DNA of 64,000 nucleotides, taken from a virus. Its lineage: Duplodnaviria > Heunggongvirae > Uroviricota > Caudoviricetes. The number at the start of each line of letters is the position of its first letter. The stretch's first letter is position 1. This document shows positions 1 to 64,000 of this stretch, in pieces. The position numbers were made by a program, and so were the translations under genes. The stretch lies in IMG/VR virus record IMGVR_UViG_3300029468_000001. One strand, written 5' to 3'. The notes below the pieces were generated by a model. That model saw nothing but the letters and a program-made list of their open reading frames with translations. It did not search any database and had not been told where the DNA came from.

Positions 1-700
1 CATAATCTTCGAGATAAGATTTACTTAACCGCCTATATTTATATTTTGAATTCATGATCGTATCAATTACCTTCATATATTTCTTGCTCTTAAATCTCTC
101 AACGTGGTATTGAAAAATCTTTGCGCAATTTCTATTTCTCTTACATATAGCCCGTTGGCGTTCATACCATTGCAACAAATAACTGATTCTGCTCATTGCA
201 ACCGTACCTAATTTAGTATCTTCGTCCCTTATAAAGTGTCTTACATCGAGAATCTTTAAGTCATATTCTTTGATAAGATATTCCATGTTCTCAATATAAG
301 ATTCTCTATCAGAAACACATTCAATCACCATCTTAAAGAAATTTCCAATATTCACATGATTTACGGACATTTCTTTTTCTAAAGATGTTTCTCCATGATA
401 TGTATAAGGATTGTCATACTTAGGATTTCTTTGATAATCCTCATAATAATCATCGAGTTCTGTTAGTACATCATTGATATCATCTGGTAATGGTTCTTCA
501 ATTTGCTTAACAGGTACGCTAATTTCTGGGATAAGCTGCACATTAAAATGAAATTTCCGCATAGGTTTTGGAAGATTTCTAATAATGTTTCGTGCTTTAT
601 CTTCTGGAAATTGATCGGCAAGTACCTGACCGCACGTTTGTGGAGTACCATTTGAATCAAGTCGGATGTACTGTTTACCGTTAGTAATAAAACATTCCAA
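1..700 (-). CDS. hypothetical phage protein, 3' end outside the window
   Basis: GAAAGGAG RBS before TTG at 700; frame reads open toward the window edge (MECFITNGKQYIRLDS...). Confidence 0.65.
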   Translation of the reverse strand, partial: MECFITNGKQYIRLDSNGTPQTCGQVLADQFPEDKARNIIRNLPKPMRKFHFNVQLIPEISVPVKQIEEPLPDDINDVLTELDDYYEDYQRNPKYDNPYTYHGETSLEKEMSVNHVNIGNFFKMVIECVSDRESYIENMEYLIKEYDLKILDVRHFIRDEDTKLGTVAMSRISYLLQWYERQRAICKRNRNCAKIFQYHVERFKSKKYMKVIDTIMNSKYKYRRLSKSYLEDY

Positions 701-729
701 CTGTATCTCTCCTTTCATTTTTCTTTTAA

Positions 730-776
730 TGGAAACTATAGGACTTGAACCTATAACCATTCACTTATGAGGTGAA
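730..776 (-). pseudogene. 3' half of a tRNA with CAT anticodon
   Basis: Minus strand: TTCAC-CTCATAA-GTGAA anticodon arm, ATAGG-TTCAAGT-CCTAT T arm, AGTTTCCA end; no D arm or 5' acceptor strand. Confidence 0.7.
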
Positions 777-860
777 AGCTAGAATTAATAATATTTCGCT
801 TGACATTTTACCAAATAATCTAAACTAATTATTAACATAAAAGATTATTCCATTAATCTT

Positions 861-1045
861 CTATGTTGTGTTGTTTCTGACACTCCAACGGTTAAAGCAC
901 GTTGGGTTCTTATATACATGAACTTCCAAATATACTCGAAAGTATATAAGACTAATTCATTTCTATAAGACTTTCACTATCAATCATTCCTTTGAATGAA
1001 TTAACGATAGTATACGGCTCATGTCAAAACCGTTTTATAAAACTT
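861..1045 (-). ncRNA. predicted TnpB omegaRNA/reRNA; guide = flank AAACAACACAACATAG
   Basis: Non-coding right end downstream of tnpB up to TCAG; guide taken from flanking DNA per the established TnpB mechanism; 5' boundary uncertain. Confidence 0.6.
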
Positions 1046-2564
1046 TAAATTCCCATACTACTTAAAGTAGATGTATTACTCAATCTTTGTATTTCTATAT
1101 CATGAAGTACTTTAAAGTTATCAAATTTATCATTACATTTTTTTATATCAAAATTTTCTAAATCATCTGAAATATTCATTATCAAGAAAGCACTATATAA
1201 ATCTCTCTGAATTTTTATACCGTCCAAGTCATTCCACCTTTGAGATAAAGCTTTTTTATGATATTCTCCTGTCATATGATTAAACTGACTAGCTTTCGCC
1301 TTAACGGTGTTAATCTCAATCAATTCTAATTCATAATACAAAAGTTTTCTGTTAATAATTGTCATTAACATAGCAGGTGCTCGATTTGCAAGAGACTTCC
1401 CAAAACGTTTCTTTCGTTTAAACTTTCCAGAATCATCCTTTTCAGTTTTAGTAGATTGCTTTTGTAGTCCAGCAAAATTCATCTGCTCTACATAAATATT
1501 ATTTCCAAGAGATATAATATAGTTTGCCAAACATTCATGTTGATATTTTCGTATATCTGCTTGTTTTCTATATAATTCTTTCAATTGATTTTGATATTTT
1601 ATATAATGATTTGATTTATGCCAAATAACTTTTTTATTTCCCTGTTTTTTAATTGTTCCGTCTTCGTTATAATTTTCTGGATTTGTAGACCGTCTACTTC
1701 TATCCATTTTTCTCAATAATCGACATTTTTCATCTTCAATATTCTGTACTTTATCAGCTAAAATCAGAAGTTTCACATCTGTTTTACTGGAAATAGCAAT
1801 AGTAGAAGTACCAATATCTAAACCAACATCACCACTACCTAAAAAATGTTTAATCTCACCAGTTTCTGTATTGATTTTTGTTGGTGGGATTCCTTTAAAA
1901 ACTACTTGGACATAGAATTTATATTTATTGTGAATAAACTTTCTAATGATACGACAATAGGAAATTTCAGATTGCATTGCCTGGTATTCATATGGATTAT
2001 CCCAATCAATAACAACTAGAATATTTAATCCGTTCCATACTAAACGATCATTTACTAAACGAATCCCTGTAGAATTAGATTTTCCTTCCAATGAATTCAT
2101 ATCTCCATATTTCTTGTAATAAACTCGTTTACCGTTTCCGTAAAACAACTTATCATAAGATTTCCAAAGTGTAGTAGCAATCTTTTGTGCGGTAAAAGAA
2201 TCAATATTCTTCTTAAAATGTTTTTGCATTTCTTTGACATCAGCATGAAGTGAATATTCTGTTAAACCATATTCTTTTCGTATCTGATCAATTTGTTTCC
2301 AAATCGACTTATCAAATTTTTTATTTCCAGTTAACGTTGACATTAGATTTCTATATTTCTTTGTTTTAATCATTTCTCTATATCTTTTCTGTGAAATAGT
2401 AACTAAAGAATTATAAATTTTTCTTCCAATTTCAAAGCGTTTATTTAAAATATTTTCCTGATATATCTCTGTTTTTAATGGAAATTGAACCACAAAATTT
2501 GCCGCAATATTCACCTCACTTTCTATCCCACACCTAAAGGGTGAGCTTTTCGCTTCATTTCTTT
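877..2564 (-). mobile_element. IS200/IS605-family solo-tnpB (IS1341-like) element
   Basis: Left end: flanking TTAC (2565-2568) and AAAG guide before the CTCACC..TGTGGG hairpin; right end: GAAC guide, CCAACG/CGTTGG hairpin, terminal TCAG; joined flanks restore GTGTTGTTTGTAA. Confidence 0.85.
1045..2514 (-). CDS. tnpB: TnpB RNA-guided endonuclease
   Basis: RuvC motifs GLDIG, YVEQM, QRDLYSA; IS605-type ends. Confidence 0.88.
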   Translation of the reverse strand: MNIAANFVVQFPLKTEIYQENILNKRFEIGRKIYNSLVTISQKRYREMIKTKKYRNLMSTLTGNKKFDKSIWKQIDQIRKEYGLTEYSLHADVKEMQKHFKKNIDSFTAQKIATTLWKSYDKLFYGNGKRVYYKKYGDMNSLEGKSNSTGIRLVNDRLVWNGLNILVVIDWDNPYEYQAMQSEISYCRIIRKFIHNKYKFYVQVVFKGIPPTKINTETGEIKHFLGSGDVGLDIGTSTIAISSKTDVKLLILADKVQNIEDEKCRLLRKMDRSRRSTNPENYNEDGTIKKQGNKKVIWHKSNHYIKYQNQLKELYRKQADIRKYQHECLANYIISLGNNIYVEQMNFAGLQKQSTKTEKDDSGKFKRKKRFGKSLANRAPAMLMTIINRKLLYYELELIEINTVKAKASQFNHMTGEYHKKALSQRWNDLDGIKIQRDLYSAFLIMNISDDLENFDIKKCNDKFDNFKVLHDIEIQRLSNTSTLSSMGI

Positions 2565-2674
2565 GTAATTAATTGGAACAATCGCAGAATTGCTAGACTT
2601 TTATCTTGACTTTTAAACTAAAAAGACTTAAACTAAAAATGTATAGCAAGAGGTTGTACCAATCTCTGTTATAT

Positions 2675-2696
2675 GTGTTGTTTGTAAGGTTCTTAT
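2675..2696 (-). repeat. conserved leader motif ATAAGAAYYTTACAAACAACAC (also 11172-11193, 20149-20170; partial copy split by the TnpB element)
   Basis: Three near-identical 22-mers in intergenic positions. Confidence 0.8.
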
Positions 2697-2760
2697 CTCA
2701 TATGGTGCGCCAACACCGAGATAAGAACCTTGCTTTTTATTCTCTTGTGAAGATGTTTAT

Positions 2761-2810
2761 ATCATATACCAAACATCCGTTCGTGTCAATACTTACCAGA
2801 ACATTTGTTT
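2761..2810 (-). promoter_or_regulatory. SigA promoter overlapped by LexA (SOS) boxes
   Basis: TTGACA(2784-2789)-17-TATGAT(2761-2766); GAAC-N4-GTTY-like boxes at 2771-2782 and 2799-2810. Confidence 0.75.
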
Positions 2811-2834
2811 GTATTTTTTCAAATTTATTAAAAA

Positions 2835-3113
2835 TTACAATTTTCGTATTCCCTTCTCAGCAAATAATATTGTTTTCTCTTTATTTTTATCTTGCGTTTT
2901 TAACGTAGACATTATAAAGTTTTTATTATATGTTATCGGAAGTCCTGTTGTAATAGCTTTAATCCCACAAGTTACACTTATTGGAATAGCTTCACAATCA
3001 GGCGATCTCGTATCTAAATCAAATGAGGAAAATAACACATTTTCGCCACCGTTTTTCTTATACTCAGTTAACAATTTTATAGCTTCATCTACGGACACAA
3101 TTCTTCCACTCAT
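2835..3113 (-). CDS. hypothetical protein
   Basis: ORF overlaps the stop of the MazF-like gene; GGAGG RBS. Confidence 0.65.
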   Translation of the reverse strand: MSGRIVSVDEAIKLLTEYKKNGGENVLFSSFDLDTRSPDCEAIPISVTCGIKAITTGLPITYNKNFIMSTLKTQDKNKEKTILFAEKGIRKL

Positions 3114-3499
3114 GCTAATTCCTCCACTCTGATTTTCTTTTTACCATATAAGTTTGCAAGGAAACATTTTTCTACTAAAAGCCTATCCTCTTCATTGTCA
3201 ATGTTTCCCCATTTTTCTACTACGTCACGTTTATCAATGGTGAAAATCTGTTCCCCTAAAACCATTGAGTCACATTTTAAACCATTAGATTTACTAGCTT
3301 TAATTACTTCGTGAGTGGGCTGCTCAACCTTTTTAATTTTACTGGTTAAGCACATGACAATCAAAGTAGGAGCAAACTTATTTCCAGAATCATTCTGGAT
3401 TACAACAACAGGTCTTTCGATCTGCTGAACGTGTGATTTAGCTGATGTATTAACATTTGTTTTGACATAAAGAATATCAAATATATTAAACTCCATCAT
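3110..3499 (-). CDS. PemK/MazF-family endoribonuclease-like protein
   Basis: RPVVVIQNDSGN...LTSK...EQIFTIDK motifs. Confidence 0.85.
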   Translation of the reverse strand: MMEFNIFDILYVKTNVNTSAKSHVQQIERPVVVIQNDSGNKFAPTLIVMCLTSKIKKVEQPTHEVIKASKSNGLKCDSMVLGEQIFTIDKRDVVEKWGNIDNEEDRLLVEKCFLANLYGKKKIRVEELA

Positions 3500-3650
3500 A
3501 TCGTGTGCAGCTCCTTTCTTTATCTTATGAGCCTATTATATTACTCTTTAGATTAGATGTCAAGATATAATCTAAAGATTTAATCTATAAATCAATTTAT
3601 TTATCTCAAGTTCTATGCTATAATACAATTTAGATACGGAGGGATGTATT

Positions 3651-4052
3651 ATGATGAAACTTGAGGTTAAAAGGTATGTAGATGAGAATTATAAAAACAT
3701 TAATCAATTTGCTGTCGCACTTGGAATAGGCTACCAAGCAGCTTGTAAAATCTACAATGGCGAAACTACAAAAATCGCATTTGATACACTTGAAAAAATG
3801 TGCGAATTATTTAATTGTACCCCAAATGATTTATTAATTTCAACTAAGCAACCGCAAAAGAAAAAGAATATAATTAGGGTTTATCATTCACAAAATCAGA
3901 AAAATAATAAAAATAATACTGACGCTTATGTATCTGACTCTAATAATGAACTCAAAAAGGCAATAGACAAAGCAACGCCAAATATAAATCAAATATTCTA
4001 TAATATAATGTTGGATGTATTAAACTCAAACAAGAAGGACGATGATAAATAA
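3651..4052 (+). CDS. Xre/Cro-C1 HTH regulator (candidate repressor)
   Basis: HTH ending TLEKMCELFNCTPNDLL; divergent from the MazF-like gene. Confidence 0.8.
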   Translation: MMKLEVKRYVDENYKNINQFAVALGIGYQAACKIYNGETTKIAFDTLEKMCELFNCTPNDLLISTKQPQKKKNIIRVYHSQNQKNNKNNTDAYVSDSNNELKKAIDKATPNINQIFYNIMLDVLNSNKKDDDK

Positions 4053-4105
4053 TCATCGCCCATACATACGCAACATAAAATTTAAAAAAACAACCTTTCA
4101 TCTAA

Positions 4106-4639
4106 TCATTCCAAATCGTCAATAAGTTTCTTTACACGTTCAATCTCTTCTGCTGTATGTGGTGTTCCACCAGCGTTCATATCAATATACCATTGCAATA
4201 CTTCTCGTTCTGTCTTTAAATCATTCACATTCAATTTTACAGTATGACTATTTAACATCGCTAAATCCGTATACTCATTGAAATATGATCCAAATACTTT
4301 GATTTCGTTATTGATAAATCTGCAAATAGCAGTCAATCTTTGCAATCCATCTACACACACAAAATCATTGTATGCTCCATCTGGAACAGACCAATGCCAT
4401 GATGGGCAATTAAAGTATATGATATTTCCGCTTTTACCACCTTTAAGAAAGAACTCCAACCATGCAATCTGCTGTTCCTCTGTCCATACATGTCCTCTCT
4501 GGAAATCTGGATTAAGCTGCAAGTTCATATCTTCTTCCATATCTTTAATCCATCTAGGAACTCTGCTTATATTTACATCGCATTGGTAGTTACCATCTCT
4601 TGTAAATTGTGGTATATCCTTAAATTTTGTATACTTCAT
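4106..4639 (-). CDS. DUF262 (ParB-like) domain protein
   Basis: PDFQRGHVW and VDGLQRLT motifs; start placed at MKYTKF. Confidence 0.8.
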   Translation of the reverse strand: MKYTKFKDIPQFTRDGNYQCDVNISRVPRWIKDMEEDMNLQLNPDFQRGHVWTEEQQIAWLEFFLKGGKSGNIIYFNCPSWHWSVPDGAYNDFVCVDGLQRLTAICRFINNEIKVFGSYFNEYTDLAMLNSHTVKLNVNDLKTEREVLQWYIDMNAGGTPHTAEEIERVKKLIDDLE

Positions 4640-4821
4640 GATATAATCCTTTCTGCTCTCAATGTTGTTTCTATCGCAATAACGGTACACCCAATAACTT
4701 TTGCTATCTCTTCAAACGATTTGCCATCTTTATACATTTTCTTAATATTTTCAATATCATTATAAGTAAACCAATTTCCCAATTGTATCACCTCACTTGA
4801 AAGCTAGATTTCAGTATTGCA

Positions 4822-5214
4822 TTATTCAATTCTAATCTCTGTCACACTACCATGCATTTCGTCATACAATTGCGAAGCAATAGTCTCCAAATCATCAAAA
4901 TAATAATCCCATAAATCACATTGAAATCCATCTGGTGTGTCATTAATATAATATGTCGTGTCTAAATCCGTATCAATTGCCACAACAATACTATCGAATC
5001 CACGTTTCTCTGCATCTACATACGCAGATGTAACTTGTTCTAAAAACTCATCCTGATCCATCTGTTCTTCTAATAAATCATATCCTACACTAATATTTTG
5101 ATTAGCGTATTCATCTGCAAATTTTTCCAAATCTTCTTCCGTTTTTACCCATTCTGGAACTGTAACAATATCTTCACCGCTTAATTCTACCCATACTTTT
5201 ATTTTCTTAACCAT
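4822..5214 (-). CDS. hypothetical acidic protein (cassette-like)
   Basis: GGAGG RBS right after the 5228 site; bounded by two junction sites. Confidence 0.7.
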   Translation of the reverse strand: MVKKIKVWVELSGEDIVTVPEWVKTEEDLEKFADEYANQNISVGYDLLEEQMDQDEFLEQVTSAYVDAEKRGFDSIVVAIDTDLDTTYYINDTPDGFQCDLWDYYFDDLETIASQLYDEMHGSVTEIRIE

Positions 5215-5243
5215 TTTTATTCCTCCATGAAAGTCGAAATTCA

Positions 5244-5626
5244 TTATAATATCTTATTCCACAATGATACTTTAACAATTTCATCTATTTCTTTATCTGT
5301 AATTGATAACAATTTCTTAACTTTTTTTCTACCTATATCTGAAAACATAACGCTTCCATATAAGCATCCATAGATATCAACAAATGTCTTTCTTTTAATA
5401 TAGGTATTCTCTTTAATCTTCCAAGATGATCGTCCTCTTCCATAACGCACATTCGCATATTATTTTTTACTACAATATAAATAACTTCGTAAATGTCTAA
5501 TTTCTCACCAGGTTCTCTGTTATCATAATAATTGATAAGTTCATTAATATCTTCTTTATGTCCCACAAAAAACAATTTTCCATCTGGAAATCCAATAGAA
5601 AAAGTACCTATATTAAGCATATTCAC
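5244..5626 (-). pseudogene. probably frameshifted small gene
   Basis: Two overlapping ORFs (5333-5626, 5244-5450) between two junction sites with one RBS. Confidence 0.45.
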
Positions 5627-6241
5627 ACCTCCATAAAATCAGTCTTTCATCTTGTTTTATCACAAATAATTTATTCCACAAACATGATAATATGAATGTA
5701 TTCTTCTTGATAATTCATTTTTAAAAGTTTATCTTTAAATTCTCTTGCTTGCTCTAATGACATAATTTCACTTAACATATAATTACCTGTATATGGTTTA
5801 TACAATACCCTATATTCTTCCATTCTAACTCCTTGCCTCACTCTTTACCGTACTTCTCAGCACATTCCAAACAATAAAATTGATCTTCTTCACCGTCATA
5901 ATACCCATTGCCATAATTTCCATTGGTACATACAATTTCATTATCATCTCTTTTTTCTTCTGTAAATAGAAATATTCCACATTTACAACAATAAATATCG
6001 TTTACCCAACACATTCTACTGTACCTACTTTCTTCAATATTTTCGTCACTTCACTTACACTTATGCAGAATCTTTTCGCAACGTCTTTCTTGTCACCACT
6101 TCTATTATAAGCATTTACAACATCTTCATATGTATATTCTTTCTCAACAGGTTCATTCATTACGCTATCCATAACCTATACTCCTCCATATTCTTTCTAT
6201 AATATACTTCTCTGTAAATCTCATATAATACCTCTATTCTA

Positions 6242-7285
6242 TCATGATACACGCATAGATTCTACCTTAGAAAGTAAGTTTTTAAGTGTATCAGCGTCTA
6301 CTTCCACATTAGTTTCTCTACCAGACTTGATTGCTTCTAACAGAATATCTCTTAAATCGTTAGTTTTCATAGCAATTACCGGAGCATTGTCAATAGCAGA
6401 TTTTACACCGTTATCTATATCTTCAATTCTTTGCGCAACACTATTAAAACATTTTCTTGCCTTTTCTCGCATAACACCGATATATCGTTTCGTTGTCTCA
6501 GTGTCCGTATGTCCATATACAGTTTGTAAAATACCCAAACAATCAGGATCATATTTATTAATCTCATGCGCAATATAGCCAAAACTCTTTCTTAAAGAAT
6601 GGGTACTTACATTCTCAATGCCTAGATAATCAGCTGCTTTTTTAAACTGGTGTCTATATGAAGCTGCCTGTTTCTTAACTTCCCTATCGTATTCGTCCTT
6701 GCTTTTTGCATAAGTCTTTGATTCTCTAGGAAAAATATCTTCGTTTAAATGTTCTAATGGATTAATATTCTCCATAGAACAATACTCATCAATATATTTC
6801 CATGTGACATTAGAGACAGAAATATCAATTGTTTTATCTGTCTTCTGTTCAATCAAAGTATTTAATACTTCTTTTCTTCTTCCATTCTCATAGTAAAAGT
6901 CACTCCATTTTAATGATAAAATGTCTCCGATACGTCTTGCTAACAGGAATCCAAACATCGTAATTAAAAATTCCTGGTGATAATGATTATTTCTAAAGTA
7001 GTCAATCATATTCTTAATATCTTCTTCTCTATAGAACGGATCAACTTCTGTTTTCCCACGCTTCTTAGTTTTCATTGTAATTTCTGATACAAGATATTCT
7101 CCATCATCAGACATATATTTAATCCATATCTGTGATTTATTATTAGAATATTTCAATGTATCAATATCATCATCTTCTGTTTCAATTGGAAAATACTTAT
7201 TTTCTTCTAATACCGAATCAATTTCTTCTAATGATAACACATGATCCAAAAGTCTTTCTCTAATATCATCAATCATCTTTGCCAT
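6242..7285 (-). CDS. tyrosine recombinase/integrase
   Basis: ARRIGD (R), EQKT (K), HSLRK, YGH, TKRYIG (Y): catalytic set intact. Confidence 0.9.
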   Translation of the reverse strand: MAKMIDDIRERLLDHVLSLEEIDSVLEENKYFPIETEDDDIDTLKYSNNKSQIWIKYMSDDGEYLVSEITMKTKKRGKTEVDPFYREEDIKNMIDYFRNNHYHQEFLITMFGFLLARRIGDILSLKWSDFYYENGRRKEVLNTLIEQKTDKTIDISVSNVTWKYIDEYCSMENINPLEHLNEDIFPRESKTYAKSKDEYDREVKKQAASYRHQFKKAADYLGIENVSTHSLRKSFGYIAHEINKYDPDCLGILQTVYGHTDTETTKRYIGVMREKARKCFNSVAQRIEDIDNGVKSAIDNAPVIAMKTNDLRDILLEAIKSGRETNVEVDADTLKNLLSKVESMRVS

Positions 7286-7287
7286 GG

Positions 7288-7473
7288 CTAGTACACCTCA
7301 CTCTTCCTTATCTTCTCTATTTTCTCTTTCTTCTTGTTAAGATGTCGCACTTTTGCCCTTGGTCTGTACTTGTCACATTTCTGGCAATAATGCCAATGGT
7401 TTGCATCTCTACCTTTCTTACATTCACCCATACAGATATAGTACAGGCAAGGTATTTCTCTGTCTTTTGCCAT
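7288..7473 (-). CDS. small Cys-rich protein
   Basis: Multiple Cys/His; GGAGG RBS; directly upstream of the recombinase. Confidence 0.65.
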   Translation of the reverse strand: MAKDREIPCLYYICMGECKKGRDANHWHYCQKCDKYRPRAKVRHLNKKKEKIEKIRKSEVY

Positions 7474-7564
7474 ATTGGTTTCCTCCTATGTTTTTATAAC
7501 TACTTCTTTTGTCAAGAGAAGTATAGAACTTGCTTAACGCATATACAGCGTTAATAATATGTAT

Positions 7565-8473
7565 TTAGCTTACCATTGGTGTTTGTCCTACCATTTCAGT
7601 AGGTGATTTATCGTATGATTCACATAATGCAGCGAATGTTTTAAGAACTTTACTCCATTCATCTTCCTTAATCCATTGAAGATATGGAGATTTACCACGT
7701 TGTTTTAACGCAATTCCGTATTTGTACTGCAAGTTTCTATATAGCTCATTCCACATATCAGGGTAGCGATTATGTGTTACAAGAGCAAGTTTTCTAATTC
7801 CTGCATTAAGAACACTTCTGTCTTTCCATTCAAGAATATCCCCTGCAAGGGCTTTATTATCTTTCTCCAACTTGTCAATATGTCGATTCTTAAATGCAAT
7901 TAATTTTGATGTTGCTACCGCCGCTGCACTTGGATCACCGCTTGATATTGCCATCCCAACTTCTAACATAAGTTTCTGTTCTTCTGTAATATCAATAATT
8001 TTGGTTTCGGATGAAGTCTTTTCTTCTATGTTAAGAAGTTGTGTTCTGACTTCTTTTGCTACATCAGATTGTTGTAATAACATTCCGATTCTTAAAACAG
8101 CTCTTCTACTAAACGCTTTAAGCCCACGATTATTAATTGTGATGATTTGTCCATCCTCAAAAATATATGTAACGGAAGTTTGTTTCTTTTCAACGGAAGT
8201 AATATTTAGTTTACTTCCGTCATAATAACTTCTTGGGAACATCTCAACACCATCTAAATCAATTTCACCTTTATTATTAGAATATAAAATCTTTATATAT
8301 TCCGGTGTTACTTCATAATAATCTGCAACTTGATCAATAGACATCATATCTGTTCCAGGTAAAAGCAATAATTGTTTTACCTTTTCAAGAACTTCATAAT
8401 GATTAACGCACTTATCTCTAAGTGTTCTATCGTTACATAGTGGGCTTTCATCTTGATTTTTAATTCTACTCAT
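7565..8473 (-). CDS. phage antirepressor-like DNA-binding protein
   Basis: RAVLRIGMLLQQSDVAKEVRTQLL motif typical of phage antirepressor-like proteins. Confidence 0.6.
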   Translation of the reverse strand: MSRIKNQDESPLCNDRTLRDKCVNHYEVLEKVKQLLLLPGTDMMSIDQVADYYEVTPEYIKILYSNNKGEIDLDGVEMFPRSYYDGSKLNITSVEKKQTSVTYIFEDGQIITINNRGLKAFSRRAVLRIGMLLQQSDVAKEVRTQLLNIEEKTSSETKIIDITEEQKLMLEVGMAISSGDPSAAAVATSKLIAFKNRHIDKLEKDNKALAGDILEWKDRSVLNAGIRKLALVTHNRYPDMWNELYRNLQYKYGIALKQRGKSPYLQWIKEDEWSKVLKTFAALCESYDKSPTEMVGQTPMVS

Positions 8474-8616
8474 ATTAAAATCCTTTCGTATGTAAAATTG
8501 TTAATAGTTACTTCTAAACAGTATTTCTCCATTTAGTTTGTAAATATTTGCAATCACATAAGCGATCATTTCAATATTTAGTTATCAAGGTACAATTTAT
8601 GTATGGAAAATATGAC

Positions 8617-8727
8617 TTGAAATAGTCCTAGGAATGTAATATAATGAAAAAGACTAGAACTTTGGTTCAAGTTGTTGTAGTGTAGGTTGTCGCTTTGGTC
8701 GGTTGAGAACCTACACTATTTTATTTT
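8617..8727 (+). ncRNA. candidate antisense sRNA (promoter plus terminator)
   Basis: TTGAAA-17-TATAAT (8617-8645); stem 8678-8688/8708-8718 followed by T-tract. Confidence 0.5.
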
Positions 8728-8945
8728 CCACTATGGAAATACTTCATTTCCAGTTTAAAATCTTCATTAATATAACCTTGCATAAATCGTTCCAATACTA
8801 TATTAATTGGAAGTTTTTCTGCTTTGCATTTTTCTTTAAACTGTTCAAGTATTTCTGCATCAATGGAAGTATTAAAAGCCTTCTTCATAATGCTTACCTC
8901 CTTTGATATTGTCATTATACATCTACATGTTGTTATTGTCAACAT
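8721..8945 (-). CDS. small ribbon-helix-helix-like protein (true start probably MKKAFNT)
   Basis: Similar to 16164-16346; beta-alpha-alpha pattern. Confidence 0.6.
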   Translation of the reverse strand: MLTITTCRCIMTISKEVSIMKKAFNTSIDAEILEQFKEKCKAEKLPINIVLERFMQGYINEDFKLEMKYFHSGK

Positions 8946-9208
8946 ATTAATTTGGTTTTACAACAAAAAATACCACTAAATTTTTATTTTTAGTGGTATT
9001 TTTCCGATGAAATGTCTGTTTTAACTATTATGTTTTATTACGATTTTCTTTCCACAAATCGGACAATACTTTATTTTCTTATTAAACCCATCTATACCAA
9101 AATCATACCTACAACAAGTAGTTATACCATCAACCATCATAGTTGTTTCTTTCTTTTTATCTTCCATTTGCACACCAGCTTTCTATATATATGAAACAAT
9201 CTTTCATT

Positions 9209-9472
9209 TTATTCTCTAATTGTTTTGTAATAACTTCCAAACCAGACATGCACCGGAGGATTTTTAGCTCCTGGCATTAAAGAACCGCTTATCATTTCCA
9301 TACATTGACCAGAATCATTCCAATCATCTGATTCCATTTCTTTTTTATGTTCCATCTTTTCTTTTTCTGAATCATAATAATACTGTTCTATAAACTCTGT
9401 ATATTTATCTATGCAGTTATCTCCGTCCCATATAAATTTTGTTGTATTATTTTTCATTTTAATTCTTTTCAC
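9209..9472 (-). CDS. hypothetical protein
   Basis: ORF between junction-like sites. Confidence 0.6.
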   Translation of the reverse strand: MKRIKMKNNTTKFIWDGDNCIDKYTEFIEQYYYDSEKEKMEHKKEMESDDWNDSGQCMEMISGSLMPGAKNPPVHVWFGSYYKTIRE

Positions 9473-9509
9473 GTAATCAGCTCCATTCTATATTAAAAAC
9501 AACTTAATC

Positions 9510-9746
9510 TCATAACATTACACATAGATTTTTCCCATAATATTCTCTTCTTATATGAGGAACATCATTATCAATTTTCGACAATTCAACTTTTTCAAAA
9601 GTTATATTTTTGCAACCATCCATAGTTCTGTTGCCAAATCTATTTTTAGTACATTCAATTCCATTTAATGATTCCTCAACCATAACAAAAGTCACTTCTC
9701 GTAAATGTTTGATTTTTTGTGTTTCTTCATACGTCATATAAATCAT
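9510..9746 (-). CDS. hypothetical protein
   Basis: ORF with RBS after the 9758 site. Confidence 0.6.
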   Translation of the reverse strand: MIYMTYEETQKIKHLREVTFVMVEESLNGIECTKNRFGNRTMDGCKNITFEKVELSKIDNDVPHIRREYYGKNLCVML

Positions 9747-9770
9747 ATCCTTTACAATGAAAGCAATTTT

Positions 9771-9968
9771 TCAACCTCGTTTTGTTTTATACTTTGCGTA
9801 TTTCGACTCTCCAATACAGCCTTTGTATAATTTTCGCAAAGCAGAGCCAAGACCATTCTCCATGTCTTCGTTTACTTGTTCTGCTGTATCAGAAGCATTG
9901 CCTAAAATATCAGTTGCTTCAAACACATAACCTCATTCTCTATCCGTAAAATAAATACTTCTTCCCAT
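9771..9968 (-). pseudogene. small gene with an in-frame TGA
   Basis: MGRSIYFTDRE*GYVFEA... continues to a TGA in the 9769-9773 site arm. Confidence 0.5.
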
Positions 9969-9986
9969 TATATCTCCTTTAAATAG

Positions 9987-10280
9987 TTATCCATTCGCCT
10001 TAATTCCAAATAATTCACAAAGATCTTTATCTTGAACAATATCAACAATTTTAAAATATCTTCTTGCTATCTCATTAAACATATCCATTTGACAAATTGC
10101 TTCCGCTGCTTTAGGATGATTACTTTCTATAAAAGTTTTGTATTCCATCACTAAATCAGAAAATAATTCTTTTTCATTTTCTATTTTACAACTCATTCTA
10201 ATATAACTATTATAACATTCTTTCAATTTATCATTTGGGATACCTATAAATAGATTTCTTCTTCTCATAATACTCTCCAT
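9987..10280 (-). CDS. hypothetical protein (start approximate)
   Basis: Part of ORF 9987-10346; real start likely downstream of the 10294 site. Confidence 0.55.
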   Translation of the reverse strand: MESIMRRRNLFIGIPNDKLKECYNSYIRMSCKIENEKELFSDLVMEYKTFIESNHPKAAEAICQMDMFNEIARRYFKIVDIVQDKDLCELFGIKANG

Positions 10281-10299
10281 TTCTACAAAAGTTTGAAAG

Positions 10300-10536
10300 T
10301 TAAATTTCATCTGGTAGATAATGACCTTCAATATGATAATCTCCATTTTCCATATTGAGATCTGTATTTTCTTTCACCCACTCAATCAATTCATTAGGTG
10401 ATGAAAAATTAATCGCAACTGAAAAATCTTGACACAATGGCAATCCTTCACCAGAATAATCTTTATTCTCCACAATGTTACTCAATCCATATTTAGTTTC
10501 ATTTAATATAATAAAATATTTCCAACTACATTTCAT
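10300..10536 (-). CDS. hypothetical protein
   Basis: GGAGG RBS; stop lies within the 10294 site. Confidence 0.65.
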   Translation of the reverse strand: MKCSWKYFIILNETKYGLSNIVENKDYSGEGLPLCQDFSVAINFSSPNELIEWVKENTDLNMENGDYHIEGHYLPDEI

Positions 10537-10571
10537 TTAATATCCTCCTGAAACTATTCTTTCATCTGATA

Positions 10572-10853
10572 CTATTTCTTAGTATCTTTAAAAAGCACAA
10601 ACCTCTTATTTAAAATATCGACAAAAATTCCATAGCTGTTATTATCTTCGCCAATAGACTTTCCACATGGATACATAACATCCCGGACTTTTCTTCCATC
10701 ACTATACATCAATTCATATCTATCGAAGTAATTTAATGAATTTCCTACGACCTCAAAATCGTATTCTTTATTAATTTCCAGTGGATTCAAACTATCTTTT
10801 TGTGTATTATATTCATTATTATGTTTATTAACGCTTATAACTTTTACTATCAT
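10572..10853 (-). CDS. hypothetical protein
   Basis: GGAGGAG RBS. Confidence 0.65.
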   Translation of the reverse strand: MIVKVISVNKHNNEYNTQKDSLNPLEINKEYDFEVVGNSLNYFDRYELMYSDGRKVRDVMYPCGKSIGEDNNSYGIFVDILNKRFVLFKDTKK

Positions 10854-10921
10854 TAATTACTCCTCCATCATATAAACTATTATCTGTTATTTTACCACAT
10901 ATCAGTCAATTTGTCACTCAG

Positions 10922-11134
10922 CTATATATTTACCGCAGCTTCCAGATAATTATTCAATCTATTATATTCTGACATTGCCCGTAATAACTCAGGAGAACTA
11001 TAGAATAGAAATATAGTTCTATCTTCATCTTCATGACTCTTTTGAAATTTTTCCAATTCAAATCCTTTGAGCAAAAGGTATCCAGCTAATTTTCTTGAAT
11101 AAATCGTCTTATAAATACTTTTTGAAGTTGCCAT
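10922..11134 (-). CDS. DUF5659-like small phage protein
   Basis: IYSRKLAGYLLLKGF...IFLF pattern. Confidence 0.55.
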   Translation of the reverse strand: MATSKSIYKTIYSRKLAGYLLLKGFELEKFQKSHEDEDRTIFLFYSSPELLRAMSEYNRLNNYLEAAVNI

Positions 11135-11212
11135 GATTATTCCCCCATATGTAATATTTGTGTCGATATTTGTGTTGTTTGTAAGATTCTTATGTTAAAA
11201 ACTGGTTTTCAT

Positions 11213-11485
11213 CTATTCTTTTTCAACCATATCAAAAATTTCATCCCAATAAGAATAATTTTGTAATTTTTCTTGCGGAACTAATAATTCATATTCTTCT
11301 TCAATTTCTTCTCGTGATCCATATCCATTAAAACTAGGAAGACTACCAAATAATTCATTATGTTTTTCCATTTGTCTAAAAATAACAATGCTTTTCTCTG
11401 GAAAATTTCCCATGTGTGTAGCGTAGCTATCAATTTGAATAATTGACTTATCTTTTTTGTTTACATAAACATCTCCAAGCTTCAT
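11213..11485 (-). CDS. hypothetical protein (cassette-like)
   Basis: Flanked by sites sharing spacer ACTGGT. Confidence 0.7.
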   Translation of the reverse strand: MKLGDVYVNKKDKSIIQIDSYATHMGNFPEKSIVIFRQMEKHNELFGSLPSFNGYGSREEIEEEYELLVPQEKLQNYSYWDEIFDMVEKE

Positions 11486-11732
11486 ATCATTTCTCCCTAT
11501 TCTATACTGGTTTTCATCTAATCAATTCGTATTAAATCTCCATTAGAATCAGTTACCCATTTATCATTTACAGTTCCACTAACAACAACTTCCATTTTCT
11601 CATAATCTATATGAGCAAGAAGTCCCCTTTCAACCAACCAATTTCTTGCACGTTCTAACTCTTTTCTTGTCTGGAATCTCCATCCTGTCATTTGACCTTT
11701 AATCAATTTATTTCCTCCATGAAATTCTCGTT

Positions 11733-12071
11733 TCAAATTGACTTACATTCTCTGTATTCTGATTCTGTAATTAAACATTCATCATACATATCTTCAAGTG
11801 TTCTAAATACTGCAAAAGCTCTTCTACTTGACCAACAGAATCCATCAAATTCACCTATAAGTGCATCTGTATTTTCTTCTTCTTGTTCCTGCAATTTTAT
11901 TACCAAATCACTCTCACGAAAGAAAAATGCTTTATATTTAGCAGCCTTGATTCTTAACATTTCTATTTCGTATTCTTGTGAAGTTAATTTCTCTTGTGCA
12001 TTTAATAATTCCAATCCTGCACTTCCTAATGGACTGTTCTCAATTCTATTCTTAAAATATTTGTCATTCAT
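11733..12071 (-). CDS. hypothetical protein
   Basis: Stop TGA forms part of the 11720 site. Confidence 0.65.
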   Translation of the reverse strand: MNDKYFKNRIENSPLGSAGLELLNAQEKLTSQEYEIEMLRIKAAKYKAFFFRESDLVIKLQEQEEENTDALIGEFDGFCWSSRRAFAVFRTLEDMYDECLITESEYRECKSI

Positions 12072-12174
12072 AATTATTCTCCAATTATATTAACTCAACA
12101 GTGCAATAATAAATACCGCAATTCCTACATATGCAATTATACATCCTAAAGTGTACATATTCATTCCTCCAATA

Positions 12175-12729
12175 TCATTTATAAATGTTACTTGTAATAT
12201 GAACAGTCGCATAATATGTTCTTCCAATCTCTTTTGCGATTTCCACATTACCCTTATTCTGTTTCATAAGAACTTTAATTCTTCTTCGTTCTTCTGGTGT
12301 GATCTTGTTTCTATGCCTTTCTGGTATGTACGAATTTTTTATACTACACATCCAATCTGGCTCTGGTAATATAGAACCAGTTTCATATTTACGCCAGTTG
12401 ATTTCTGTTTTATGATTTTTCGCCCATTCCCAAAAGTTATCAGGATCAATCAGATATCGTGTCGAATTGGACACTTTAAACTTCTTACATGGAAGTTCTA
12501 ACTTTTCAATCCATCTGATCACAACAGATACATCACAATTGAATGCTTTTGCTATTGTTTTAGCAGCAAGACATTCTCCGCAGTAATGATTAAGACCTAA
12601 TTTCCTCGCCTTATGTTTAACAGATGATACACTTCTGTTCAAAAATTTTGCTGTAGTTTCAACTGATTGATATAGATACCTTCTATACATATAAGTTTCC
12701 TCATCTTTTGTCCATTCTCTTCTTCCCAT
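12175..12729 (-). CDS. multi-HTH DNA-binding protein
   Basis: WTKDEE...LNRSVSSVKHKA and C-terminal IAKEIGRT. Confidence 0.6.
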   Translation of the reverse strand: MGRREWTKDEETYMYRRYLYQSVETTAKFLNRSVSSVKHKARKLGLNHYCGECLAAKTIAKAFNCDVSVVIRWIEKLELPCKKFKVSNSTRYLIDPDNFWEWAKNHKTEINWRKYETGSILPEPDWMCSIKNSYIPERHRNKITPEERRRIKVLMKQNKGNVEIAKEIGRTYYATVHITSNIYK

Positions 12730-12908
12730 ACAATACCTCTTAAAACCTAATATAATTCACCTATGCAACATTTCCCTCAACCATACGTTAAAATTGAAGT
12801 TCTCCATATTTTCTTCTCTTTCTGTATAATTTCCATTATAATTACGGAAACAGTTTCCAGAATCACGTTTGTCTTTATCCCAACATGATACGTGCTTATT
12901 TGTCCTTT

Positions 12909-13127
12909 TCATTCTTTCTTCACCTCTTCCATCAGATATGACAATCCTTTACTATGGTGGCAGTTGAACCAATCATATACTTCATTTTTATTAGTTCCTT
13001 TTGAAAATGCATACCATGCAGTTTTAAGATTTCCGTTACGATCAACAGGAACGCTCTGAAATTTTTTCCATAATGCTTCTACATTTTTATCAATCGTGTC
13101 TTGTAATGTTAATTCTATTTCTTCCAT
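12909..13127 (-). CDS. hypothetical protein
   Basis: ORF in the tightly packed minus-strand run. Confidence 0.6.
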   Translation of the reverse strand: MEEIELTLQDTIDKNVEALWKKFQSVPVDRNGNLKTAWYAFSKGTNKNEVYDWFNCHHSKGLSYLMEEVKKE

Positions 13128-13271
13128 ATAGTTCTCCCATCATTTATGAATTTATTGTATGTTTTGCAAAAAGGATTAAAGCATCTATCTACTAACACAA
13201 ATTTCCCATTAACAAAATCAAAATACTGTTTTCTGCTTTTCTGTCCGCATACATAACAATAAATCATATTA

Positions 13272-13478
13272 TCACTCCATTCTTGATATTGAATTACAAA
13301 TTTTCTTATTGAGTCTCTGATATATTTCCGCTGACTCATCTAATGCTTTAATTACAGATGTTTCACATGTTAATTTTTCTGCTTTGTAAACATTGTCAAT
13401 TAAACAAATCAAACCATTTGATAAAATACTTATTTCCTTTGATGTAAGTTCCAATTTGATTTTTCCATTATTATTCAT
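13272..13478 (-). CDS. hypothetical protein
   Basis: AAAGGAG RBS after the 13493 site. Confidence 0.6.
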   Translation of the reverse strand: MNNNGKIKLELTSKEISILSNGLICLIDNVYKAEKLTCETSVIKALDESAEIYQRLNKKICNSISRME

Positions 13479-14016
13479 ATTTTCTCCTTTTCTGAAATCA
13501 TCATTTCATGCCAATTCTAACCAATATGAGTTTTTTAATCCTCTTGCTGTTTTTATCGTCCCATCACAGATTTTAAATTTTACACCTAATAACATTGCTG
13601 TATTTCCATTTATCTCATATCCTTTACTCTTTAAGTAATGTAAAAATTTATTCATCTTTATTCTCCTTATATTTTCTTAAAATAGTTTCAATTTTATCCG
13701 CAAATTTAGATGTTGTAAGTGTCGGTGTACCATTTAATGCGTTCATAACTATCTGAATTTCTTTTTCTGTTAACATGATTACCTCCATTTTCAGCATGAA
13801 ACTCTTGTTTCATTTATATTCTTATTTATTGTTAAGCACATTTTCCAACGCAATAATTGTTCTTAATGCTTTCATGGCTTCATTCAATTCTAATCTTCCG
13901 ACTTTAATCTCACTAGAATTTGCTAATGCTTCTCGTTTTGCTTTTTTCAACTTTCCTAACGCTTTTTGTTTATCCATAATTTTTACCTCATGATTCTATT
14001 AATGCTCTTGTTTCAT

Positions 14017-14244
14017 CTACACTCTTTTATTCCACATTTTAATTACTGTATATTCTTGCTGTGCATATCCAGGATTAATCATTGCCATACAACCAGTGCA
14101 GAAGATTCTATATCTATCTCCTGCGTTGTGTTTGTATTTGTCAATAACTATTTCCTTTCCACCGCAAAATGGACAAGGTTTTATTTCATCTTCTTTGCAT
14201 TTTCTAATTTCGCCTAATGTAAAATCGTTCATATTATTTTCCAC
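14017..14244 (-). CDS. Lar-family restriction-alleviation-like zinc-finger protein
   Basis: KPCPFCGG...CTGC...WNKR. Confidence 0.7.
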   Translation of the reverse strand: MENNMNDFTLGEIRKCKEDEIKPCPFCGGKEIVIDKYKHNAGDRYRIFCTGCMAMINPGYAQQEYTVIKMWNKRV

Positions 14245-14269
14245 CTTCCATTAAACCTTTGTTTCAAAA

Positions 14270-14602
14270 TTATTCACATTCTGTTTTGATTCTTGAACCA
14301 ACAAAAAACCAATTCTTAGGTTGACTTCTCCATGAATTAGGATCAGCTTCTTTATGTTTGTTGTCATATCCGATTAATAAATTATTTCTATCCAATGAAT
14401 TAACAGTTCTCCCATTAATCTTATAATCATAAATAGGTAAACATTCTTTTTCACCTGTTTTATGAATAATAAATCGTACTCTCCAAAAATCATTAATATA
14501 TCTCAAAAATACATTTCCCTTACCATATTTTGATTCTAAATATTTATATTGTTCTATTACTTCATTCTGTTTTGGTGTAAGTTTCATATTTTCTTCCTCC
14601 AA
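14270..14602 (-). CDS. hypothetical protein
   Basis: Bounded by the 14251 and 14612 sites. Confidence 0.65.
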   Translation of the reverse strand: MEEENMKLTPKQNEVIEQYKYLESKYGKGNVFLRYINDFWRVRFIIHKTGEKECLPIYDYKINGRTVNSLDRNNLLIGYDNKHKEADPNSWRSQPKNWFFVGSRIKTECE

Positions 14603-15004
14603 TTCTCAATTTGAAATATCTCTTTCATCTAATATTCTTCATCCTGATATGCAAAATTTAAACGTTCTCGCATATCTTCAATCTGAAAATGTAAACTGAT
14701 CAATGTATCTTCATCTGCATCTTCATTTACTGTATTCTGATATTCTTTTTTTAACTTTTTAAATTCTTTTTCCAGCTTACAAGAATTCTCATGTTGTCTA
14801 TACATTTATTATTCATCCAATCATTCAACAATAATTTCCATTGAAAAATTAACAGGTGTTATTCTTTTTACTGTCATATCTTTATACGGACATAACGATT
14901 TTTCAACATATGGTGTTTCTACATCGAGTAATATTTTATCTTCCGTTGCTAATATTATCGAATCAGTGTTTAACACTTCCAATAAATCTTTAACCAACAT
15001 AATC

Positions 15005-15208
15005 TTATTTCCTTTCCAATACTTTACAACAACGATCTGCAAGCTCTTCCATCTGTTCTTCTGTGATATGTCTGAATTTCCAACACCAGTCAATTCTATT
15101 ACATATCCAGTCAATACTTTTATCATGCCAAGGTTTATATTCTTCATAAGATTTTAAAGCATTGTCAATTTCTTGATAATAATTTCTATGTTTCTTTTCT
15201 TTCTTCAT
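15005..15208 (-). CDS. hypothetical protein
   Basis: GGAG RBS and ATG start. Confidence 0.6.
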   Translation of the reverse strand: MKKEKKHRNYYQEIDNALKSYEEYKPWHDKSIDWICNRIDWCWKFRHITEEQMEELADRCCKVLERK

Positions 15209-15273
15209 ACTTCATATTCTCCAATTTAAACAGGTGGCACTCTATATCAAGCACCACCTTTATGTATGTAATA

Positions 15274-15993
15274 TTAGCGTTCTGTATATTCCCATCCAGC
15301 AATAAAGTCAAATGCTTCATTATAATATAATGGGTTCAAATCCTTGTAAGAACTACATCCAAACTTTTCTTTTAGCTCATTCCACATATTAATGAAATAG
15401 CTTTTAGAATAACATTTATATTTAGTTCCATGCGCTCCATCCAGAAGTTTATTGATTCTGTCTTTTGCTGCTTTGTATAACTTCTGTTGCTGTCTAGTGG
15501 ATAATGTCATATTTTCCACCATTCTGTTGAGCATTTCTGTCTGTTCTCCAAGAAGATCTTCCATTGCGTTAATCTGAACTGTTTGACCTTCCAACTGCTT
15601 CTCAATAGCACTTCTAAAAGTATTAAAATCAATTCCAACAATAGAAGTATTTGTTTCTTTAGTCATTTCATATTTTCCAGTCTTACGAATAGTCGGAAGA
15701 ACTTCTGTTGTTACCCATAATCGAAATGGTTTAGCGATAGGTTTCTTACTTCTTAACACCAAAGTATAAAATCCAGATTCACTAATAACATTAGCTTCAC
15801 CTTGACGACCTAAGTTGAACTTAGACCGTTCATAAGGCTCTAAACTTGCCATTGCTACCGTTGGATTGCTATGCTCTAAAATCTTACACACGTCAGTTGC
15901 AACAAACCAAGGTTCATTGTCAATTAAAACCATTCTGATTTCCCCAAAATCACCATTAGTAAATACTTTGATCTCATTTCTTTCCATTTGCAA
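15274..15993 (-). CDS. BRO-N / ORF6C antirepressor
   Basis: FGEIR...PWFVATDVC...ISESGFY...WVTTEVLPTIRKTG; C-terminal LKEKFGCSSYKD. Confidence 0.85.
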   Translation of the reverse strand: MQMERNEIKVFTNGDFGEIRMVLIDNEPWFVATDVCKILEHSNPTVAMASLEPYERSKFNLGRQGEANVISESGFYTLVLRSKKPIAKPFRLWVTTEVLPTIRKTGKYEMTKETNTSIVGIDFNTFRSAIEKQLEGQTVQINAMEDLLGEQTEMLNRMVENMTLSTRQQQKLYKAAKDRINKLLDGAHGTKYKCYSKSYFINMWNELKEKFGCSSYKDLNPLYYNEAFDFIAGWEYTER

Positions 15994-16059
15994 TTCCTCC
16001 TGTACTTGCGTGTTATTTAGTTATCAATGTGCATCTGTAAAATATTGGAAATTTTCTGA

Positions 16060-16170
16060 TTGACTAACCAGTAAGAATTAGATATACTAGAATAGTCAAT
16101 CCGCTTTGGCGATTGATGTCTGGAAGAGGTTTGTTGCTGTGGTAGGCGCTAACCTCTTCTTTTTTATTTT
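16060..16170 (+). ncRNA. candidate antisense sRNA (promoter plus terminator)
   Basis: TTGACT-17-TATACT (16060-16088); stem 16123-16131/16151-16159 followed by T-tract. Confidence 0.5.
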
Positions 16171-16346
16171 TCCTGTTGATATATGTCGTAGGAAATATTC
16201 TTCTTGATCTGAATTTTTCCATCAACAAAACCTTGCATTAACACTTCTATAGCTTCATTAAGTTTAAACCCTTGTTTCTTGCATTCAGTCTTAAAAGCGT
16301 TCTGTATAGTTTCCTCAACAGGAGTTGCAAAATTCTTTCTTGCCAT
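16164..16346 (-). CDS. small ribbon-helix-helix-like protein
   Basis: MARKNFATPVEETIQNAFK; paralogue of 8721-8945. Confidence 0.65.
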   Translation of the reverse strand: MARKNFATPVEETIQNAFKTECKKQGFKLNEAIEVLMQGFVDGKIQIKKNISYDIYQQEK

Positions 16347-16493
16347 TGCTTTATCTCCTTTACAATTAGTATATTATCATTCTTTTACTTATTTGTCAAC
16401 TAGCTTTTTATTATTTATTTACTTATTTTCAATTCATAAGCACTATCGTAGTTGCTAAAATTTCCATTCTAGCAGCCACTAACTACAAACGAA

Positions 16494-16772
16494 TCATGCT
16501 ATATGTAATCCTGATGCTTTCAATAATGCTTCAAATGCGCTAATCAATTCCATGCGCATTCTTCTTTTAGAGGTAACACCTTTTCCACCTACTCTTATAC
16601 TATCATCCAGGCGTGTTCTGTATTTCTTTCCTTTAGAATCCGTGAACATATCGACTTCTTCTATTACTCCATTGTCTAATTGCATTCTCATGAATGTATG
16701 TGTATATGGTTTGTTTCCATCTGTATATTCGATAAAGCTTGCTAAATTCTGCATATGTATTTCCTCCATCAA
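16494..16772 (-). CDS. hypothetical protein
   Basis: ORF with GGAGG RBS. Confidence 0.55.
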   Translation of the reverse strand: MMEEIHMQNLASFIEYTDGNKPYTHTFMRMQLDNGVIEEVDMFTDSKGKKYRTRLDDSIRVGGKGVTSKRRMRMELISAFEALLKASGLHIA

Positions 16773-16838
16773 CTAAATATCGCAATTATAATAAGTATCG
16801 TAAGTACAATTCCCAAACAATAACCTAACTCGTACATT

Positions 16839-17276
16839 TTAATCTTCTCCTTTAATTACATATTCACTCCAAATAAAGTGATCTCTTACATATGTTTCTA
16901 CTTCTTCTAACCAATCAAATTTTTCATATTTTCCATTTTCAAAATCAATTGCCATTTCCGCAATTTCCTTTGCTAACACTACACTATCTACTTTGTCGCT
17001 ACTAATAGGATAAACAATTCCTTCGTCTGCCATATCGTAATAAAACTGCATCATAAGAGCAGAAGTTTCGGAAATTTTCCGTTCACGTTCTGTCCTTTCA
17101 CCAAAACGAATCATCTTTAAGATTTCCAGAATCCTGTTTGTATATCCATGAATACCTTCGTACATTAACCAACAATCAAGAATTTCAAATTCTGTATATT
17201 TCTGTTTTATTTCCTCTAATGTTGTATAGTTTGTTTCATTCATATAGTTGAATGCTTCAAGCAATGATCTTTCCAT
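16839..17276 (-). CDS. hypothetical protein
   Basis: AGGAGG RBS. Confidence 0.65.
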   Translation of the reverse strand: MERSLLEAFNYMNETNYTTLEEIKQKYTEFEILDCWLMYEGIHGYTNRILEILKMIRFGERTERERKISETSALMMQFYYDMADEGIVYPISSDKVDSVVLAKEIAEMAIDFENGKYEKFDWLEEVETYVRDHFIWSEYVIKGED

Positions 17277-17438
17277 CGTTTATTCCTCCTGTTTTTTGAA
17301 TATAAAAATAACCTCATAGATATATTCTCTACAAGGCTATAAAAGATACATTTCATCGTCAATTATGCGACTTTCCCTCTTTGTAAATCAGATAACAATG
17401 ATTCTAATTGTTCTAATTTCCATTCTGCATCTATATTG

Positions 17439-17855
17439 TTAAATCATTATATAAGTTTCGCCATCTCCCTTGTTAGCTGCCTCTTCTGCCTCTTCCATGC
17501 TAGAATAAACGCCAAGTGTTTCATAACTTGGTGTTTCGACAACTTCGATTTTCATTGGAGTTGTCTCTAACGTGTCTATAAAGCCCGTCTGCACGAGCTT
17601 TTTTTCATCCTCGTCATACTCAAATTCGTTTTCTTCAATCACATATTCCTCAACTGAGTAAAACGTCATATTGTGATTTTCAAACTTGCTGACGCTTGTC
17701 TTGCGTTTTGCAAGTTCCTTTTTAGCCTCTTCCAGATCGTCAAACGTTTTTATGTATTCGGGATCCGGATCCAAAGCTGTACATCCTTGTTTGATCTCTC
17801 TTCTGTCTCTGCGGTTAAATTCCATCGTTCTTTTTACTAAATCATATTTTCTCAT
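17439..17855 (-). CDS. hypothetical protein
   Basis: GGAGG RBS; somewhat higher GC than neighbours. Confidence 0.65.
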   Translation of the reverse strand: MRKYDLVKRTMEFNRRDRREIKQGCTALDPDPEYIKTFDDLEEAKKELAKRKTSVSKFENHNMTFYSVEEYVIEENEFEYDEDEKKLVQTGFIDTLETTPMKIEVVETPSYETLGVYSSMEEAEEAANKGDGETYIMI

Positions 17856-17899
17856 GTCTATTCCTCCATCACGTTCTTATCTCTATATTATTGATTATA

Positions 17900-18136
17900 T
17901 TATAATGCTTTTAATTTCACAATACCATTATATATAGTAAATTTCCCATATACATAATGGTCTTGTGTAAAATCATAGTCGTAAACGTGCCATAATTCCA
18001 ATTCAGTGTTACATTTATATCTGTTCTTATTCAAGATGTCACAAATTTTCTTTGCGCTTCTATCAGAAGCAAAGAAAGCATATGTTTTTGAATGTAAATA
18101 TTCCGTTCCCTTACTTGTCATTGCAATTAATTTCAT
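17900..18136 (-). CDS. hypothetical protein
   Basis: ORF with RBS. Confidence 0.55.
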   Translation of the reverse strand: MKLIAMTSKGTEYLHSKTYAFFASDRSAKKICDILNKNRYKCNTELELWHVYDYDFTQDHYVYGKFTIYNGIVKLKAL

Positions 18137-18224
18137 GTTATCAATTCCTTCCTTATTATATACTTGTTTAATCGTTCAATCGGCACATAGAAATATTTTC
18201 CGTGTGCCTATCAGCGGTCAAACA

Positions 18225-18407
18225 TTATTCTGTTAATTCTTCTATTGTTTCACATAATCTTAACAGTACAGCTTTTACTACACTATTTCCGTCAAGTTGT
18301 GATAGTTCATTGTACAGTTCTGTTTCCGCTTCTTCTCTGTTTTCTTCATCGTCATAACCATCGGAAATACAATCAATAATTTTTCTTGCTAGTTCTATAC
18401 TATTCAT
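18225..18407 (-). CDS. hypothetical protein
   Basis: Start MNSIEL after GGAGG, downstream of the 18424 site. Confidence 0.6.
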   Translation of the reverse strand: MNSIELARKIIDCISDGYDDEENREEAETELYNELSQLDGNSVVKAVLLRLCETIEELTE

Positions 18408-18657
18408 TTTATTTCCTCCTATCTGAAATTGTACTTTCATCTATTCTTTATTTCCGATATACTTCTATCGGTTTAGCACCTTCGGCTTCTAAGCTATCTA
18501 AAAGTCCGTAAATAGCTTTATTAAGTGTGCTTTTCTTTACTGCCATATCAGTAAAGCTTTTCTGATTTGGAACTGATATATTATATCCGTTTTCGCATTC
18601 TGTTATATGTATATTATTTCCGTTTGACCAGATGTTAATTACCATGCTTTCCACCTC

Positions 18658-19164
18658 CTATTCTATAAAGTCCCAACGTTCTATTACATCATCATCGTAA
18701 TTGCTATATGGATTATAAACGCAATAGGTAATAATGATATCACCTTTTCTTGCATCTTTTACGCTTGCATATGAGATATAATAGCCTCCGTTCACAGGTG
18801 GATTAAGAATCTTTCCATTCTTCTTATTATCGGTTACTTTTCCGATAATGCGCTCAATGTACATGATATGATGCTTTTTGTTGCTTCTATGGGTCAACAT
18901 TTTTTCCGTTAATTTGTTGCAATCAATAACTTTTGTGATAGGTGCATTTTTTGCGACATCTGTATATGTTCTAGCCTGTACTACAGGTGCAAAAGTGTTT
19001 CCGATAACTGCTAATGTTGTAAGTGTTACAACTAAAGCTTTCTTTAATTTTCCATTTAACATTGTTCTTCCCTCTTTCTTTCTATATATGTATTCTCTTA
19101 GTAACCTCTTAAAAGCCAATCCAGAAACATCCAGACAGGTAAAGTAAATAAAAAGAATGCGCAA
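18658..19164 (-). CDS. hypothetical secreted/membrane protein (start probably MLNGK)
   Basis: Signal-peptide-like KKALVVTLTTLAVIG...VQA. Confidence 0.55.
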   Translation of the reverse strand: MRILFIYFTCLDVSGLAFKRLLREYIYRKKEGRTMLNGKLKKALVVTLTTLAVIGNTFAPVVQARTYTDVAKNAPITKVIDCNKLTEKMLTHRSNKKHHIMYIERIIGKVTDNKKNGKILNPPVNGGYYISYASVKDARKGDIIITYCVYNPYSNYDDDVIERWDFIE

Positions 19165-19368
19165 ATATATGTAAGTGCATTCTTGATTTTGCGGTTGCGT
19201 TCCTGTTTAAACTTTGATTTCCAGTAACTTCTAGTTCCTAAAACGATTCTTTCCATAATTATTTCCCTCTCTTATGTTGTGTTGTCGTGTTATTTGCCAT
19301 TATATGCACTATAACAGACACGACTGTTGGTTATACGGTCATGCCCTATTTAGTGATTATAAAGCGGT

Positions 19369-19722
19369 TTAACGTCTTTCAATTGTATATTTACGAATCA
19401 CTTTTGTTTCCTTGCCTGGTGAAATGCTAGTTGATACAGTGGGAATATATCCTGCAATTGTATATCCCATTTCTACACGTTCATAACCGCCTAAATTTTT
19501 AAAAAATGGCACAGCATCGAATACGTTGCAATAAAACTCTACACTTGTTTCTTTCTCTGTCTTTTCAGTTTCTTTCCAACGTGAACCAACTTTATTGTAT
19601 TTTGTTTTTGTTTCTGTGATTTTATATCTATTTTCAGTTCCATAAAGCTCTGAAATTTCTGGATATTTCTTTAAGAGTGCCTTATATGTATTTTTAAATT
19701 CTGTGTATGTCATAATTTCCAC
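19369..19722 (-). CDS. hypothetical protein
   Basis: ORF in the early minus-strand run. Confidence 0.6.
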   Translation of the reverse strand: MEIMTYTEFKNTYKALLKKYPEISELYGTENRYKITETKTKYNKVGSRWKETEKTEKETSVEFYCNVFDAVPFFKNLGGYERVEMGYTIAGYIPTVSTSISPGKETKVIRKYTIERR

Positions 19723-19737
19723 CTGTTTGACCTTTCT

Positions 19738-20133
19738 TTATGCTTCGTGTGCTTTGTCAAATTCTTCTGTAAAATCATCCAATGCTTTCTCTATTGCCTG
19801 TCCTAAAAGATAGCATCTGATTGAAACGTCAATAGCTTCGTAGTTATCTTCTATCCACCAATTAACCACCTTTTCTTTACAATCAAATTCTTTCATCATT
19901 TCATCAACAAGATCTTTATTTTCGTCAACATATTCTTTAGCGATTGCACGATTAAATGTATAACTTCCACTTCCGTTTCCTGTTACGCTATCCTCTGCCC
20001 ATAAATCATCATTTAAAGATTCTCTTAATTCGTCCATATCCTCATATTCAGAAAAGTCAATCTCATTCTTAATATACTCTTTTACGTCCTCTACCATATT
20101 TTCTAAATAGTTATACATAATATTTTCTCTCAT
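19738..20133 (-). CDS. hypothetical acidic phage protein
   Basis: DSVTGNGSGSYTFN motif. Confidence 0.65.
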   Translation of the reverse strand: MRENIMYNYLENMVEDVKEYIKNEIDFSEYEDMDELRESLNDDLWAEDSVTGNGSGSYTFNRAIAKEYVDENKDLVDEMMKEFDCKEKVVNWWIEDNYEAIDVSIRCYLLGQAIEKALDDFTEEFDKAHEA

Positions 20134-20172
20134 TCTTTCTATGTATTAGTGTTGTTTGTAAAGTTCTTATCT

Positions 20173-20445
20173 TTATGACATATATGTAAAATCACCTTGC
20201 ACACCTGTTACAATTACCATTCTTCCATCATTACGGCGATAAACCACACCACAACCACGGTTATTTGACCATACACACCAACCCTTATTAGTAACAGGAC
20301 GTTGATTTTTATAGTCATAAAATGCAAAGTGTGGATTGATTCCACCTCTTTCCTGTTCTAAAGCGTTATTAATAATTTCTGATTCTGTAGCGGTGAGAAG
20401 TTTTCCATCCTTTTCACCGATTAAATATAACTTTTCATTTCCCAT
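20173..20445 (-). CDS. hypothetical protein
   Basis: AAAGGTG RBS. Confidence 0.6.
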   Translation of the reverse strand: MGNEKLYLIGEKDGKLLTATESEIINNALEQERGGINPHFAFYDYKNQRPVTNKGWCVWSNNRGCGVVYRRNDGRMVIVTGVQGDFTYMS

Positions 20446-20640
20446 GTTTTCACCTTTCCATCAAAGCGTTGATTGTTTCAACGTTCTTTAAAACCTGTTT
20501 ACGTGTTTCCTCATACTGTTTTGACATTGCTTTAATTTCTGTAATGTCTTTTTTGAGTACTGTCGTATACGGATTTTTACGACTTCTTCTAAATAACTTT
20601 TTGAGCATTGTTGTATCTTCCTTCCTTGTGTTACCTCCTG

Positions 20641-21363
20641 TTATCTTGTGTAATATTTCTGAACGTTGATAGTATCTTCAATGTCGCACATCTTACAACA
20701 TTTAACTGTTTCAAGTTCTTCTTCAATGTTTACTGGAAATGCAAGGCTTTTAAAAGTTTCTTTACATTCCTGTAAAATCTGTGACTGGATTGCTTCGGGT
20801 AACTCACATACATAGGTGTGAGCGGTAATGTTTACCCGTTCAAATACTCCCGACTTAATCATATCTGTAAACCAAATATCAAATGATGGATATTCTGTTT
20901 TATTTGCCATGTCTCTGTATACTTCATGCATCTGTTTTTCAGTGAAGCATCTGCCTTTTAAAGGCTCTTCATAGGTTACATATGTATTTTCCATTGTTTC
21001 AATCTCCTGTTCTTCCTGTTCATTGTTATTTGAAAATCTAAAGAAATCACCTTCACCAAAATGTAAATCATACTCCCATAATTTATGCAACTTGCTTTCG
21101 TTTGGCTTACGATGGAAAACAAGTTCCCCGTCGTTATCGTCTGCCCATACGCTAAAGGAGCAACGTGTACCCTGTAATGTAATGTACCAACCTTCTTTAT
21201 AACAGGTTAATGTTCCATGCTCTAATATCCATGAGGAAGTTAATTCAAAGTTACGCTCTAAAGCGTTAATCAAAACACGCTTTTTACTTTCTGGCATTTC
21301 CTCTAATATCCATGTAACAGTGTTTTTTAAATCTCTTTCAAATTTTGTTAAATCCTTAATCAT
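20641..21363 (-). CDS. hypothetical protein, first gene of the leftward run
   Basis: AGGAGG RBS. Confidence 0.7.
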   Translation of the reverse strand: MIKDLTKFERDLKNTVTWILEEMPESKKRVLINALERNFELTSSWILEHGTLTCYKEGWYITLQGTRCSFSVWADDNDGELVFHRKPNESKLHKLWEYDLHFGEGDFFRFSNNNEQEEQEIETMENTYVTYEEPLKGRCFTEKQMHEVYRDMANKTEYPSFDIWFTDMIKSGVFERVNITAHTYVCELPEAIQSQILQECKETFKSLAFPVNIEEELETVKCCKMCDIEDTINVQKYYTR

Positions 21364-21923
21364 TTTTAAATCCTCCTGTATATTATTGTTTCTCTTTTTG
21401 TTTTCACCTTTGCGAAAAACTGGAATGTTAGAAACAAACTTGACAACTACTACTTGCTAATCAGGTACAAGCCTTTCACGTTTGCCCGTTGTTTTTTATG
21501 TCTGCTTTGCTCACTCTTTTATTTTTCGCAAAAATCAAAACAAAAATCTTTTATTGATATAAAATCAACTCTGGAATTTTTGTTATATCGCTTGAACATT
21601 TTTTATCCTAACCAATTAAGGCTAGCGGAAATTATTAATATCAATCATATTTATCATCACTCCTTTTTATGGAATCAAGGTTTATAAGTAACAATTGCTT
21701 TTTCAAGATTTTAAAAACCTTTTGAAATATCCGATTAAAAGCTAACCAGATGTCGTTAGACTTGAGGTATCTACTTTTTTCAAGTCGGCGTGCCATTTCT
21801 GGTTTGTCAAACGGCTGTATCGCTACAGATCTCACGACTATTTCGCTTTACCTCATAAGCGGTAACGACTCCGCTTGTCACAATATGAAGTTTTTATGTA
21901 TCATCTTTTCTGTTGATAAGATT

Positions 21924-21952
21924 ACTATACATGTCTGACAATTATATTTCAA
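21924..21952 (-). promoter_or_regulatory. leftward SigA promoter
   Basis: TTGAAA-17-TATAGT. Confidence 0.55.
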
Positions 21953-21961
21953 GTACTTTTT

Positions 21962-22408
21962 TATACGTCATACCTATATTTTTATAGTCGTTTTGCACAA
22001 TTCAAAAGTTATTTTATAGTGCATATTGTACAGTTTTTACAAAACAGATGATTTACCTGCACAAAATTGCTAATTTAGATATATACGTATGACGTATATT
22101 TATGTATTATCACAAGAAAAAAGGTATTGTGCAAACATAACAAAGTTTTTATATTAAATTACGCAAAATAAACAAATCAATATTTTGTATTGTGCTATTT
22201 AGTGCATATACAATTAAAAATCACTTAAATTATTGTGCATAATTATTTTCATTAGCACTCCAGGATGAACAGTGCTAAAATAAAAATTTAATGTATTGTC
22301 ATATTGTTATAATTGTATATATACTTTTGTGTTAAGTTATATCTTAAAACTTATTATTTTCAGACAATATAATAATAATCAAACTATTATTTATACGTAT
22401 GACGTATT
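21962..22408. promoter_or_regulatory. three copies of pseudo-palindrome TATACGTATGACGTATA
   Basis: 21962-21978 (inverted, one mismatch), 22082-22098, 22392-22408. Confidence 0.65.
22252..22278. promoter_or_regulatory. CIRCE-like element (HrcA operator)
   Basis: TTAGCACTC-N9-CAGTGCTAA, one mismatch to TTAGCACTC-N9-GAGTGCTAA. Confidence 0.7.
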
Positions 22409-22556
22409 TATTTTACAATTTAGCTTGAATTGTGTTAGATTGAGACACAATTATACAATTTGCACAAATGAATCATGCGCTATTATACAAAATGATTGCA
22501 TTATTATAATAAGCATGATAAAATTGCAATATATGACTAAAAAAGGAGTGTGTATC

Positions 22557-22745
22557 ATGGCTGTAAAGTATAAAGATGCTCATAACAGAGCCACAAGAAA
22601 ATATGATGAGGCACATTATAAACGGATCAGCGCAAAGATACCTCTTGATATATATGAGAAGCTTGTAAAATGTGATAGATATGACAATAATAACCAGATC
22701 ATCAATCTACTTATATTAGAAGAGATTGAAAAGGATATGAAATAA
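22557..22745 (+). CDS. small Arc/RHH-like regulator
   Basis: AAAGGAG RBS; RATRKYDEAHYKRISAKIP...NQIINLLILEEI. Confidence 0.65.
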   Translation: MAVKYKDAHNRATRKYDEAHYKRISAKIPLDIYEKLVKCDRYDNNNQIINLLILEEIEKDMK

Positions 22746-25700
22746 TAAGCCTGCTGTAGCTGTCTGGACGTTGTTAGCAAGCTGTGGTTATAGCATAGTT
22801 GTGGGAAAATAACAGACACGAAATCACCACATATAATAGGAAAGAACACAAACAACCTATTGTGATCTGCATAACCTGTTATCATGCTCAAAATATACAG
22901 ATAGAATTATAACCTTGTATTTTACGTTTTAAGACATTTTAACGCTTGTATGGTAATTGTATCGGGTTATGTGCTTGAAATGGATTATACGGCATTTTAG
23001 AGCGTTGTTTTTAAAAATGGGATTGTATTATCTGGTATATCTGGACAGGTTTAAAACGTGCAGCATGATGATATTTTTGTATCATTTTAATATGTTTTTG
23101 TACATTTTTAAGCGTGATTTTGTGTCAAAATGCGCACTATTTTATGCAATAATATTGTATATTTATACGTTGTTTGTGGTGTATTTTTATACAAAAAAGT
23201 GTATAGAATAGCGTTGTTTTTGTGTCTGGAAATAGGGAAAATATTGCGGTAAAGTGTGCGGAAAATTGTCTGATTTTTTGTATGAATGTGGTGTAAATTT
23301 GTCTGTTTGGCGTGTTGTTTTTATCTTGTTTTGAATGTAATTTTATCTGTTTTTATGTGGTGTTTTTATCTGGTTTTTAGTCCTGTTTTGGTGTGATAGG
23401 GTGATTATATTTTAATGCCTGGATGGAGATAAAATGCGCTAGAATGTAGTGTTTGTGATGGTCTGATATGATGCAGTTTTATGTAATCTGATATGTTTAA
23501 TGCAAGTATATTGTGTGTTGTATTGTGTGGGATTATGTTATATTGTATCGTGTATGTATTGTAGTATATTGTGATGTATCAGAGGTATATCAGAGGTATT
23601 ATAATAGTAATATTATGTGGTATAATGTATGATATATAATGGATATAGATGTATGTATATTGTAGGTTATATGTGTAGTGTAGTGTGAGATATAATGTAT
23701 ATTATTGTAGCGTTATTGTATGATTATTGTGTAGATATTTGATGTTATCGTGTGGATGTGGTATGTTATATTGATATGATTTTGTAGTGTGCTTAGATGT
23801 GAGATAGAGTGTGTACAGGTGGGATGTGATCTGGTGTGATGTGGGAGTCTGTATCTTGTTGTATATCCAGATTGTTTGTGTTATGCGAGTGTGATACAAT
23901 GTTATGTTTGTGCATTCAGTTTTTACCGTATTATGTGCTTGTAATACGTATGTAGTTTTTAAAACTACGTGTAGTTGTATTGATATCTATTTGATATAGT
24001 TATCGTATTTATAAGGTGTGGTTATAAGCATTATTAGTTGTGGTAATGATTACCTTAATACATAGTCGCATGTATGGGCGAACAGAATTGACCAATATTC
24101 ATTTATTCACATTTTTTCGCTCATTTTCTCTTGTTTTCTCTTATTTTCTCACTTTTCCTTTTTTCGAGTATACTATAATAATATTTACAATTGTCTATAC
24201 AATTGAAATCTCCCGTCCATGATCTTATCCAGGATGGCAGATGAATTTTTAGTTTCATCACACTAACTTTTATCTATCTGGCATACCGCCCCTTGTTTTT
24301 GCCCCCTGTTAAAAAAGTCAAAAAATAACAAAACTTGACTTTTTTACACTTCCACAAAAAGTGCAAAAGTTAGTTTTAATCAACAATAGCAAGGCTTTTC
24401 GGGAATCTATATTAGAGTACATTAATCCAGATTTATGATCCTGTTTTATGATTGTATACCAGTATGACAGGGGATAGTTTACATTTATAGAAATAACACA
24501 ATACTGTCATATTCGCTGATGTGTTCAACTCACACTACCCGTCCAAAAATCAAAATCACAAAATTATCTCACCACTTCCATCTCACCAGCAAAAAAATTC
24601 CACCCTCATCCCACCTTACAAATTGTTTAAAATCTACACACAATTCACCAAAATAATCAAAATGAGTTCGACATCGAGTTCGACCGCACCCTTACATATC
24701 AACGCAAAATAAATTTTCTGACAATTCTAAATCACCAATTTTTACCCAAAATTACCTACTCCAAATCACAATATCCCTTGCAAAATCTAACAATTTACGA
24801 AGTCCTCTCGAAGTGATACCTAATTATATATCTCAAGATTATAAACTTAATTTAATTTTATCATCCTGCAATATCTCAAATTCCCTTGTGAAATCTAACT
24901 AAAACGCAGCAATCACTTCCTATTAAAAGCGCACATCACTCTCCTATCTCAATCAAAATTACCATCCAAAATACCTATCTCGAAGTCCATAATCTCACAT
25001 CATCAAAAATACCCATCTAAATTGTGTCAAACTTTCACACAATTCTAATTGCTAAAATTCACTTAAAAATACATCGCAAAAAAATCTTGAAATGCCAAAT
25101 TGACACCTCAAGATACAATCATTTTAATTTTATATTAATCTCATATCATCTACAACTCTAAAATCAATTTTATTCTCACTATTCTAATGTATAACTTAGA
25201 ATAAACATCACAACTACTTTCACTTGAGCAACTTAATACCTGTACATTACAATTTTCAAATTAAATCTACATCATATAATTTACAACAAATATTCCAAGC
25301 AGAATTCCAAACAGAGAATCTTATATAGAGATAGAGGGGTATTTTTACATCTACAAAAAACCACTACTCTCATATCCTACCCATCTCAAAATTTTCACTA
25401 GCAAAAAATAAATCTTATTTATTTCAAATAGAGAATCTATAACCAGAAACATACAAACCAAATATTTCAATCTCTAAAGAGAGAAATAAATATTATTAAA
25501 TAATAAAAAAGGAGATTTTGCAAATGATTACGCAAGAAACTAAAACTTTTATTCAATGTGAAACAGAATATTACTTTTATGAAAACGGATTATATATTGA
25601 TCCAATGTTACTGGTATATCCATTAGTAACAGAAAACTATTCTTATCATCACTATAAGCAAGAATTAGACAACCATATTAAACATCTTATACGATATTTA

Positions 25701-25752
25701 ATTTTAATTGATATTTTAAGCCAAGTAAAATACTACTAAGGAGATTACACAA

Positions 25753-26361
25753 ATGACATATCCAGAAATTAACACATTAACATTAACATCACCATTATCC
25801 TGTTTACCAATTAATAAACCAATCATCTCATATTCCACTTATATAAGAAATAAACTCAAAGATTTAGATTGCGATTATTGGAGAGTACATACATCTGATG
25901 GATATATTGAATTTGATTCACGACATTTCTATGGAATATCCAATCATCATCACAAAAGCAATAATGTTCTTTCATCGGCAATATTATCAAAAATCACAGA
26001 TATAACAAACAAATATCTTGCCGATAAGAGAATATACATACCAGGAATAACACCAAAATTATATTATCATCTCTCAAGAGGTTATGGTAAATCAATCAGA
26101 GAATTGTGTTATTTCATGAAACTAATATCAGATTCAAACAAAAGTCAATTTTCATATAACCCATATTCATCAGAATACACAGTGCAAAATTACAAATCTG
26201 ATATGGAGAATTTATATAAGAAAATATTTTCACAGAAGATACTTAACTTATATACAACACAAAATAACTCTGTAAAACAGAGAAATAACAATCAAGAAGA
26301 AATGAGCTGCTTAAAACTCATTGCCGATAAAAACAATGCAAATAAGAAATTTCATAAATAA
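25753..26361 (+). CDS. hypothetical protein
   Basis: AAGGAG RBS. Confidence 0.5.
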   Translation: MTYPEINTLTLTSPLSCLPINKPIISYSTYIRNKLKDLDCDYWRVHTSDGYIEFDSRHFYGISNHHHKSNNVLSSAILSKITDITNKYLADKRIYIPGITPKLYYHLSRGYGKSIRELCYFMKLISDSNKSQFSYNPYSSEYTVQNYKSDMENLYKKIFSQKILNLYTTQNNSVKQRNNNQEEMSCLKLIADKNNANKKFHK

Positions 26362-26487
26362 AAGAGATCAACCATTATAGAAAACTTAATATTAGCAACG
26401 ACCGAAAAATTTAACAACGCATAAAGAGAAACTTGTAGTATCAACAATTTTTGACGCAAAAATCAATTTGAAGGGAGAAATATATAA

Positions 26488-26694
26488 ATGTCCACTAAGA
26501 CCAAGAAAATTAAAAATAGCAACCCAAAATATAATAGATTACTGAAAAACTTAGCAAACCAATCAACTGATACCATTCTGGAATGGAAAATGTATTTCAA
26601 GAAATGCAAAGTAAATCCAAAATGCAATACTGAATATTTCACAATGGCTATTCAAGTGTGTGAAGATATTCTAAAAGAAAGAAGAGAGAAATAA
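26488..26694 (+). CDS. hypothetical protein
   Basis: GGGAG RBS. Confidence 0.55.
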   Translation: MSTKTKKIKNSNPKYNRLLKNLANQSTDTILEWKMYFKKCKVNPKCNTEYFTMAIQVCEDILKERREK

Positions 26695-26699
26695 TACAT

Positions 26700-26906
26700 A
26701 TGACAGATTTAGAAAAGAAATTAAACAAGATTTACAATTATGCTGATTTAATCCATTCGGAGAATCTACTAATACTATCAATTATTGGCTCTCTGTTAAG
26801 AGAGTCTGATAAACCAGAGATTGAAAAATGTATTAAGACTTATATCCAGCAAAGAGAGAATATACAAAAAGGGGTATATGAAGATGATATTGAGATTACA
26901 CAATAA
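26700..26906 (+). CDS. hypothetical protein
   Basis: Follows the preceding ORF closely. Confidence 0.55.
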   Translation: MTDLEKKLNKIYNYADLIHSENLLILSIIGSLLRESDKPEIEKCIKTYIQQRENIQKGVYEDDIEITQ

Positions 26907-26923
26907 TAATTCTAGTTAAAAAT

Positions 26924-27148
26924 TTTAGGTATAAATATATGTACCTAAATGAAGATAATTTTAGAAAAGATAAAGATAAGGTAGTTTTAAAGAAAAACAA
27001 AGACAAAATCAAACAAAATACACGAAGTGTAAATATTCTTCTCTTGTTATATATGAGTCTATATGGATATTGACTGCACAAACTGACTATATATATGTAC
27101 CCAAATGAAGAAAAAATATACTTTTAGGTACATATATATGTACCTAAA
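26924..27148. repeat. ATATGTACCTAAA repeats and palindromes
   Basis: Perfect 26-bp palindrome 27123-27148, imperfect copy 26924-26949, half copy 27091-27111. Confidence 0.75.
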
Positions 27149-27296
27149 CGGGTTTTTCTTTACAGCTTTACTATGATAAAGAATTTGAGGTGATAATATT
27201 GATTGTATGAGAATTGATTTAGAGAATGTATAAATGTAACAAATAAAGCTTACGGCAATTTTGCCAGAATGTTAAAAATATAAAAGGAGTACAAAA

Positions 27297-28256
27297 TTGA
27301 GAGAATTAAAAATTGATCCAGAATTGAGAGACTTACTTCCCCCTCTTACAAGTGAGGAATATAAGCAGCTTGAAAAAAATATTGTAGAGAATGGTTTTGA
27401 TAGGAACTTCCCTATTATGGAATGGCAAGGTTTTATTGTAGATGGTCATAACCGATATGATATTTGCAAGAAACATAATATAGAACCTATTATTGGCACA
27501 CTTGCTTATAAGACAAAAGAAGAAGTTATGGAATGGATGTTGGATATTCAGCTTGGTCGCCGTAATCTTACTCCTATCCAGAAAATCGCTATTACTGAAA
27601 AGTATAGACCTATATATGAGAAACAGGCGAAAGAGAAACAATCAGATGCGGGGAAAAATTATGGAAATGGCACAGAGAAGCTTCCCCCAAAATTGGGAGA
27701 AGCTAAAAAATCAAAAGAAAATGAAACTAATACAAAGCTTTCCAAACTTGCTGGTGTTGGAAAAGAAACTTATCGTATGGGGGCAAAGATTCTCAACTCA
27801 GACAATGAGAAACTAAAACAAGAAGTTCTTTCAGGTGAAAAGAGTATCAATGCAGGATATAAAGAATTAACTGGTAAGAAAGAGAATAAAAAAGAAGAAA
27901 TAAAGAACACTGCTTCACAAAGCAATATGGATAATAAGAAAGAAAAACGTGTAGTTGAAAACGGAGTAATTTTATTACCAGAAAATTCAGAAGAAAATAA
28001 AATGGCAAATGACATTTGTAGAAGAATGAAATCTGGTGATGCTGATTGGGATAAGATTAATAATGATATGGAACTTAACAATATCAAACAAATTGTAAAT
28101 GACAATATTGATATATCAATTAGTTATATCCGTTCAAATCTTAATTTCGATAATTTTAATAGTTCTAATTTAGAACGATTAAGAGAAATTATAAATGAAG
28201 CAAATGAAAAAATGAATATTTTAATGAAAGACATGGAGGAATTAGTAAATGAGTAA
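27297..28256 (+). CDS. ParB/Srx N-terminal domain protein
   Basis: IDPELRDLLPPL...IVDGHNRY...QLGRRNL. Confidence 0.75.
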   Translation: MRELKIDPELRDLLPPLTSEEYKQLEKNIVENGFDRNFPIMEWQGFIVDGHNRYDICKKHNIEPIIGTLAYKTKEEVMEWMLDIQLGRRNLTPIQKIAITEKYRPIYEKQAKEKQSDAGKNYGNGTEKLPPKLGEAKKSKENETNTKLSKLAGVGKETYRMGAKILNSDNEKLKQEVLSGEKSINAGYKELTGKKENKKEEIKNTASQSNMDNKKEKRVVENGVILLPENSEENKMANDICRRMKSGDADWDKINNDMELNNIKQIVNDNIDISISYIRSNLNFDNFNSSNLERLREIINEANEKMNILMKDMEELVNE

Positions 28257-29112
28257 AAGAAATATGGAGTTACCAGAATGTTTAAAAGGAATTGCAGTAA
28301 GAAGAGAATTAGTTAATGTGTTTAAGATTGAATCTCATTGTATTGGTAGTCAAAGAGAAATTGATTCTGATAGAGCTATAAATATTGGTAAAAACTGGTC
28401 AGATTTTTTCGTAACTGATCCAATTCTAAGTTATGATACAAAAACAGGTACATATCATGAGCCATCTGGACAACATACTTGTGCAGGATATTTATGGAGA
28501 ATCCAGAATGGGTTAGAGTCAAACACATCAATTATGTGCAGAGTTGCCGATGATTTAACAGAAGAACAGTTAAATGCTATTTTTGCATATGAAGCAATTA
28601 TGAGAGAACCGCAAAAATCAAATGCTGTTATGAAATCATTATGGGAAGCAAATGATCCATATTTACATAAATTAAGTACATTGGTAAATGCTTATGGGTA
28701 CACTATCCCATGTAATCAAAATGGAAATCCATCTATTAGATGTTTTTCTACTATGGCTGATATGACAACAGAAGATTTAAATTCTTGTCTTGAGTTTATT
28801 TCATATTTATTCCCATATGATAAGAAAAAGGGCAAAAAGAAATGGAATACAAAATCTGTAGAAGCTGTATTTTTAAAAGCGGTAAAATTATTTAAAGAAT
28901 GGTATCCAACTGATGTAGATATTAAAAAATTCAAAGATTTTGTTGATAGCAATGATATTTTTGCTAATGATATTGCAAAAGAAGCATCGTTATTGAGTGA
29001 GTTTGATAAGAAACCAGTTATTAGAATTGCATATATTCTAGTTAGAAAATACAATTCTTGCGTAAGAAAAAGCAACAGGTTATCATTTTTAAATTTTGAA
29101 GACTATCGTTAA
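28249..29112 (+). CDS. ParB-like (DUF6551-like) protein
   Basis: SQRE...SGQHT degenerate ParB-like motifs. Confidence 0.45.
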   Translation: MSKRNMELPECLKGIAVRRELVNVFKIESHCIGSQREIDSDRAINIGKNWSDFFVTDPILSYDTKTGTYHEPSGQHTCAGYLWRIQNGLESNTSIMCRVADDLTEEQLNAIFAYEAIMREPQKSNAVMKSLWEANDPYLHKLSTLVNAYGYTIPCNQNGNPSIRCFSTMADMTTEDLNSCLEFISYLFPYDKKKGKKKWNTKSVEAVFLKAVKLFKEWYPTDVDIKKFKDFVDSNDIFANDIAKEASLLSEFDKKPVIRIAYILVRKYNSCVRKSNRLSFLNFEDYR

Positions 29113-29131
29113 TTAGACGAGGTGAATAAAC

Positions 29132-29911
29132 TTGCCTAATTATGTAAAGATCCCAAAAGAAATAATTTATGATACATCTCTTACGGACAAACGAGTGATT
29201 ATCTTTTCATATTTATGTGCAAGACGTTCACTTGATGATTCAGTGGCATTCTCAATTACTGAGCTTTGCCACTGGTCAAAACTCAAACCAAATTATAGAG
29301 ATGGAAAAATCAATCAAAAATATTACCAAACATTACTATTACTCTCTCACTTGGATTATTTTACTAAATATCCTGACTTTGAATCTCTTATATCTGAGCA
29401 TAAAAATTCCATAGAATATTTAAAAGTAGAATTGAATATAGAGAAATTTGATATACCAGATAAATTTGCAATGATTTATTTTGATGAATTAGAAGCAATT
29501 TTGAATTATAAGGAAGAATTACAATATTCTGATATAGATTTATCTCGTATGTCATCGGCTTATATATTATTAGTATTGGCTTATATCAGACTAAATATGA
29601 ATCGTTCAGGTGATAAACCACTTTGCTGCTATCGTCAATATAAAACCATTTCTGATGATATAAGCATATCTGAGCGATATGTAGGTCGTGTAGTTGAAAT
29701 CTTAGATGCATTAAACATTATTAAATATGTTCCTATGAAAAGAAGAAAATATACAAGTAATGGAGAAGAAAAATTTATTACTACATCAAAAGTATTTGCA
29801 GATTATAGACACTTCAAAAAACATGGAGATAATCACATTATTGATCAAAATTATGACTATAAATATGAAATATCGAAACAGGTGGAACTTTTAGAGAATA
29901 TACATATATAA
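29132..29911 (+). CDS. winged-helix replication-initiator-like protein
   Basis: Two HTH-like repeats (YVKIPKEII..., KTISDDISISERYV). Confidence 0.45.
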   Translation: MPNYVKIPKEIIYDTSLTDKRVIIFSYLCARRSLDDSVAFSITELCHWSKLKPNYRDGKINQKYYQTLLLLSHLDYFTKYPDFESLISEHKNSIEYLKVELNIEKFDIPDKFAMIYFDELEAILNYKEELQYSDIDLSRMSSAYILLVLAYIRLNMNRSGDKPLCCYRQYKTISDDISISERYVGRVVEILDALNIIKYVPMKRRKYTSNGEEKFITTSKVFADYRHFKKHGDNHIIDQNYDYKYEISKQVELLENIHI

Positions 29912-30219
29912 CTATTAACCAGTATCACAAAAAGGAGTGATGCAATTATGAATTTTAAATCAAAGGAGAACATTAAATATGACAGAAACAGAAAACAGAA
30001 GAAACCATGAATACAGCTATAACAAATATTATACTATGCCAAGTAGAGAAGAATTACATATGCGATACGGTGGAGATATTACCGAAGCAGATTTTGTTAT
30101 TACTAGAGGCAAAAATCAGAGTCGTTCAATTAATGCTGATAAAATCGGATCTGCTTGGAGTTTTGATATTCGGTGCTTACAGAACATTGAGAAAAGAGAT
30201 AGAAAGGTTGAAGAAAATA

Positions 30220-30537
30220 ATGGAAACAATTAAAAATTTATCAGTAGGAATTGAGGAGCAAGAAACGCACATTAGTTATATGAGAGATGAATCTTATGCA
30301 AAAGTTTATACATCAGATTCTACTCAAATGACCAGATTGGATAAGCTTTGCAAAATAAATCCTGATATGTATAAACTTATTGAAGATACAGGTCGTGGGA
30401 AAAGTTATCTAATTTCAGATAAAGGACTTATCTCATTTAGGGCAAAGAAACGAGAAATGACAGAAGAACAAAAACGTATTGCTGCGGATCGTATGAGAAA
30501 ACTACATGATAGTGGATTAATGTCAAAAAATAAATAA
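30220..30537 (+). CDS. conserved hypothetical phage protein
   Basis: EEQETHISY...KVYTSD...KREMTEEQK. Confidence 0.65.
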   Translation: METIKNLSVGIEEQETHISYMRDESYAKVYTSDSTQMTRLDKLCKINPDMYKLIEDTGRGKSYLISDKGLISFRAKKREMTEEQKRIAADRMRKLHDSGLMSKNK

Positions 30538-30739
30538 TTTACTACTCTTCTACTTATCTGGTTATATCAACCAAAAAATTCCTAAATAAAACTATTTTAG
30601 AATATCGTTTCTACTCAGAAAACATTATATGTAGATTAACGTAGAAAATTTCACAATAAAATTGGATAAGTTGTTAGGGTAAATAATTTAATTTTTAAAA
30701 CATTATATACAGATTAGAATAGAAAGCAAGTTTAATATT

Positions 30740-31180
30740 ATGAGAAAAATGGATTACAAATATTTCTCAAAAGCCAAGCAGATTGCACAGGTGTCTGATT
30801 TCCCAAAGGTACATATTGGATGTATCGCTGTTTATCAAAATCGCATTATTGGAATTGGTTGTAATACAAACAAAACCCATCCCACACAGAAGTATTACAA
30901 CCGATACAGAATAGATGATAACGATTTCGATAATTCTGAATCACTTCTACCAAAACTCCATGCAGAAATTAATTGTATAAATCAACTAAAACATTTGAAC
31001 ATTAATTTTTCAAAAGTGAGGTTATACATATATCGCACTAGGAAAGATATTGTGTGTGGAATGGCTAGACCTTGTGCAAGCTGTATGCAAGCAATAAAGG
31101 ATCTTGGAATTAGAGAAATATATTATACCACCAATGATGGTTATTCATATGAAAAATTAGAGAAAGGATGTGTTGCTTAA
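30740..31180 (+). CDS. zinc-dependent cytidine/dCMP-deaminase-family protein
   Basis: HAE...PCASC motif. Confidence 0.85.
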   Translation: MRKMDYKYFSKAKQIAQVSDFPKVHIGCIAVYQNRIIGIGCNTNKTHPTQKYYNRYRIDDNDFDNSESLLPKLHAEINCINQLKHLNINFSKVRLYIYRTRKDIVCGMARPCASCMQAIKDLGIREIYYTTNDGYSYEKLEKGCVA

Positions 31181-31405
31181 TGGTGTGCGCAGGTTGCCAC
31201 ATGGGTTATTGTCCGTCAACGTGTCCTGATTATATTCCTGAGAATATAACTCACTACTGCTCTATTTGCGGTAATGGAATTTATAATGGTGAAGAATATA
31301 TAAGGAACGATAATGGTGATTATGCTCATTGGGAATGTTTTGACGGGAAGAATGACTTAGCTGAATGGTTAAATTATGAGATTGGAATTATGGAGGAAGA
31401 TTAAA

Positions 31406-32272
31406 ATGCTAACTGGGAAAATAGGAAACGAAATCATAAATTGTTATGATGGAACACACTCAAAAGAACATTTAAAAAAATGGACTAAGAAGAAAATTAT
31501 TTTATGTCCTGTATGTAATAGACCATATGAATATTGTCATGGTAAAGTTAAAACGCCATATTTTAGACATATGGATAAAGAAAAATGTGAAGATAAATAT
31601 TCTGAATCAGAAACAGAAGAACATATTCAAGGTAAACGAGATTTATATGAATGGTTCAAGAAACAAAACGGTGTTACAAATGCAATATTAGAAGGATGGA
31701 TACCAGAAACAAAACAACGTCCTGATATTATGTTTGAGTATAATAATAAACGATATGTAATTGAATATCAGTGCTCTCCTATTGCTTCTGAATATTTTGA
31801 AAGACATGAATTATATCAAGCAGTTGGGATATGTGATATTTGGATTTGTGGAACTGAAAAGTATCTTGGGTCAAATAAAAGAATAAATACATTAGAAAAA
31901 ATGTCACATATTTATTATGATTTTAAAAATAAATTTTTATATGTTATTGATGATATTTCTGAGACGACATTTAAGGAAATAGGAAAACTTAATTCATGGA
32001 GAGGATATTTAAAAACTAAATATAAACAACAAAAATATTTTAAAAGGACGTTTCATGTAATGATGAATATATTTGATTATACTGTTGGATATAAAAATTA
32101 TATTAAAATCAAAAACATTTCAAATAGTTATTATTGTTGCGGATCTCATTATCCATCTCCAACAGGTAGACCTTCGAATAAATATCCGTATCCAGTAAGA
32201 GATTATGCATATTTAAGGAATTACTCTTATGCAACTTGTTATAAATTATCCGATATTAAATTAAAAATGTAA
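31406..32272 (+). CDS. CoiA-like nuclease
   Basis: CPVC...YFRH...ESETEEH...QRPDI...IEYQCS. Confidence 0.8.
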   Translation: MLTGKIGNEIINCYDGTHSKEHLKKWTKKKIILCPVCNRPYEYCHGKVKTPYFRHMDKEKCEDKYSESETEEHIQGKRDLYEWFKKQNGVTNAILEGWIPETKQRPDIMFEYNNKRYVIEYQCSPIASEYFERHELYQAVGICDIWICGTEKYLGSNKRINTLEKMSHIYYDFKNKFLYVIDDISETTFKEIGKLNSWRGYLKTKYKQQKYFKRTFHVMMNIFDYTVGYKNYIKIKNISNSYYCCGSHYPSPTGRPSNKYPYPVRDYAYLRNYSYATCYKLSDIKLKM

Positions 32273-32288
32273 TTGGAGGTATCATAAT

Positions 32289-35057
32289 TTGAGTAAACAT
32301 TTGACATCACAAAGATATGTATTTAAAATTCATTCTTCAAGACTTAGAAGAAAAAAATGGAATTTAAAATTGACACCAAATCAAGCAAGAGAAAATCAAG
32401 AGCTTATTGCTTTAAGCGAAAGTCAAATAATGAGATTTATTGATGAGATAAATAATATCACAGATACAGAACTTAAAATTTCAAATATTAAATCTGAAAT
32501 CAAGAAATTAAAATTTGAGAAAAATTTATCTATATCAAGACCCAAAATCAAGAAGTTATATAATGATTTGGATAAATATCAATTCAAAAAGGATTATGTG
32601 TGTGTTGTAATTGATAAGGTTAAAGATTTTGAATACATTTATAAACATGGCTTTAAAATCAACAATATTACATATAGATGGTTACTTGGAACTACTGGTG
32701 GAGTAAAAAACAATACTGTAGTATTTGTAAATGAAAAATTACTACCTGAATTAAAAAAACGTATAGATAATGGTCGAAATTTACAAAAAGAATTTGCTCC
32801 TGCAAAACTTGAAGCTTATATTGCTCTGGTGTGCAGCTCTTCTATTCCTGTATCAATGCCAAATGGAATCGTTGTTGTTCATGATTGTATTACAAAATTC
32901 AAATCAGATGTAATTGAATTAGATGACACTGGGCTTGACCAACCAAGTATGAAATTTATTAAAGATAAAGATGTAGAGCTAAACGATAGTGACGGATATG
33001 GACTTGCTATGCCATCTCTTATGGAACGTTGGGGATATGAAATCGGAGAAGATTTTTTATTACCTGGTTGTGTTATTAGAAATTCATTTTGTAAAGGTGC
33101 TGTATTTCCTATTGATTTTCAGAAGTTTGCACAAGATCATGGTTTTACAGAAATAACAGATGTGTGGGGGAATACATATGACATTAATGAAATAGAACTC
33201 ATTTTAACAGAGTCGATGCTAAAATTGTGGGACTCCTATTCTTCTCTTGAATCATATCTTGAAAATTGTGAAAAGAATCATTATACATTTGCAATTACAA
33301 AAGCTTCGGAAGAAGAATTAGAAAATGTAAGAACAATGAATTACCAGTTTTTACAAAGTTATGATTTTACAGATGAACAAATTGATGAATTAATCGCACC
33401 AACTGTAAATGAAATTAAAGAAATTTTAGATGATGATTATAGAAAAACAATATTATACACAAAAGGTATAGGACTTAATGAGAAAAATATTCAACATTTA
33501 GATAGTTCATTTGCAACAGCATTGATGATTGAACCTGAAATGGCTAATGATCCATTTATCAAATCCCAGATTCACTCCATGATTAGAAAGCGTATTGATG
33601 AAGCTAAAGTTGGGGTTTTAAAAGTTCCTGCAAATTATTCCTTAGTATCAGGAGATCCGTATTCTTTATGTCAGTCCATGTTTGGAATGAAAGTTACTGG
33701 ACTATTAAAAGCTGGACAAGTCTATTCTAAATATTGGATTGATAAAGGTGTTGATAAAATTGTAAGTTTTCGTGCGCCAATGACCTCGCATAATAATATC
33801 AGGCTTCTTGAAGTTGTACATAATGAAACAATGGATGAATTTTATCAATATATGACAACTCCTACTATTTTTAATAGTTGGGATACATGTGCGGATGCGA
33901 TGAATGGTTTTGATAAAGACGGAGATTGTGTAATTAATACTTCATTTGATCTATTAGTAAAAAATACTAAACGATTACCTGCTATTGTATGTGTGCAAAG
34001 AAAAGCTCCAAAATGTATTCCTACAGATGATGATATTATGAGATCAAATATTAATAGTTTTGGAAATGCCGTAGGTGGAGTAACAAATAAAATTACATCA
34101 ATGTTTGAAGTTAAATCGAATTTCACACAAGGAACAAGAGAATATAATTTGCTCGATTATAGAATCAAATGTGGACAGTTATACCAGCAAAATGCGATTG
34201 ATAAAACTAAAGGGATTGAGGCGAAACCAATGCCTGATAATTGGTATAACTGGATTTCAAATAAACTTACAAAAGCAAAAGACTCTCACCAGAAAAAAGA
34301 ATTTTGGATCAATCGAAAAATTATCGCAGATAAAAAGCCTTATTTTATGCAATATATTTATCCATCAGAACGCATAGAATTAAATAATTATCGTAAGAAA
34401 AATAATGAAAAGTGTCTTATGAGATTTAGAATTTCTCTTGATGAATTAATGTACAAAGAGAATAAAACAAGAGAAGAAAATAAATTTATTAAGTGTTACT
34501 ATGATAGAATGCCACTCGGTATGGGTAAATGTACAATTAATAAAATTTGTTGGAGAATTGAAGAAAAGTTTGATAACCTTGTTTACTCTTCTAATGAAAA
34601 TTTTGATTATTCTATTATGAAGAGTAATGTAACATATTCAGATGCGGTGTATAAGAAAATTAAAAAAATATATGAAACTTATAGAAAAGAAATATCTAGT
34701 TACATGCAATATGCTAAATCCGAAAGGCTTAAATCAGATGAACGTCAAATTCAAAAATATATACTAAAAGAACAATTTAAAGAAAAATGCCTATTAGAGT
34801 GTCCTAATGAAGATGAGTTATGTAATATTGTTTTAGATTTATGTTATTCAAAATCTAAATATAGTAAACAATTTGCATGGGATATTTGTGGTGAAGTATT
34901 TATACAGAATTTGTTAAGACGTAAGAATTATAAAATCTCATATCCAACACTTGATGATAATGGAAATATTGAGTATTTAGGTATGAAATTTTCTATGAAA
35001 GAAACTGAAATTAAAGTAAATGTAGATTTGGAGGACAATGAATGTCAGTTGTACTAA
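32289..35057 (+). CDS. YonO-like single-subunit phage RNA polymerase
   Basis: SDGYG, FRAP and GFDKDGD (DxDGD) motifs of the double-psi barrel RdRP/YonO family. Confidence 0.85.
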   Translation: MSKHLTSQRYVFKIHSSRLRRKKWNLKLTPNQARENQELIALSESQIMRFIDEINNITDTELKISNIKSEIKKLKFEKNLSISRPKIKKLYNDLDKYQFKKDYVCVVIDKVKDFEYIYKHGFKINNITYRWLLGTTGGVKNNTVVFVNEKLLPELKKRIDNGRNLQKEFAPAKLEAYIALVCSSSIPVSMPNGIVVVHDCITKFKSDVIELDDTGLDQPSMKFIKDKDVELNDSDGYGLAMPSLMERWGYEIGEDFLLPGCVIRNSFCKGAVFPIDFQKFAQDHGFTEITDVWGNTYDINEIELILTESMLKLWDSYSSLESYLENCEKNHYTFAITKASEEELENVRTMNYQFLQSYDFTDEQIDELIAPTVNEIKEILDDDYRKTILYTKGIGLNEKNIQHLDSSFATALMIEPEMANDPFIKSQIHSMIRKRIDEAKVGVLKVPANYSLVSGDPYSLCQSMFGMKVTGLLKAGQVYSKYWIDKGVDKIVSFRAPMTSHNNIRLLEVVHNETMDEFYQYMTTPTIFNSWDTCADAMNGFDKDGDCVINTSFDLLVKNTKRLPAIVCVQRKAPKCIPTDDDIMRSNINSFGNAVGGVTNKITSMFEVKSNFTQGTREYNLLDYRIKCGQLYQQNAIDKTKGIEAKPMPDNWYNWISNKLTKAKDSHQKKEFWINRKIIADKKPYFMQYIYPSERIELNNYRKKNNEKCLMRFRISLDELMYKENKTREENKFIKCYYDRMPLGMGKCTINKICWRIEEKFDNLVYSSNENFDYSIMKSNVTYSDAVYKKIKKIYETYRKEISSYMQYAKSERLKSDERQIQKYILKEQFKEKCLLECPNEDELCNIVLDLCYSKSKYSKQFAWDICGEVFIQNLLRRKNYKISYPTLDDNGNIEYLGMKFSMKETEIKVNVDLEDNECQLY

Positions 35058-35794
35058 ACGAAACAAAACAAGCAGAAACGATATTAGAAAAAGGAGAAGT
35101 TGGTAATAAACCAACTTCTACTCTATTTTTACTATCTAAATATTATCGTCAAAAATTAAAACTATCAGAGAATAAAACTTCTGAAAAACTTAATGAGTTT
35201 ATGAATAATAATTATAAAAATTATAATCCTGTATTATGGGAAGATATAATTGAAGATATTTCTCGAAAAGGCAAGAAATATGAATTAAGAAATATTGAAC
35301 ATATCGGAATTACTCAATCTGAGTTAGATACTATTGAATCTGCAAAAACGAAGAATCATAAAAAATTATTATTCACAATGTTATGTTTTGCAAAATTATA
35401 TAATATTACATCTACAAATAATAACAATTGGATTAATTCAGATATAAAAGAAATATTTAAAACTGCAAGAGTGATTGTTAAACATAGAGAGGATAAATTC
35501 TTATTACTAAATGACTTGGAATCAAATGGTTATATTTCTTTTTCTAGTAAGAATGATAATCTTAATATGAAAATTAATTTTATTGATACTATTAATAATT
35601 CAATATTATATATTACTGATTTTAGAGAATTAGGATATGAGTATCTTAATTATATAAAAGATGGAAAATTTACAAGATGTAAAATTTGTAATAGATTAAT
35701 AAGAAAAACAAGTAAAAATATTCAGTATTGTACAGAATGTAAAGAAGATAAACGGCTTGAAACAAAAAGAAAATGGTGGAGTAATAAAGAATAA
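35042..35794 (+). CDS. hypothetical protein with C-terminal zinc ribbon
   Basis: CKIC...YCTEC; overlaps the RNAP stop. Confidence 0.7.
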   Translation: MSVVLNETKQAETILEKGEVGNKPTSTLFLLSKYYRQKLKLSENKTSEKLNEFMNNNYKNYNPVLWEDIIEDISRKGKKYELRNIEHIGITQSELDTIESAKTKNHKKLLFTMLCFAKLYNITSTNNNNWINSDIKEIFKTARVIVKHREDKFLLLNDLESNGYISFSSKNDNLNMKINFIDTINNSILYITDFRELGYEYLNYIKDGKFTRCKICNRLIRKTSKNIQYCTECKEDKRLETKRKWWSNKE

Positions 35795-35963
35795 TTTATA
35801 CACTAGACTTTTTTAAATGTCCGCAAACCCAGTATTTACAAGGGTTTCCGACACTATTGCCAATTTTCTTATTATGTAATAGATATATACGTGGATACAT
35901 TTAAAATACAATGAAAGACGAAATGTTTTAATAAAATAATCAATCAAAAAGGAGAATCAGTAC

Positions 35964-36575
35964 ATGATTTTAAAAGAAGCATACCGTTATCAGAACTTTC
36001 TTACAAACCTTATCAGCAATGCACAGACATATCTTGGAAATGTATCATTTGTCATGACAACAACCCAAAAACATATGAAAAGCAAAGCTAATCCAGAAGC
36101 AACGGATGATACTTTGGAAGTTCCAAAATCTTATAATGTAGATTTTACGCCAACTCAACTGGTGGATTTTCTTATGGATGCAATTCAAGAAAAGCAAAAG
36201 TTGTCTGATGCTATCGCAGAAGCTAAGAAAAATACTGAGATTGATTTAGATTCTTCTTATGCTATGAATAAAACAAAACAGAGCCTTGCTAAAGTTTTCA
36301 AGACAATGGCTGGTAGAAAAGCTACTGAGACTGAAAAGCAAGGTCGAGATTATAGATTCAACGTTAATCAAGAGCAGGTTGCTTATACATACACTATCAA
36401 AGAAGTTACTCAACTGGATTATGATAGAAATGTAGTTAAAGCACTTGCAAAGAAGTTAGCAAAAGAAACAGATGAAGTTTCAACTAAACTTGATCAGCTT
36501 GAGCTTACTACTAAAATTGATTTTAAACCTAAATATGATATGAATGATACGCTAGATGATATTGTGGTGAAGTAA
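35964..36575 (+). CDS. coiled-coil protein, possibly a remote DIP1984-like member
   Basis: MILKEAYRYQ start and KLAKETDEVSTKLDQLELTT end; AAGGAG RBS. Confidence 0.6.
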   Translation: MILKEAYRYQNFLTNLISNAQTYLGNVSFVMTTTQKHMKSKANPEATDDTLEVPKSYNVDFTPTQLVDFLMDAIQEKQKLSDAIAEAKKNTEIDLDSSYAMNKTKQSLAKVFKTMAGRKATETEKQGRDYRFNVNQEQVAYTYTIKEVTQLDYDRNVVKALAKKLAKETDEVSTKLDQLELTTKIDFKPKYDMNDTLDDIVVK

Positions 36576-36590
36576 AATTCACCACTACTC

Positions 36591-37095
36591 TTCTATTCGG
36601 ATATTCACAAGAGACTAAGATTGATTTATGATGGTCAATCGGTTCAGATGCAGATGAACTGTGATGCTGCGAGGTAGGATGACAATACCAGAATTATCAT
36701 ATTAAAATCTAAAATATTGTGATGGATTTTTTATTTCACATCAAATTATTGGATATTAATATAAAAGGTAAGTATGTTTGATACTTAAAATTCTCAAGAT
36801 GAGCACATCAATCGTCATTGCGTTACGAGAATGCGAAAATACAAGATTTCATTATTTCGATATTTCAACAATTTGTTAATTCGATAAAACAATATACGTT
36901 TCGTTAATATTAATTCTTAAAAGAATATATCGGGCGAAAAGCCTAAACATTTAAAGGGACGAATTATTCAAATTCGATCGAAACATTTGTGTTTCAGATG
37001 AAATTAAAAGATTTTGTGCAATTTTTGTACAGATTTTTAGCAAATTGGTTGAGATTATGAAGAAATCTTAGTCTGTTGTGAATATCTGAATAGAA
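36591..37095 (+). ncRNA. candidate large structured ncRNA
   Basis: 32-bp terminal helix 36591-36622/37064-37095; internal 8-nt periodic repeats; no credible ORF. Confidence 0.6.
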
Positions 37096-37184
37096 AATAT
37101 GTTGGTATAGTAATCGGCGGTTGCACTGTTGTTTCGCCTTTCTTTTAACGGTGCAATCGTTGATTTTCTGTTTATAAAAAATAA

Positions 37185-37258
37185 CGCAGAGTGGAGCAGT
37201 CTGGAAGCTCGTCTGGCTCATACCCAGAAGGTCATAGGTTCAAATCCTATCTCTGCTA
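37185..37258 (+). tRNA. tRNA-Met (CAT), initiator-like unpaired first base
   Basis: Cloverleaf; CTCATAC loop; GGTTCAAATCC T arm. Confidence 0.9.
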
Positions 37259-37883
37259 TTAGCCAGGAATAATCAAACTCTCTTAAATATACTGGCGATA
37301 GGGGACGTTATGAGATGTCCCCTTAAATGAGTTAGAAAGTTGGTAAATTATGTATGTAGAAAAAGATGAAATACCTTATATACATGATAATGAAAATAAA
37401 ATCAAAGATAAAATTTTGACAATTCTCTCACATGAAGAATTCACTTTAGCCACAACAAAACATCTTTTTGATAGAATTATTGAAGAAATTAAAGTAAACA
37501 ATAAGATTGATTTTTAATATCATTTGTTTAAATCAAGTAATTTTGCAAAAACCTCAGAATATGTTCTTGAATATTCTGCAATAAATTTATTTGTTTCTGA
37601 TGGTTGGGTAACGCTTGTTGCTTTTCTTCTAGCAATATAATCGGCTAAGTCTTTAATTTGGTTGTGATCTAATCGTGTATCGTACATATTCTATACCTCC
37701 GATATATTTTTTCTTATAATTATATATCTTCTTGTAAGATAATTCAATATTTGATTATAAAACACCCAACAATGAGTGTCGATTACTATGCTATTCGACT
37801 CATAAAATGCGTGTTAATAGTATGTTTTGATATGCCATAATAAAATATCATCGTTACTACTCAATGACGATTGGAATAAAATT

Positions 37884-37971
37884 GTGTGGATGGCAGAGTC
37901 AGGTTTAATGTGCCAGTCTTGAAAACTGGAAATCCTTATTGGATTCGTGGGTTCAAATCCTACTCCACACG
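37884..37971 (+). tRNA. tRNA-Ser (TGA)
   Basis: GTGTGGA/TCCACAC acceptor stem, CTTGAAA loop, long variable arm. Confidence 0.9.
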
Positions 37972-38236
37972 TTACTCTCCTACTTGGAGAAATAAATGCA
38001 AAGGACGTGAATTGTTATAAAAGCAATTAGTAAAAAAGAAATGGAATACCTTATGAAGAAGGGGTTTAAGTTCCATGAAGACATTTTTAAGACATATAGT
38101 GGTAAGAATAAATACTACTATAGAGAATGTAATGCTATTAATAAGGCATTAGATAATTACCATAATGGGTTAAATGTTGTGGAATATAAATGACAGAAAA
38201 GCAAGACAAAATATATAGGAAAGGTGGTATCTCTTA

Positions 38237-39478
38237 TTGGAATATAAATTATTTCTGGATACCAATGCGCTATTAAATTTACAAAGCGCAGCATTTAAAG
38301 AGAAATTTGTCATTTCTCAAAAGACTCTTGAAGAAATAGAGTCGATTAAAACATCAGGTCATAAGGATGGGGATGTAAAATACAAAGCAAGATCCATTGC
38401 AAGATTACTTGATAAAAGCGAAAATTATGAAGTAATTGCATATACTCAAGAAGTCAGAAAAGTTATTAATGAGTTCACATTAGATGAAACACCGGATAAT
38501 ATTATTTTAGCTTCTGCTTACTGGTATAATCAATCCTCTTCCATTATCGTTTGTACAGATGATCTTAATTGTAAATTCATTTCAAAGAATATTTTCAGAC
38601 TTCCCACAAAAGGGACTCAAGAACTTAATCTTGTTAAAAATCTTGACGAATATACAGGATACAAGGACGTAACTCTTTCCGATGAAGAAATGAGTTATTT
38701 TTATTTACATACTAATGAGAATATGTATGATTCTCTTCTAAATGAATATTTGATTATTCGCAAGAGTGATGGCGAAATTGTTGATATTTTATGTTGGACA
38801 GGTAATGAATATCGAAAGGTTTGTCAAAAAACAATTAAATCACAGATGTTTGGAGATAAAATCAGACCAAAGGATGTATACCAAGCATGTGCAATTGATT
38901 CCATCTTAAACAATACAATGACTACTCTTTCTGGAAAAGCAGGAAGTGGTAAATCTCTAATATCTCTTATTACAATGATGAGTCTAGTTGAATCTGGAAA
39001 ATATGACAGAATTGTAATTATGTTTAATCCTACCAAAGCTAGAGGTGCGTCTGACATGGGCTTTTATAGTGGTGATGCTACTGAGAAGGCAATGCAGAAT
39101 TCAATCGGGTCTATTTTAACTACGAAATTCGGAGATAAATTTGCAGTTGATTTATTACTTCAGCAAGATAAAATTCGTCTAGTTTCTATGGCAGATGTTA
39201 GAGGTATGGAAGTTAGAGACAATGAAATTCTTTATATTACCGAATGTCAGAATACAAGTAAAGAATTATTAAAACTATGTTTATCTCGTGCAAGTAGTGA
39301 ATGTAAAATTGTAATTGAGGGCGATTATCATAGTCAAGTTGATTCATATTTATTTGATGGAGATTCAAATGGCATGAAACGAGTGATTGATGTTTTAAAA
39401 GATGAACATGAATTTGGATATGTAAATTTACCAAATGTATGGAGAAGTAGAATTGCTACTTTAGTCGATAAATTATAA
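38237..39478 (+). CDS. phoH: PIN-domain PhoH-family ATPase
   Basis: LDTNAL PIN start; GKAGSGKS Walker A; RGME, ECQN, IEGD. Confidence 0.9.
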   Translation: MEYKLFLDTNALLNLQSAAFKEKFVISQKTLEEIESIKTSGHKDGDVKYKARSIARLLDKSENYEVIAYTQEVRKVINEFTLDETPDNIILASAYWYNQSSSIIVCTDDLNCKFISKNIFRLPTKGTQELNLVKNLDEYTGYKDVTLSDEEMSYFYLHTNENMYDSLLNEYLIIRKSDGEIVDILCWTGNEYRKVCQKTIKSQMFGDKIRPKDVYQACAIDSILNNTMTTLSGKAGSGKSLISLITMMSLVESGKYDRIVIMFNPTKARGASDMGFYSGDATEKAMQNSIGSILTTKFGDKFAVDLLLQQDKIRLVSMADVRGMEVRDNEILYITECQNTSKELLKLCLSRASSECKIVIEGDYHSQVDSYLFDGDSNGMKRVIDVLKDEHEFGYVNLPNVWRSRIATLVDKL

Positions 39479-39493
39479 AAAGGGTTAGATAAA

Positions 39494-39673
39494 GTGATAA
39501 AAAAATTTGATAAAGAATATAGTACACAATATGTACCAGAAATGAAATATTTACAATCAAAAGGTATTAATTTTTCTTTTGTAAAAGAAGTAAATAGTGT
39601 AACAACATATAAATACACAAAGACACCGGAGTTATTTAAGGCTTTGGTGTCTTTTTATATGGAGAATAAATAG
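39494..39673 (+). CDS. small hypothetical protein
   Basis: MIKKFDKEYSTQYVPEMKYLQSKGI... read manually; below the ORF-track cutoff. Confidence 0.55.
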   Translation: MIKKFDKEYSTQYVPEMKYLQSKGINFSFVKEVNSVTTYKYTKTPELFKALVSFYMENK

Positions 39674-39698
39674 ATAAAAATGAAAGGATTAATAATAG

Positions 39699-40808
39699 GT
39701 GATAAACATGCAAACAAAATATAGTTTTAATGAAAATTATTTTGAAACAATTAACTCCGAAGAAAAAGCATATTGGCTTGGGTTTTTATACGCAGATGGA
39801 TATGTTGTCAACAATGATGTCGATAAGCAATATAGAGTTTGTTTGACATTAAACGAGAATGATAAAGGTCATGTTGAATTATTTAAAGAATGCTTGGAAT
39901 CAAATAACTCAATAAGAACTGTGTGTACAAAACTAAATGATAAAGAATATTTTTCAAGTCAATTTTATATCTATTCTAAGAAAATGGTAAATGATTTATA
40001 CAACAATGGATGTGTTCAAAATAAATCATTAATATTAAAACCACCAGTTATAATAGATAATCTTGTTGGACATTTTATACGTGGTTACTTTGATGGTGAT
40101 GGATCAATTTATTATGATAAAAAACGTGATAGATATGTATTTAGCATTTTGGGAACAAATGAAGTATTGTTGTGGATTTGTAATAAAATTGGCATAGGAA
40201 AGCATATTCGAAATGCAAAAAAAGATTCTCTTTGTAAGGAAATGCGAGTAAATAAAAAAGCTGATTTAATTAAAATTTATGATTATGTATTCAAAGATTC
40301 TAGTATTTATTTAGAAAGAAAAATGTTAAAAGTTAACAACATGTATCAATGGTCTATTACAAACAAATATAATAAAAAGATAGAAACACTTTCGTCAGAT
40401 ATTATAAATTTATGGAATGATGGAAAGTCATCACATGATATATATAATATTGTAGATTGCGGAATAGATACTATTAGAAGAATATTAAAAAATGGAGCAG
40501 AAAAAGGTTTATGTAATTATGATCCAATTAATGAAAAACTATATAACAAGGTCGGAAAACCAAATTTGTCATGTTCAAAAGAGGTTTACGTATATGACAA
40601 AGATAAAAATTTTATTAGAAAATATCCGTCAATTTCAGAATTATGCAGAAAATCTGAAGCCGACTTTAATGAACGCTTTACTTGTTCTAGTGTTAGTCGT
40701 GTATGTTTAAATAAACGAAACCATTACAAAAATTATATTTTTTCATATGTTCAATTAGTAAAAACTGAACGTAGCGAAACAGCTGCTATGGCAGATTTAT
40801 TAGATTAA
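39699..40808 (+). CDS. LAGLIDADG homing endonuclease with NUMOD1-like domain
   Basis: YWLGFLYADG and FIRGYFDGDG motifs. Confidence 0.88.
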   Translation: MINMQTKYSFNENYFETINSEEKAYWLGFLYADGYVVNNDVDKQYRVCLTLNENDKGHVELFKECLESNNSIRTVCTKLNDKEYFSSQFYIYSKKMVNDLYNNGCVQNKSLILKPPVIIDNLVGHFIRGYFDGDGSIYYDKKRDRYVFSILGTNEVLLWICNKIGIGKHIRNAKKDSLCKEMRVNKKADLIKIYDYVFKDSSIYLERKMLKVNNMYQWSITNKYNKKIETLSSDIINLWNDGKSSHDIYNIVDCGIDTIRRILKNGAEKGLCNYDPINEKLYNKVGKPNLSCSKEVYVYDKDKNFIRKYPSISELCRKSEADFNERFTCSSVSRVCLNKRNHYKNYIFSYVQLVKTERSETAAMADLLD

Positions 40809-40831
40809 GCAAATTATATTGGTAAATAATT

Positions 40832-41092
40832 ATGAAAGATAATAATACAAAACACTTTATAATTGGAGTCTTATCGGGACTACTATTCATTCCAATCATA
40901 GAGGAATTTATGAATGTTATTATGACTTGGATTCAAGTTCTACTCTTATTACCAAATAAAATTATATTAAAAGGGAATAAAGAATTAACTGATTTGCAAT
41001 CGGAAGAACAAGAATATGAAACGAGTTGTATAGGTTTTCAAATTCCAAACGGAGAAGAATATTACGATGAAGATGAAGATGACGATGAATAA
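40832..41092 (+). CDS. small membrane protein
   Basis: Hydrophobic N-terminus, IGFQ motif, acidic tail. Confidence 0.6.
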   Translation: MKDNNTKHFIIGVLSGLLFIPIIEEFMNVIMTWIQVLLLLPNKIILKGNKELTDLQSEEQEYETSCIGFQIPNGEEYYDEDEDDDE

Positions 41093-41120
41093 ATATATAT
41101 AGATTTAAGGAGAATAAAAC

Positions 41121-41327
41121 ATGATCAAGATCAACGAAACACCAGAAAAATTAAATCCACGCAAAATTAATATCCAGCTTAAAAATATTTCTTTAAAAGA
41201 TCTTCATTTAATCGACACTGATACAGGTGAGAATATTACTCAGGAAGTTATTGATGCCCTTCCTAAAGGAACGGAAACTGTTGATTTTAAGATTACGGTT
41301 GATCTTCCAGAAGAAGATGAAAAATAA
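41121..41327 (+). CDS. hypothetical protein
   Basis: AAGGAG RBS. Confidence 0.65.
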   Translation: MIKINETPEKLNPRKINIQLKNISLKDLHLIDTDTGENITQEVIDALPKGTETVDFKITVDLPEEDEK

Positions 41328-41339
41328 TTTAGTTGGGCG

Positions 41340-42557
41340 GTGAATGTTATACATAATTATGCAAGATTAGATGGTGAAACTGACCAGGAATTAATTTACA
41401 GGATTTGCTCTGAAAAAGATAAGATAGGAACTTGGTCAGATGTGAAAAATATCTTAAATAGGATTCTACATAAAACATACGGCGAATCAACTTATCGAAA
41501 ATCATATCAGTCATTTAATAAAATGATGGAAGCAAATAGAAATAAATTTGTTAATTCTAATGAACAGTTAGAAGAGATTAATAAACAAATTGAAGAATTA
41601 AAGAGAGAACGTATTAAACTTCAAACTTCTAATATTGAAAGAAATCGTATTGATCGTAGTGTATCTCGACAAGAAATGTATTACGAGTATGTTGGTAATG
41701 CAATCACTTCTCTTCCGCTTCCAGAATTTAATCCATTTCCTATTGAAAATAAAGAAGGTGAAACGATTGAATATTTAGTAGCTCTTAGCGATATGCATTA
41801 CGGTGCTACGTTCAAAAGCGAAAATAATGAATATTCTCCCGATATAGCAAGAGATAGACTTGTGTATCTTACGGAAGAATTGGTTCAATTTACACAGAAA
41901 AATAAAATTGGGAAATTAAATATCGTATGTCTTGGTGACGTATTGCAGGGTCTTATTCACTTAACTGATTTGAAAATTAATGATAGTACAGTTGTAAAGT
42001 CATGTGTAGAAATTTGTAGATTAATTGCAATGATGTTGAATACACTTTCCGCATATACGCAAATTGAATATTATCATGTTCCATCAGCAAATCATACTCA
42101 AATTCGTGCATTGGGTGCCAAAGCAAATGAATTAATGGATGAAGATTTAGAGTATTTGATTGGAAATTATATTAAAGATTTATGCAAGAATAATAAACGT
42201 ATTAATGTACATCTTGCGGATGAAGAAAAACAATATATTGTTATTCCTATAAATGGATATGATGTTATTGCAATGCATGGACATCAGATTAAAAATATTG
42301 AAAATTCTATTAAAGATATTTCTATGATGAGAAGAGAATTTGTTGATTATCTTTTATTAGGACATTTTCATGCAGGAAAACAAATCGTTGCTCATGAAGG
42401 ATGTTGCAATGATTCAGAAATTTTGATTGCTAGTTCATTTATTGGTAGCGATCCATATTCTGATTCATTATTTAAAGGCAGTAAGGCTTCTGTAAATATA
42501 TATGGTTTTGATTATATTTACGGTCATACTGAAACATATAAAATTATTTTAAATTAA
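41340..42557 (+). CDS. calcineurin-like metallophosphoesterase
   Basis: SDMHYG, LGD, ANH, MHGH, GHFH motifs. Confidence 0.85.
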   Translation: MNVIHNYARLDGETDQELIYRICSEKDKIGTWSDVKNILNRILHKTYGESTYRKSYQSFNKMMEANRNKFVNSNEQLEEINKQIEELKRERIKLQTSNIERNRIDRSVSRQEMYYEYVGNAITSLPLPEFNPFPIENKEGETIEYLVALSDMHYGATFKSENNEYSPDIARDRLVYLTEELVQFTQKNKIGKLNIVCLGDVLQGLIHLTDLKINDSTVVKSCVEICRLIAMMLNTLSAYTQIEYYHVPSANHTQIRALGAKANELMDEDLEYLIGNYIKDLCKNNKRINVHLADEEKQYIVIPINGYDVIAMHGHQIKNIENSIKDISMMRREFVDYLLLGHFHAGKQIVAHEGCCNDSEILIASSFIGSDPYSDSLFKGSKASVNIYGFDYIYGHTETYKIILN

Positions 42558-42628
42558 TGCGGTGGAGAGTACATTTGCTACTCTCCTATTTTGATATAAA
42601 AATATATGAAAGATGAGGAAATTTTTAA

Positions 42629-42931
42629 ATGACAAAAGTAGATTTTATTAATCATATGTACGAAAATGCAGTTGAAATGAACGAAGATGAAGAGAAAAAA
42701 GTATTCAAAAAAGATTCTGATTTTTATTTAGAAGTTTTTACTAAGTCATTAGCTGAAATTCTTAAGGCAGGTGAGAAACTTTCTATCGTTGGATTTGGAA
42801 CATTTGAAGTTGTTGAAAGAGCAGCAAGAGAAGGTCGCAATCCACAAACTGGCGAATCACTTATGATCAAAGCATGTAAAATGCCAAAGTTTAAACCAGG
42901 TAAAGCATTCAAGGAACTTATTAATGCGTAA
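42629..42931 (+). CDS. hup: HU family DNA-binding protein
   Basis: GFGTFEV...RAAREGRNPQTGE...PKFKPGK. Confidence 0.92.
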   Translation: MTKVDFINHMYENAVEMNEDEEKKVFKKDSDFYLEVFTKSLAEILKAGEKLSIVGFGTFEVVERAAREGRNPQTGESLMIKACKMPKFKPGKAFKELINA

Positions 42932-43544
42932 TAAGAGGTTTGATTATATGAATAAAATTCCAACTATTTGTTTTGAAGATGTTTATGATTTTTGTGAAGC
43001 TATGGATTCTGAATTTAATAGACGATATTATGCATCTAAATCAGATGAATCTGTAGATATTTCAATTTTTGCAAAATATGATAATGCAAGAAAAATCATT
43101 AATCTTCTTACTGACTATGATTATGAGCTTGCTAATATAAATTTTCATGATCCTGAGATTGATGGATATGAAGATGAATTTATAATTACGTTATGCGCAA
43201 GAATCAGTAATCATGATACACCTGAAATCTGGGTTGAGCCTGCTAAACGAAAAGACGGTTATCTTCTGAATGAAGCAGATGCAACTTATATTCTTGATGA
43301 ATGTAGTAGCGCGCTTTTACCACAAGTAGAAACTGCTAAGACTTACTTTGTTGAGTTAAAAGAAGATATTGACGATGAATATGACGATTTCGCAGATGAC
43401 TTAGAGTTAGGCAATTGTTACGATTGCTGTTGTCATCATGATTGCGTAGATTGTGATATGGATGACGAAGAATATGTAAATGTGACTCTTCCTAAAGAAG
43501 ATATTGAAACTTTACATATGCTTTGTCGTATTTTCAAAGTGTAA
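42924..43544 (+). CDS. hypothetical acidic protein
   Basis: Long ORF with C-terminal Cys cluster. Confidence 0.65.
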   Translation: MRNKRFDYMNKIPTICFEDVYDFCEAMDSEFNRRYYASKSDESVDISIFAKYDNARKIINLLTDYDYELANINFHDPEIDGYEDEFIITLCARISNHDTPEIWVEPAKRKDGYLLNEADATYILDECSSALLPQVETAKTYFVELKEDIDDEYDDFADDLELGNCYDCCCHHDCVDCDMDDEEYVNVTLPKEDIETLHMLCRIFKV

Positions 43545-43818
43545 TCTGTTTTTCTATAATAGATATAGATCTCCTTTTAGTGTGCGTGGGTGTCATAGCT
43601 TACGCACTCTTTTTCTATACAAAGAAATGTTAATTTCATTAGAGAAAGAATATATAGGTGAGATGGATAATCTCATAAAGAGTAAATGTAGGATGGTTGA
43701 TTACTCTCTTATCTCTTACCTCTCAACTATAAATTAGGTTGGTTAGTTAAACCAGTGAAGAGAATTACAAGCGTATGCTTATCTCTACCTTCAATGTAAT
43801 TATTGGAGGAATTTTAAA

Positions 43819-44601
43819 ATGGATGAAATTATTCTAAGAAATGAAAACGGACAAATTTTAGCAAGTAGTCGTGATGTTGCTGAGAAATTTGGAAAGAGAC
43901 ACGATTCTGTATTAAGAGATATTGACAATTTACTTAAAATAGCAAAAGAAGATACAGAAGATGAAAAAGAATTCAAAGAATCTGACTCCACAAAATTGTG
44001 GAGTGAAATGTTTATTGAATCTACATATGTAAACAGTAGAGGAAAAGAATATAGATGTTATTTAATGAATCGTGATGGATTTTCACTTCTTGCAATGGGA
44101 TTTACTGGAAAAGATGCATTGGAATGGAAGTTAAAATACATCAATGCGTTTAATATGATGGAAGAAAAATCAAAAAGTGGAAATTATCTTTCAGATGAAG
44201 AGAAATGGAAATTACAGTTATTCAGCAAAGATGCATTGGAAGTGAAAATTGCACATGAGAAACTTTGCGAATTAGAGGTTGCTAAAGCTACCGCACCACT
44301 TATTCCTAAAGTTGAGTATCATGATAATGTTTTAAATAAAGATGGATTGATTACTACTACTGTAATTGCGAAAGATTTAGGTTTAAGAAGTGCTCAGAAA
44401 TTAAATGAAATCATGCATATGAATGAAATAATATATAAAAAAGATGGATCGTGGTGTCCACGAGCAGAATATTATTGGCTTATCAAAGAAGAATATGCAG
44501 ACTATCAAAGTTATGAAAATGAACACTCTAAGCCTTGCTTAAAATGGACTGAAAAAGGTCGTAAATGGATTATTGAACATTTTGACGAGTGGGTTAAATA
44601 A
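43819..44601 (+). CDS. Rha-family regulator with KilAC-like C-terminus
   Basis: SSRDVAEKFGKRHDSVLRDI...NRDGFSLLAMGFTG; WTEKGR. Confidence 0.88.
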   Translation: MDEIILRNENGQILASSRDVAEKFGKRHDSVLRDIDNLLKIAKEDTEDEKEFKESDSTKLWSEMFIESTYVNSRGKEYRCYLMNRDGFSLLAMGFTGKDALEWKLKYINAFNMMEEKSKSGNYLSDEEKWKLQLFSKDALEVKIAHEKLCELEVAKATAPLIPKVEYHDNVLNKDGLITTTVIAKDLGLRSAQKLNEIMHMNEIIYKKDGSWCPRAEYYWLIKEEYADYQSYENEHSKPCLKWTEKGRKWIIEHFDEWVK

Positions 44602-44798
44602 TACATAAATTCTCTCAATGTCGGTGTCATAGCTGACGTTGGGATTTTGAAAACAGTGGAAACATCGGGAGTAGCTACCTGGTGTGAGGAAAATACCTGT
44701 ACGCCTCTTCCACTGTTTTCTATTAAGGCTCATGTCGTGAGACAGCATTAAGTCCTTTTATTGTATCAAGAAAATACTTTAGAAGGAGGAATTTAAAA

Positions 44799-46451
44799 AT
44801 GGCAATTGTAAATGAATACACAGAAGTTAGATTAGATAATTCTACAACTTCTTATTATGAATCTTTAGGTTACAAAATACCACGAAGCAAAGATAAAGAT
44901 GGAAGATTACGAGTTCCTAGAGGAACAACAATTAAGATTAAAATTTCTGATTTGCTTCCTTCATCAAATCAATATATAGATGTAGAATGTGATTGTTGCC
45001 ATAAAAAGAGAAAACTACAATATCATAAATATAATCAAAATATACAACGTAATCATGGATTGTATATATGTGATCATGATACAAAACATAAAGATTTTAA
45101 AAATGGTATATCTTTTGAATCAGTAATTAATTCTATTAAATCTTTTTATTCTAATAATGATAGATTCCCTAAATATAACGAATACACAACTGAAAATGGA
45201 TTTAATTGTTCTTATAGTAAAATAATAAGTCTTTGTAAACAAAATGATACGACTTTGCAAGATGAATTATCCAAAATTGATTGTACAAAATCTATCGCAA
45301 ATGAAAAATATTATGAGCAATATATTGAAAAATTCAAAAAATATATAATTAATCACGATAGTATAGATTTATATTCATTATCAAGAACACAAGAATATAA
45401 AAATACAGGATTACCAAATATTCGTTGGTTCATTAATCACTGCCCTGATAAAACTGTCAAAAGTAATGATGACTTGAAAAGATGGATGGGATTATATACT
45501 CGAGTTATGACAAAAGAAGAATGTAAGGATATTATTTTAAATATGTCAAAATGTTATGACAGACCACTTATGTATGATGACTTTAGAGGTAGTGGATATG
45601 GAAAAGTAACTATAGGGCAAATTAATAAATATTGGGGTAGTTTAAATAAAATGAAGAAAGATCTAGGATTAGAAATTAACATTGAATCTATGATTGATCG
45701 ACAAGTATCTTCAAAAGAAGAATTAGACAATATGATTTTAGATATATGTAATTTTGTAAAATCTGAAAATCGAAATTTTATTACCACTAGAGAAATAAAT
45801 GAACATCCCGAATGGGTAAATATTACTTCATTACATAAATCATGCAAGAAATTCTATGGAGTCAAGTTACAAGATTTATTATTAAGATATGATATTACTC
45901 TTGGAAAACAAGGTGTTGGTATTACATTTAATTTTGATGATGGAGAACATATAACAAGTCAGTTTGAGTATATGTTTTCTAAATATTTACGAGACAATGG
46001 TTTTGTATATAATAAAGATTATAAAAGAGATGTTAAATATTCAACATTTATTTCAGAATATACTGGCAATATGAATTGTGACTATGTTATAGAAATCAAT
46101 AATAAAATCATTTATATTGAAATTGCAGGAATATTAGCAGAATATAAAACATGGTTTTATGACAATAAACAAATAAATAAAAACTCAAAAGAAAATTATC
46201 GTTTAAAATTACAAACAAAAGAAGAAATGTTAAAATCGCATAATCTAATTTATTTTATACTCTTTCCATGTGATTTAACAAAAAGTAATTTTGAACAAAT
46301 ATTAAATAATAGTTCTCTTGAGTTAAAGAAAGAAATTGAAAAATTTAATCAAAACAATATAGATTGGGTTAAAATCAGAGAAGTTGGTGAATTAGATTAT
46401 TCAAAGTCATTTCTCAGAGATACAAGACCTAAAAAGAAAGAAGTTGCTTAA
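44799..46451 (+). CDS. putative homing-endonuclease-like protein (C-terminal PD-(D/E)xK-like)
   Basis: YYESLGY...VECDCC N-terminus; SQFE...CDY..IYIEIAG. Confidence 0.5.
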   Translation: MAIVNEYTEVRLDNSTTSYYESLGYKIPRSKDKDGRLRVPRGTTIKIKISDLLPSSNQYIDVECDCCHKKRKLQYHKYNQNIQRNHGLYICDHDTKHKDFKNGISFESVINSIKSFYSNNDRFPKYNEYTTENGFNCSYSKIISLCKQNDTTLQDELSKIDCTKSIANEKYYEQYIEKFKKYIINHDSIDLYSLSRTQEYKNTGLPNIRWFINHCPDKTVKSNDDLKRWMGLYTRVMTKEECKDIILNMSKCYDRPLMYDDFRGSGYGKVTIGQINKYWGSLNKMKKDLGLEINIESMIDRQVSSKEELDNMILDICNFVKSENRNFITTREINEHPEWVNITSLHKSCKKFYGVKLQDLLLRYDITLGKQGVGITFNFDDGEHITSQFEYMFSKYLRDNGFVYNKDYKRDVKYSTFISEYTGNMNCDYVIEINNKIIYIEIAGILAEYKTWFYDNKQINKNSKENYRLKLQTKEEMLKSHNLIYFILFPCDLTKSNFEQILNNSSLELKKEIEKFNQNNIDWVKIREVGELDYSKSFLRDTRPKKKEVA

Positions 46452-46497
46452 TAAATAGTGACTTCTTTTATTATATAAAAAATTAGAAAGGAAGTGA

Positions 46498-47514
46498 TTG
46501 AGATTGTCTAAAAGAGGACGAATTTATAATAGTTTTTATACAGATGAATTATGGGAGCAAGTAAATAAATCTAATAAACGGATTCTTGATGACTTCCTTG
46601 CAGAATATAAACAAAGAAAAATGAGTAAGGGGACAATTGCAGGTTATCATAATGATTTACGCATTATCATGATCTATATACTGAAAGAATTGGACAACCG
46701 ATGTATTTTAGAGTTAAAGAAAAAGGATTTTCGTGGTCTAAGTTTATATTTTACAGAAGAATGTAATATGTCCGCGGCTAGGACTAATAGATTAAAAAGT
46801 TCAGTAAACAGTATGTTGACATTTTGTGAAGAAGATGATGATTACGATTATGAAATTAATTTTGCAAAGAAAGTAAGAGGTATTCCAAAAACAAGAGTTA
46901 AGGATGACGATGATGACTTTTTCTTTACTTATGATGAATTTATTAAAGTACGTAATATTTTAGTTGAAAAAGAAAAATGGCAATTAGCAGTTCTTTGGAG
47001 TTTAGGATTTGATTCTGCTGGACGAAAAAATGAATTATTCCAGGTTCAAAAATATGGGTTACTTGAAGGAAATAAGACAAATATAGTAATAGGCAAAAGA
47101 GGTAAAAAGTTCCCATTAGTATATTTAGATGATACAAAGGAACTTATTGGTAAATATTTAGAATGGCGTGGTGATGATGATATTGATTCATTATGGATAA
47201 AGGGTACTGGTGAGAACAAGGAAGCTATAACTGATCCAGATGTTTTATATAATCGTATAGTTTCAATATCAAAAATTCTGTCTGATGTTAGAGGCGAAGA
47301 ATGCAATATCTTTACCCACACAATGCGTCATAGTAGAGTTGAATGTCTATTACAAGGGGAAGATGATAGACTCAAAAATCCAGATGGCACAAATAGAAAG
47401 TACACTCTTGATGAAGTAAAGGTATTATGTCATCATAGCGATATTTCTACCACGTCTTCTTATGCGAAAAATCATGACATGGATACAATTAACGATATGT
47501 TTGGATTTTCATAA
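46498..47514 (+). CDS. XerD-like tyrosine recombinase
   Basis: GRKNE (R), HTMRH, CHHSD, SSYAK (Y). Confidence 0.85.
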   Translation: MRLSKRGRIYNSFYTDELWEQVNKSNKRILDDFLAEYKQRKMSKGTIAGYHNDLRIIMIYILKELDNRCILELKKKDFRGLSLYFTEECNMSAARTNRLKSSVNSMLTFCEEDDDYDYEINFAKKVRGIPKTRVKDDDDDFFFTYDEFIKVRNILVEKEKWQLAVLWSLGFDSAGRKNELFQVQKYGLLEGNKTNIVIGKRGKKFPLVYLDDTKELIGKYLEWRGDDDIDSLWIKGTGENKEAITDPDVLYNRIVSISKILSDVRGEECNIFTHTMRHSRVECLLQGEDDRLKNPDGTNRKYTLDEVKVLCHHSDISTTSSYAKNHDMDTINDMFGFS

Positions 47515-47781
47515 TCCCCAAAGCCCGTAGTGTAGACCAAACACACCAATATGGAAACAAGCGCACGACATCGGACTGTCAAAACCGCTTCGGGCAAATA
47601 CCTATCTTTCTATATATTTTTCTTGCTTCATATTTACTCTTCAAAGAGACATAATTTTTCATATGATCTCTTCTCCTGAAAAGGGCAGCTTACTACTGCC
47701 CTATCTAAAAGTAAACTTGTCCTTTACAATATTTTCCAATTGTGATAATGTAAAAATATCAAAAAATTGGAGGTGTTATAT

Positions 47782-48759
47782 ATGGAGTTCAACAGAAAGA
47801 CACAAACTGTCAAGTCATTTGCAAGAGATATGAAAAATGAAAAATACAATATGTTCCACAAACTGCAACGTAAAGAAGGTCAATGGAAGAATTATGAGCA
47901 AAGCTTATTAATCGACTCAATGCTTCGCAACTATCCTGTTGATCCTATTCGTTCAGAAGAAAAAGAAGATAAAATCAGATATGTATTTGATGGGGTTCAG
48001 CGTAGCACAACAATCAGAGATTTCTTAGCTGATGGTTTCAAATTAAATCAAAAGCTGAAACCAGTGGCAATTGAAGGCACTGTATATAACATTGCAGGTA
48101 AGAAGTTCTCACAGTTGGATGAAGTTGTCCAGGATAAAATTAACGACTATGAAATGATACAGTATATCTTTTCTGATTGTACAGATGAAGATATTCGTGA
48201 AATGTTCCGTAGACAGAATGGTGGTAAACCATTATCAAATACTCAGAAGAGAAAATCATTAGAGAGTGATAAAGTTAGCGCAATTATTTTTGACATTGCA
48301 AATCATCCATTCTTTGTAAAAGTGTTATCTCCAACACAGTTAAAGAAAGATGTTGCGAATGATATTGTGCGACAGACACTTATGCTGATTAATACTACAG
48401 ATGATAATGATTTTACATCATTTAGAGCAAAAGATATTGATGCATTTGTAGAATGGTACAATGAGCATGTTGATGAAAAAGATATTATTATATTGAAATC
48501 TGCTCTGTCATTCTTAGATGAAAAATTTGCAGAGAAACTTAATCTCAAGTCAACTTCTCTTCCGATGATGTTATATGCTGCATATACATGTGTGAAGAAC
48601 GAAAAGGACTTTGATGAATTTATAAATATTGTGCAGGCATTTGTAAACAGCTATGGTGATAATATGGATTATATTCAGTATTGCACCAGTGGTACATCTT
48701 CTGCTCAGTCTGTCCAAGGAAGATTTAACTATTGGAAGAATCTTTGCAAGGGATTATAA
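47782..48759 (+). CDS. DUF262 domain protein
   Basis: LQRKEGQW, LIDSML, FDGVQR, FRRQNGG. Confidence 0.8.
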   Translation: MEFNRKTQTVKSFARDMKNEKYNMFHKLQRKEGQWKNYEQSLLIDSMLRNYPVDPIRSEEKEDKIRYVFDGVQRSTTIRDFLADGFKLNQKLKPVAIEGTVYNIAGKKFSQLDEVVQDKINDYEMIQYIFSDCTDEDIREMFRRQNGGKPLSNTQKRKSLESDKVSAIIFDIANHPFFVKVLSPTQLKKDVANDIVRQTLMLINTTDDNDFTSFRAKDIDAFVEWYNEHVDEKDIIILKSALSFLDEKFAEKLNLKSTSLPMMLYAAYTCVKNEKDFDEFINIVQAFVNSYGDNMDYIQYCTSGTSSAQSVQGRFNYWKNLCKGL

Positions 48760-48788
48760 TATATAGAAACTCAATATTGAATTTTATG

Positions 48789-48818
48789 AGAAGTCGCCTT
48801 ATTGGTGGCTTCTTTTTT
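48789..48818 (+). terminator. intrinsic terminator
   Basis: GAAGTCGCC-loop-GGTGGCTTC followed by T-tract. Confidence 0.7.
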
Positions 48819-49090
48819 GTATATAAAATGGAGATACGAAAATGTATAATAAATATATTAATCAAACATAATGATAGTAAAACACTGTGGCAATTATATG
48901 GTACTACCACTTCTGCTGCATCAAATACGGAAACATTTACACCATTCGAGACAGATGATTTAGAAAAATTAAAAGCAGAAGTTATTCGATTGGATGCAAC
49001 GTATGGTCATGAAAACATTAAAGTTGTAAAAACTATTGAATATACAGTGGATGTAACTATTTCAGAAGATAAATAAGGAGGTCTCAAACA

Positions 49091-49339
49091 GTGGCAGCTA
49101 ATTTATTAAAAGTTGGCAATGATCCAAATTCAGCAATTAAAACATTTTGCGTAGATACTATTGAAGAAATTGCAAAACTTCCTACCATGGAACATGGTGC
49201 GACAGGCGATTTTGCAAGTATTCCTGGTATGGACGCTCCTGCTCCAATGGGAAGTCAAGCTATCGTAGGAAATGAATCAGGTACAGTGAAAATCTATATG
49301 CTGTTTTCATTTGGTTGGAAAGATACAGGCACAGAATAA
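49091..49339 (+). CDS. hypothetical protein
   Basis: AAGGAGG RBS. Confidence 0.65.
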   Translation: MAANLLKVGNDPNSAIKTFCVDTIEEIAKLPTMEHGATGDFASIPGMDAPAPMGSQAIVGNESGTVKIYMLFSFGWKDTGTE

Positions 49340-49590
49340 TGGACGTATTATCTTACATTATTGCCAGTAGACTTCTCTCTTGCTCTGGTGGAAATGGGGC
49401 AAATATTAAACTAGATGAAAATGGAAATATTATTACAGATGAAGATGTGGCATTATATGTTGATTTTCCTACTGCAAGTTTAATGACTGACGGAGATATA
49501 TTTTCAGTCACAGATAGTTATTTAATCGCTAAAATTATTAGTAATGTTGCTGAGTCAAATAAGAAAGCATGGATTTATTCTATGTTATAA
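49339..49590 (+). CDS. hypothetical protein
   Basis: ATG overlaps the preceding stop (MDVLSYIIAS...). Confidence 0.55.
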   Translation: MDVLSYIIASRLLSCSGGNGANIKLDENGNIITDEDVALYVDFPTASLMTDGDIFSVTDSYLIAKIISNVAESNKKAWIYSML

Positions 49591-49923
49591 GAGTCATTCA
49601 CGATAATGTGGGTGGCTCTTTTATTGTTGTCTTATACAGGGTGATTATCGTACCCTAGATGCACTGTTATTGTTTCTTATATTTTTTTAAATTTACTTTC
49701 TATCTGAAAACAGAACGACTATTGTATTGCCCTCATATTATATAGTCATTCTGTATAAGACAATAAGGCATTTCCAGATTGTGAAATGATTGTAATAAAA
49801 AATAAAAGGAGCTTCCTGTATAATAAAAATCGTGGATGTTGAAAATTGAAAATACCTCAGAGTACAATAAGACTACTGACTGGCAGGTTAGTAAAAATCT
49901 TATTGAACAGAGAGGTATCTACA

Positions 49924-51216
49924 ATGAAGTCTAACACACAGAACGCAAAAATTGAAGCTATTACAGAAAAAACTTTGGTACTCGGGATTGATGTCGGAAG
50001 TGAGACGCACTACGCCAGAGCTTTTGATTACAGAGGAATCGAGTATTCAAAGAAACCTTTTAAATTTAGTAACACAGAGGCTGGATTTGTGACATTTAAG
50101 GAATGGATCCTGGACCTCAAAGAAAGACATGAGAAGGATAAGGTGGTTCCAGGTATGGAACCGACCGGGCATTACTGGTTCAATCTTGGAAAGTTTCTAC
50201 AGGATAATGAAATGAAACCGGTTCTTGTAAATCCTCACCATGTGAAAAAATCAAAAGAACTCGACGACAATAATCCAACTAAAAATGACCGTAAGGATCC
50301 GAAAGTTATAGCAGGATTAGTTAGAGAGGGACGTTACATGATCCCATACCTGCCGGATGGTGTTTACGCTGATCTTAGAACAGCATCAAACATAAGATTC
50401 CAGTTACAGGTGGAACTTACAAGAATTCAAAACAGGATTAGTCGTTGGTTCAATATATATTTTCCTGAATATAAGACGGTATACGGAAAGCCGGATGCCA
50501 AGAGCGGAATGCTAATCCTTAAAGCAGCACCACTCCCTGAAGATATCCTGACGTTAGGTATCGATGGAGTGAACCAAATCTGGCGTGATGCGAAGTTAAG
50601 AGCAGTTGGAAAAGCAAGGGCGAAGACCCTGATAGAAGCTGCAGAGCACAGTGTCGGAAGCAAAGAAGGAGCAGTATCTGCAAGAATGGAAATCCGAATG
50701 CTTCTGGAGGATTATGAATCCAGAAACATACGTCTTCAGGAAGTTATGACTCTGATTGAAGGGTTGGTAAAACAGATTCCGATGGCTGAGAAGCTGTTGG
50801 AAATCAAAGGTGTGGGAATCAAGACAGTGTCAGGATTCCTTGCAGAAGTAGGTGATATCAGCCGTTTTAACACGCCGAAAGAACTGCAGAAGCTTGCAGG
50901 GTTGGCATTGGTTGAAAGTAGTTCGGGAAAGCACAAGGGCGAGACAACAATAAGCAGACGAGGTCGAAAGAGACTCAGATACCTGCTCTTTGAGGTTGCA
51001 ATGTCGCTTGTGGCGAAGAACCCGGAGTTCAGAGAGCTCCATAATTATTACACAACCAGAAGGCTGAATCCGTTGAAGAAAATGCAGTCACTTATGGCGA
51101 TTGCAGCCAAGCTGATACGAGTCTTTTATGCCATGCTGACAAAAGGTGTGGATTATGATCCGAAAAAGATGGTCAGTGATATCAAGAGACCGGTAGTTTA
51201 TCTACAGGCTGTGTAA
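49924..51216 (+). CDS. IS110 DEDD recombinase/transposase
   Basis: GIDVG, EPTGHYW, KNDRKD and C-terminal SSGK motifs. Confidence 0.92.
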   Translation: MKSNTQNAKIEAITEKTLVLGIDVGSETHYARAFDYRGIEYSKKPFKFSNTEAGFVTFKEWILDLKERHEKDKVVPGMEPTGHYWFNLGKFLQDNEMKPVLVNPHHVKKSKELDDNNPTKNDRKDPKVIAGLVREGRYMIPYLPDGVYADLRTASNIRFQLQVELTRIQNRISRWFNIYFPEYKTVYGKPDAKSGMLILKAAPLPEDILTLGIDGVNQIWRDAKLRAVGKARAKTLIEAAEHSVGSKEGAVSARMEIRMLLEDYESRNIRLQEVMTLIEGLVKQIPMAEKLLEIKGVGIKTVSGFLAEVGDISRFNTPKELQKLAGLALVESSSGKHKGETTISRRGRKRLRYLLFEVAMSLVAKNPEFRELHNYYTTRRLNPLKKMQSLMAIAAKLIRVFYAMLTKGVDYDPKKMVSDIKRPVVYLQAV

Positions 51217-51344
51217 GAAAGACAAGTAACTATAATGGAGGCTGTCATGTGGACAGCCACTGGATCAAGCAGAATGTAACAGATAACGTCCACTGATCAC
51301 AGTGCTGGAACAGGAAGCGAGTCAGTAATCAATAATACAAAGAA

Positions 51345-51500
51345 TGAGCCAGTAGTCGGCAGAAATAGTCACCATGGGGCATATGACCCCGTTAAGGAGC
51401 ATAGCTGACACCCTGGTTATGGGCAGGCAGGACGAAGGAAGTTAGGACCTCTGGAGACAGAGATGATCCTGGTGGATATAGGAGGTTAGCTGCCATAGAG
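51345..51500 (+). ncRNA. predicted IS110 bridge RNA in the right end
   Basis: Two stem-closed internal loops whose strands match target (TCACC, TAAGGAG) and donor (AGGAAG, ATAGGAG); ends approximate. Confidence 0.75.
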
Positions 51501-51687
51501 GGATGGGGATACACAAGGCCAGTAAAGCGGAAATCAATGACGTTTTATTTCGTATACCCTCTAACCACTATTTCAGTACCTGATACATAGAAATGCTCAT
51601 AGCTGTGGCTTATTCACTGAGATATGAAAGGTTGAAAAACCTTGAATTTTCAATAAAAAACATTTGATTATATGAGGAGGTGGCGTT

Positions 51688-52905
51688 ATGCCTACTAAGA
51701 AAACTGGTACAACGCCAGCAAATGAACAAAAAGGAAAAAAGGTCTGTACTTGCTGTCATCATGAGAAACGGTTAGTCTATGGATTTTATATAAGTAAATC
51801 ACCATTATTTTCAATTGACGGGCGATTACCAGTTTGTAAGGATTGTATTGCTGATATGTGCGTTGATTCAGATACAGGAGAAATTAATGAGGTTGAATTA
51901 AATAAATGTCTTAGAAAATTTGACAAACCTTATTATAAAAATGATTTGATGAGTGCATATGAGCAATTTGAAAGAGAACATGCTTTTATTGATAAGGAAA
52001 ATATCAAAAAATATGGTAGAGATATTATAAAGTTATATTTTAAGAATATTAGTATGCGGCAATGTATCAATAAAAGTTACGAAGATTCTGAGAAAGACGG
52101 ATTTATTCATCAAAATACAAATACAGTTAAAAGCAAAATTAAAAAAATTGACACCATTTTCGCAGATGTGAATAATCCATCTCCTGTAATTGAAGATAAT
52201 GAAAACAATGAATGTGAAAACCCAACATCTGCATTTCAAAAAAAAGAAGAACCTATTATATTAGCAAATGATGATAATTTTAAGGTCACACCTGAAATTA
52301 TTGATCTATTTGGCGAAGGTTATACGACTTCAATGTATAAAAAAATGCAAGAAAAATACGATAAGTTAAAAATCAATTATACATTGCAAACCAACATTCA
52401 CCAAGAAGCTCTTGCTACATATGTAAGATTTAAAGTTCAAGAAGAACTTGCTACTGCAAGAGGTGACGTAACTGAGGCGAAGAAATGGTACGATGCAGCT
52501 CAATCTTCTGCTCAAGATGCAAAGCTTACTCCAAAACAGCTTACGAAAGCAGATTTAGATAGTGGAGTTACAAGTATGTCAGAATTAACAAAAGCTCTTG
52601 AACAGGCAGTTGATGTTATTAAAATTCTTCCTCGGTTTAAATATAGACCAAATGATGCTGTTGATTTTAATATATGGTGCTATGTTAATTATGAACGTAG
52701 ACTTAATGGACAACCAGAAGTCGCTTATGAAGATGTATATAAATTTTATGATGAGAAGAAGAAACAATATATTGAACAAAATGGCGATCCTTATGGTATT
52801 TTCTCAAATGATACAACCGAAAAAAATAGAGATACTGTAAAAACATTTATTAAATTGCCAGATGATTATGATGATTTAGGTGGTGAAGATAATGAAAACA
52901 CATGA
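51688..52905 (+). CDS. putative terminase small subunit / packaging-associated protein
   Basis: N-terminal CxxC...CKDC; directly upstream of TerL. Confidence 0.55.
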   Translation: MPTKKTGTTPANEQKGKKVCTCCHHEKRLVYGFYISKSPLFSIDGRLPVCKDCIADMCVDSDTGEINEVELNKCLRKFDKPYYKNDLMSAYEQFEREHAFIDKENIKKYGRDIIKLYFKNISMRQCINKSYEDSEKDGFIHQNTNTVKSKIKKIDTIFADVNNPSPVIEDNENNECENPTSAFQKKEEPIILANDDNFKVTPEIIDLFGEGYTTSMYKKMQEKYDKLKINYTLQTNIHQEALATYVRFKVQEELATARGDVTEAKKWYDAAQSSAQDAKLTPKQLTKADLDSGVTSMSELTKALEQAVDVIKILPRFKYRPNDAVDFNIWCYVNYERRLNGQPEVAYEDVYKFYDEKKKQYIEQNGDPYGIFSNDTTEKNRDTVKTFIKLPDDYDDLGGEDNENT

Positions 52906-54598
52906 TGAAATTAACTTCGCTACGCAATGTGAACAGGATAGAATTATTCAATTAGAAGATGAAAGTACATTTGGCAAGCACTTGTGGAATTATTATGAGT
53001 TTATTAGTTGGGCGAAATGGTACCCAGATTTATATGTAGAACTTTTTAAAGGAAAAGATAGTAATAGGCAATTGCATTTTGACCAAAGAACATTTATGAG
53101 AGCTGATATGCGTTTTATGAGTATGTATGGTACATTCAGTCGTGGATATGCGAAAACATATACAGAAATGCTTGATGATATGATCGCAGGAACTTTGTTT
53201 CCCAATATTACGATGTCTGTAACGGCTCAAACACGTGAAAATAGTGCCGCTTTAATGGAAGACAAATACAATGAAATTTTAACTGATTTCCCTCTTTTTG
53301 AAAATGAAATTGAGAAAGTACGATTTTCAAAAAATGACGCACTTATACAATTTAAAGGTGGGGCAAAAATTACAAATCTTGCAAATGCACAAACGTCAAA
53401 AGGTAGAAGAAGGAATCGTATCAAGATAGAAGAATCTGCTCTTTTGAATAATGCTCTTTTTGAAGATGCTTTAGCTCCTATTGTTGAAGTTGGTAGAACT
53501 ACTTGTGGAAGTCTTGCGATTATTGATCCAGAAGAATTAAATCAACAAATTCATTTCTTTACTACAAGTGGTTATAGAGGTACAGATGAGTATAATCGAA
53601 GTGTAAATATGGTAAAAGGAATGGTTTCGTGTAATGGCGAAATCGTACTAGGTTCTGATTGGATGCTTCCTTGCTATTATGGTCGTGGCTCTACAAAAGC
53701 ACAGATTTTAAAGAAAAAGAAAACTTCTAATCCTATCTTTTTTGCTCAAAACTATGAACAAAAATGGGTAGGATGTGCGGATAATGCTCTTGTTGACGTA
53801 AACAAATTAATGGCTTCACGTATTCTTACAGAACCAATATTAGAAATGCAACGAGAAACTGATGAATTTTATATCGCAGTCGATGTTGCTCGTAGTGAAA
53901 ATACAAGTAATAACCAGTCTGCTATTGTTGTATTAAAAGTATTGAGAAGTCCTGTAAATAAACGTGTTGTAGATATTCAAGCGGTGAATGTATTAGGTGT
54001 ATCAAATAAAATGAATTTCAAAAATCAAGCCTGTCTAATAAAAAAATTAAAACGTCAATATAAAGCAAAAATGGTAATTGTTGATGGGAACGGATTGGGA
54101 TCTGGTCTCGTTGATCAACTTTTATTAACATCTTACGATCCCGTTACAGGAGAAAACTTAGGATGCTTTGATACAATTAATACAGATAATAAACCAGAAG
54201 TTGACAATGCAGAAAAATGTTTATTTGATATGAAAGCACAAGGACAACAAACAAAGGTTGTTTCATATTTTATAAATGCAGTAGATAGTAATATTTTACA
54301 TATGCTTATCAGAAAACAAGAACAAGATTTCACAGATAAAGAAAGAGAATTTTTTGATAAGAATGTAGCTCCGTTCATGAATACGGAGCTTTTATTTATG
54401 GAAATAACAAACTTACGATTGAAAGTTTTATCTGGAAATAATCTTACAGTAGAAAAGGTAGTTAGAAAAATTGATAAGGATAAATTTTCAGCTTTATCTT
54501 ATGGAATATTTTATATCATGGAATTTTGCAATAAGGATAAAGAACCTGAAACAGACTACTCTTCTGCCCCCATCTGTGCATCATCAATATCATTCTAA
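52892..54598 (+). CDS. terL: terminase large subunit
   Basis: SRGYAKT Walker A, KGRRR, IEES Walker B, AVDVAR, DGNGLG, KDKFSA. Confidence 0.88.
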   Translation: MKTHDEINFATQCEQDRIIQLEDESTFGKHLWNYYEFISWAKWYPDLYVELFKGKDSNRQLHFDQRTFMRADMRFMSMYGTFSRGYAKTYTEMLDDMIAGTLFPNITMSVTAQTRENSAALMEDKYNEILTDFPLFENEIEKVRFSKNDALIQFKGGAKITNLANAQTSKGRRRNRIKIEESALLNNALFEDALAPIVEVGRTTCGSLAIIDPEELNQQIHFFTTSGYRGTDEYNRSVNMVKGMVSCNGEIVLGSDWMLPCYYGRGSTKAQILKKKKTSNPIFFAQNYEQKWVGCADNALVDVNKLMASRILTEPILEMQRETDEFYIAVDVARSENTSNNQSAIVVLKVLRSPVNKRVVDIQAVNVLGVSNKMNFKNQACLIKKLKRQYKAKMVIVDGNGLGSGLVDQLLLTSYDPVTGENLGCFDTINTDNKPEVDNAEKCLFDMKAQGQQTKVVSYFINAVDSNILHMLIRKQEQDFTDKEREFFDKNVAPFMNTELLFMEITNLRLKVLSGNNLTVEKVVRKIDKDKFSALSYGIFYIMEFCNKDKEPETDYSSAPICASSISF

Positions 54599-54613
54599 AG
54601 AAAGGAGGATTTC

Positions 54614-56329
54614 ATGTCAAAATCAGAAGAACCAGAATATATTGACAATCCTGACAAGGATTATAAATTAACAATTGCTTCAAGCATACAAGATAATGAT
54701 GGAGATGAAACCGTCCTTGTTACAGCAGAAGCGATTAAAAAGCAATCTGAAAATTGGATGTATGAAGCAATGCAAAGTTTTGATAAAGGCGGTCAACAGT
54801 ATTCCGTCAGATTTAATGAAGCATCTTCATCTTCTACATCATCTGAAACTACGTTAGATGATATTAAAGAATTAGCATTAAACGCTCAAAGTGATATATC
54901 TAAAATTCAGAAAATTAATCAATTAGTACGACAAGCCGAAAATGAGGATGACATTATTGGTAAAGTACACGAATCTATAGAATCAAATCTTAATGCAAAT
55001 GTCAGATATTCATTTGACAATCTCCCTAAAGAATATGATCAGGATATAAAAAACAAAGCCGAAGGTGTTATTAAACGATTTCACAAAGAAGTGAATATAA
55101 ATGATGTTATGACCACTTCTATCACTTCTACTTATGATGAAGGTAACTGTATTCAGTATCTTCGCTCAAAGAAAGCCAAAGGAATCTATCATCATGTAAT
55201 TGACAAATATCCATTGGGCGTAGCTGTTATTTCTGATTATTCTTTAAATGGAATCCCATATGTATTAATTGATACAACAGAATTATCAAACAGACTTCAA
55301 AAGTCTACATTAAAAAATAAAAAGAATAAACCGTTATTCTTCAAGAATACAGCCGAAGAAATAAAAAATAACTATCCAAAAGAAGTTATTGATGCTTATG
55401 TCTCAAGAGAAAAATATGCACGACTTGATATCAGACGTACAGGCGTTAATCGTTTTGGTAATCTTGGCAGAGCTTATGGACTCTCTCCTATTTTTAAGGC
55501 ATTGAAGCCAAAACTTATGCTTGATACTTGTGATAAAGCAGATGCAGTTAATGCAAAAGCTAAAGCAAAGAAAATTATTACTCAGATTATGCGTAAAGAA
55601 ACTATGGGTGACACTTACGATAAAAAAGGTCTTGAGGATATGGCTTATGCTCATACCTGTTTAATGGCAGCATGGGCTAATCCTACAGTAGTCTATACTC
55701 CACCGCCATGTGTGGAAAAAGTTATGTATGTAGAACCGTCTGTAGAGTTTACAAATGAAAGCACTGTAAAACAATATCGTTCCCGTGTTACTTCTGCATT
55801 AGGAATTTCATTTTTAAATACGGATGGTCAACAAACAGTAAGTACGGCAAATATTTCTATTAAACAACTTATGCGTACTATTAATAAGATTGCTGAACGT
55901 CAAGAAGTAATTTTACAACGATGGTATGAAATTGTTCTAACAGAAGAAAAGATACCTATTGAATACTGCCCTACTCCACATATTCTCGATGCAGAATTAT
56001 TAGAGTTTGAAATGAAAAAGGATCTTGCAGAGTTCCTATATTCTAAATTAAATTGTTCATTCCGCACAGCATATGAAACATTGGATATGAATTTCAATGA
56101 TGAAATGGAACGCAGAAAAGCAGAACAAGATAGTGGAGTTGATGAAATCTTTATTCCACATCCGACATCTTATAATTCTTCTGGTAATCAAGATGAACAA
56201 GAGGATGAACAGCAAGAAGAAAAGGATTCTAAAGGTGGTAGACCTAAAGGAAGTACATCAAAGGGAAATTCTGTAAACGAATCGAAACAAGAATATGATA
56301 GTAACTATCAAGAATCTAAAACAACTTAA
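54614..56329 (+). CDS. portal protein
   Basis: Follows terL; YGLSPI motif; acidic tail with GGRP. Confidence 0.75.
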   Translation: MSKSEEPEYIDNPDKDYKLTIASSIQDNDGDETVLVTAEAIKKQSENWMYEAMQSFDKGGQQYSVRFNEASSSSTSSETTLDDIKELALNAQSDISKIQKINQLVRQAENEDDIIGKVHESIESNLNANVRYSFDNLPKEYDQDIKNKAEGVIKRFHKEVNINDVMTTSITSTYDEGNCIQYLRSKKAKGIYHHVIDKYPLGVAVISDYSLNGIPYVLIDTTELSNRLQKSTLKNKKNKPLFFKNTAEEIKNNYPKEVIDAYVSREKYARLDIRRTGVNRFGNLGRAYGLSPIFKALKPKLMLDTCDKADAVNAKAKAKKIITQIMRKETMGDTYDKKGLEDMAYAHTCLMAAWANPTVVYTPPPCVEKVMYVEPSVEFTNESTVKQYRSRVTSALGISFLNTDGQQTVSTANISIKQLMRTINKIAERQEVILQRWYEIVLTEEKIPIEYCPTPHILDAELLEFEMKKDLAEFLYSKLNCSFRTAYETLDMNFNDEMERRKAEQDSGVDEIFIPHPTSYNSSGNQDEQEDEQQEEKDSKGGRPKGSTSKGNSVNESKQEYDSNYQESKTT

Positions 56330-56334
56330 ACGAG

Positions 56335-57933
56335 GTGATTGAAATGGATAATGAACATATTATTCTTAACAGTCGCCCCATATCTATAGCGTCTTATACC
56401 AATTATAAGGAAGCTGTCTTTTTGATTAGTGTGTTAGATGAACCTGATTCATACGGAAGAATCATTCCAGAAGAAGCAGGTGAAAAATATTTTGACACAA
56501 TCATTGGATATCCAATCGTAGCCAAACTTAAAAAGAATATTTTCGGACAACCTGTAGATTTTGGTGGTCATGAGTTGATTATTCAAAAAACTAAAGATGG
56601 GAAAAAGAAAAGTCATTTTGATACTGTTCCGATTGGTAGTGTGACAGACGCATGGATTGAGGAACGTGAAGTAGATGGTTATGATGGCACACCAAAATGT
56701 ATTTTAATCAAAACTAAATTATGGACTTCACGTTTTCCAGAATATTTTAAAGTATTTGATAAATTATGGGACGATGGAGAAATTAGCAGCTCATGGGAAT
56801 TAACTGCAATTGATGTAGTTACTGAGGGTGCTAATAAAATTTATAAAGTTTTTGAATTTATTGGCAATTGCATTTTAGGCAGCAATAGAAATCCTGCTGT
56901 TCCAGGAGCAGGTGTAATTGAATATGCCGAAATGGATGACTTGGAAGAACAATTATCTTCTGCTCTTCTTGCTGATATTTCAAATACTGATATAGTAAAC
57001 TATGAAGATATTGAAGAAAAGGAGGACATGAATTTGGCTGGAAAAGCAAAAACTAATGTCTCTGCGAATACAGAAGAAAAGGAAGTTACTACTCCTGTAG
57101 AACAAGCAGAGAACGAAAAAAATCAGAAAGAAACTGCTGAAAATACAAATGTAACAGATCCAGGAACAAAAGAAACTGCTGAATCTAATGTTGAACCAGA
57201 GAACAACCCAGAAGAACCAGAAACAGCTTCTTTAACGGATTGCGATTTATTCACAAAGATTAATAAAGCTTGTGAAGATGCAATTAAAGGTTGGGGATAT
57301 CTTTCTTATTGGTTTCCAGAAGAACATACTGTTTGGTTTCATGCGGATAATGCTCCAACACAGTTAGACTATAAGTTATTTACATATACAGTTGAAAATA
57401 ATGAAGTGACTGTTTCTGAACCGCAAGATGTAAAACTTACTGTTTCTGTATCAGATATTAATACTGTTCTTGCTGAAAAAGATGAGAAAATTGAAACATT
57501 AACCGCAGAGCTTGAAATCAAAGATAAAGCTGTTATCTCCGCAGGTGAGAAAATTGGCAAACTTAATGTGCAGATTTCTGAATTACAACCATATAAAGAA
57601 CAGGTTGAAAAAGCAGAGCAAGAAAAGATTGAAGCTGAAATTGCAGAAGAAAAAGAATCCTTAAAGAAAAATCTTCTTAAAGGTGGATTATTCACTGAGG
57701 AAGAAATCGCAAAAGCTGAAATCGCAGAATTAATTGAAGCAAGAGATAAAACTGCCATCAATAGTTTAATTGCAGAAAAATACATTGCTTCTTTTGATAA
57801 AGAAGAAACTGATGTAGCAGAGGATGTTGAAACAGAAGAATCAAATCCTGTAACAGCAACAGCAAGTTTAGAAACTGATGATGTGAATGAAAGCGCAAGT
57901 TCTTTCATGACTAAATTTTTATTAAGACGATAA
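56335..57933 (+). CDS. prohead protease/scaffold fusion
   Basis: FGGHE, SSWE, PAVPGA N-terminal domain; acidic coiled-coil C-terminus. Confidence 0.7.
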   Translation: MIEMDNEHIILNSRPISIASYTNYKEAVFLISVLDEPDSYGRIIPEEAGEKYFDTIIGYPIVAKLKKNIFGQPVDFGGHELIIQKTKDGKKKSHFDTVPIGSVTDAWIEEREVDGYDGTPKCILIKTKLWTSRFPEYFKVFDKLWDDGEISSSWELTAIDVVTEGANKIYKVFEFIGNCILGSNRNPAVPGAGVIEYAEMDDLEEQLSSALLADISNTDIVNYEDIEEKEDMNLAGKAKTNVSANTEEKEVTTPVEQAENEKNQKETAENTNVTDPGTKETAESNVEPENNPEEPETASLTDCDLFTKINKACEDAIKGWGYLSYWFPEEHTVWFHADNAPTQLDYKLFTYTVENNEVTVSEPQDVKLTVSVSDINTVLAEKDEKIETLTAELEIKDKAVISAGEKIGKLNVQISELQPYKEQVEKAEQEKIEAEIAEEKESLKKNLLKGGLFTEEEIAKAEIAELIEARDKTAINSLIAEKYIASFDKEETDVAEDVETEESNPVTATASLETDDVNESASSFMTKFLLRR

Positions 57934-57948
57934 TAGGAGGAAAATGTA

Positions 57949-58425
57949 ATGATTCGTGATATTAGACGTAATGGCGCACAGCCAAAAGATACAATGCACA
58001 AAGCTGGTGTAGCACTTGTTACAGGTATGGGTGTTGTAATCAAAGATGCTACTACTGTTGAACTTCCAAAAGCTGAAACTGTAGCAAATATTTATGTAGC
58101 AACAAAAGAGCGCATTCCAACTGGCATTAATGCAGCAAGAGTGGATATGTCAGACTATGATGAAGATTTTGTAAAGATTGCCAAAGGTGAGTTCCTTGGA
58201 CTTGAAAGATATACAGATGGTGAAAAGTTTGCAACAGACCAGTATAAAGAAGCTGATTTTTCTGGTGAGGTTGCTGATGGTACACCTGTATCTGTAGGTG
58301 CAGATGGAAAATGGCAGAAACTTACAACTGGATCTTCCAAATATGTATATGAGAAACCATTTAAAGATAATGGTCATGATCTCATTATGATTCGTGTAGA
58401 AACTGATGCAGTTGCACAGGCGTAA
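57949..58425 (+). CDS. head decoration/cement protein
   Basis: Size and position between scaffold and capsid. Confidence 0.55.
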   Translation: MIRDIRRNGAQPKDTMHKAGVALVTGMGVVIKDATTVELPKAETVANIYVATKERIPTGINAARVDMSDYDEDFVKIAKGEFLGLERYTDGEKFATDQYKEADFSGEVADGTPVSVGADGKWQKLTTGSSKYVYEKPFKDNGHDLIMIRVETDAVAQA

Positions 58426-58449
58426 TTAAGATAAGGAGGAATTAACACA

Positions 58450-59445
58450 ATGGCTATTAATACAGAAATTAAAGACATTATGAGCAAAGAGGGTGTACTC
58501 TTTGATGTCGCTGAAAAAATCGAATATAAAAGAGAACTTAATGCCGAGGAAAAAGAAATCGCTGAGATTTCTGATGCTTGGGCTAGGGAGATTGGAAAAA
58601 CTGGAAAAGATCCAGAATGTACAATTGCTGAGTTCATTAATAGAACTGTAAATGAAGAAATTTATAATGCACCAGATGAACTTCTGGATCAAATTTTTGA
58701 AAGAGGTTCTGTTGGTGAGTTTGATGATTATGAAGGTCACAAAGATCCAAAGAATACACTTGTTGCATATGAGGCAGCACGTGGCGGTAATGTAGATCGT
58801 TCCTACATTGATATTTCTGTACTGAAACCTACATGGAAAAACCGTCAGGTTGAAACTGATCTATCTTATGTAGACCTGCGTAAGAATGGCTTTAAATCAA
58901 TTGCTACTCTTACTACATTTATGAAAGAAGCTTGCCAGAACGCACTATTCTTTGATGCACTTGCTCAAGCAGATGATGCAGTTAAAGGTGGAGATCAATT
59001 AATTCCTGTTGATGGCGCAACACCAACACTTGAGGCTATGGACAAGCTTTCTCTTTACCTCAACGATAGAGCAAGCGATAGTGTAATTATCACACTTAAT
59101 AAGTATGCTCAAGCTATTAGACGTATGCCAAACTTTGCACAATATATGAGTAATACTATGAAAGATGATTTCAATAGATATGGTCTTGTTAAAACATATG
59201 ATGGAATTGGTATTGCTGGTATTTCTGGCGCAAAGAAAACTGGTACAGGTTCTCTCCTACTTCCAGATAAGCGTATTTATGGTGTAGCTGGAAAAATTGG
59301 AAATCTTGATATGAAGGGTGAAATTCATACATATCAAGATATGAACAATCAGGGTGAGAAAGTTCATATTATGCTAAAAGATTTCACATATGGAATCATG
59401 CTTACAAATATTGAAAATTTCGCAAAGGTTACTTTAAGTAAGTAA
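58450..59445 (+). CDS. major capsid protein
   Basis: Position, size, strong RBS, downstream hairpin. Confidence 0.75.
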   Translation: MAINTEIKDIMSKEGVLFDVAEKIEYKRELNAEEKEIAEISDAWAREIGKTGKDPECTIAEFINRTVNEEIYNAPDELLDQIFERGSVGEFDDYEGHKDPKNTLVAYEAARGGNVDRSYIDISVLKPTWKNRQVETDLSYVDLRKNGFKSIATLTTFMKEACQNALFFDALAQADDAVKGGDQLIPVDGATPTLEAMDKLSLYLNDRASDSVIITLNKYAQAIRRMPNFAQYMSNTMKDDFNRYGLVKTYDGIGIAGISGAKKTGTGSLLLPDKRIYGVAGKIGNLDMKGEIHTYQDMNNQGEKVHIMLKDFTYGIMLTNIENFAKVTLSK

Positions 59446-59511
59446 TCTTTTTTATTACAAAAATTTTAAGGAGGGTGTGCAAACGCCCTCCTAATATTAG
59501 GAGGAATTGTT

Positions 59512-60189
59512 ATTAATATTCAAGAAACTAAACATATTTCTATTTTAAATTATAACGATAATTGCGTTTGTATTAATATCGCCCCAGGTAAAAGCACTGT
59601 TCTTGAAGCTGCTATAGATGGTCAACCTACAACTATTCCACTTACACTAGATGAAATTCGTTATGCAAATAACGGAACTGCATTTAGGACAGGAAATTTA
59701 GAATTTCCAGAGGATATTGAAGATGATCTATATGATGAGCTTCGTATTGACAAGTCAAAAGTATTAAAGATTAGTGAAATTAGAGATATTCTTTTGAATC
59801 CAACAAAAGAAGGACTTATTAAAATTGTTTCTATTTCTACTCTTTCTGATTTTGATAGAGTGCGTGGACAGTTTCAAAAGTTAAAATCAGAAGGATATAG
59901 ACTTACATTGGATATGGCAAATGTCATTGATACACGCACAAGAGAATTGTTTAATAATCAAATCAAATCAAATATTTCTGTAGATGATGCGGATGTAGTA
60001 CCAAGCAATAAAAAAGTTGAAGAACTTGAACAGCAATTAGCTGAAATGAAAGCACTTCTACTACAGATGAATACATCTAAGCAGGAAGATAAAAAGGAAG
60101 TAGTTGATACTGCTTCTGCTAAAACTGAGGAAGTAAAGACAGTAGCGAAATCTACTAGAAAATCCCCAGGTAGACCTAGAAAAAATTAA
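59512..60189 (+). CDS. hypothetical protein with predicted ATT start
   Basis: AGGAGG 7 nt before ATT; frame open from 59512 into ORF 59794-60189. Confidence 0.7.
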   Translation: MNIQETKHISILNYNDNCVCINIAPGKSTVLEAAIDGQPTTIPLTLDEIRYANNGTAFRTGNLEFPEDIEDDLYDELRIDKSKVLKISEIRDILLNPTKEGLIKIVSISTLSDFDRVRGQFQKLKSEGYRLTLDMANVIDTRTRELFNNQIKSNISVDDADVVPSNKKVEELEQQLAEMKALLLQMNTSKQEDKKEVVDTASAKTEEVKTVAKSTRKSPGRPRKN

Positions 60190-60207
60190 TATGGGAGGTG
60201 AACTCAA

Positions 60208-60711
60208 TTGCCTCAAGAAATTACAAAATTTGAAAAAATTCTCAACAAATTCTATGATCGTATAGAAAAGGATGAGGACTTTTTTAGTTATTATAATATA
60301 GATGTTAGTGAAGCGATACAAATTGCTCAGACTCGTGCTACTAATTATCTATGTGAGGCACTTGATGAATTATCATGCCTCTCGAATTTGGATGTAGATT
60401 TTTCAGATTATGATGAAGATGTACAACAAATTGGTTTTAAATTATTGCCTAAAGAAATCAAACTGGTTGTTGAAATTATGTTTCTTATTTATATGAAAAG
60501 GGATGAATCTCTCCTTCATGCAATGGAAATTAATTTTACGCCATCTGATTTAAGTGTATTTTCACCAGGAAATGAAAGAACAAGTTACCGTAATTTTATT
60601 GCTAAATTGGAACATGATGTATCTATCAAGATTGATGATTACAAAAATCGAGATAGAAAAACTAACGCATTGAAACAGTTTATTAATTATGCTCAGTATG
60701 AGGAGGATTAA
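60208..60711 (+). CDS. putative head-tail adaptor
   Basis: Synteny after capsid. Confidence 0.5.
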   Translation: MPQEITKFEKILNKFYDRIEKDEDFFSYYNIDVSEAIQIAQTRATNYLCEALDELSCLSNLDVDFSDYDEDVQQIGFKLLPKEIKLVVEIMFLIYMKRDESLLHAMEINFTPSDLSVFSPGNERTSYRNFIAKLEHDVSIKIDDYKNRDRKTNALKQFINYAQYEED

Positions 60712-60714
60712 CCT

Positions 60715-61728
60715 ATGGATATTGAGTATTATATGAAATTGCAAAATGCTTATGGTACAAAAAATAAACGTGAGAAAAATTTAGCAAAAATAAACAAACA
60801 TGCTGATAGACATTTTGAAGATACATTTGATACTCAAGATGTTCTAGTAAATAATGAACCTATGCAGTTAATGGTTATCAGAGATACCGACAATAATACA
60901 TATAAGAAGAAAATAAAATCAAGACATAATGATATTATCAGACTTGGTGACTATGTTAAATGGAATGACCAAATTTGGATAATTACATTACTTGATACTG
61001 ATGATAAAGTATGGAATCGTGGATATATGTATTTATGTCAGTTAATGATTAGATGGCAAAATGCAGATGGTAAAATTGTTGAGCGTTGGGGATATTCAGA
61101 AGACTACACTAAATATAGTATGGGTGAAAAAGGTAATTCTACTATTACCGTTGGTGATTATCAATACGGTCTGACTATACCTGTTGATGAAGAAACGAAA
61201 CAACTTAATCGTACCAATAGATTTGTCATAGACTATGATGGAGTATATCCACCAGACGCATATAGAATGACTGGTAAGAAAGGTTTCTTATCTGATGTTA
61301 GATATGTCGATAAAGGTGGTGTTATGACCGTTACATTATCTTATGAGCAATTTAATGAAGTCACAGATAAACTGATTGAGCTAGAAAATGGAACAAAGGC
61401 GTGGATCTGCAACTACAAATCCCCTACCACTCCTACTCTCCCACCATCAGAACCAGACAATCCACCAACATCTGTTACAATTACAGGCGGTGACACTCTC
61501 AGATATGGAAGAGCAAAAACATGGACTGTCACTTTCTCTGATTCTGAAAATCAACCAAACTTCACATGGAATGTCAAATCAGACTTCAAAATCACTCAAA
61601 ATATCACAGGTAATAAAATACAACTAGACTGTTCAAACGGAAAAGCAATTGATAGTACGTTTGTGTTACAAGTTCTCGATAGCAAAGGTGATATTTTATC
61701 TGAAACAACTATTACTATTATAATGTAA
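60715..61728 (+). CDS. putative head-closure protein with C-terminal Ig-like domain
   Basis: Synteny; Pro-rich linker then beta-rich domain. Confidence 0.5.
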   Translation: MDIEYYMKLQNAYGTKNKREKNLAKINKHADRHFEDTFDTQDVLVNNEPMQLMVIRDTDNNTYKKKIKSRHNDIIRLGDYVKWNDQIWIITLLDTDDKVWNRGYMYLCQLMIRWQNADGKIVERWGYSEDYTKYSMGEKGNSTITVGDYQYGLTIPVDEETKQLNRTNRFVIDYDGVYPPDAYRMTGKKGFLSDVRYVDKGGVMTVTLSYEQFNEVTDKLIELENGTKAWICNYKSPTTPTLPPSEPDNPPTSVTITGGDTLRYGRAKTWTVTFSDSENQPNFTWNVKSDFKITQNITGNKIQLDCSNGKAIDSTFVLQVLDSKGDILSETTITIIM

Positions 61729-61741
61729 TCGGAGGTATATT

Positions 61742-62230
61742 ATGGCACAATCAGTTGCTAGGGACTTGGCATATATCAAGTCTACAGTAATCTCTCGATT
61801 ATTAAAATCTGATGAATTTACAAAAGTAATGTTGCGAAAAGAAGATTTTACTGATGCGGAGAGATACGACATGGAGTATAAACAAGTATTTGATTATCCT
61901 TATGTTGATGGTACACAGAAAGAAGTTATGCCTTTTGTCTGTGTGGAAACAGTTTGTAGAGGTACAAATCGTACCGTAAAATCTATGGATTTATATATCT
62001 GGATTTTCGTGCATCGTAACTGCATGAAAATGGATAAAACATGCACCAGTTATGGTGGTAATCGTGCAGACGTTCTTACAGATATTATAGAAAGACTTCT
62101 ACGTGATTCTGATGATTTAGGAATTGGAAAACCAAGTCTTGATGACATTGGCTATACTGTTCCACAATCATCTTACTTTGGTCGTCAACTTAAATATAGT
62201 ATACCAGACTTCAAGATAAAGGAGGTCTGA
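61742..62230 (+). CDS. putative tail terminator/neck protein
   Basis: Synteny. Confidence 0.5.
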   Translation: MAQSVARDLAYIKSTVISRLLKSDEFTKVMLRKEDFTDAERYDMEYKQVFDYPYVDGTQKEVMPFVCVETVCRGTNRTVKSMDLYIWIFVHRNCMKMDKTCTSYGGNRADVLTDIIERLLRDSDDLGIGKPSLDDIGYTVPQSSYFGRQLKYSIPDFKIKEV

Positions 62231-62233
62231 TGT

Positions 62234-63025
62234 ATGAAAGGATTTTCAGATTATGATTATCTCTGTGATGAACCTTATTTTTATGAAGGTATAGGTCATG
62301 TCAAATGTCCTACTCTTAGGGACATAAGACGTATAACCTATGGACAATTCAATATTTTTCTCTCTTATATTTCTATTACTCAGAAACAATTTCTTGAAAC
62401 ATTTGGTCTTACTGAAAAATTCAATTCCCTCAGTGATGAAGAAAAAGAAAAAAATACTATTTACAATTTACTTACATTCGGAATGAAGCGTGCAGATTTT
62501 CTTGCCTACATGATTAGTTTCTTTGTTGTAGATGATTTTCAGTATAATCCAGAACAGAATGCTTTTATCATTGGCACTTATAAGAAAGATGATGATGGGA
62601 AGGAAATCTTTAACGAAATAGGGAAAATTGATAACAGTAATTTTGATGAATTTCGTGCGTTTCTGCAAGTTATATTAGGGATTAAATCTGAGAAAGAAGT
62701 TGAAAAACCTAAATATAAAAATAAGTTAGCTCAACGGATTGCTGAGAAATTAGCAAAACATAAGAGTGAACAAAAAGAAAAACAAACATCTGCGGATGAT
62801 GATTATACATTACCAAATATGATTGTAAAATATTGTACTCATAACAAGGTGGGAATCAATATATTAAATGTTTGGAATATGACATATTATCAATTCATGA
62901 AGATGTTTTTAGAATATAGAGTGGGAAGACAAGCAGATATAAATGATATGATGGCTGCTAATTCATTCTCATTCAAAAACTCTAAGGACTATAAACCTAT
63001 GGAGTATATGAACAAAATTAAATAA
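62234..63025 (+). CDS. hypothetical morphogenesis protein
   Basis: Conserved-looking VWNMTYYQF; synteny. Confidence 0.55.
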   Translation: MKGFSDYDYLCDEPYFYEGIGHVKCPTLRDIRRITYGQFNIFLSYISITQKQFLETFGLTEKFNSLSDEEKEKNTIYNLLTFGMKRADFLAYMISFFVVDDFQYNPEQNAFIIGTYKKDDDGKEIFNEIGKIDNSNFDEFRAFLQVILGIKSEKEVEKPKYKNKLAQRIAEKLAKHKSEQKEKQTSADDDYTLPNMIVKYCTHNKVGINILNVWNMTYYQFMKMFLEYRVGRQADINDMMAANSFSFKNSKDYKPMEYMNKIK

Positions 63026-63100
63026 TGAAAACTATTAATTAAAAGTCGCTGAGATTTCAGTGGCTTATTTTATTTTTTAAGAAAATGGAGGAAAAATATT

Positions 63101-63832
63101 ATGGCTAAAGAGCTTAATATGGCAAACCGTCAGTGTTGCGATCTTGACATTAGAGATTATAAAACTAAAGCACCTTGGATGTTTGCAGATTTCTGTAATA
63201 CTACTACTGCTAACATTTCTGCTGATGCTGTATATGCAAATAAGAAAGGTGCTAAATGCATCAAATTTGATAATCCACTAGAAGGTACTATTACTATGGA
63301 ATTTCAGGTATCTCCATTCAGAATTTATGCAATGCTTTCTGATGGTGAAATTGAAACATCTGCTGTAATCGCACGTAGAGAAAGTGTAACAGGTGAAGCT
63401 AGCGGAGTACTTAATCTTACAAAGACCCCTGTACCAGGAAGTGTATTTGCAATTGATCCAACTACAGGTAAAACAATTGAAGGTACAGTTGCAGACAAGA
63501 AATTTACAGCAAAAACAACATCTGATATTGTAGCAGATACTACATATGAAGTAGCTTACCTTGAATCCAAAGCTACTGGTATTAAGAAAATCACATTTAA
63601 TAATAAGAAACTTCCAAAAGATTTCTTTATTCAAATGTCTACTCTTAATAAAGATGAGAATGGTGATCAAGTACCTATGAGACTGACAGCTTATAAAGCT
63701 TCTCCACAAAGAAACTTTGAAATTTCTTTTGCGTCTGATGGAGATCCTTCCAGCGTAACACTAACTTGTGATCTACTTGAAGATCATGATGGAAATGTTC
63801 TTGATATGATTGAGATTACATCTGAGGAATAA
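63101..63832 (+). CDS. major tail tube protein
   Basis: Beta-rich; GDPSSVTLTCD C-terminal motif; flanking hairpins. Confidence 0.7.
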   Translation: MAKELNMANRQCCDLDIRDYKTKAPWMFADFCNTTTANISADAVYANKKGAKCIKFDNPLEGTITMEFQVSPFRIYAMLSDGEIETSAVIARRESVTGEASGVLNLTKTPVPGSVFAIDPTTGKTIEGTVADKKFTAKTTSDIVADTTYEVAYLESKATGIKKITFNNKKLPKDFFIQMSTLNKDENGDQVPMRLTAYKASPQRNFEISFASDGDPSSVTLTCDLLEDHDGNVLDMIEITSEE

Positions 63833-63895
63833 ATTTATTTTTATAGTAGGATGATAAAACATCATCCTACTATATTTATTAAAAGGAGTTAAATA

Positions 63896-64000
63896 TTGAG
63901 TAATCAAAAAATAATGCCTAAATTCAAATTAGAAGTTGGAGCATTCTTAGTTTCTGATAAAAGGCAACTTAAAATTATTGATCGTGAATACAGACCAAAA
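63896..64000 (+). CDS. ORF truncated by the window end
   Basis: AAAGGAG RBS then TTG; open to the end. Confidence 0.5.
   Translation, partial: MSNQKIMPKFKLEVGAFLVSDKRQLKIIDREYRPK

Follow-up and report, generated by a model that had tools for sequence, protein, structure and literature searches.

The promoter-early stem-loops (PeSLs) of T4-type phages are the subject of Arbiol 2010 (PMC2839356) and Comeau 2014 (PMC4122927). A PeSL joins a sigma-70 promoter to a terminator and recombines by homology, with mini-circles as a further feature. Like the joints described here, PeSLs are short conserved motifs that separate small non-essential genes in hyperplastic regions, act as exchange points between otherwise unrelated sequences, and account for indels and replacements among close relatives. 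The joints differ from PeSLs in their length, which is 16 bp and reaches 28 bp in Bacillus phages, in having neither promoter nor terminator and only a weak hairpin, and in lying inside operons between a stop codon and a ribosome-binding site, with a centre that is specific to each slot. No published description of these joints was found in a literature search.

Core sites of tyrosine recombinases have an 11-6-11 layout in Xer/dif, and heterospecific lox/FRT pairs are used for recombinase-mediated cassette exchange. The joints resemble such sites in their inverted arms and asymmetric 6-bp centre (11-6-11 in the Bacillus phages), and resemble heterospecific lox/FRT pairs in combining identical arms with unlike centres in one genome, exchange taking place between like centres only. 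They differ in that no recombinase appears to be linked to them, in having 4–5 conserved arm bases in the gut clade, and in number, with ~40 per genome, all at gene ends of one transcription block. Integrons have attC sites that are long imperfect palindromes, and an attI-Pc-intI unit. The arrays studied here are integron-like in that a repeated site comes after each of the small, co-oriented and mostly promoterless genes, an integrase gene lies close by, and gene turnover in the region is high. Long imperfect attC palindromes are absent, however, as are attC-like hairpins, which the first-pass annotation of this DNA had noted; no attI-Pc-intI unit was noticed, genes swap within their slot instead of being shuffled, and the integrase varies and is missing from the parts of SPbeta searched.

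The stoperators of Cluster A mycobacteriophages, as described in two papers (PMC6550527, PMC9283540), are likewise present in 20–30 or more copies in one transcription block, mostly intergenic and near stop codons, but they lack symmetry, and they vary between subclusters along with the monomeric immunity repressor that binds them. The joints, in contrast, have dyad-symmetric arms that hardly change between Bacillus and gut phages. We know of no link between stoperators and mosaic breakpoints. Within the same phage family as the joints, the master repressor of SPbeta, MrpR (YopR), has a tyrosine-recombinase fold and reads its operator SPBRE, a short intergenic dyad, without recombining it (PMC10516654), so such geometry need not mean recombination. 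SPBRE differs from the joints in being, by our own reading, an ATACA-N7-TGTAT type motif, and in having about 10 promoter-proximal sites.

Affiliation of the phage

The DNA analysed is a 64-kb stretch, referred to below as the window, whose features are collected in Table 1. Its YonO-type single-subunit RNA polymerase shares 42% identity with that of phage c-st, 39–40% with those of Enterocloster phages and 27% with SPbeta yonO. Because of this polymerase the phage, a large gut phage, is placed among the SPbeta-like phages. In the Bacillus phages SPbeta and phi3T the same element takes the form TAAAA-N6-TTTTA, with the dyad extended to 11-6-11 (28 bp) and an A at +21 in 50 of 51 sites; the SPbeta parts hold 34 sites, versus 4 in a mirror control. 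The 5-6-5 geometry, as the first-pass annotation said, is that of tyrosine-recombinase sites; the Bacillus relatives widen it to 11-6-11.

Position and form of the joints

The pattern TRAAA-N6-TTTCA has 22 strand matches in the window, corresponding to 13 sites, all of them within 4798-18439. Across 100 shuffled sequences the mean was 3.05 (sd 2.15, maximum 12) and none attained 22; the sites are real. Nine perfect TGAAA-N6-TTTCA copies occur in the window, all within 4.8–18.4 kb. Six of the 16 one-mismatch matches fall in the 4–20 kb bins, and the remaining 10 are dispersed at no more than two per 4-kb bin and are read as background. Each of the 15 sites listed in the first-pass annotation is present where it was placed, those at 5228 (TGAAT arm) and 14251 (TTTAA arm) being one-mismatch sites. 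Of its degenerate copies, the one at 9192 has a 5-base centre, those at 11501 and 14000 have the 5' arm and centre without the 3' arm, 4085 is weak and 773 retains the centre and 3' arm only.

The reported placement at gene boundaries was likewise found: counting ORFs of 35 codons or more, all nine perfect sites of the window overlap a stop or lie within 24 nt after it, and in four relatives 62 of 86 perfect sites do so, compared with 13–18% of random positions. Perfect sites number 20–25 per relative, versus 0–1 for a reversed-pattern control. Among 143 distinct stop-adjacent sites, the motif's own TGA or TAA is the stop in 42, a further class of 22 begins 4 nt past the stop, and a Shine-Dalgarno-like tetramer lies −1 to 6 nt downstream in 79; at operon ends the site is retained beside the upstream stop. 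The motif is oriented, with A-R-A before TGAAA on the sense (minus) strand. Sites are confined to the leftward early/middle block, with none in the structural block. The extent first given for the array does not hold at its limits, as the window's left end truncates it; in the complete relative G001, sites span about 54 to 142 kb of the leftward gene block. The sites are dyad-symmetric 16-bp joints between the stop codon of a leftward early gene and the next ribosome-binding site.

Table 1. Joints and related genes of the window, with the edges of homology to relatives (G001, MT835469) and of contig pieces (runs X1, X4).
Feature	Coordinates	Strand	Comparison and context
Weak remnant: centre tctagc and 3' arm only	773..788	-	G001 at the approximate place: perfect site, centre gtcggc
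Degenerate operon-end joint	4085..4100	-	Relatives: centre ggttgc, 3' arm TTTTA; terminator-like hairpin 4061-4037 beyond
Joint, centre tctagc	4798..4813	-	G001 block begins at 4789
Joint, centre ttcgac, 5' arm TGAAT	5228..5243	-	G001 block ends at 5243
Joint, centre gactga, 3' arm TTTTA	5634..5649	-	Site-only island in MT835469
Tyrosine recombinase gene in array, itself a replaced gene	6242..7285	-	Pfam PF00589, E 7.8e-12; PHROG integrase
Operon-end joint, 5' arm TAAAA, centre cagaca	9008..9023	-	Terminator-like hairpin and consensus promoter after; G001 block ends at 9023
Joint, 5-base centre gattg (relatives: gattgt)	9192..9206	-	Blocks begin at 9190 (G001) and 9194 (MT835469)
Joint, centre aattgc; TGA is upstream gene's stop	9758..9773	-	
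Joint, centre tttaac; upstream stop inside centre	10294..10309	-	X1 contig piece begins beside it, at 10293
Joint, centre gaatag; GGAGG directly after	10549..10564	-	Both flanks non-homologous in 7/7 relatives
Joint, centre accagt, 3' arm TTTTA	11196..11211	-	MT835469 block ends nearby, at 11215
Internal joint of stacked slot; 5' arm and centre accagt retained, 3' arm lost	11501..11516	-	
Joint, centre cgagaa; TGA is upstream gene's stop	11720..11735	-	G001 block begins inside, at 11724
Joint, centre tgatga; TGA is upstream gene's stop	13493..13508	-	97.5% block to G001 ends at its edge, 13509
Joint, centre caagag	13797..13812	-	
Internal joint of stacked slot; 5' arm and centre caagag retained, 3' arm lost	14000..14015	-	
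Internal joint of stacked slot, centre caaagg, 3' arm TTTAA	14251..14266	-	
Joint, centre gagata	14612..14627	-	Site-only island in MT835469; X1 and X4 contig pieces begin at 14612
Joint, centre tgtatc, 3' arm TTTTA; terminator-like hairpin directly after	17340..17355	-	G001 block ends beside it, at 17339
Joint, centre gtacaa, perfect arms	18424..18439	-	Centre kept in order in relatives; homology island of 31 bp to G001
YonO-type single-subunit RNA polymerase	32289..35057	+	tblastn
Second tyrosine recombinase at SPbeta YomM-type locus, other subfamily	46498..47514	+	PHROG integrase

Gene exchange between relatives

The same centres occur in the same order in at least eight related phages with unrelated genes between them, and the distance separating a given pair of centres varies across relatives from 70 bp to 3.4 kb. 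The description of conserved arms and a varying core is therefore correct between slots and incorrect as free variation, the centre being conserved per slot across phages. Homology was present on neither flank in 62 of 82 same-slot pairs, downstream only in 14, upstream only in 5 and on both sides in 1, and the site is retained irrespective of which flank is common. In informative comparisons, junctions with a site comprised 150 breaks and 20 continuous (150/170) and junctions without one 489 and 383 (489/872), an odds ratio of 5.9, in counts that use gene calls from a simple purpose-written script and are non-independent because genome pairs share history. The corresponding counts were 47 and 2 with a site and 95 and 70 without in the window-equivalent region, and 7 and 3 against 8 and 30 between SPbeta and phi3T (p 0.006). 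As 56% of site-free junctions are themselves mosaic breakpoints, exchange at gene ends has no need of the site.

Sequence identity spans the entire site and drops at its edge. Where only the upstream flank is shared, site position 1 is identical in 90% and position 14 in 62% (chance level) of cases; with the downstream flank shared, the values are 79% and 87%. Arm variants thus travel with the adjacent flank, which places the crossovers inside the site, and these map between arm positions 4 and 14. Contigs of independent runs break at identical sites. Across the site, the exact match in the 62 pairs without flank homology has a median of 15 bp (quartiles 13–18), and the flanking centre is unchanged in 40 of 42 alignments reaching the 5' end and 30 of 37 reaching the 3' end. 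The alignment of relatives proposed in the first-pass annotation shows that breakpoints of gain, loss and replacement coincide with the sites, and the same-slot and junction comparisons agree that the sites bound exchangeable gene units. The alignments show that related phages have swapped the genes beside a joint by crossovers inside the joint.

Reading of the arms

Changes in the arms are symmetric, with the 5'-arm G>A change (A.C in RNA) in 28 sites and the 3'-arm C>T change (G.U in RNA) in 31; double changes number only 4, and the stop-adjacent sites include none of 8 further compensatory arm pairs. The mean fold energy of a site is −3.4 kcal/mol, and the joints have no match in Rfam. Some asymmetry is present in the A-R-A ahead of the 5' arm and in the TGAAT form (8 sites versus 0 for its mirror). 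Symmetric arm degeneracy together with the lack of compensatory changes points to a DNA-binding dimer and not an RNA hairpin, and the arms are probably read by a putative protein rather than as an RNA fold.

An element that is solely regulatory and takes no part in recombination, whether a stoperator-like roadblock or operator or a hairpin for RNA processing or translational coupling, would coincide with breakpoints only because it fills the intergenic gap. The fixed placement between stop and Shine-Dalgarno sequence, the restriction to the leftward early/middle block and the asymmetry described above would suit such an element, and precedents exist in MrpR/SPBRE of SPbeta and in the L5 stoperators, given as 20–30 sites oriented with transcription (PMC6550527). 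However, site-bearing junctions break far more often than equally tight site-free ones, also in the hypervariable region (47/2 versus 95/70), and in 62 of 82 pairs the site is still there although both flanks have been replaced. The A.C class being as common as the G.U class, the missing compensatory pairs, the weak hairpins and the lack of an Rfam match all speak against an RNA form. As to MrpR, its ChAP-seq gave 10 peaks, all at SPBRE promoters, with none reported at the joints (PMC10516654); the ATACA-N7-TGTAT type motif, found upstream of 9 of 10 genes, is unlike the joints, and no YopR-like protein is among the window proteins. A solely regulatory role is, on balance, improbable.

Recombinases and their fit to the sites

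The in-array recombinase gene fills exactly a homology gap to G001 and MT835469; its product is 26% identical to that of the same-slot gene of G001, and a search of 121 of the 134 kb of SPbeta, where sites are present, gave no homologue. It has the intact R-K-HxxR-H-Y set first noted for it, and alignment predicts a full set in the second recombinase as well, which has no Pfam catalytic-domain match. The latter is 23% identical to the same-locus gene of G001, 26% to SPbeta YomM and 37–41% to recombinases of GR1, SA2, BtCS33 and VPE25. The 348-aa recombinase of G001 has a full catalytic set, in SPbeta YomM and YopP the second catalytic Arg is replaced by Lys, and 2–4 PF00589 matches occur in every relative examined. 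In the first named set of YonO phages, SPbeta, phi3T, BUCT082 and Perkons have both sites and a YomM-type recombinase and PMBT24, CB473P3 and TR-TP1 have neither. This co-occurrence fails in 43 further contigs: G012-G015 hold 45–56 sites and no close YomM-type ortholog, and joints with the same centres are retained in G022 (24% homolog) and G026 (59% ortholog). No recombinase appears to track the sites, and neither gene put forward as their agent is supported, the in-array one being a replaced gene and the second locus having subfamilies that are 23–100% identical in phages with common arms and centres.

The model first proposed was an integron-like platform: the in-array integrase would take up one-gene cassettes that have no promoter and shuffle them. 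It would account for small co-oriented genes, mostly without promoters of their own, each unit having a site at its 3' end, for the few gene families (150, 127, 82, 84, 33 and 154) that occupy different slots in different phages, and for two single-gene insertions, each bounded by two copies of the same 5' arm and centre (11501/11196 and 14000/13797). Genes are nevertheless mostly slot-bound in the informative alignments, the integrase is itself swapped, and SPbeta has 34 sites and no integrase homolog in the part searched; PMBT24, with an annotated in-array XerD-like gene, has 2 sites versus 10 in the control, and the 16-bp sites are not attC-like. What stands of that interpretation is the exchangeable units with breakpoints at the sites, whereas shuffling of this type by a phage recombinase is very improbable.

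In natural recombinase-mediated cassette exchange, a tyrosine recombinase encoded by the phage, or the Xer pair of the host, would sit on the inverted arms and trade strands across the 6-bp centre, even between unrelated flanks of collinear relatives. Because the centre is slot-specific, recombination would be limited to same-slot sites of two phages, and the joints of one genome would not delete each other. The inverted arms and 6-bp centre, the 11-6-11 form with its A at +21, the centres that differ among slots and are constant within them, the crossovers between arm positions 4 and 14, an identical patch of merely ~15 bp and the 88–96% of site-bearing junctions that are breakpoints are all consistent with such an exchange, as are the PF00589 matches, the full catalytic sets in both window recombinases and that of G001, the co-occurrence in the first named phages and the action of recombinase-fold MrpR on the 5-7-5 dyad SPBRE (PMC10516654). 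Yet the co-occurrence breaks down in the further contigs, the gut clade conserves only 4–5 arm bases, YomM and YopP of SPbeta carry the Lys substitution, a deletion in G006 fused two joints with 2 mismatches between their 6-base centres, and the internal joints of stacked slots lack the 3' arm in 4 of 4 cases. Those of the window are only 23% and 26% identical to those of G001, and recombinases diverged to this extent, such as Cre/Dre and XerC/XerD, read different sites. We therefore consider this type of exchange somewhat unlikely.

Proposed mode of exchange

We tentatively favour, as a possible explanation, short-homology exchange at a protein-bound joint over recombinase-mediated cassette exchange, because no recombinase appears to track the sites; joints with the same centres persist though the recombinases of both loci are only 23–59% identical. 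Several observations count against this explanation. The identical patch is very short (median 15 bp), and ~15 bp of identity is below efficient use by RecA-type or annealing recombination; invariant arms with a slot-specific 6-bp centre and the 11-6-11 form are the layout of heterospecific-spacer tyrosine-recombinase sites; and the inserted genes bounded by two copies of the 5' arm and centre do not follow simply from reciprocal homologous exchange. As a precedent, genes of T4-type phages are shuffled by recombination between PeSL motifs, which are conserved and intergenic (PMC2839356, PMC4122927).

In short-homology exchange at the joints, co-infecting or resident relatives would bring same-slot joints together, and ordinary short-homology recombination between these would likely make the crossover, by general recombination with no dedicated recombinase. 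A putative conserved DNA-binding dimer likely reads the invariant arms, which would be why they are kept, and the unlike centres within one genome would limit deletions between joints.

Sequence and position of the joints

The first-pass annotation had pointed to a 16-bp palindrome, with 5-bp arms around a 6-bp centre, at the gene boundaries in the left part of the window, and this motif is present as described. TRAAA-N6-TTTCA gives 22 strand matches where 3.05 ± 2.15 are expected, a number reached by none of 100 shuffles. All of the matches lie within 4798-18439, and the nine perfect TGAAA-N6-TTTCA sites of the window all fall at 4.8-18.4 kb. Ten of the 16 one-mismatch matches lie outside the 4-20 kb bins, at no more than two per 4-kb bin, and are read as background. 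The copies that had been grouped as degenerate differ in kind: the copy at 9192 has a 5-base centre, those at 11501 and 14000 consist of the 5' arm and centre only, and those at 4085 and 773 are weak.

The minus strand is the coding strand here, and the site (hereafter the joint) overlaps or comes after the stop codon of the upstream gene. At most joints GGAGG and a start codon follow within a few bases, and the intergenic gap is often the joint and the ribosome-binding site alone. At 17340, 11196, 10294, 9008 and 4085, which precede a long gap or an operon end, the joint stays beside the upstream stop. The sense-strand consensus, drawn from 143 different sites next to a stop in the window and four relatives, is A-R-A, T-(G 83% / A 17%)-A-A-A, N6, T-T-T-(C 76% / T 21%)-A, T. 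In 42 of these 143 sites the stop codon is a TGA or TAA supplied by the motif itself, 22 sites begin 4 nt downstream of the stop's first base, and a Shine-Dalgarno-like tetramer starts -1 to 6 nt past the site in 79. The association with gene boundaries was borne out, in that stop-adjacent sites make up 9/9 of the perfect copies in the window and 18/24, 17/25, 13/19 and 14/18 of those in the relatives, compared with 13-18% of random positions.

Phage identity and extent of the array

Features of the window are collected in the table below. Eleven of the 286 ORFs of G001, the nearest complete relative (180,169 bp, with terminal repeats), match SPbeta (121 of 134 kb searched), including those for a helicase, a RecJ-like protein and YomM. 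Judged from its sequence, the phage is SPbeta-like (YonO-bearing), with a similar layout of YonO, HU-like and replication genes; membership in the genus Spbetavirus is not claimed. G001 carries 25 perfect sites and the other relatives carry 20-25, compared with 0 and 0-1, respectively, in the reversed-pattern control. The G001 sites span ~54-142 kb of the leftward gene block, and therefore the left end of the window cuts the array; no sites were found at gene ends in the rightward structural blocks of G001. IMG/VR classes several relatives (G008, G009, G014, G022, G031 and G049) as proviruses, and a third, variable integrase is located at the distal end of the leftward gene block in G001, G004 and MT835469, another relative. 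Both observations fit a temperate lifestyle, as in SPbeta.

Features of the window, with coordinates, strand and identification
Feature	Coordinates	Strand	Identification
YonO homolog	32289-35054		922 aa; homolog of YonO, the Bacillus phage SPbeta single-subunit RNA polymerase; identity 27% to SPbeta yonO, 39-40% to Enterocloster phages, 42% to phage c-st
HU-like gene	42629		
In-array tyrosine recombinase	6242-7285	-	PF00589, E 7.8e-12; R, K, HxxR, H, Y aligned
Second tyrosine recombinase	46498-47514		PHROG integrase; full catalytic set by alignment; no Pfam catalytic-domain match
Transposase-like ORF	1045-2514	-	489 aa; PHROG 506, E 2e-50
IS110-family transposase	49924-51213	+	PF01548, PF02371; 41.6% GC island in 30% GC phage
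MazF/PemK-like toxin gene	3110-3499	-	Overlaps a 92-aa ORF (2835-3113)
Cro/CI-type HTH gene	3651-4052	+	Divergent, beside the toxin gene; 12-of-12 consensus promoter at 3563
Promoter module	8942-7565	-	Near-consensus sigma-70 promoter; small gene Arc-like (PHROG 3180); larger gene 302 aa, without family
Promoter module	16399-15274	-	Near-consensus sigma-70 promoter; small gene without family match, read as similar to Arc-like; larger gene Bro-N + ORF6C
Non-coding region	~21400-25500		~4 kb between divergent gene blocks, hardly any credible ORF
Repeats	~21970-22420		Three copies of ACGTCATACGTATA-like repeat
tRNA and PhoH region	37185-40805		tRNA-Met and tRNA-Ser genes; PhoH-like ORF matching profile positions 66-197 of 205 only; adjoining LAGLIDADG/NUMOD1 homing-endonuclease gene

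Some of these features vary between relatives and others are shared. The transposase-like ORF near the left end probably marks an insertion sequence within the array, and the stretch that holds it (876-2548) is missing from G001; 49625-51672, around the IS110-family gene, likewise has no match there. The toxin and HTH segment (2835-4052) is conserved in G001 and MT835469. The two promoter modules resemble each other, and the one at 8942-7565 is 97.6% identical to G001 though the adjoining recombinase is replaced. Within the non-coding region the GC skew changes sign, from +0.37 to -0.36; conservation with G001 is 78-86%, and a role as an origin or control region is possible. A split of the PhoH gene is possible too, and no intron of group I was detected there at the Rfam threshold.

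Joints as points of gene exchange

The joints are repeated points of gene exchange between relatives, in two distant SPbeta-like clades. That breakpoints among relatives should coincide with the sites had been proposed as a check on the earlier reading, and they do so both as BLAST block edges and as contig ends. Against G001, block edges lie at 4789, 5243, 9023, 9190, 11724, 13509 and 17339, with a 31-bp island of similarity at 18424. Against MT835469 they lie at 9194-9773, 11215 and 13488, and at 5228, 5634, 10549 and 14612 the islands consist of the site only. Contigs from independent runs end at 5224, 9007, 10293, 14612, 17359, 18444, 13509 and 13495.

All tight junctions of four long relatives were compared with each other, using simple gene calls of our own. 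Junctions bearing a site were breaks in 150 cases and continuous in 20, compared with 489 and 383 for site-less junctions (odds ratio 5.9, Fisher p 5e-17, a value that overstates the evidence because the comparisons share history and the gene calls are simple). For the region equivalent to the window, the counts of breaks and continuous junctions are 47/2 with a site and 95/70 without. The excess has the same direction with each of the four references (25/1 with a site vs 73/32 without for G001; 19/2 vs 80/31, 24/1 vs 80/26 and 19/0 vs 58/24 for the others). More than half of the site-less junctions are also breakpoints. A purely regulatory or RNA role, with no part in exchange, is an unlikely account of the joints, being a poor fit to this site-specific excess.

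Slot-specific centres

Each slot, the place between two joints, has one centre of its own, and the order of centres is identical in the window, G001, MT835469 and five further IMG/VR relatives: gtacaa, tgtatc, gagata, caagag, tgatga, cgagaa, accagt, gaatag, tttaac, aattgc, gattgt, cagaca, gactga, ttcgac, tccagc and ggttgc. The same two centres lie anywhere from 70 bp to 3.4 kb apart, with differing gene families in the interval. The centre acts as a slot address. Same-slot pairs (n = 82, from 17 window sites and seven relatives) were scored for homology of their 200-nt flanks at a threshold of 35, the maximum of 300 random pairs being 27. Neither flank is homologous in 62 of the 82 pairs, only the downstream flank in 14, only the upstream flank in five, and both in one. 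In the 62 pairs lacking flank homology, the median length of exact match across the site is 15 bp (quartiles 13-18).

Exchange takes place within the slot and is not a shuffling of genes among slots. Homologous segments keep the same flanking centre in 40 of the 42 cases reaching the 5' end and 30 of the 37 reaching the 3' end, and the families found in differing slots are few: 150 (Lar-like), 127, 82, 84, 33 and 154. This retention of the flanking centre differs from the mobility of integron cassettes, which pass from one position or array to another. Integron attC sites are imperfect palindromes of ~60-140 bp with conserved R and L boxes, located at the 3' end of each cassette; the repeated unit here is 16 bp. 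The integron intI gene lies beside attI and Pc at the head of its array, and the present arrangement differs from this as well, the in-array recombinase being a variable gene inside the array. An integron-like array served by that integrase, the model first put forward for this DNA, is thus highly improbable, since the integrase is itself a replaced gene and genes keep their slot.

Where a slot holds a stack of two alternative genes, TGAAA and the slot centre are retained after the stop of each. The internal copy lacks the 3' arm in 4/4 stacked slots (window 14251, 14000 and 11501, and one in the relative G006). A deletion in G006 has fused two joints with centres that differ at 2/6 bases. Apparent empty slots in the sequences L056 and G004 were considered as products of site-by-site excision; this was rejected, as the deletions or joins lie outside the sites.

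Position of the crossover

The crossover was mapped with pairs that share one flank only (50 upstream-only and 67 downstream-only). In such pairs identity stays at the level of the shared flank across the entire site and centre (82-96% per position) and drops to background right at the far edge of the site. The variable arm positions follow the adjoining flank: identity at position 14 is 62% (chance level) in upstream-only pairs vs 87% when the downstream flank is shared, and identity at position 1 is 90% with a shared upstream flank vs 79% with a shared downstream flank. Because the arm variants go with the adjacent flank, the exchanges are placed between positions 4 and 14 of the arms. Retention of the site does not depend on which flank is common. 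Upstream-only sharing comes with the same centre in 39 cases, another centre in nine and no site in 29, and downstream-only sharing with 59, 10 and 31, respectively. Centres therefore agree in 39/48 and 59/69 of the site-kept pairs, an agreement that would be expected of tyrosine-recombinase sites with like overlaps and that short-homology exchange predicts likewise. The laboratory hybrid phage Hyb1phi3Ts-SPbeta was also considered as a crossover test, but its early region is wholly phi3T-like and so holds no junction to map.

Two mechanisms fit this map equally: short-homology recombination and recombinase-mediated cassette exchange. Tentatively, we place first a mechanism in which short-homology recombination at a protein-bound joint would make the crossover. 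This ranking was chosen because enzymes for it are available in any case (annotations of the relative PMBT24 include RecA- and Gam-like genes), because exchange occurs at site-less junctions too, because no recombinase tracks the joints, and because there is a T4-type precedent in the promoter-early stem-loops (PeSLs), as described in PMC2839356 and PMC4122927. The PeSL is like the joint in being a conserved intergenic motif that forms the exchange point between unrelated genes in a hyperplastic region. It differs in being a composite of a sigma-70 promoter and a terminator. Promoter-like matches in the present region number 116, compared with 114.6 in shuffles. The ten terminator-like matches (both strands) include five on the gene strand, two of them hairpins directly after joints (17340 and 4085); a similar low-GC hairpin was read after 9008.

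Cassette exchange ranks close behind short-homology recombination as a somewhat less likely alternative. In this scheme SPbeta-like phages, from SPbeta to the 180-kb gut phages, would carry ~30-50 addressed sites with identical arms and an own 6-bp centre per slot, and a tyrosine recombinase of the YomM/YopP type would swap accessory genes slot by slot between relatives; alternatively, the Xer pair of the host could supply the activity. Homologous exchange would have very little to work with in a 15-bp patch, and the layout fits, with equal arms, a slot-specific 6-bp centre and an 11-6-11 arrangement in Bacillus phages. Core sites of tyrosine recombinases (Xer/dif, lox, FRT) similarly have inverted arms around a 6-8 bp overlap, here 5-6-5 in the gut clade. 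The phage-encoded candidates for a cognate recombinase do not track the joints.

Recombinases and the distribution of joints

The in-array recombinase sits exactly in a gap of homology, behind its own promoter module, and its slot-mate in G001, G003, G004 and MT835469 is a protein of 279-281 aa that is only 26-30% identical. No homolog of it was found in the searched parts of SPbeta (121 of 134 kb). At the locus of the second recombinase, G001 encodes a 348-aa recombinase that is 23% identical to the window copy and 34% identical to SPbeta YomM (E 4e-57). The window copy belongs to another subfamily, with 37-41% identity to the recombinases of GR1, SA2, BtCS33 and VPE25 and 26% to YomM. When the sequences were compared with solved structures, the second recombinase gave no match and the in-array one only weak matches to XerD. 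SPbeta YomM and YopP have Lys in place of the second catalytic Arg, and YopR/MrpR lacks two catalytic residues. MrpR-like identity was considered for the window recombinases and rejected, as neither has BLASTP similarity to YopR or YopP.

Among named YonO phages, sites exceed the control in phi3T (34 vs 5), BUCT082 (38 vs 3) and Perkons (52 vs 6), each with a 35-37% YomM-type gene; SPbeta too has one. PMBT24 (2 vs 10), CB473P3 (6 vs 7) and TR-TP1 (6 vs 6) have no detected YomM-type gene, and a search of PMBT24 for a dominant dyad found none. This co-occurrence of sites and YomM-type genes, clean in eight named phages, failed in 43 further YonO-bearing IMG/VR contigs. G012-G015, whose YonO is 93-95% identical to that of the window, have 45-56 sites vs 8-11 in the control and no close YomM-type ortholog. 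G025-G027, with a 59% ortholog, and G018-G024, with a 24% homolog, are all near control under the strict pattern. When the outer base is relaxed, G026 has 46 sites (20 stop-adjacent) vs 30 (7) in the mirror control, and G022 has 44 (24) vs 22 (6). These sites carry centres of the window's slots (ttcgac, aattgc, caagag) in arms shifted to RGAAA...TTTCT. The joints thus persist across recombinase subfamilies that are 23-100% identical, which counts against cassette exchange.

Phages outside the group that have the window-type recombinase lack such arrays (sites vs control: VPE25 9 vs 6, SA2 10 vs 4, BtCS33 3 vs 0). Geobacillus phage GR1 has 13 sites vs 1 in the control, and at least four of the six in its first 40 kb (6618, 17362, 27052 and 37319) lie in repeated blocks and not at stops. 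Four TAAAA-N6-TTTTA sites of GR1 stand in longer repeats that lie between replication-block genes, with a T-rich lead-in and an 'acgttt...cagatataaaaa' tail. These blocks look like terminator-promoter repeats, a different element with the same inner dyad.

Proposed recognition of the joint as DNA

The degeneracy of the arms is symmetric. On the sense strand, 28 stop-adjacent sites have G>A in the 5' arm, which would leave an A.C mismatch in an RNA stem, and 31 have C>T in the 3' arm, which would give a G.U pair; both changes occur together in four sites. Eight other compensatory arm pairs were sought at stop-adjacent places and none was found. The hairpins fold weakly, at -3.4 kcal/mol on average for 86 sites, and in an Rfam search the joints matched no family, two tRNAs alone reaching the gathering score. 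An RNA hairpin reading was rejected on the symmetric degeneracy and the missing compensatory pairs. Symmetric degeneracy together with sequence-conserved arms is what would be expected of a dimer acting on double-stranded DNA. A residual asymmetry is seen in the A-R-A prefix and in the form TGAAT, found at eight sites vs none for its mirror form. L5-type stoperators are asymmetric sites that follow the direction of transcription and are recognised by the immunity repressor; the joints are dyad-symmetric with symmetric degeneracy, apart from the A-R-A prefix, and are confined to one block.

In the clade with ~82% YonO identity to the window (G026 and G022), the outermost arm bases T...A are changed to A or G...T and the slot centres are unchanged. 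Paired combinations of this outermost pair number 17/31 vs 14.4 expected (hand count), which is not significant. G at position 0 is paired with T at position 15 in 5/5 cases in this clade (hand count).

The same element in SPbeta and phi3T

In the 63-95 kb stretch of SPBc2, the commonest 5-base dyad is TAAAA-N6-TTTTA with 11 copies; the next dyad has five and the best mirror control four. Across the 121 of 134 kb of SPbeta that were read, there are 34 TRAAA-N6-TTTYA sites vs 4 in the mirror control. The rightward early block holds 29 of the 34, and 17 of these 29 are stop-adjacent on the coding strand, the motif's TAA often being the stop itself. The 51 distinct SPbeta and phi3T sites reveal an extended dyad, T-Y-T N3 TAAAA N6 TTTTA N3 A-R-A, with a layout of 11-6-11 and A at +21 in 50/51. 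Between SPbeta and phi3T, junctions with a site comprise seven breaks and three continuous cases, compared with 8 and 30 for junctions without (p 0.006). With the comparison reversed, they number 6/3 and 13/29, respectively (p 0.06).

The sites are not annotated in the SPbeta GenBank record. In the full texts searched and in passages from papers on SPbeta, no description of the joints was found. PMC10516654 lists 10 genes with ChAP-seq peaks of the SPbeta repressor MrpR (YopR). Identity of the joints with the operator of this repressor, SPBRE, was rejected, as an ATACA-N7-TGTAT-type motif and not TAAAA-N6-TTTTA lies upstream of 9/10 of these genes; the 15-bp SPBRE is represented in this comparison by the motif shared among the MrpR-peak genes. 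The ATACA-N7-TGTAT-type motif, too, is a short dyad, and at 63-95 kb of SPbeta only one 5-base dyad is commoner.

Implications for phage mosaicism

It has long been asked how the mosaic genomes of phages arise, in which unrelated genes meet exactly at their ends. In the debate associated with Susskind and Botstein and with Hendrix, one view invokes illegitimate joining at random with selection afterwards, and the other invokes conserved linkers. Here a defined element of 16-28 bp with a slot address marks the joints of the mosaic. This analysis adds an argument for DNA recognition based on symmetric degeneracy, a map of the crossovers, junction statistics controlled by site-less junctions, the finding that no recombinase candidate tracks the sites, and the presence of the element in SPbeta and phi3T themselves. 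These are genetically tractable phages of Bacillus subtilis 168, and the question is thus testable in a model system. If a recombinase proves to be responsible, the joints would constitute a gene-exchange system of a new kind, occurring in nature and comparable to recombinase-mediated cassette exchange between heterospecific lox sites; they would give the old linker idea of modular phage evolution a molecular form and offer ready-made orthogonal docking sites for phage engineering. If no recombinase is involved, they would be, T4-type phages aside, the clearest example of mosaicism steered by a conserved motif between genes.

Follow-up and report, generated by a model that had tools for sequence, protein, structure and literature searches.

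Bridge RNA and seekRNA, the guide RNAs of such transposable elements, were described in 2024 (Durrant et al., PMC11208160; Siddiquee et al., PMC11187229). In IS621, base pairing joins the left guide to the bottom strand and the right guide to the top strand, the core included, and a promoter is rebuilt when the ends join on excision (PMC11208160). In IS1111-type elements, the non-coding region lies 3' and its top-strand-complementary segment comes first, and a subgroup of IS110-type elements also has a 3' non-coding region (PMC11187229). An older observation concerns IS900, an IS110-family element of Mycobacterium avium subsp. paratuberculosis, which inserts at translation-initiation signals (Doran et al. 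1997) and carries hed, an ORF antisense to the transposase gene that lacks a ribosome-binding site and start codon of its own (PMC8141618). The literature that we searched held no bridge-RNA account of IS900, no paper linking a bridge-RNA guide to a Shine-Dalgarno sequence, and none on the insertion sites of the Firmicutes elements IS650, IS653, ISChy2 and ISCsa4. Here we describe a locus in a 64,000-nucleotide stretch of gut phage DNA (IMG/VR record IMGVR_UViG_3300029468_000001, hereafter the window), at which an intact IS110-family element (49812-51679) lies inside the Shine-Dalgarno of the phage gene starting at 51688, with a predicted two-loop RNA that very probably guides its transposase to (A/T)(A)AGGAG^G (the caret marks the insertion point). 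The kind of element is already known; its target, the Shine-Dalgarno, is notable. The parts of the locus are as follows.

49812..51679, + strand: IS110-family insertion sequence, intact, 1,868 bp (relatives' BLAST ends, empty site in L180)
49805..49811, + strand: AAAGGAG, the left half of the target within the ribosome-binding site of the phage gene (L180 empty site, flank consensus of 100 unique sites)
49810-11: core AG (CT on the other strand), common to the left flank and the right end of the element
49812..49819, + strand: left-end terminus CTTCCTGT, the right donor half, predicted to be read by the 5' guide of the donor loop
49924..51216, + strand: transposase gene, 430 aa, DEDD (RuvC-like) and Tnp domains (Pfam, NCBIfam)
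51217-51679: non-coding region downstream of the transposase gene
51672..51679, + strand: right-end terminus ATGAGGAG, left donor half plus core, conserved in relatives
51680..51687, + strand: right target half GTGGCGTT, the spacer between Shine-Dalgarno and start codon
51688..52905, + strand: downstream phage gene, 405 aa (PHROG 3314, E 1.3e-40, annotated as of unknown function)

When compared with related loci by BLAST, most full copies end exactly at bases 1 and 1868 of the element. The left junction, AAAAGGAG^CTTCCTGT, is at 49811/49812 and the right junction, ATGAGGAG^GTGGCGTTATG, at 51679/51680. Because AGGAG is present at both junctions, the crossover point is undefined within those five bases. 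Terminal inverted repeats are absent from the ends (CTTCCTGT... and ...ATGAGGAG), and insertion is site-specific with a short core at both junctions, as is characteristic of IS110 elements. The coordinates and sequence strings of the initial annotation all agree with the window. Its expectation that deletion of 49812-51679 restores a ribosome-binding site is matched exactly by a related phage contig, L180, which carries the empty site AAAAGGAG^GTGGCGTTATG and reads ...AATAAAAGGAGGTGGCGTTATGCCT without the element (397/431 bases match the window on the left and 393/400 on the right). The sequence likewise bears out that the right end, GAGGAG, rebuilds the Shine-Dalgarno: this terminus is conserved in relatives and supplies GAGGAG(G) to the downstream gene at unchanged spacing. 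That this is the first packaging gene, as had been proposed, is weakly founded, given that PHROG 3314 is the sole match of the gene and that the following ORF has a weak match to large terminase (E about 1e-5). In one relative nothing is inserted at this intergenic position and in another it carries a GIY-YIG endonuclease gene; here it is occupied by the IS110 element.

The element is multi-copy in gut bacteria (in the sequencing run of one isolate it adjoins several flanks and reaches a depth of 388.7, versus 135-160 for the flanks), as would be expected if the phage insertion were an assembly chimera joined through a repeat. However, such a chimera is exceedingly improbable, since the two flanks are adjacent and collinear in the phage relatives G001 and L180, where homologues of the 51688..52905 gene come after an intact AAGGAGGTGGCGTTATG, and the junctions fall exactly at the target motif of the family. 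With L100 and L101, both of which lie at other sites, the window copy shares 99.95% and 99.84% identity, respectively; because its identity to gut-metagenome copies is 99.9%, the phage is likely to have acquired it recently from a Lachnospiraceae host.

The transposase matches the whole PF01548 profile (E 1.7e-28, positions 1-155 of 155) and also PF02371 (E 4.9e-25); with NCBIfam NF033542, "IS110 family RNA-guided transposase", it scores 233 bits, where 140 is the cut-off. Its RuvC and Tnp segments are nearly identical to those of the IS650;IS653;ISChy2;ISCsa4 representative as entered in one row of a published catalogue (Durrant et al., Supplementary Table 1, row 236), and the element thus belongs to a catalogued ISfinder group. 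By phmmer, the IS621 chain 8wt6_A matches with E 3.2e-7, in the C-terminal domain only, which also matches the ISCro4 structure. In IS621, a conserved SG motif of this domain marks the catalytic serine region; LAGLALVESSSGKHKG of the window transposase aligns with FAGLTPRRYESGSSVRG of IS621, but with the SG pairs offset by one or two columns. The kinship with IS621 is remote, so we infer, rather than observe, any mechanism carried over from that system.

To what extent the insertion site is typical can be read from about 100 independent copies in Lachnospiraceae, gut metagenomes and viral contigs, which have (A/T)(A)AGGAG on their left and G on their right. Among 100 unique left flanks, in which AG at -2 and -1 was a condition of inclusion (one site, L114, was dropped for lacking it), G occupies -4 in 98 and -3 in 98, such that 98/100 end in GGAG; -5 is A in 68, T in 17 and G in 13; A occupies -6 in 76 flanks and -7 in 54, with T at -7 in another 34. 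On the right, +1 is G in 96 of 109 unique flanks. Sublineages at 85-100%, 64-72%, 58-61% and 51% protein identity all occupy GGAG^G sites. An ATG, GTG or TTG that opens a long frame follows within 2-15 nt in 80 of 113 unique right flanks (mode 9 nt), compared to 103 of 550 random flank positions, and the insertions are always co-oriented with the gene behind them. The remaining 33 of the 113 sites are Shine-Dalgarno-like without a recognisable gene start, which indicates that a sequence is recognised and not a function; the proposal that the element targets ribosome-binding sites genome-wide is supported with this qualification. The accompanying claim, that insertions do not break ORFs, is true of most sites and not of all: in 60 of 90 reconstructed empty sites the junction is not crossed by any long open frame, eight clip only the last 3-7 codons of an upstream frame, and as many as 22 fall within longer open frames (putative genes) on either strand.

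The non-coding region contains a loop whose two single strands correspond to the two halves of this target.

51349..51416, + strand: target-binding loop, with a CCAG/CTGG basal helix, a GTCGGC/GCTGAC helix, two guide strands and a GGGG/CCCC inner hairpin
51355-60, 51404-09, 51376-79 and 51387-90: its stems GTCGGC, GCTGAC, GGGG and CCCC, respectively
51365..51373, + strand: 5' guide ATAGTCACC, the right-target guide, which complements the top strand of the core G and right flank
51369-73: TCACC within the 5' strand
51393..51399, + strand: 3' guide TAAGGAG, the left-target guide, in the same sense as left target and core

The reverse complement of the 5' guide is GGTGACTAT and the right flank is G^GTGGCGTT; the guides of the window copy specify GTTAAGGAG/GTGAC-like sites, and the site that it occupies, AAGGAG^GTG, matches them over 9 bp. 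Across copies, guides track flanks on both sides of the core. Under shuffling that ignores relatedness (the sites are unique, yet copies have guides in common by descent), guide-flank identity is 0.66 versus 0.42 in shuffles at -7, 0.86 versus 0.65 at -6 and 0.82 versus 0.52 at -5, each reached by 0/2000 shuffles, and 0.51 versus 0.40 at +2 (reached by 7/2000) and 0.52 versus 0.33 at +3 (0/2000). The same test gave no covariation at -8 to -10 and none from +5 onwards. The right guide gives signal at +2 and +3 only, and the first core base is unpaired (A opposite A). These patterns suggest a recognition of about seven bases on the left, core included, and of about three to four on the right.

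A protein, or a link to transcription or translation, might instead choose ribosome-binding sites, the complementarity of the RNA being incidental, as the 80 of 113 sites with real-looking, invariably co-oriented gene starts and the little that the right guide explains could suggest. We regard this as highly improbable: the flank from -7 to -5 follows the guide of each copy, the sites without gene starts fit sequence recognition, and three copies with rare non-GGAG guides, GAAG (L012), CGAG (L042) and AGAG (L147), are all found next to a non-GGAG flank that matches the guide (TAATGAAG, ATAACGAG and CAAGAGAG, respectively). Under RNA guidance, the left guide would hold nearly all specificity and, being fixed on GGAG, would find hundreds of usable sites per genome; because guides differ among copies, the preferred subset of sites would differ by lineage. 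It is largely shown that in this clade one guide stays fixed on the ribosome-binding site while neighbouring guide positions drift, and that its own end mimics the site, a combination that would make insertion translation-neutral for the gene behind it.

A second loop follows, with strands that correspond to the ends of the element itself.

51426..51494, + strand: donor-binding loop, with a GGCAG/CTGCC helix, guide strands and an AGGA/TCCT inner hairpin with variable extension
51426-30, 51490-94, 51444-47 and 51467-70: its stems GGCAG, CTGCC, AGGA and TCCT, respectively
51436..51443, + strand: donor 5' guide AGGAAGTT, which complements core AG (A-U, G-U) and left-end CTTCCT
51436-41: AGGAAG within the donor 5' strand
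51478..51484, + strand: donor 3' guide ATAGGAG, the last five bases of which are in the sense of the right-end terminus AGGAG

In four sublineages, the donor guides change in step with the ends of the element. The 5' guide AGGAAG is paired with the left end CTTCCT in 99 copies, and AGGAAT with (C)ATTCCT in sublineages 3 and 4; the 3' guide and right end are AGGAG and AGGAG in 91 copies, GGGAG and GGGAG in at least 26, and GAGAG and GAGAG in five. These pairings bear on whether the second loop is a donor guide at all. A short target-only seekRNA of the IS1111 type might suffice, with the ends read by protein or by sub-terminal repeats; the non-coding region does lie downstream, a 12-nt inverted repeat stands 26-27 nt from each end, and a target-loop-only RNA is reported to support partial transfer by CazIS110 (10.1101/2025.10.25.684509). 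However, both strands of the second loop co-vary with the right and left ends in four sublineages, and the inverted repeat (11/12 matching; in the window copy and in L020 its arms lie 27 and 26 nt from the respective ends) keeps its position in the closest relatives and not in the other sublineages, making a target-only RNA rather unlikely. With target guides tracking flanks of consensus GGAG^G and donor guides tracking ends, the copies uphold the original reading of a two-loop bridge RNA programmed for the Shine-Dalgarno.

The helices that would present these guides were assessed on 63 distinct sequences. In the drawn two-loop structure, 89.0% of cells are paired, compared to 83.3% in shuffles, and 104 cells are changed on both sides, compared to 35.3 in shuffles (reached by 0/500) and 14-57 in slid controls; the covariation check proposed for the loops thus finds their helices above both kinds of control. 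Helices 1-3, of the target loop, are 81-93% paired, with seven pairs changed on both sides, and helices 4-7, of the donor loop, 75-96%; the donor base may alternatively pair as TATGG/CCATA. The single-sequence fold of the window copy is no more stable than shuffles (z = -0.17), RNAalifold on a MAFFT alignment did not recover the two loops, and Rfam gave no matches at E up to 1 in 49000-52500. The element has the long non-coding end of the IS110 family, with target and donor loops that covary with the target and the ends.

By analogy to IS621, IS1111 and CazIS110, the guide RNA would be produced, probably as a 3' portion of the transcript of the transposase gene, and would form a complex with that enzyme. 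The element would exit as a circle or single-stranded copy, the joined ends of which are predicted to form a TTGATT-17-TATAAT promoter, and the RNA would pair with both strands of target and donor, with recombination at the core. Both hexamers of this putative promoter are conserved in sublineages 1 and 2:

49819..49824, + strand: TATAAT, predicted -10 half of a promoter that spans the circle junction (conserved hexamer, sublineages 1 and 2)
51664..51669, + strand: TTGATT, the -35 half (TTGACT at the same place in sublineage 2)

Each left guide, whether AAGGAG of the target loop or UAGGAGG of the donor loop, is a perfect Shine-Dalgarno sequence in a single-stranded loop, to which the anti-Shine-Dalgarno tail of the 30S subunit could bind. 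It is very unlikely that such binding ties transposition or guide availability to the free-ribosome pool, or makes the RNA a small ribosome decoy.

The element shares with IS621 a DEDD and Tnp recombinase, a dinucleotide core (CT in IS621, AG here) and a predicted joined-end promoter. It differs in that its RNA lies downstream of the transposase gene and not upstream, that each loop carries the right guide before the left (5' to 3'), that its transposase has 430 aa compared to 328 for the IS621 chain and aligns in the C-terminal domain only, that its left donor half, GAGGAG, nearly copies its left target half, AAGGAG, and that its target is a translation signal found before many genes. With IS1111 elements (ISEc11, ISKpn4, ISPa11), it shares the downstream non-coding region, the top-strand-complementary guide 5' of the bottom-strand one, and two guide matches that overlap at the insertion point. 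However, IS1111 transposases have 330-350 aa and the motif GL-P----S/TG (PMC11187229), whereas this one has 430 aa and GLALVESSSG, with L replacing P. The clear sub-terminal inverted repeats of IS1111 (7-17 bp) may have a counterpart in the 12-nt repeat of the window copy, which is not conserved across its sublineages. The element may belong to the IS110-type subgroup with a 3' non-coding region. Insertion at translation-initiation signals is common to it and IS900. The IS900 transposase is oriented opposite to its target gene; that of the window element is co-oriented, and no hed-type antisense frame spans the element, the longest minus-strand ORF in 49812-51679 having 78 aa.

Taken as RNA-guided, this is a natural bridge-type RNA aimed at a signal that precedes a large share of genes and not at a rare repeat or single locus, and it suggests how guidance by RNA could explain the long-known insertion of some IS110-family elements at translation starts. 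Because the gene behind the element receives a fresh ribosome-binding site from the right end, operons and phage genomes could be colonised at low cost. The comparative data amount to a free map of specificity, in which distal guide positions drift and insertion sites follow, and for bridge recombinase engineering they provide a natural case of tolerated half-site looseness (compare the "half-match" preprint, 10.64898/2026.08.31.748434).

Several further features accompany the transposase gene and the two loops:

49839..49868, + strand: promoter-like TTGAAA, 18 nt, TACAAT upstream of the transposase gene (consensus scan, 10/12 matches)
49845..49925, + strand: long imperfect hairpin with 28-nt arms, 79% complementary (repeat search)
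51288..51306, + strand: conserved 5' stem-loop of the non-coding region, CACTG/CAGTG (40-copy alignment, by eye)
51310..51318, + strand: ACAGGAAGC, exact complement of core G plus left-end terminus CTTCCTGT (repeat search)
51505..51559, + strand: conserved 3' stem-loop, GGGGATAC ... GTATACCC (alignment by eye)

Promoter-like sites upstream of the transposase gene are no more numerous than in shuffles. The 3' arm of the long hairpin covers the ribosome-binding site and ATG of the transposase gene, and is predicted to dampen translation of read-through transcripts. By eye, the helix of the 5' stem-loop is kept as CGCC...GGCG in sublineage 2. The segment at 51310-18, a second one complementary to the left end, falls outside the two-loop model; a left-end complement of 9-10 nt occurs in 7 of 12 representatives (reached by at most 3 of 300 shuffles) and is weak or absent in the other five. 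One pair of the 3' stem-loop is broken in the window copy, which has G at 51508 where relatives have T.

The site that the element entered has been observed without it: when viral contigs were searched with the 31 unaltered bases of the left flank, a single contig, L180, was returned, which lacks the element and reads ...AATAAAAGGAGGTGGCGTTATGCCT...; it agrees with the window over 397 of 431 bases to the left of the junction and 393 of 400 to its right. Both the empty site predicted by the initial annotation and its reading of an IS110 element lying within a ribosome-binding site are thus confirmed. Likewise, the related phage record G001 has AAGGAGGTGGCGTTATG ahead of the homologous gene. With GAGGAG at the element's right end and the G of the flank, the downstream gene has a complete Shine-Dalgarno sequence, spaced as before the insertion. 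When the element was compared by BLAST with the 80 best of 170 confirmed relatives, taken from contigs of one genome per species, matches to most full copies stopped precisely at element bases 1 and 1868. Both junctions read AGGAG, so the crossover could lie anywhere in these five bases; in copies whose left flank ends in GAAG (L012) or CGAG (L042), the core common to both junctions shrinks to AG. On the other strand this is CT, the core of the bridge-RNA element IS621, and we infer that the mechanism may be the same.

Features of the element and its surroundings (window positions unless stated)
46498-47514, integrase-like protein, upstream of the element (PHROG 1, E 6e-20)
47767-48759, protein with a GmrSD_N restriction-endonuclease domain, upstream of the element (PF03235, E 6.6e-12)
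49812-51679, IS110-family element, 1,868 bp, with a single long ORF inside
49839-49868, promoter-like site inside the 5' arm of the following hairpin
49845-49925, imperfect hairpin with 28-nt arms, spanning the ribosome-binding site and ATG of the transposase
49924-51216, transposase ORF, 430 aa
51217-51679, long non-coding part of the element, downstream of the transposase gene
51310-51318, ACAGGAAGC, perfectly complementary to the core G and left-end terminus
51688-52905, gene directly after the element (PHROG 3314, function unknown)
L002 2104-3090 (in G001), GIY-YIG endonuclease gene, 328 aa, with several HTH domains, corresponding to window 49626-51679

The genes upstream of the element match phage families, and G001 is a phage record of ~180 kb with terminal repeats that has 27% of sampled words in common with the window; a search of phage records with the window gave one partial match and no annotation. 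The downstream gene had been called the first packaging gene, a label that is plausible only, because the gene itself falls in a family of unknown function and the large-terminase match of the next ORF is weak. In G001, the GIY-YIG gene stands just upstream of the ribosome-binding site and is followed by the homologue of the window's downstream gene; both inserts are missing from L180, so mobile DNA has landed in this intergenic position repeatedly.

The transposase matches both IS110-family transposase domains in Pfam (PF01548, E 1.7e-28; PF02371, E 4.9e-25) and the NCBIfam model NF033542, "IS110 family RNA-guided transposase", at 233 bits (threshold 140). Among solved structures, its C-terminal domain alone aligns, with IS621 (8wt6, E 3.2e-7) and ISCro4. 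Its domain segments are almost identical to those given for the representative of the Firmicutes cluster IS650;IS653;ISChy2;ISCsa4 (row 236 in Supplementary Table 1 of Durrant et al., 2024), which makes the element a member of a catalogued group. The hairpin over the transposase start may restrict translation from read-through transcripts. As read from the sequence, the joined element ends would give TTGATT, 17 nt and TATAAT (with TTGACT in place of TTGATT in sublineage 2), so that the predicted circle junction, ...ATGAGGAG joined to CTTCCTG..., would carry this putative promoter. The window copy is 99.95% and 99.84% identical to those in L100 and L101, which occupy other sites, and its insertion is therefore likely recent. 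Among public runs, three mouse-gut metatranscriptomes and one DNA run of an isolate contain the element as a contig of 1,853 nt; these contig-level data show several different flanks in each of the four and no joints.

Insertion sites were compared across 177 loci carrying relatives: the 80 top-ranked of 170 confirmed relatives on genome contigs, 17 on viral contigs and the 80 top-ranked of 576 on metagenome contigs. Among the resulting 178 sources, window included, a script located the donor-loop anchor in 148, the right end in 131 and the left end in 133; the 30 sources lacking the anchor are truncated contigs, one intron-bearing copy or divergent copies. Guides were extracted from 138 copies, and 10 were missed by the pattern used for the 5' guide. 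After L168 and L007 (miscalled left ends) and L114 (left flank without terminal AG) were dropped and identical flanks merged, this best-match set and the window yielded 100 unique left and 109 unique right flanks.

Bases at the insertion site (- left, + right of the element) and identity of the RNA guides to the flanks, with the number of 2000 shuffles reaching the observed value; the shuffles ignore shared descent of the guides, and the sites themselves are distinct
-7: A 54, T 34 of 100 left flanks; left guide 0.66 vs 0.42 shuffled, 0/2000
-6: A 76 of 100; left guide 0.86 vs 0.65 shuffled, 0/2000
-5: A 68, T 17, G 13 of 100; left guide 0.82 vs 0.52 shuffled, 0/2000
-4 and -3: G 98 and G 98 of 100
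-2 and -1: A and G, a condition of inclusion and not a result
+1: G 96 of 109 right flanks
+2: T 50, A 33 of 109; right guide 0.51 vs 0.40 shuffled, 7/2000
+3: right guide 0.52 vs 0.33 shuffled, 0/2000
+4: right guide 0.49 vs 0.44 shuffled, 143/2000

The base counts at homologous copies' insertion sites, with GG at -4/-3 in 98/100 and G at +1 in 96/109, bears out the expected Shine-Dalgarno-like target, and the same type of site recurs across sublineages of ~85-100%, 64-72%, 58-61% and 51% protein identity. Among 113 unique right flanks with a length of 60 nt or more, 80 have a start codon 2-15 nt downstream that opens a long frame (ATG 70, GTG 6, TTG 4), most often at a distance of 9 nt, as against 103 of 550 random flank positions. 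The proposal that insertions leave ORFs unbroken stands for most sites: when the empty sites of 90 copies were reconstructed, no frame open for 70 or more codons reached the junction in 60 of them. However, at 8 sites a plus-strand frame stops 3-7 codons beyond the junction, and at 22 candidate frames on either strand continue further. One right flank (L124) belongs to a copy nested in the transposase gene of another, at the equivalent of window ~50093-50105. At L114 (~880-890) the right flank is as in L141 and the left flank lacks GGAG, probably reflecting a later rearrangement beside the element.

Guides and flanks covary. In the first loop, the 3' strand (GTTAAGGAG in the window) has the same sense as the left flank and core, with identity in excess of shuffles at -7 to -5 and none at -8 to -10; the 5' strand (..ATAGTCACC in the window) is complementary to the core G and right flank, with no excess from +5 onwards. 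Three guides that depart from GGAG, TAATGAAG in L012, ATAACGAG in L042 and CAAGAGAG in L147, sit at flanks of exactly the same letters. In the window, the match is AAGGAG before and GTG after the junction, with -7 mismatched and a possible G-U at +4. The claim that the bridge RNA is programmed for the Shine-Dalgarno consensus is thus upheld by the covariation at -7 to -5, +2 and +3, but with the qualification that 33 of 113 sites lack a recognisable gene start.

The second loop agrees with the element ends in the same manner. Its 3' strand reads ..AGGAG with a right end ..AGGAG in 91 copies, ..GGGAG with ..GGGAG in at least 26 and ..GAGAG with ..GAGAG in 5, and its 5' strand reads AGGAAG with a left end CTTCCT in at least 99 copies and AGGAAT with (C)ATTCCT in ~17; in a single copy, donor guide and element end share a G-to-A change. 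A complement to the left end of 9-10 nt, like that at 51310-51318, occurs in 7 of 12 representatives (with other letters in sublineage 4) and is weak or absent in 5. In L076 (~2945-4248), a sublineage 3 copy, the donor loop is split by a group II intron (RF02005, 154.8 bits, 2962-3183).

Covariation among 63 distinct aligned sequences supports the two-loop structure drawn in the initial annotation: the paired share of cells is 89.0% as against 83.3% when shuffled, 15 pairs change on both sides with at least one in every helix, and 104 cells are changed on both sides as against 35.3 in shuffles, a value reached by 0 of 500 shuffles and compared with 14-57 in slid controls. These pairs were counted on the drawn structure because RNAalifold, run on the MAFFT alignment, missed the two loops and proposed another, weak fold (-6.07 kcal/mol). 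A single-sequence fold of the region was no more stable than shuffles (z = -0.17), and Rfam gave no match for it. An alternative basal helix for the donor loop, TATGG/CCATA plus CAG/CTG, lies outside the pair counts and is better in some rows and worse in others. At 51508, a position that is T in nearly all relatives, the window has G, and the conserved 3' stem GGGTATAC/GTATACCC thereby loses a pair.

Bridge RNA and seekRNA were both described in 2024, and IS900 is said to target translation-initiation signals, a finding attributed to Doran et al. in 1997. In IS621 (PMC11208160), each strand has its own guides, the left ones for the bottom strand and the right ones for the top; the pairings take in the core, and excision rebuilds a promoter. 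All four guide roles recur in the element, but its loops run right then left and its RNA lies 3' of the gene. Siddiquee et al. (PMC11187229) describe this layout for the seekRNA-bearing IS1111-type elements; however, the transposase has 430 aa as against the 330-350 aa stated there, and clear sub-terminal inverted repeats are not conserved at matching positions outside the element's closest relatives. The same authors note IS110-type elements whose non-coding region lies on the 3' side, a subgroup to which the element most likely belongs. The antisense frame of IS900, hed, described in PMC8141618, has no counterpart here: an ORF scan found no stop-free antisense frame spanning the element. None of the papers found in our literature searches connects a bridge RNA or seekRNA guide with the Shine-Dalgarno sequence. 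With the qualifications noted, the observed empty site and the guide-flank covariation support an element of known kind with a noteworthy target.

Upstream of a standard copy, L168 (1-495) and L007 (1-55) carry the right end of a more distant relative, whose target-loop guides are ..GCTTAAG and ..GATACAGACC and whose right end is ..ACAGAG. Its flank, AAGTTGTATAG, is not a ribosome-binding site, which suggests that the Shine-Dalgarno anchor is a choice of the element's clade and not a constraint of the scaffold.
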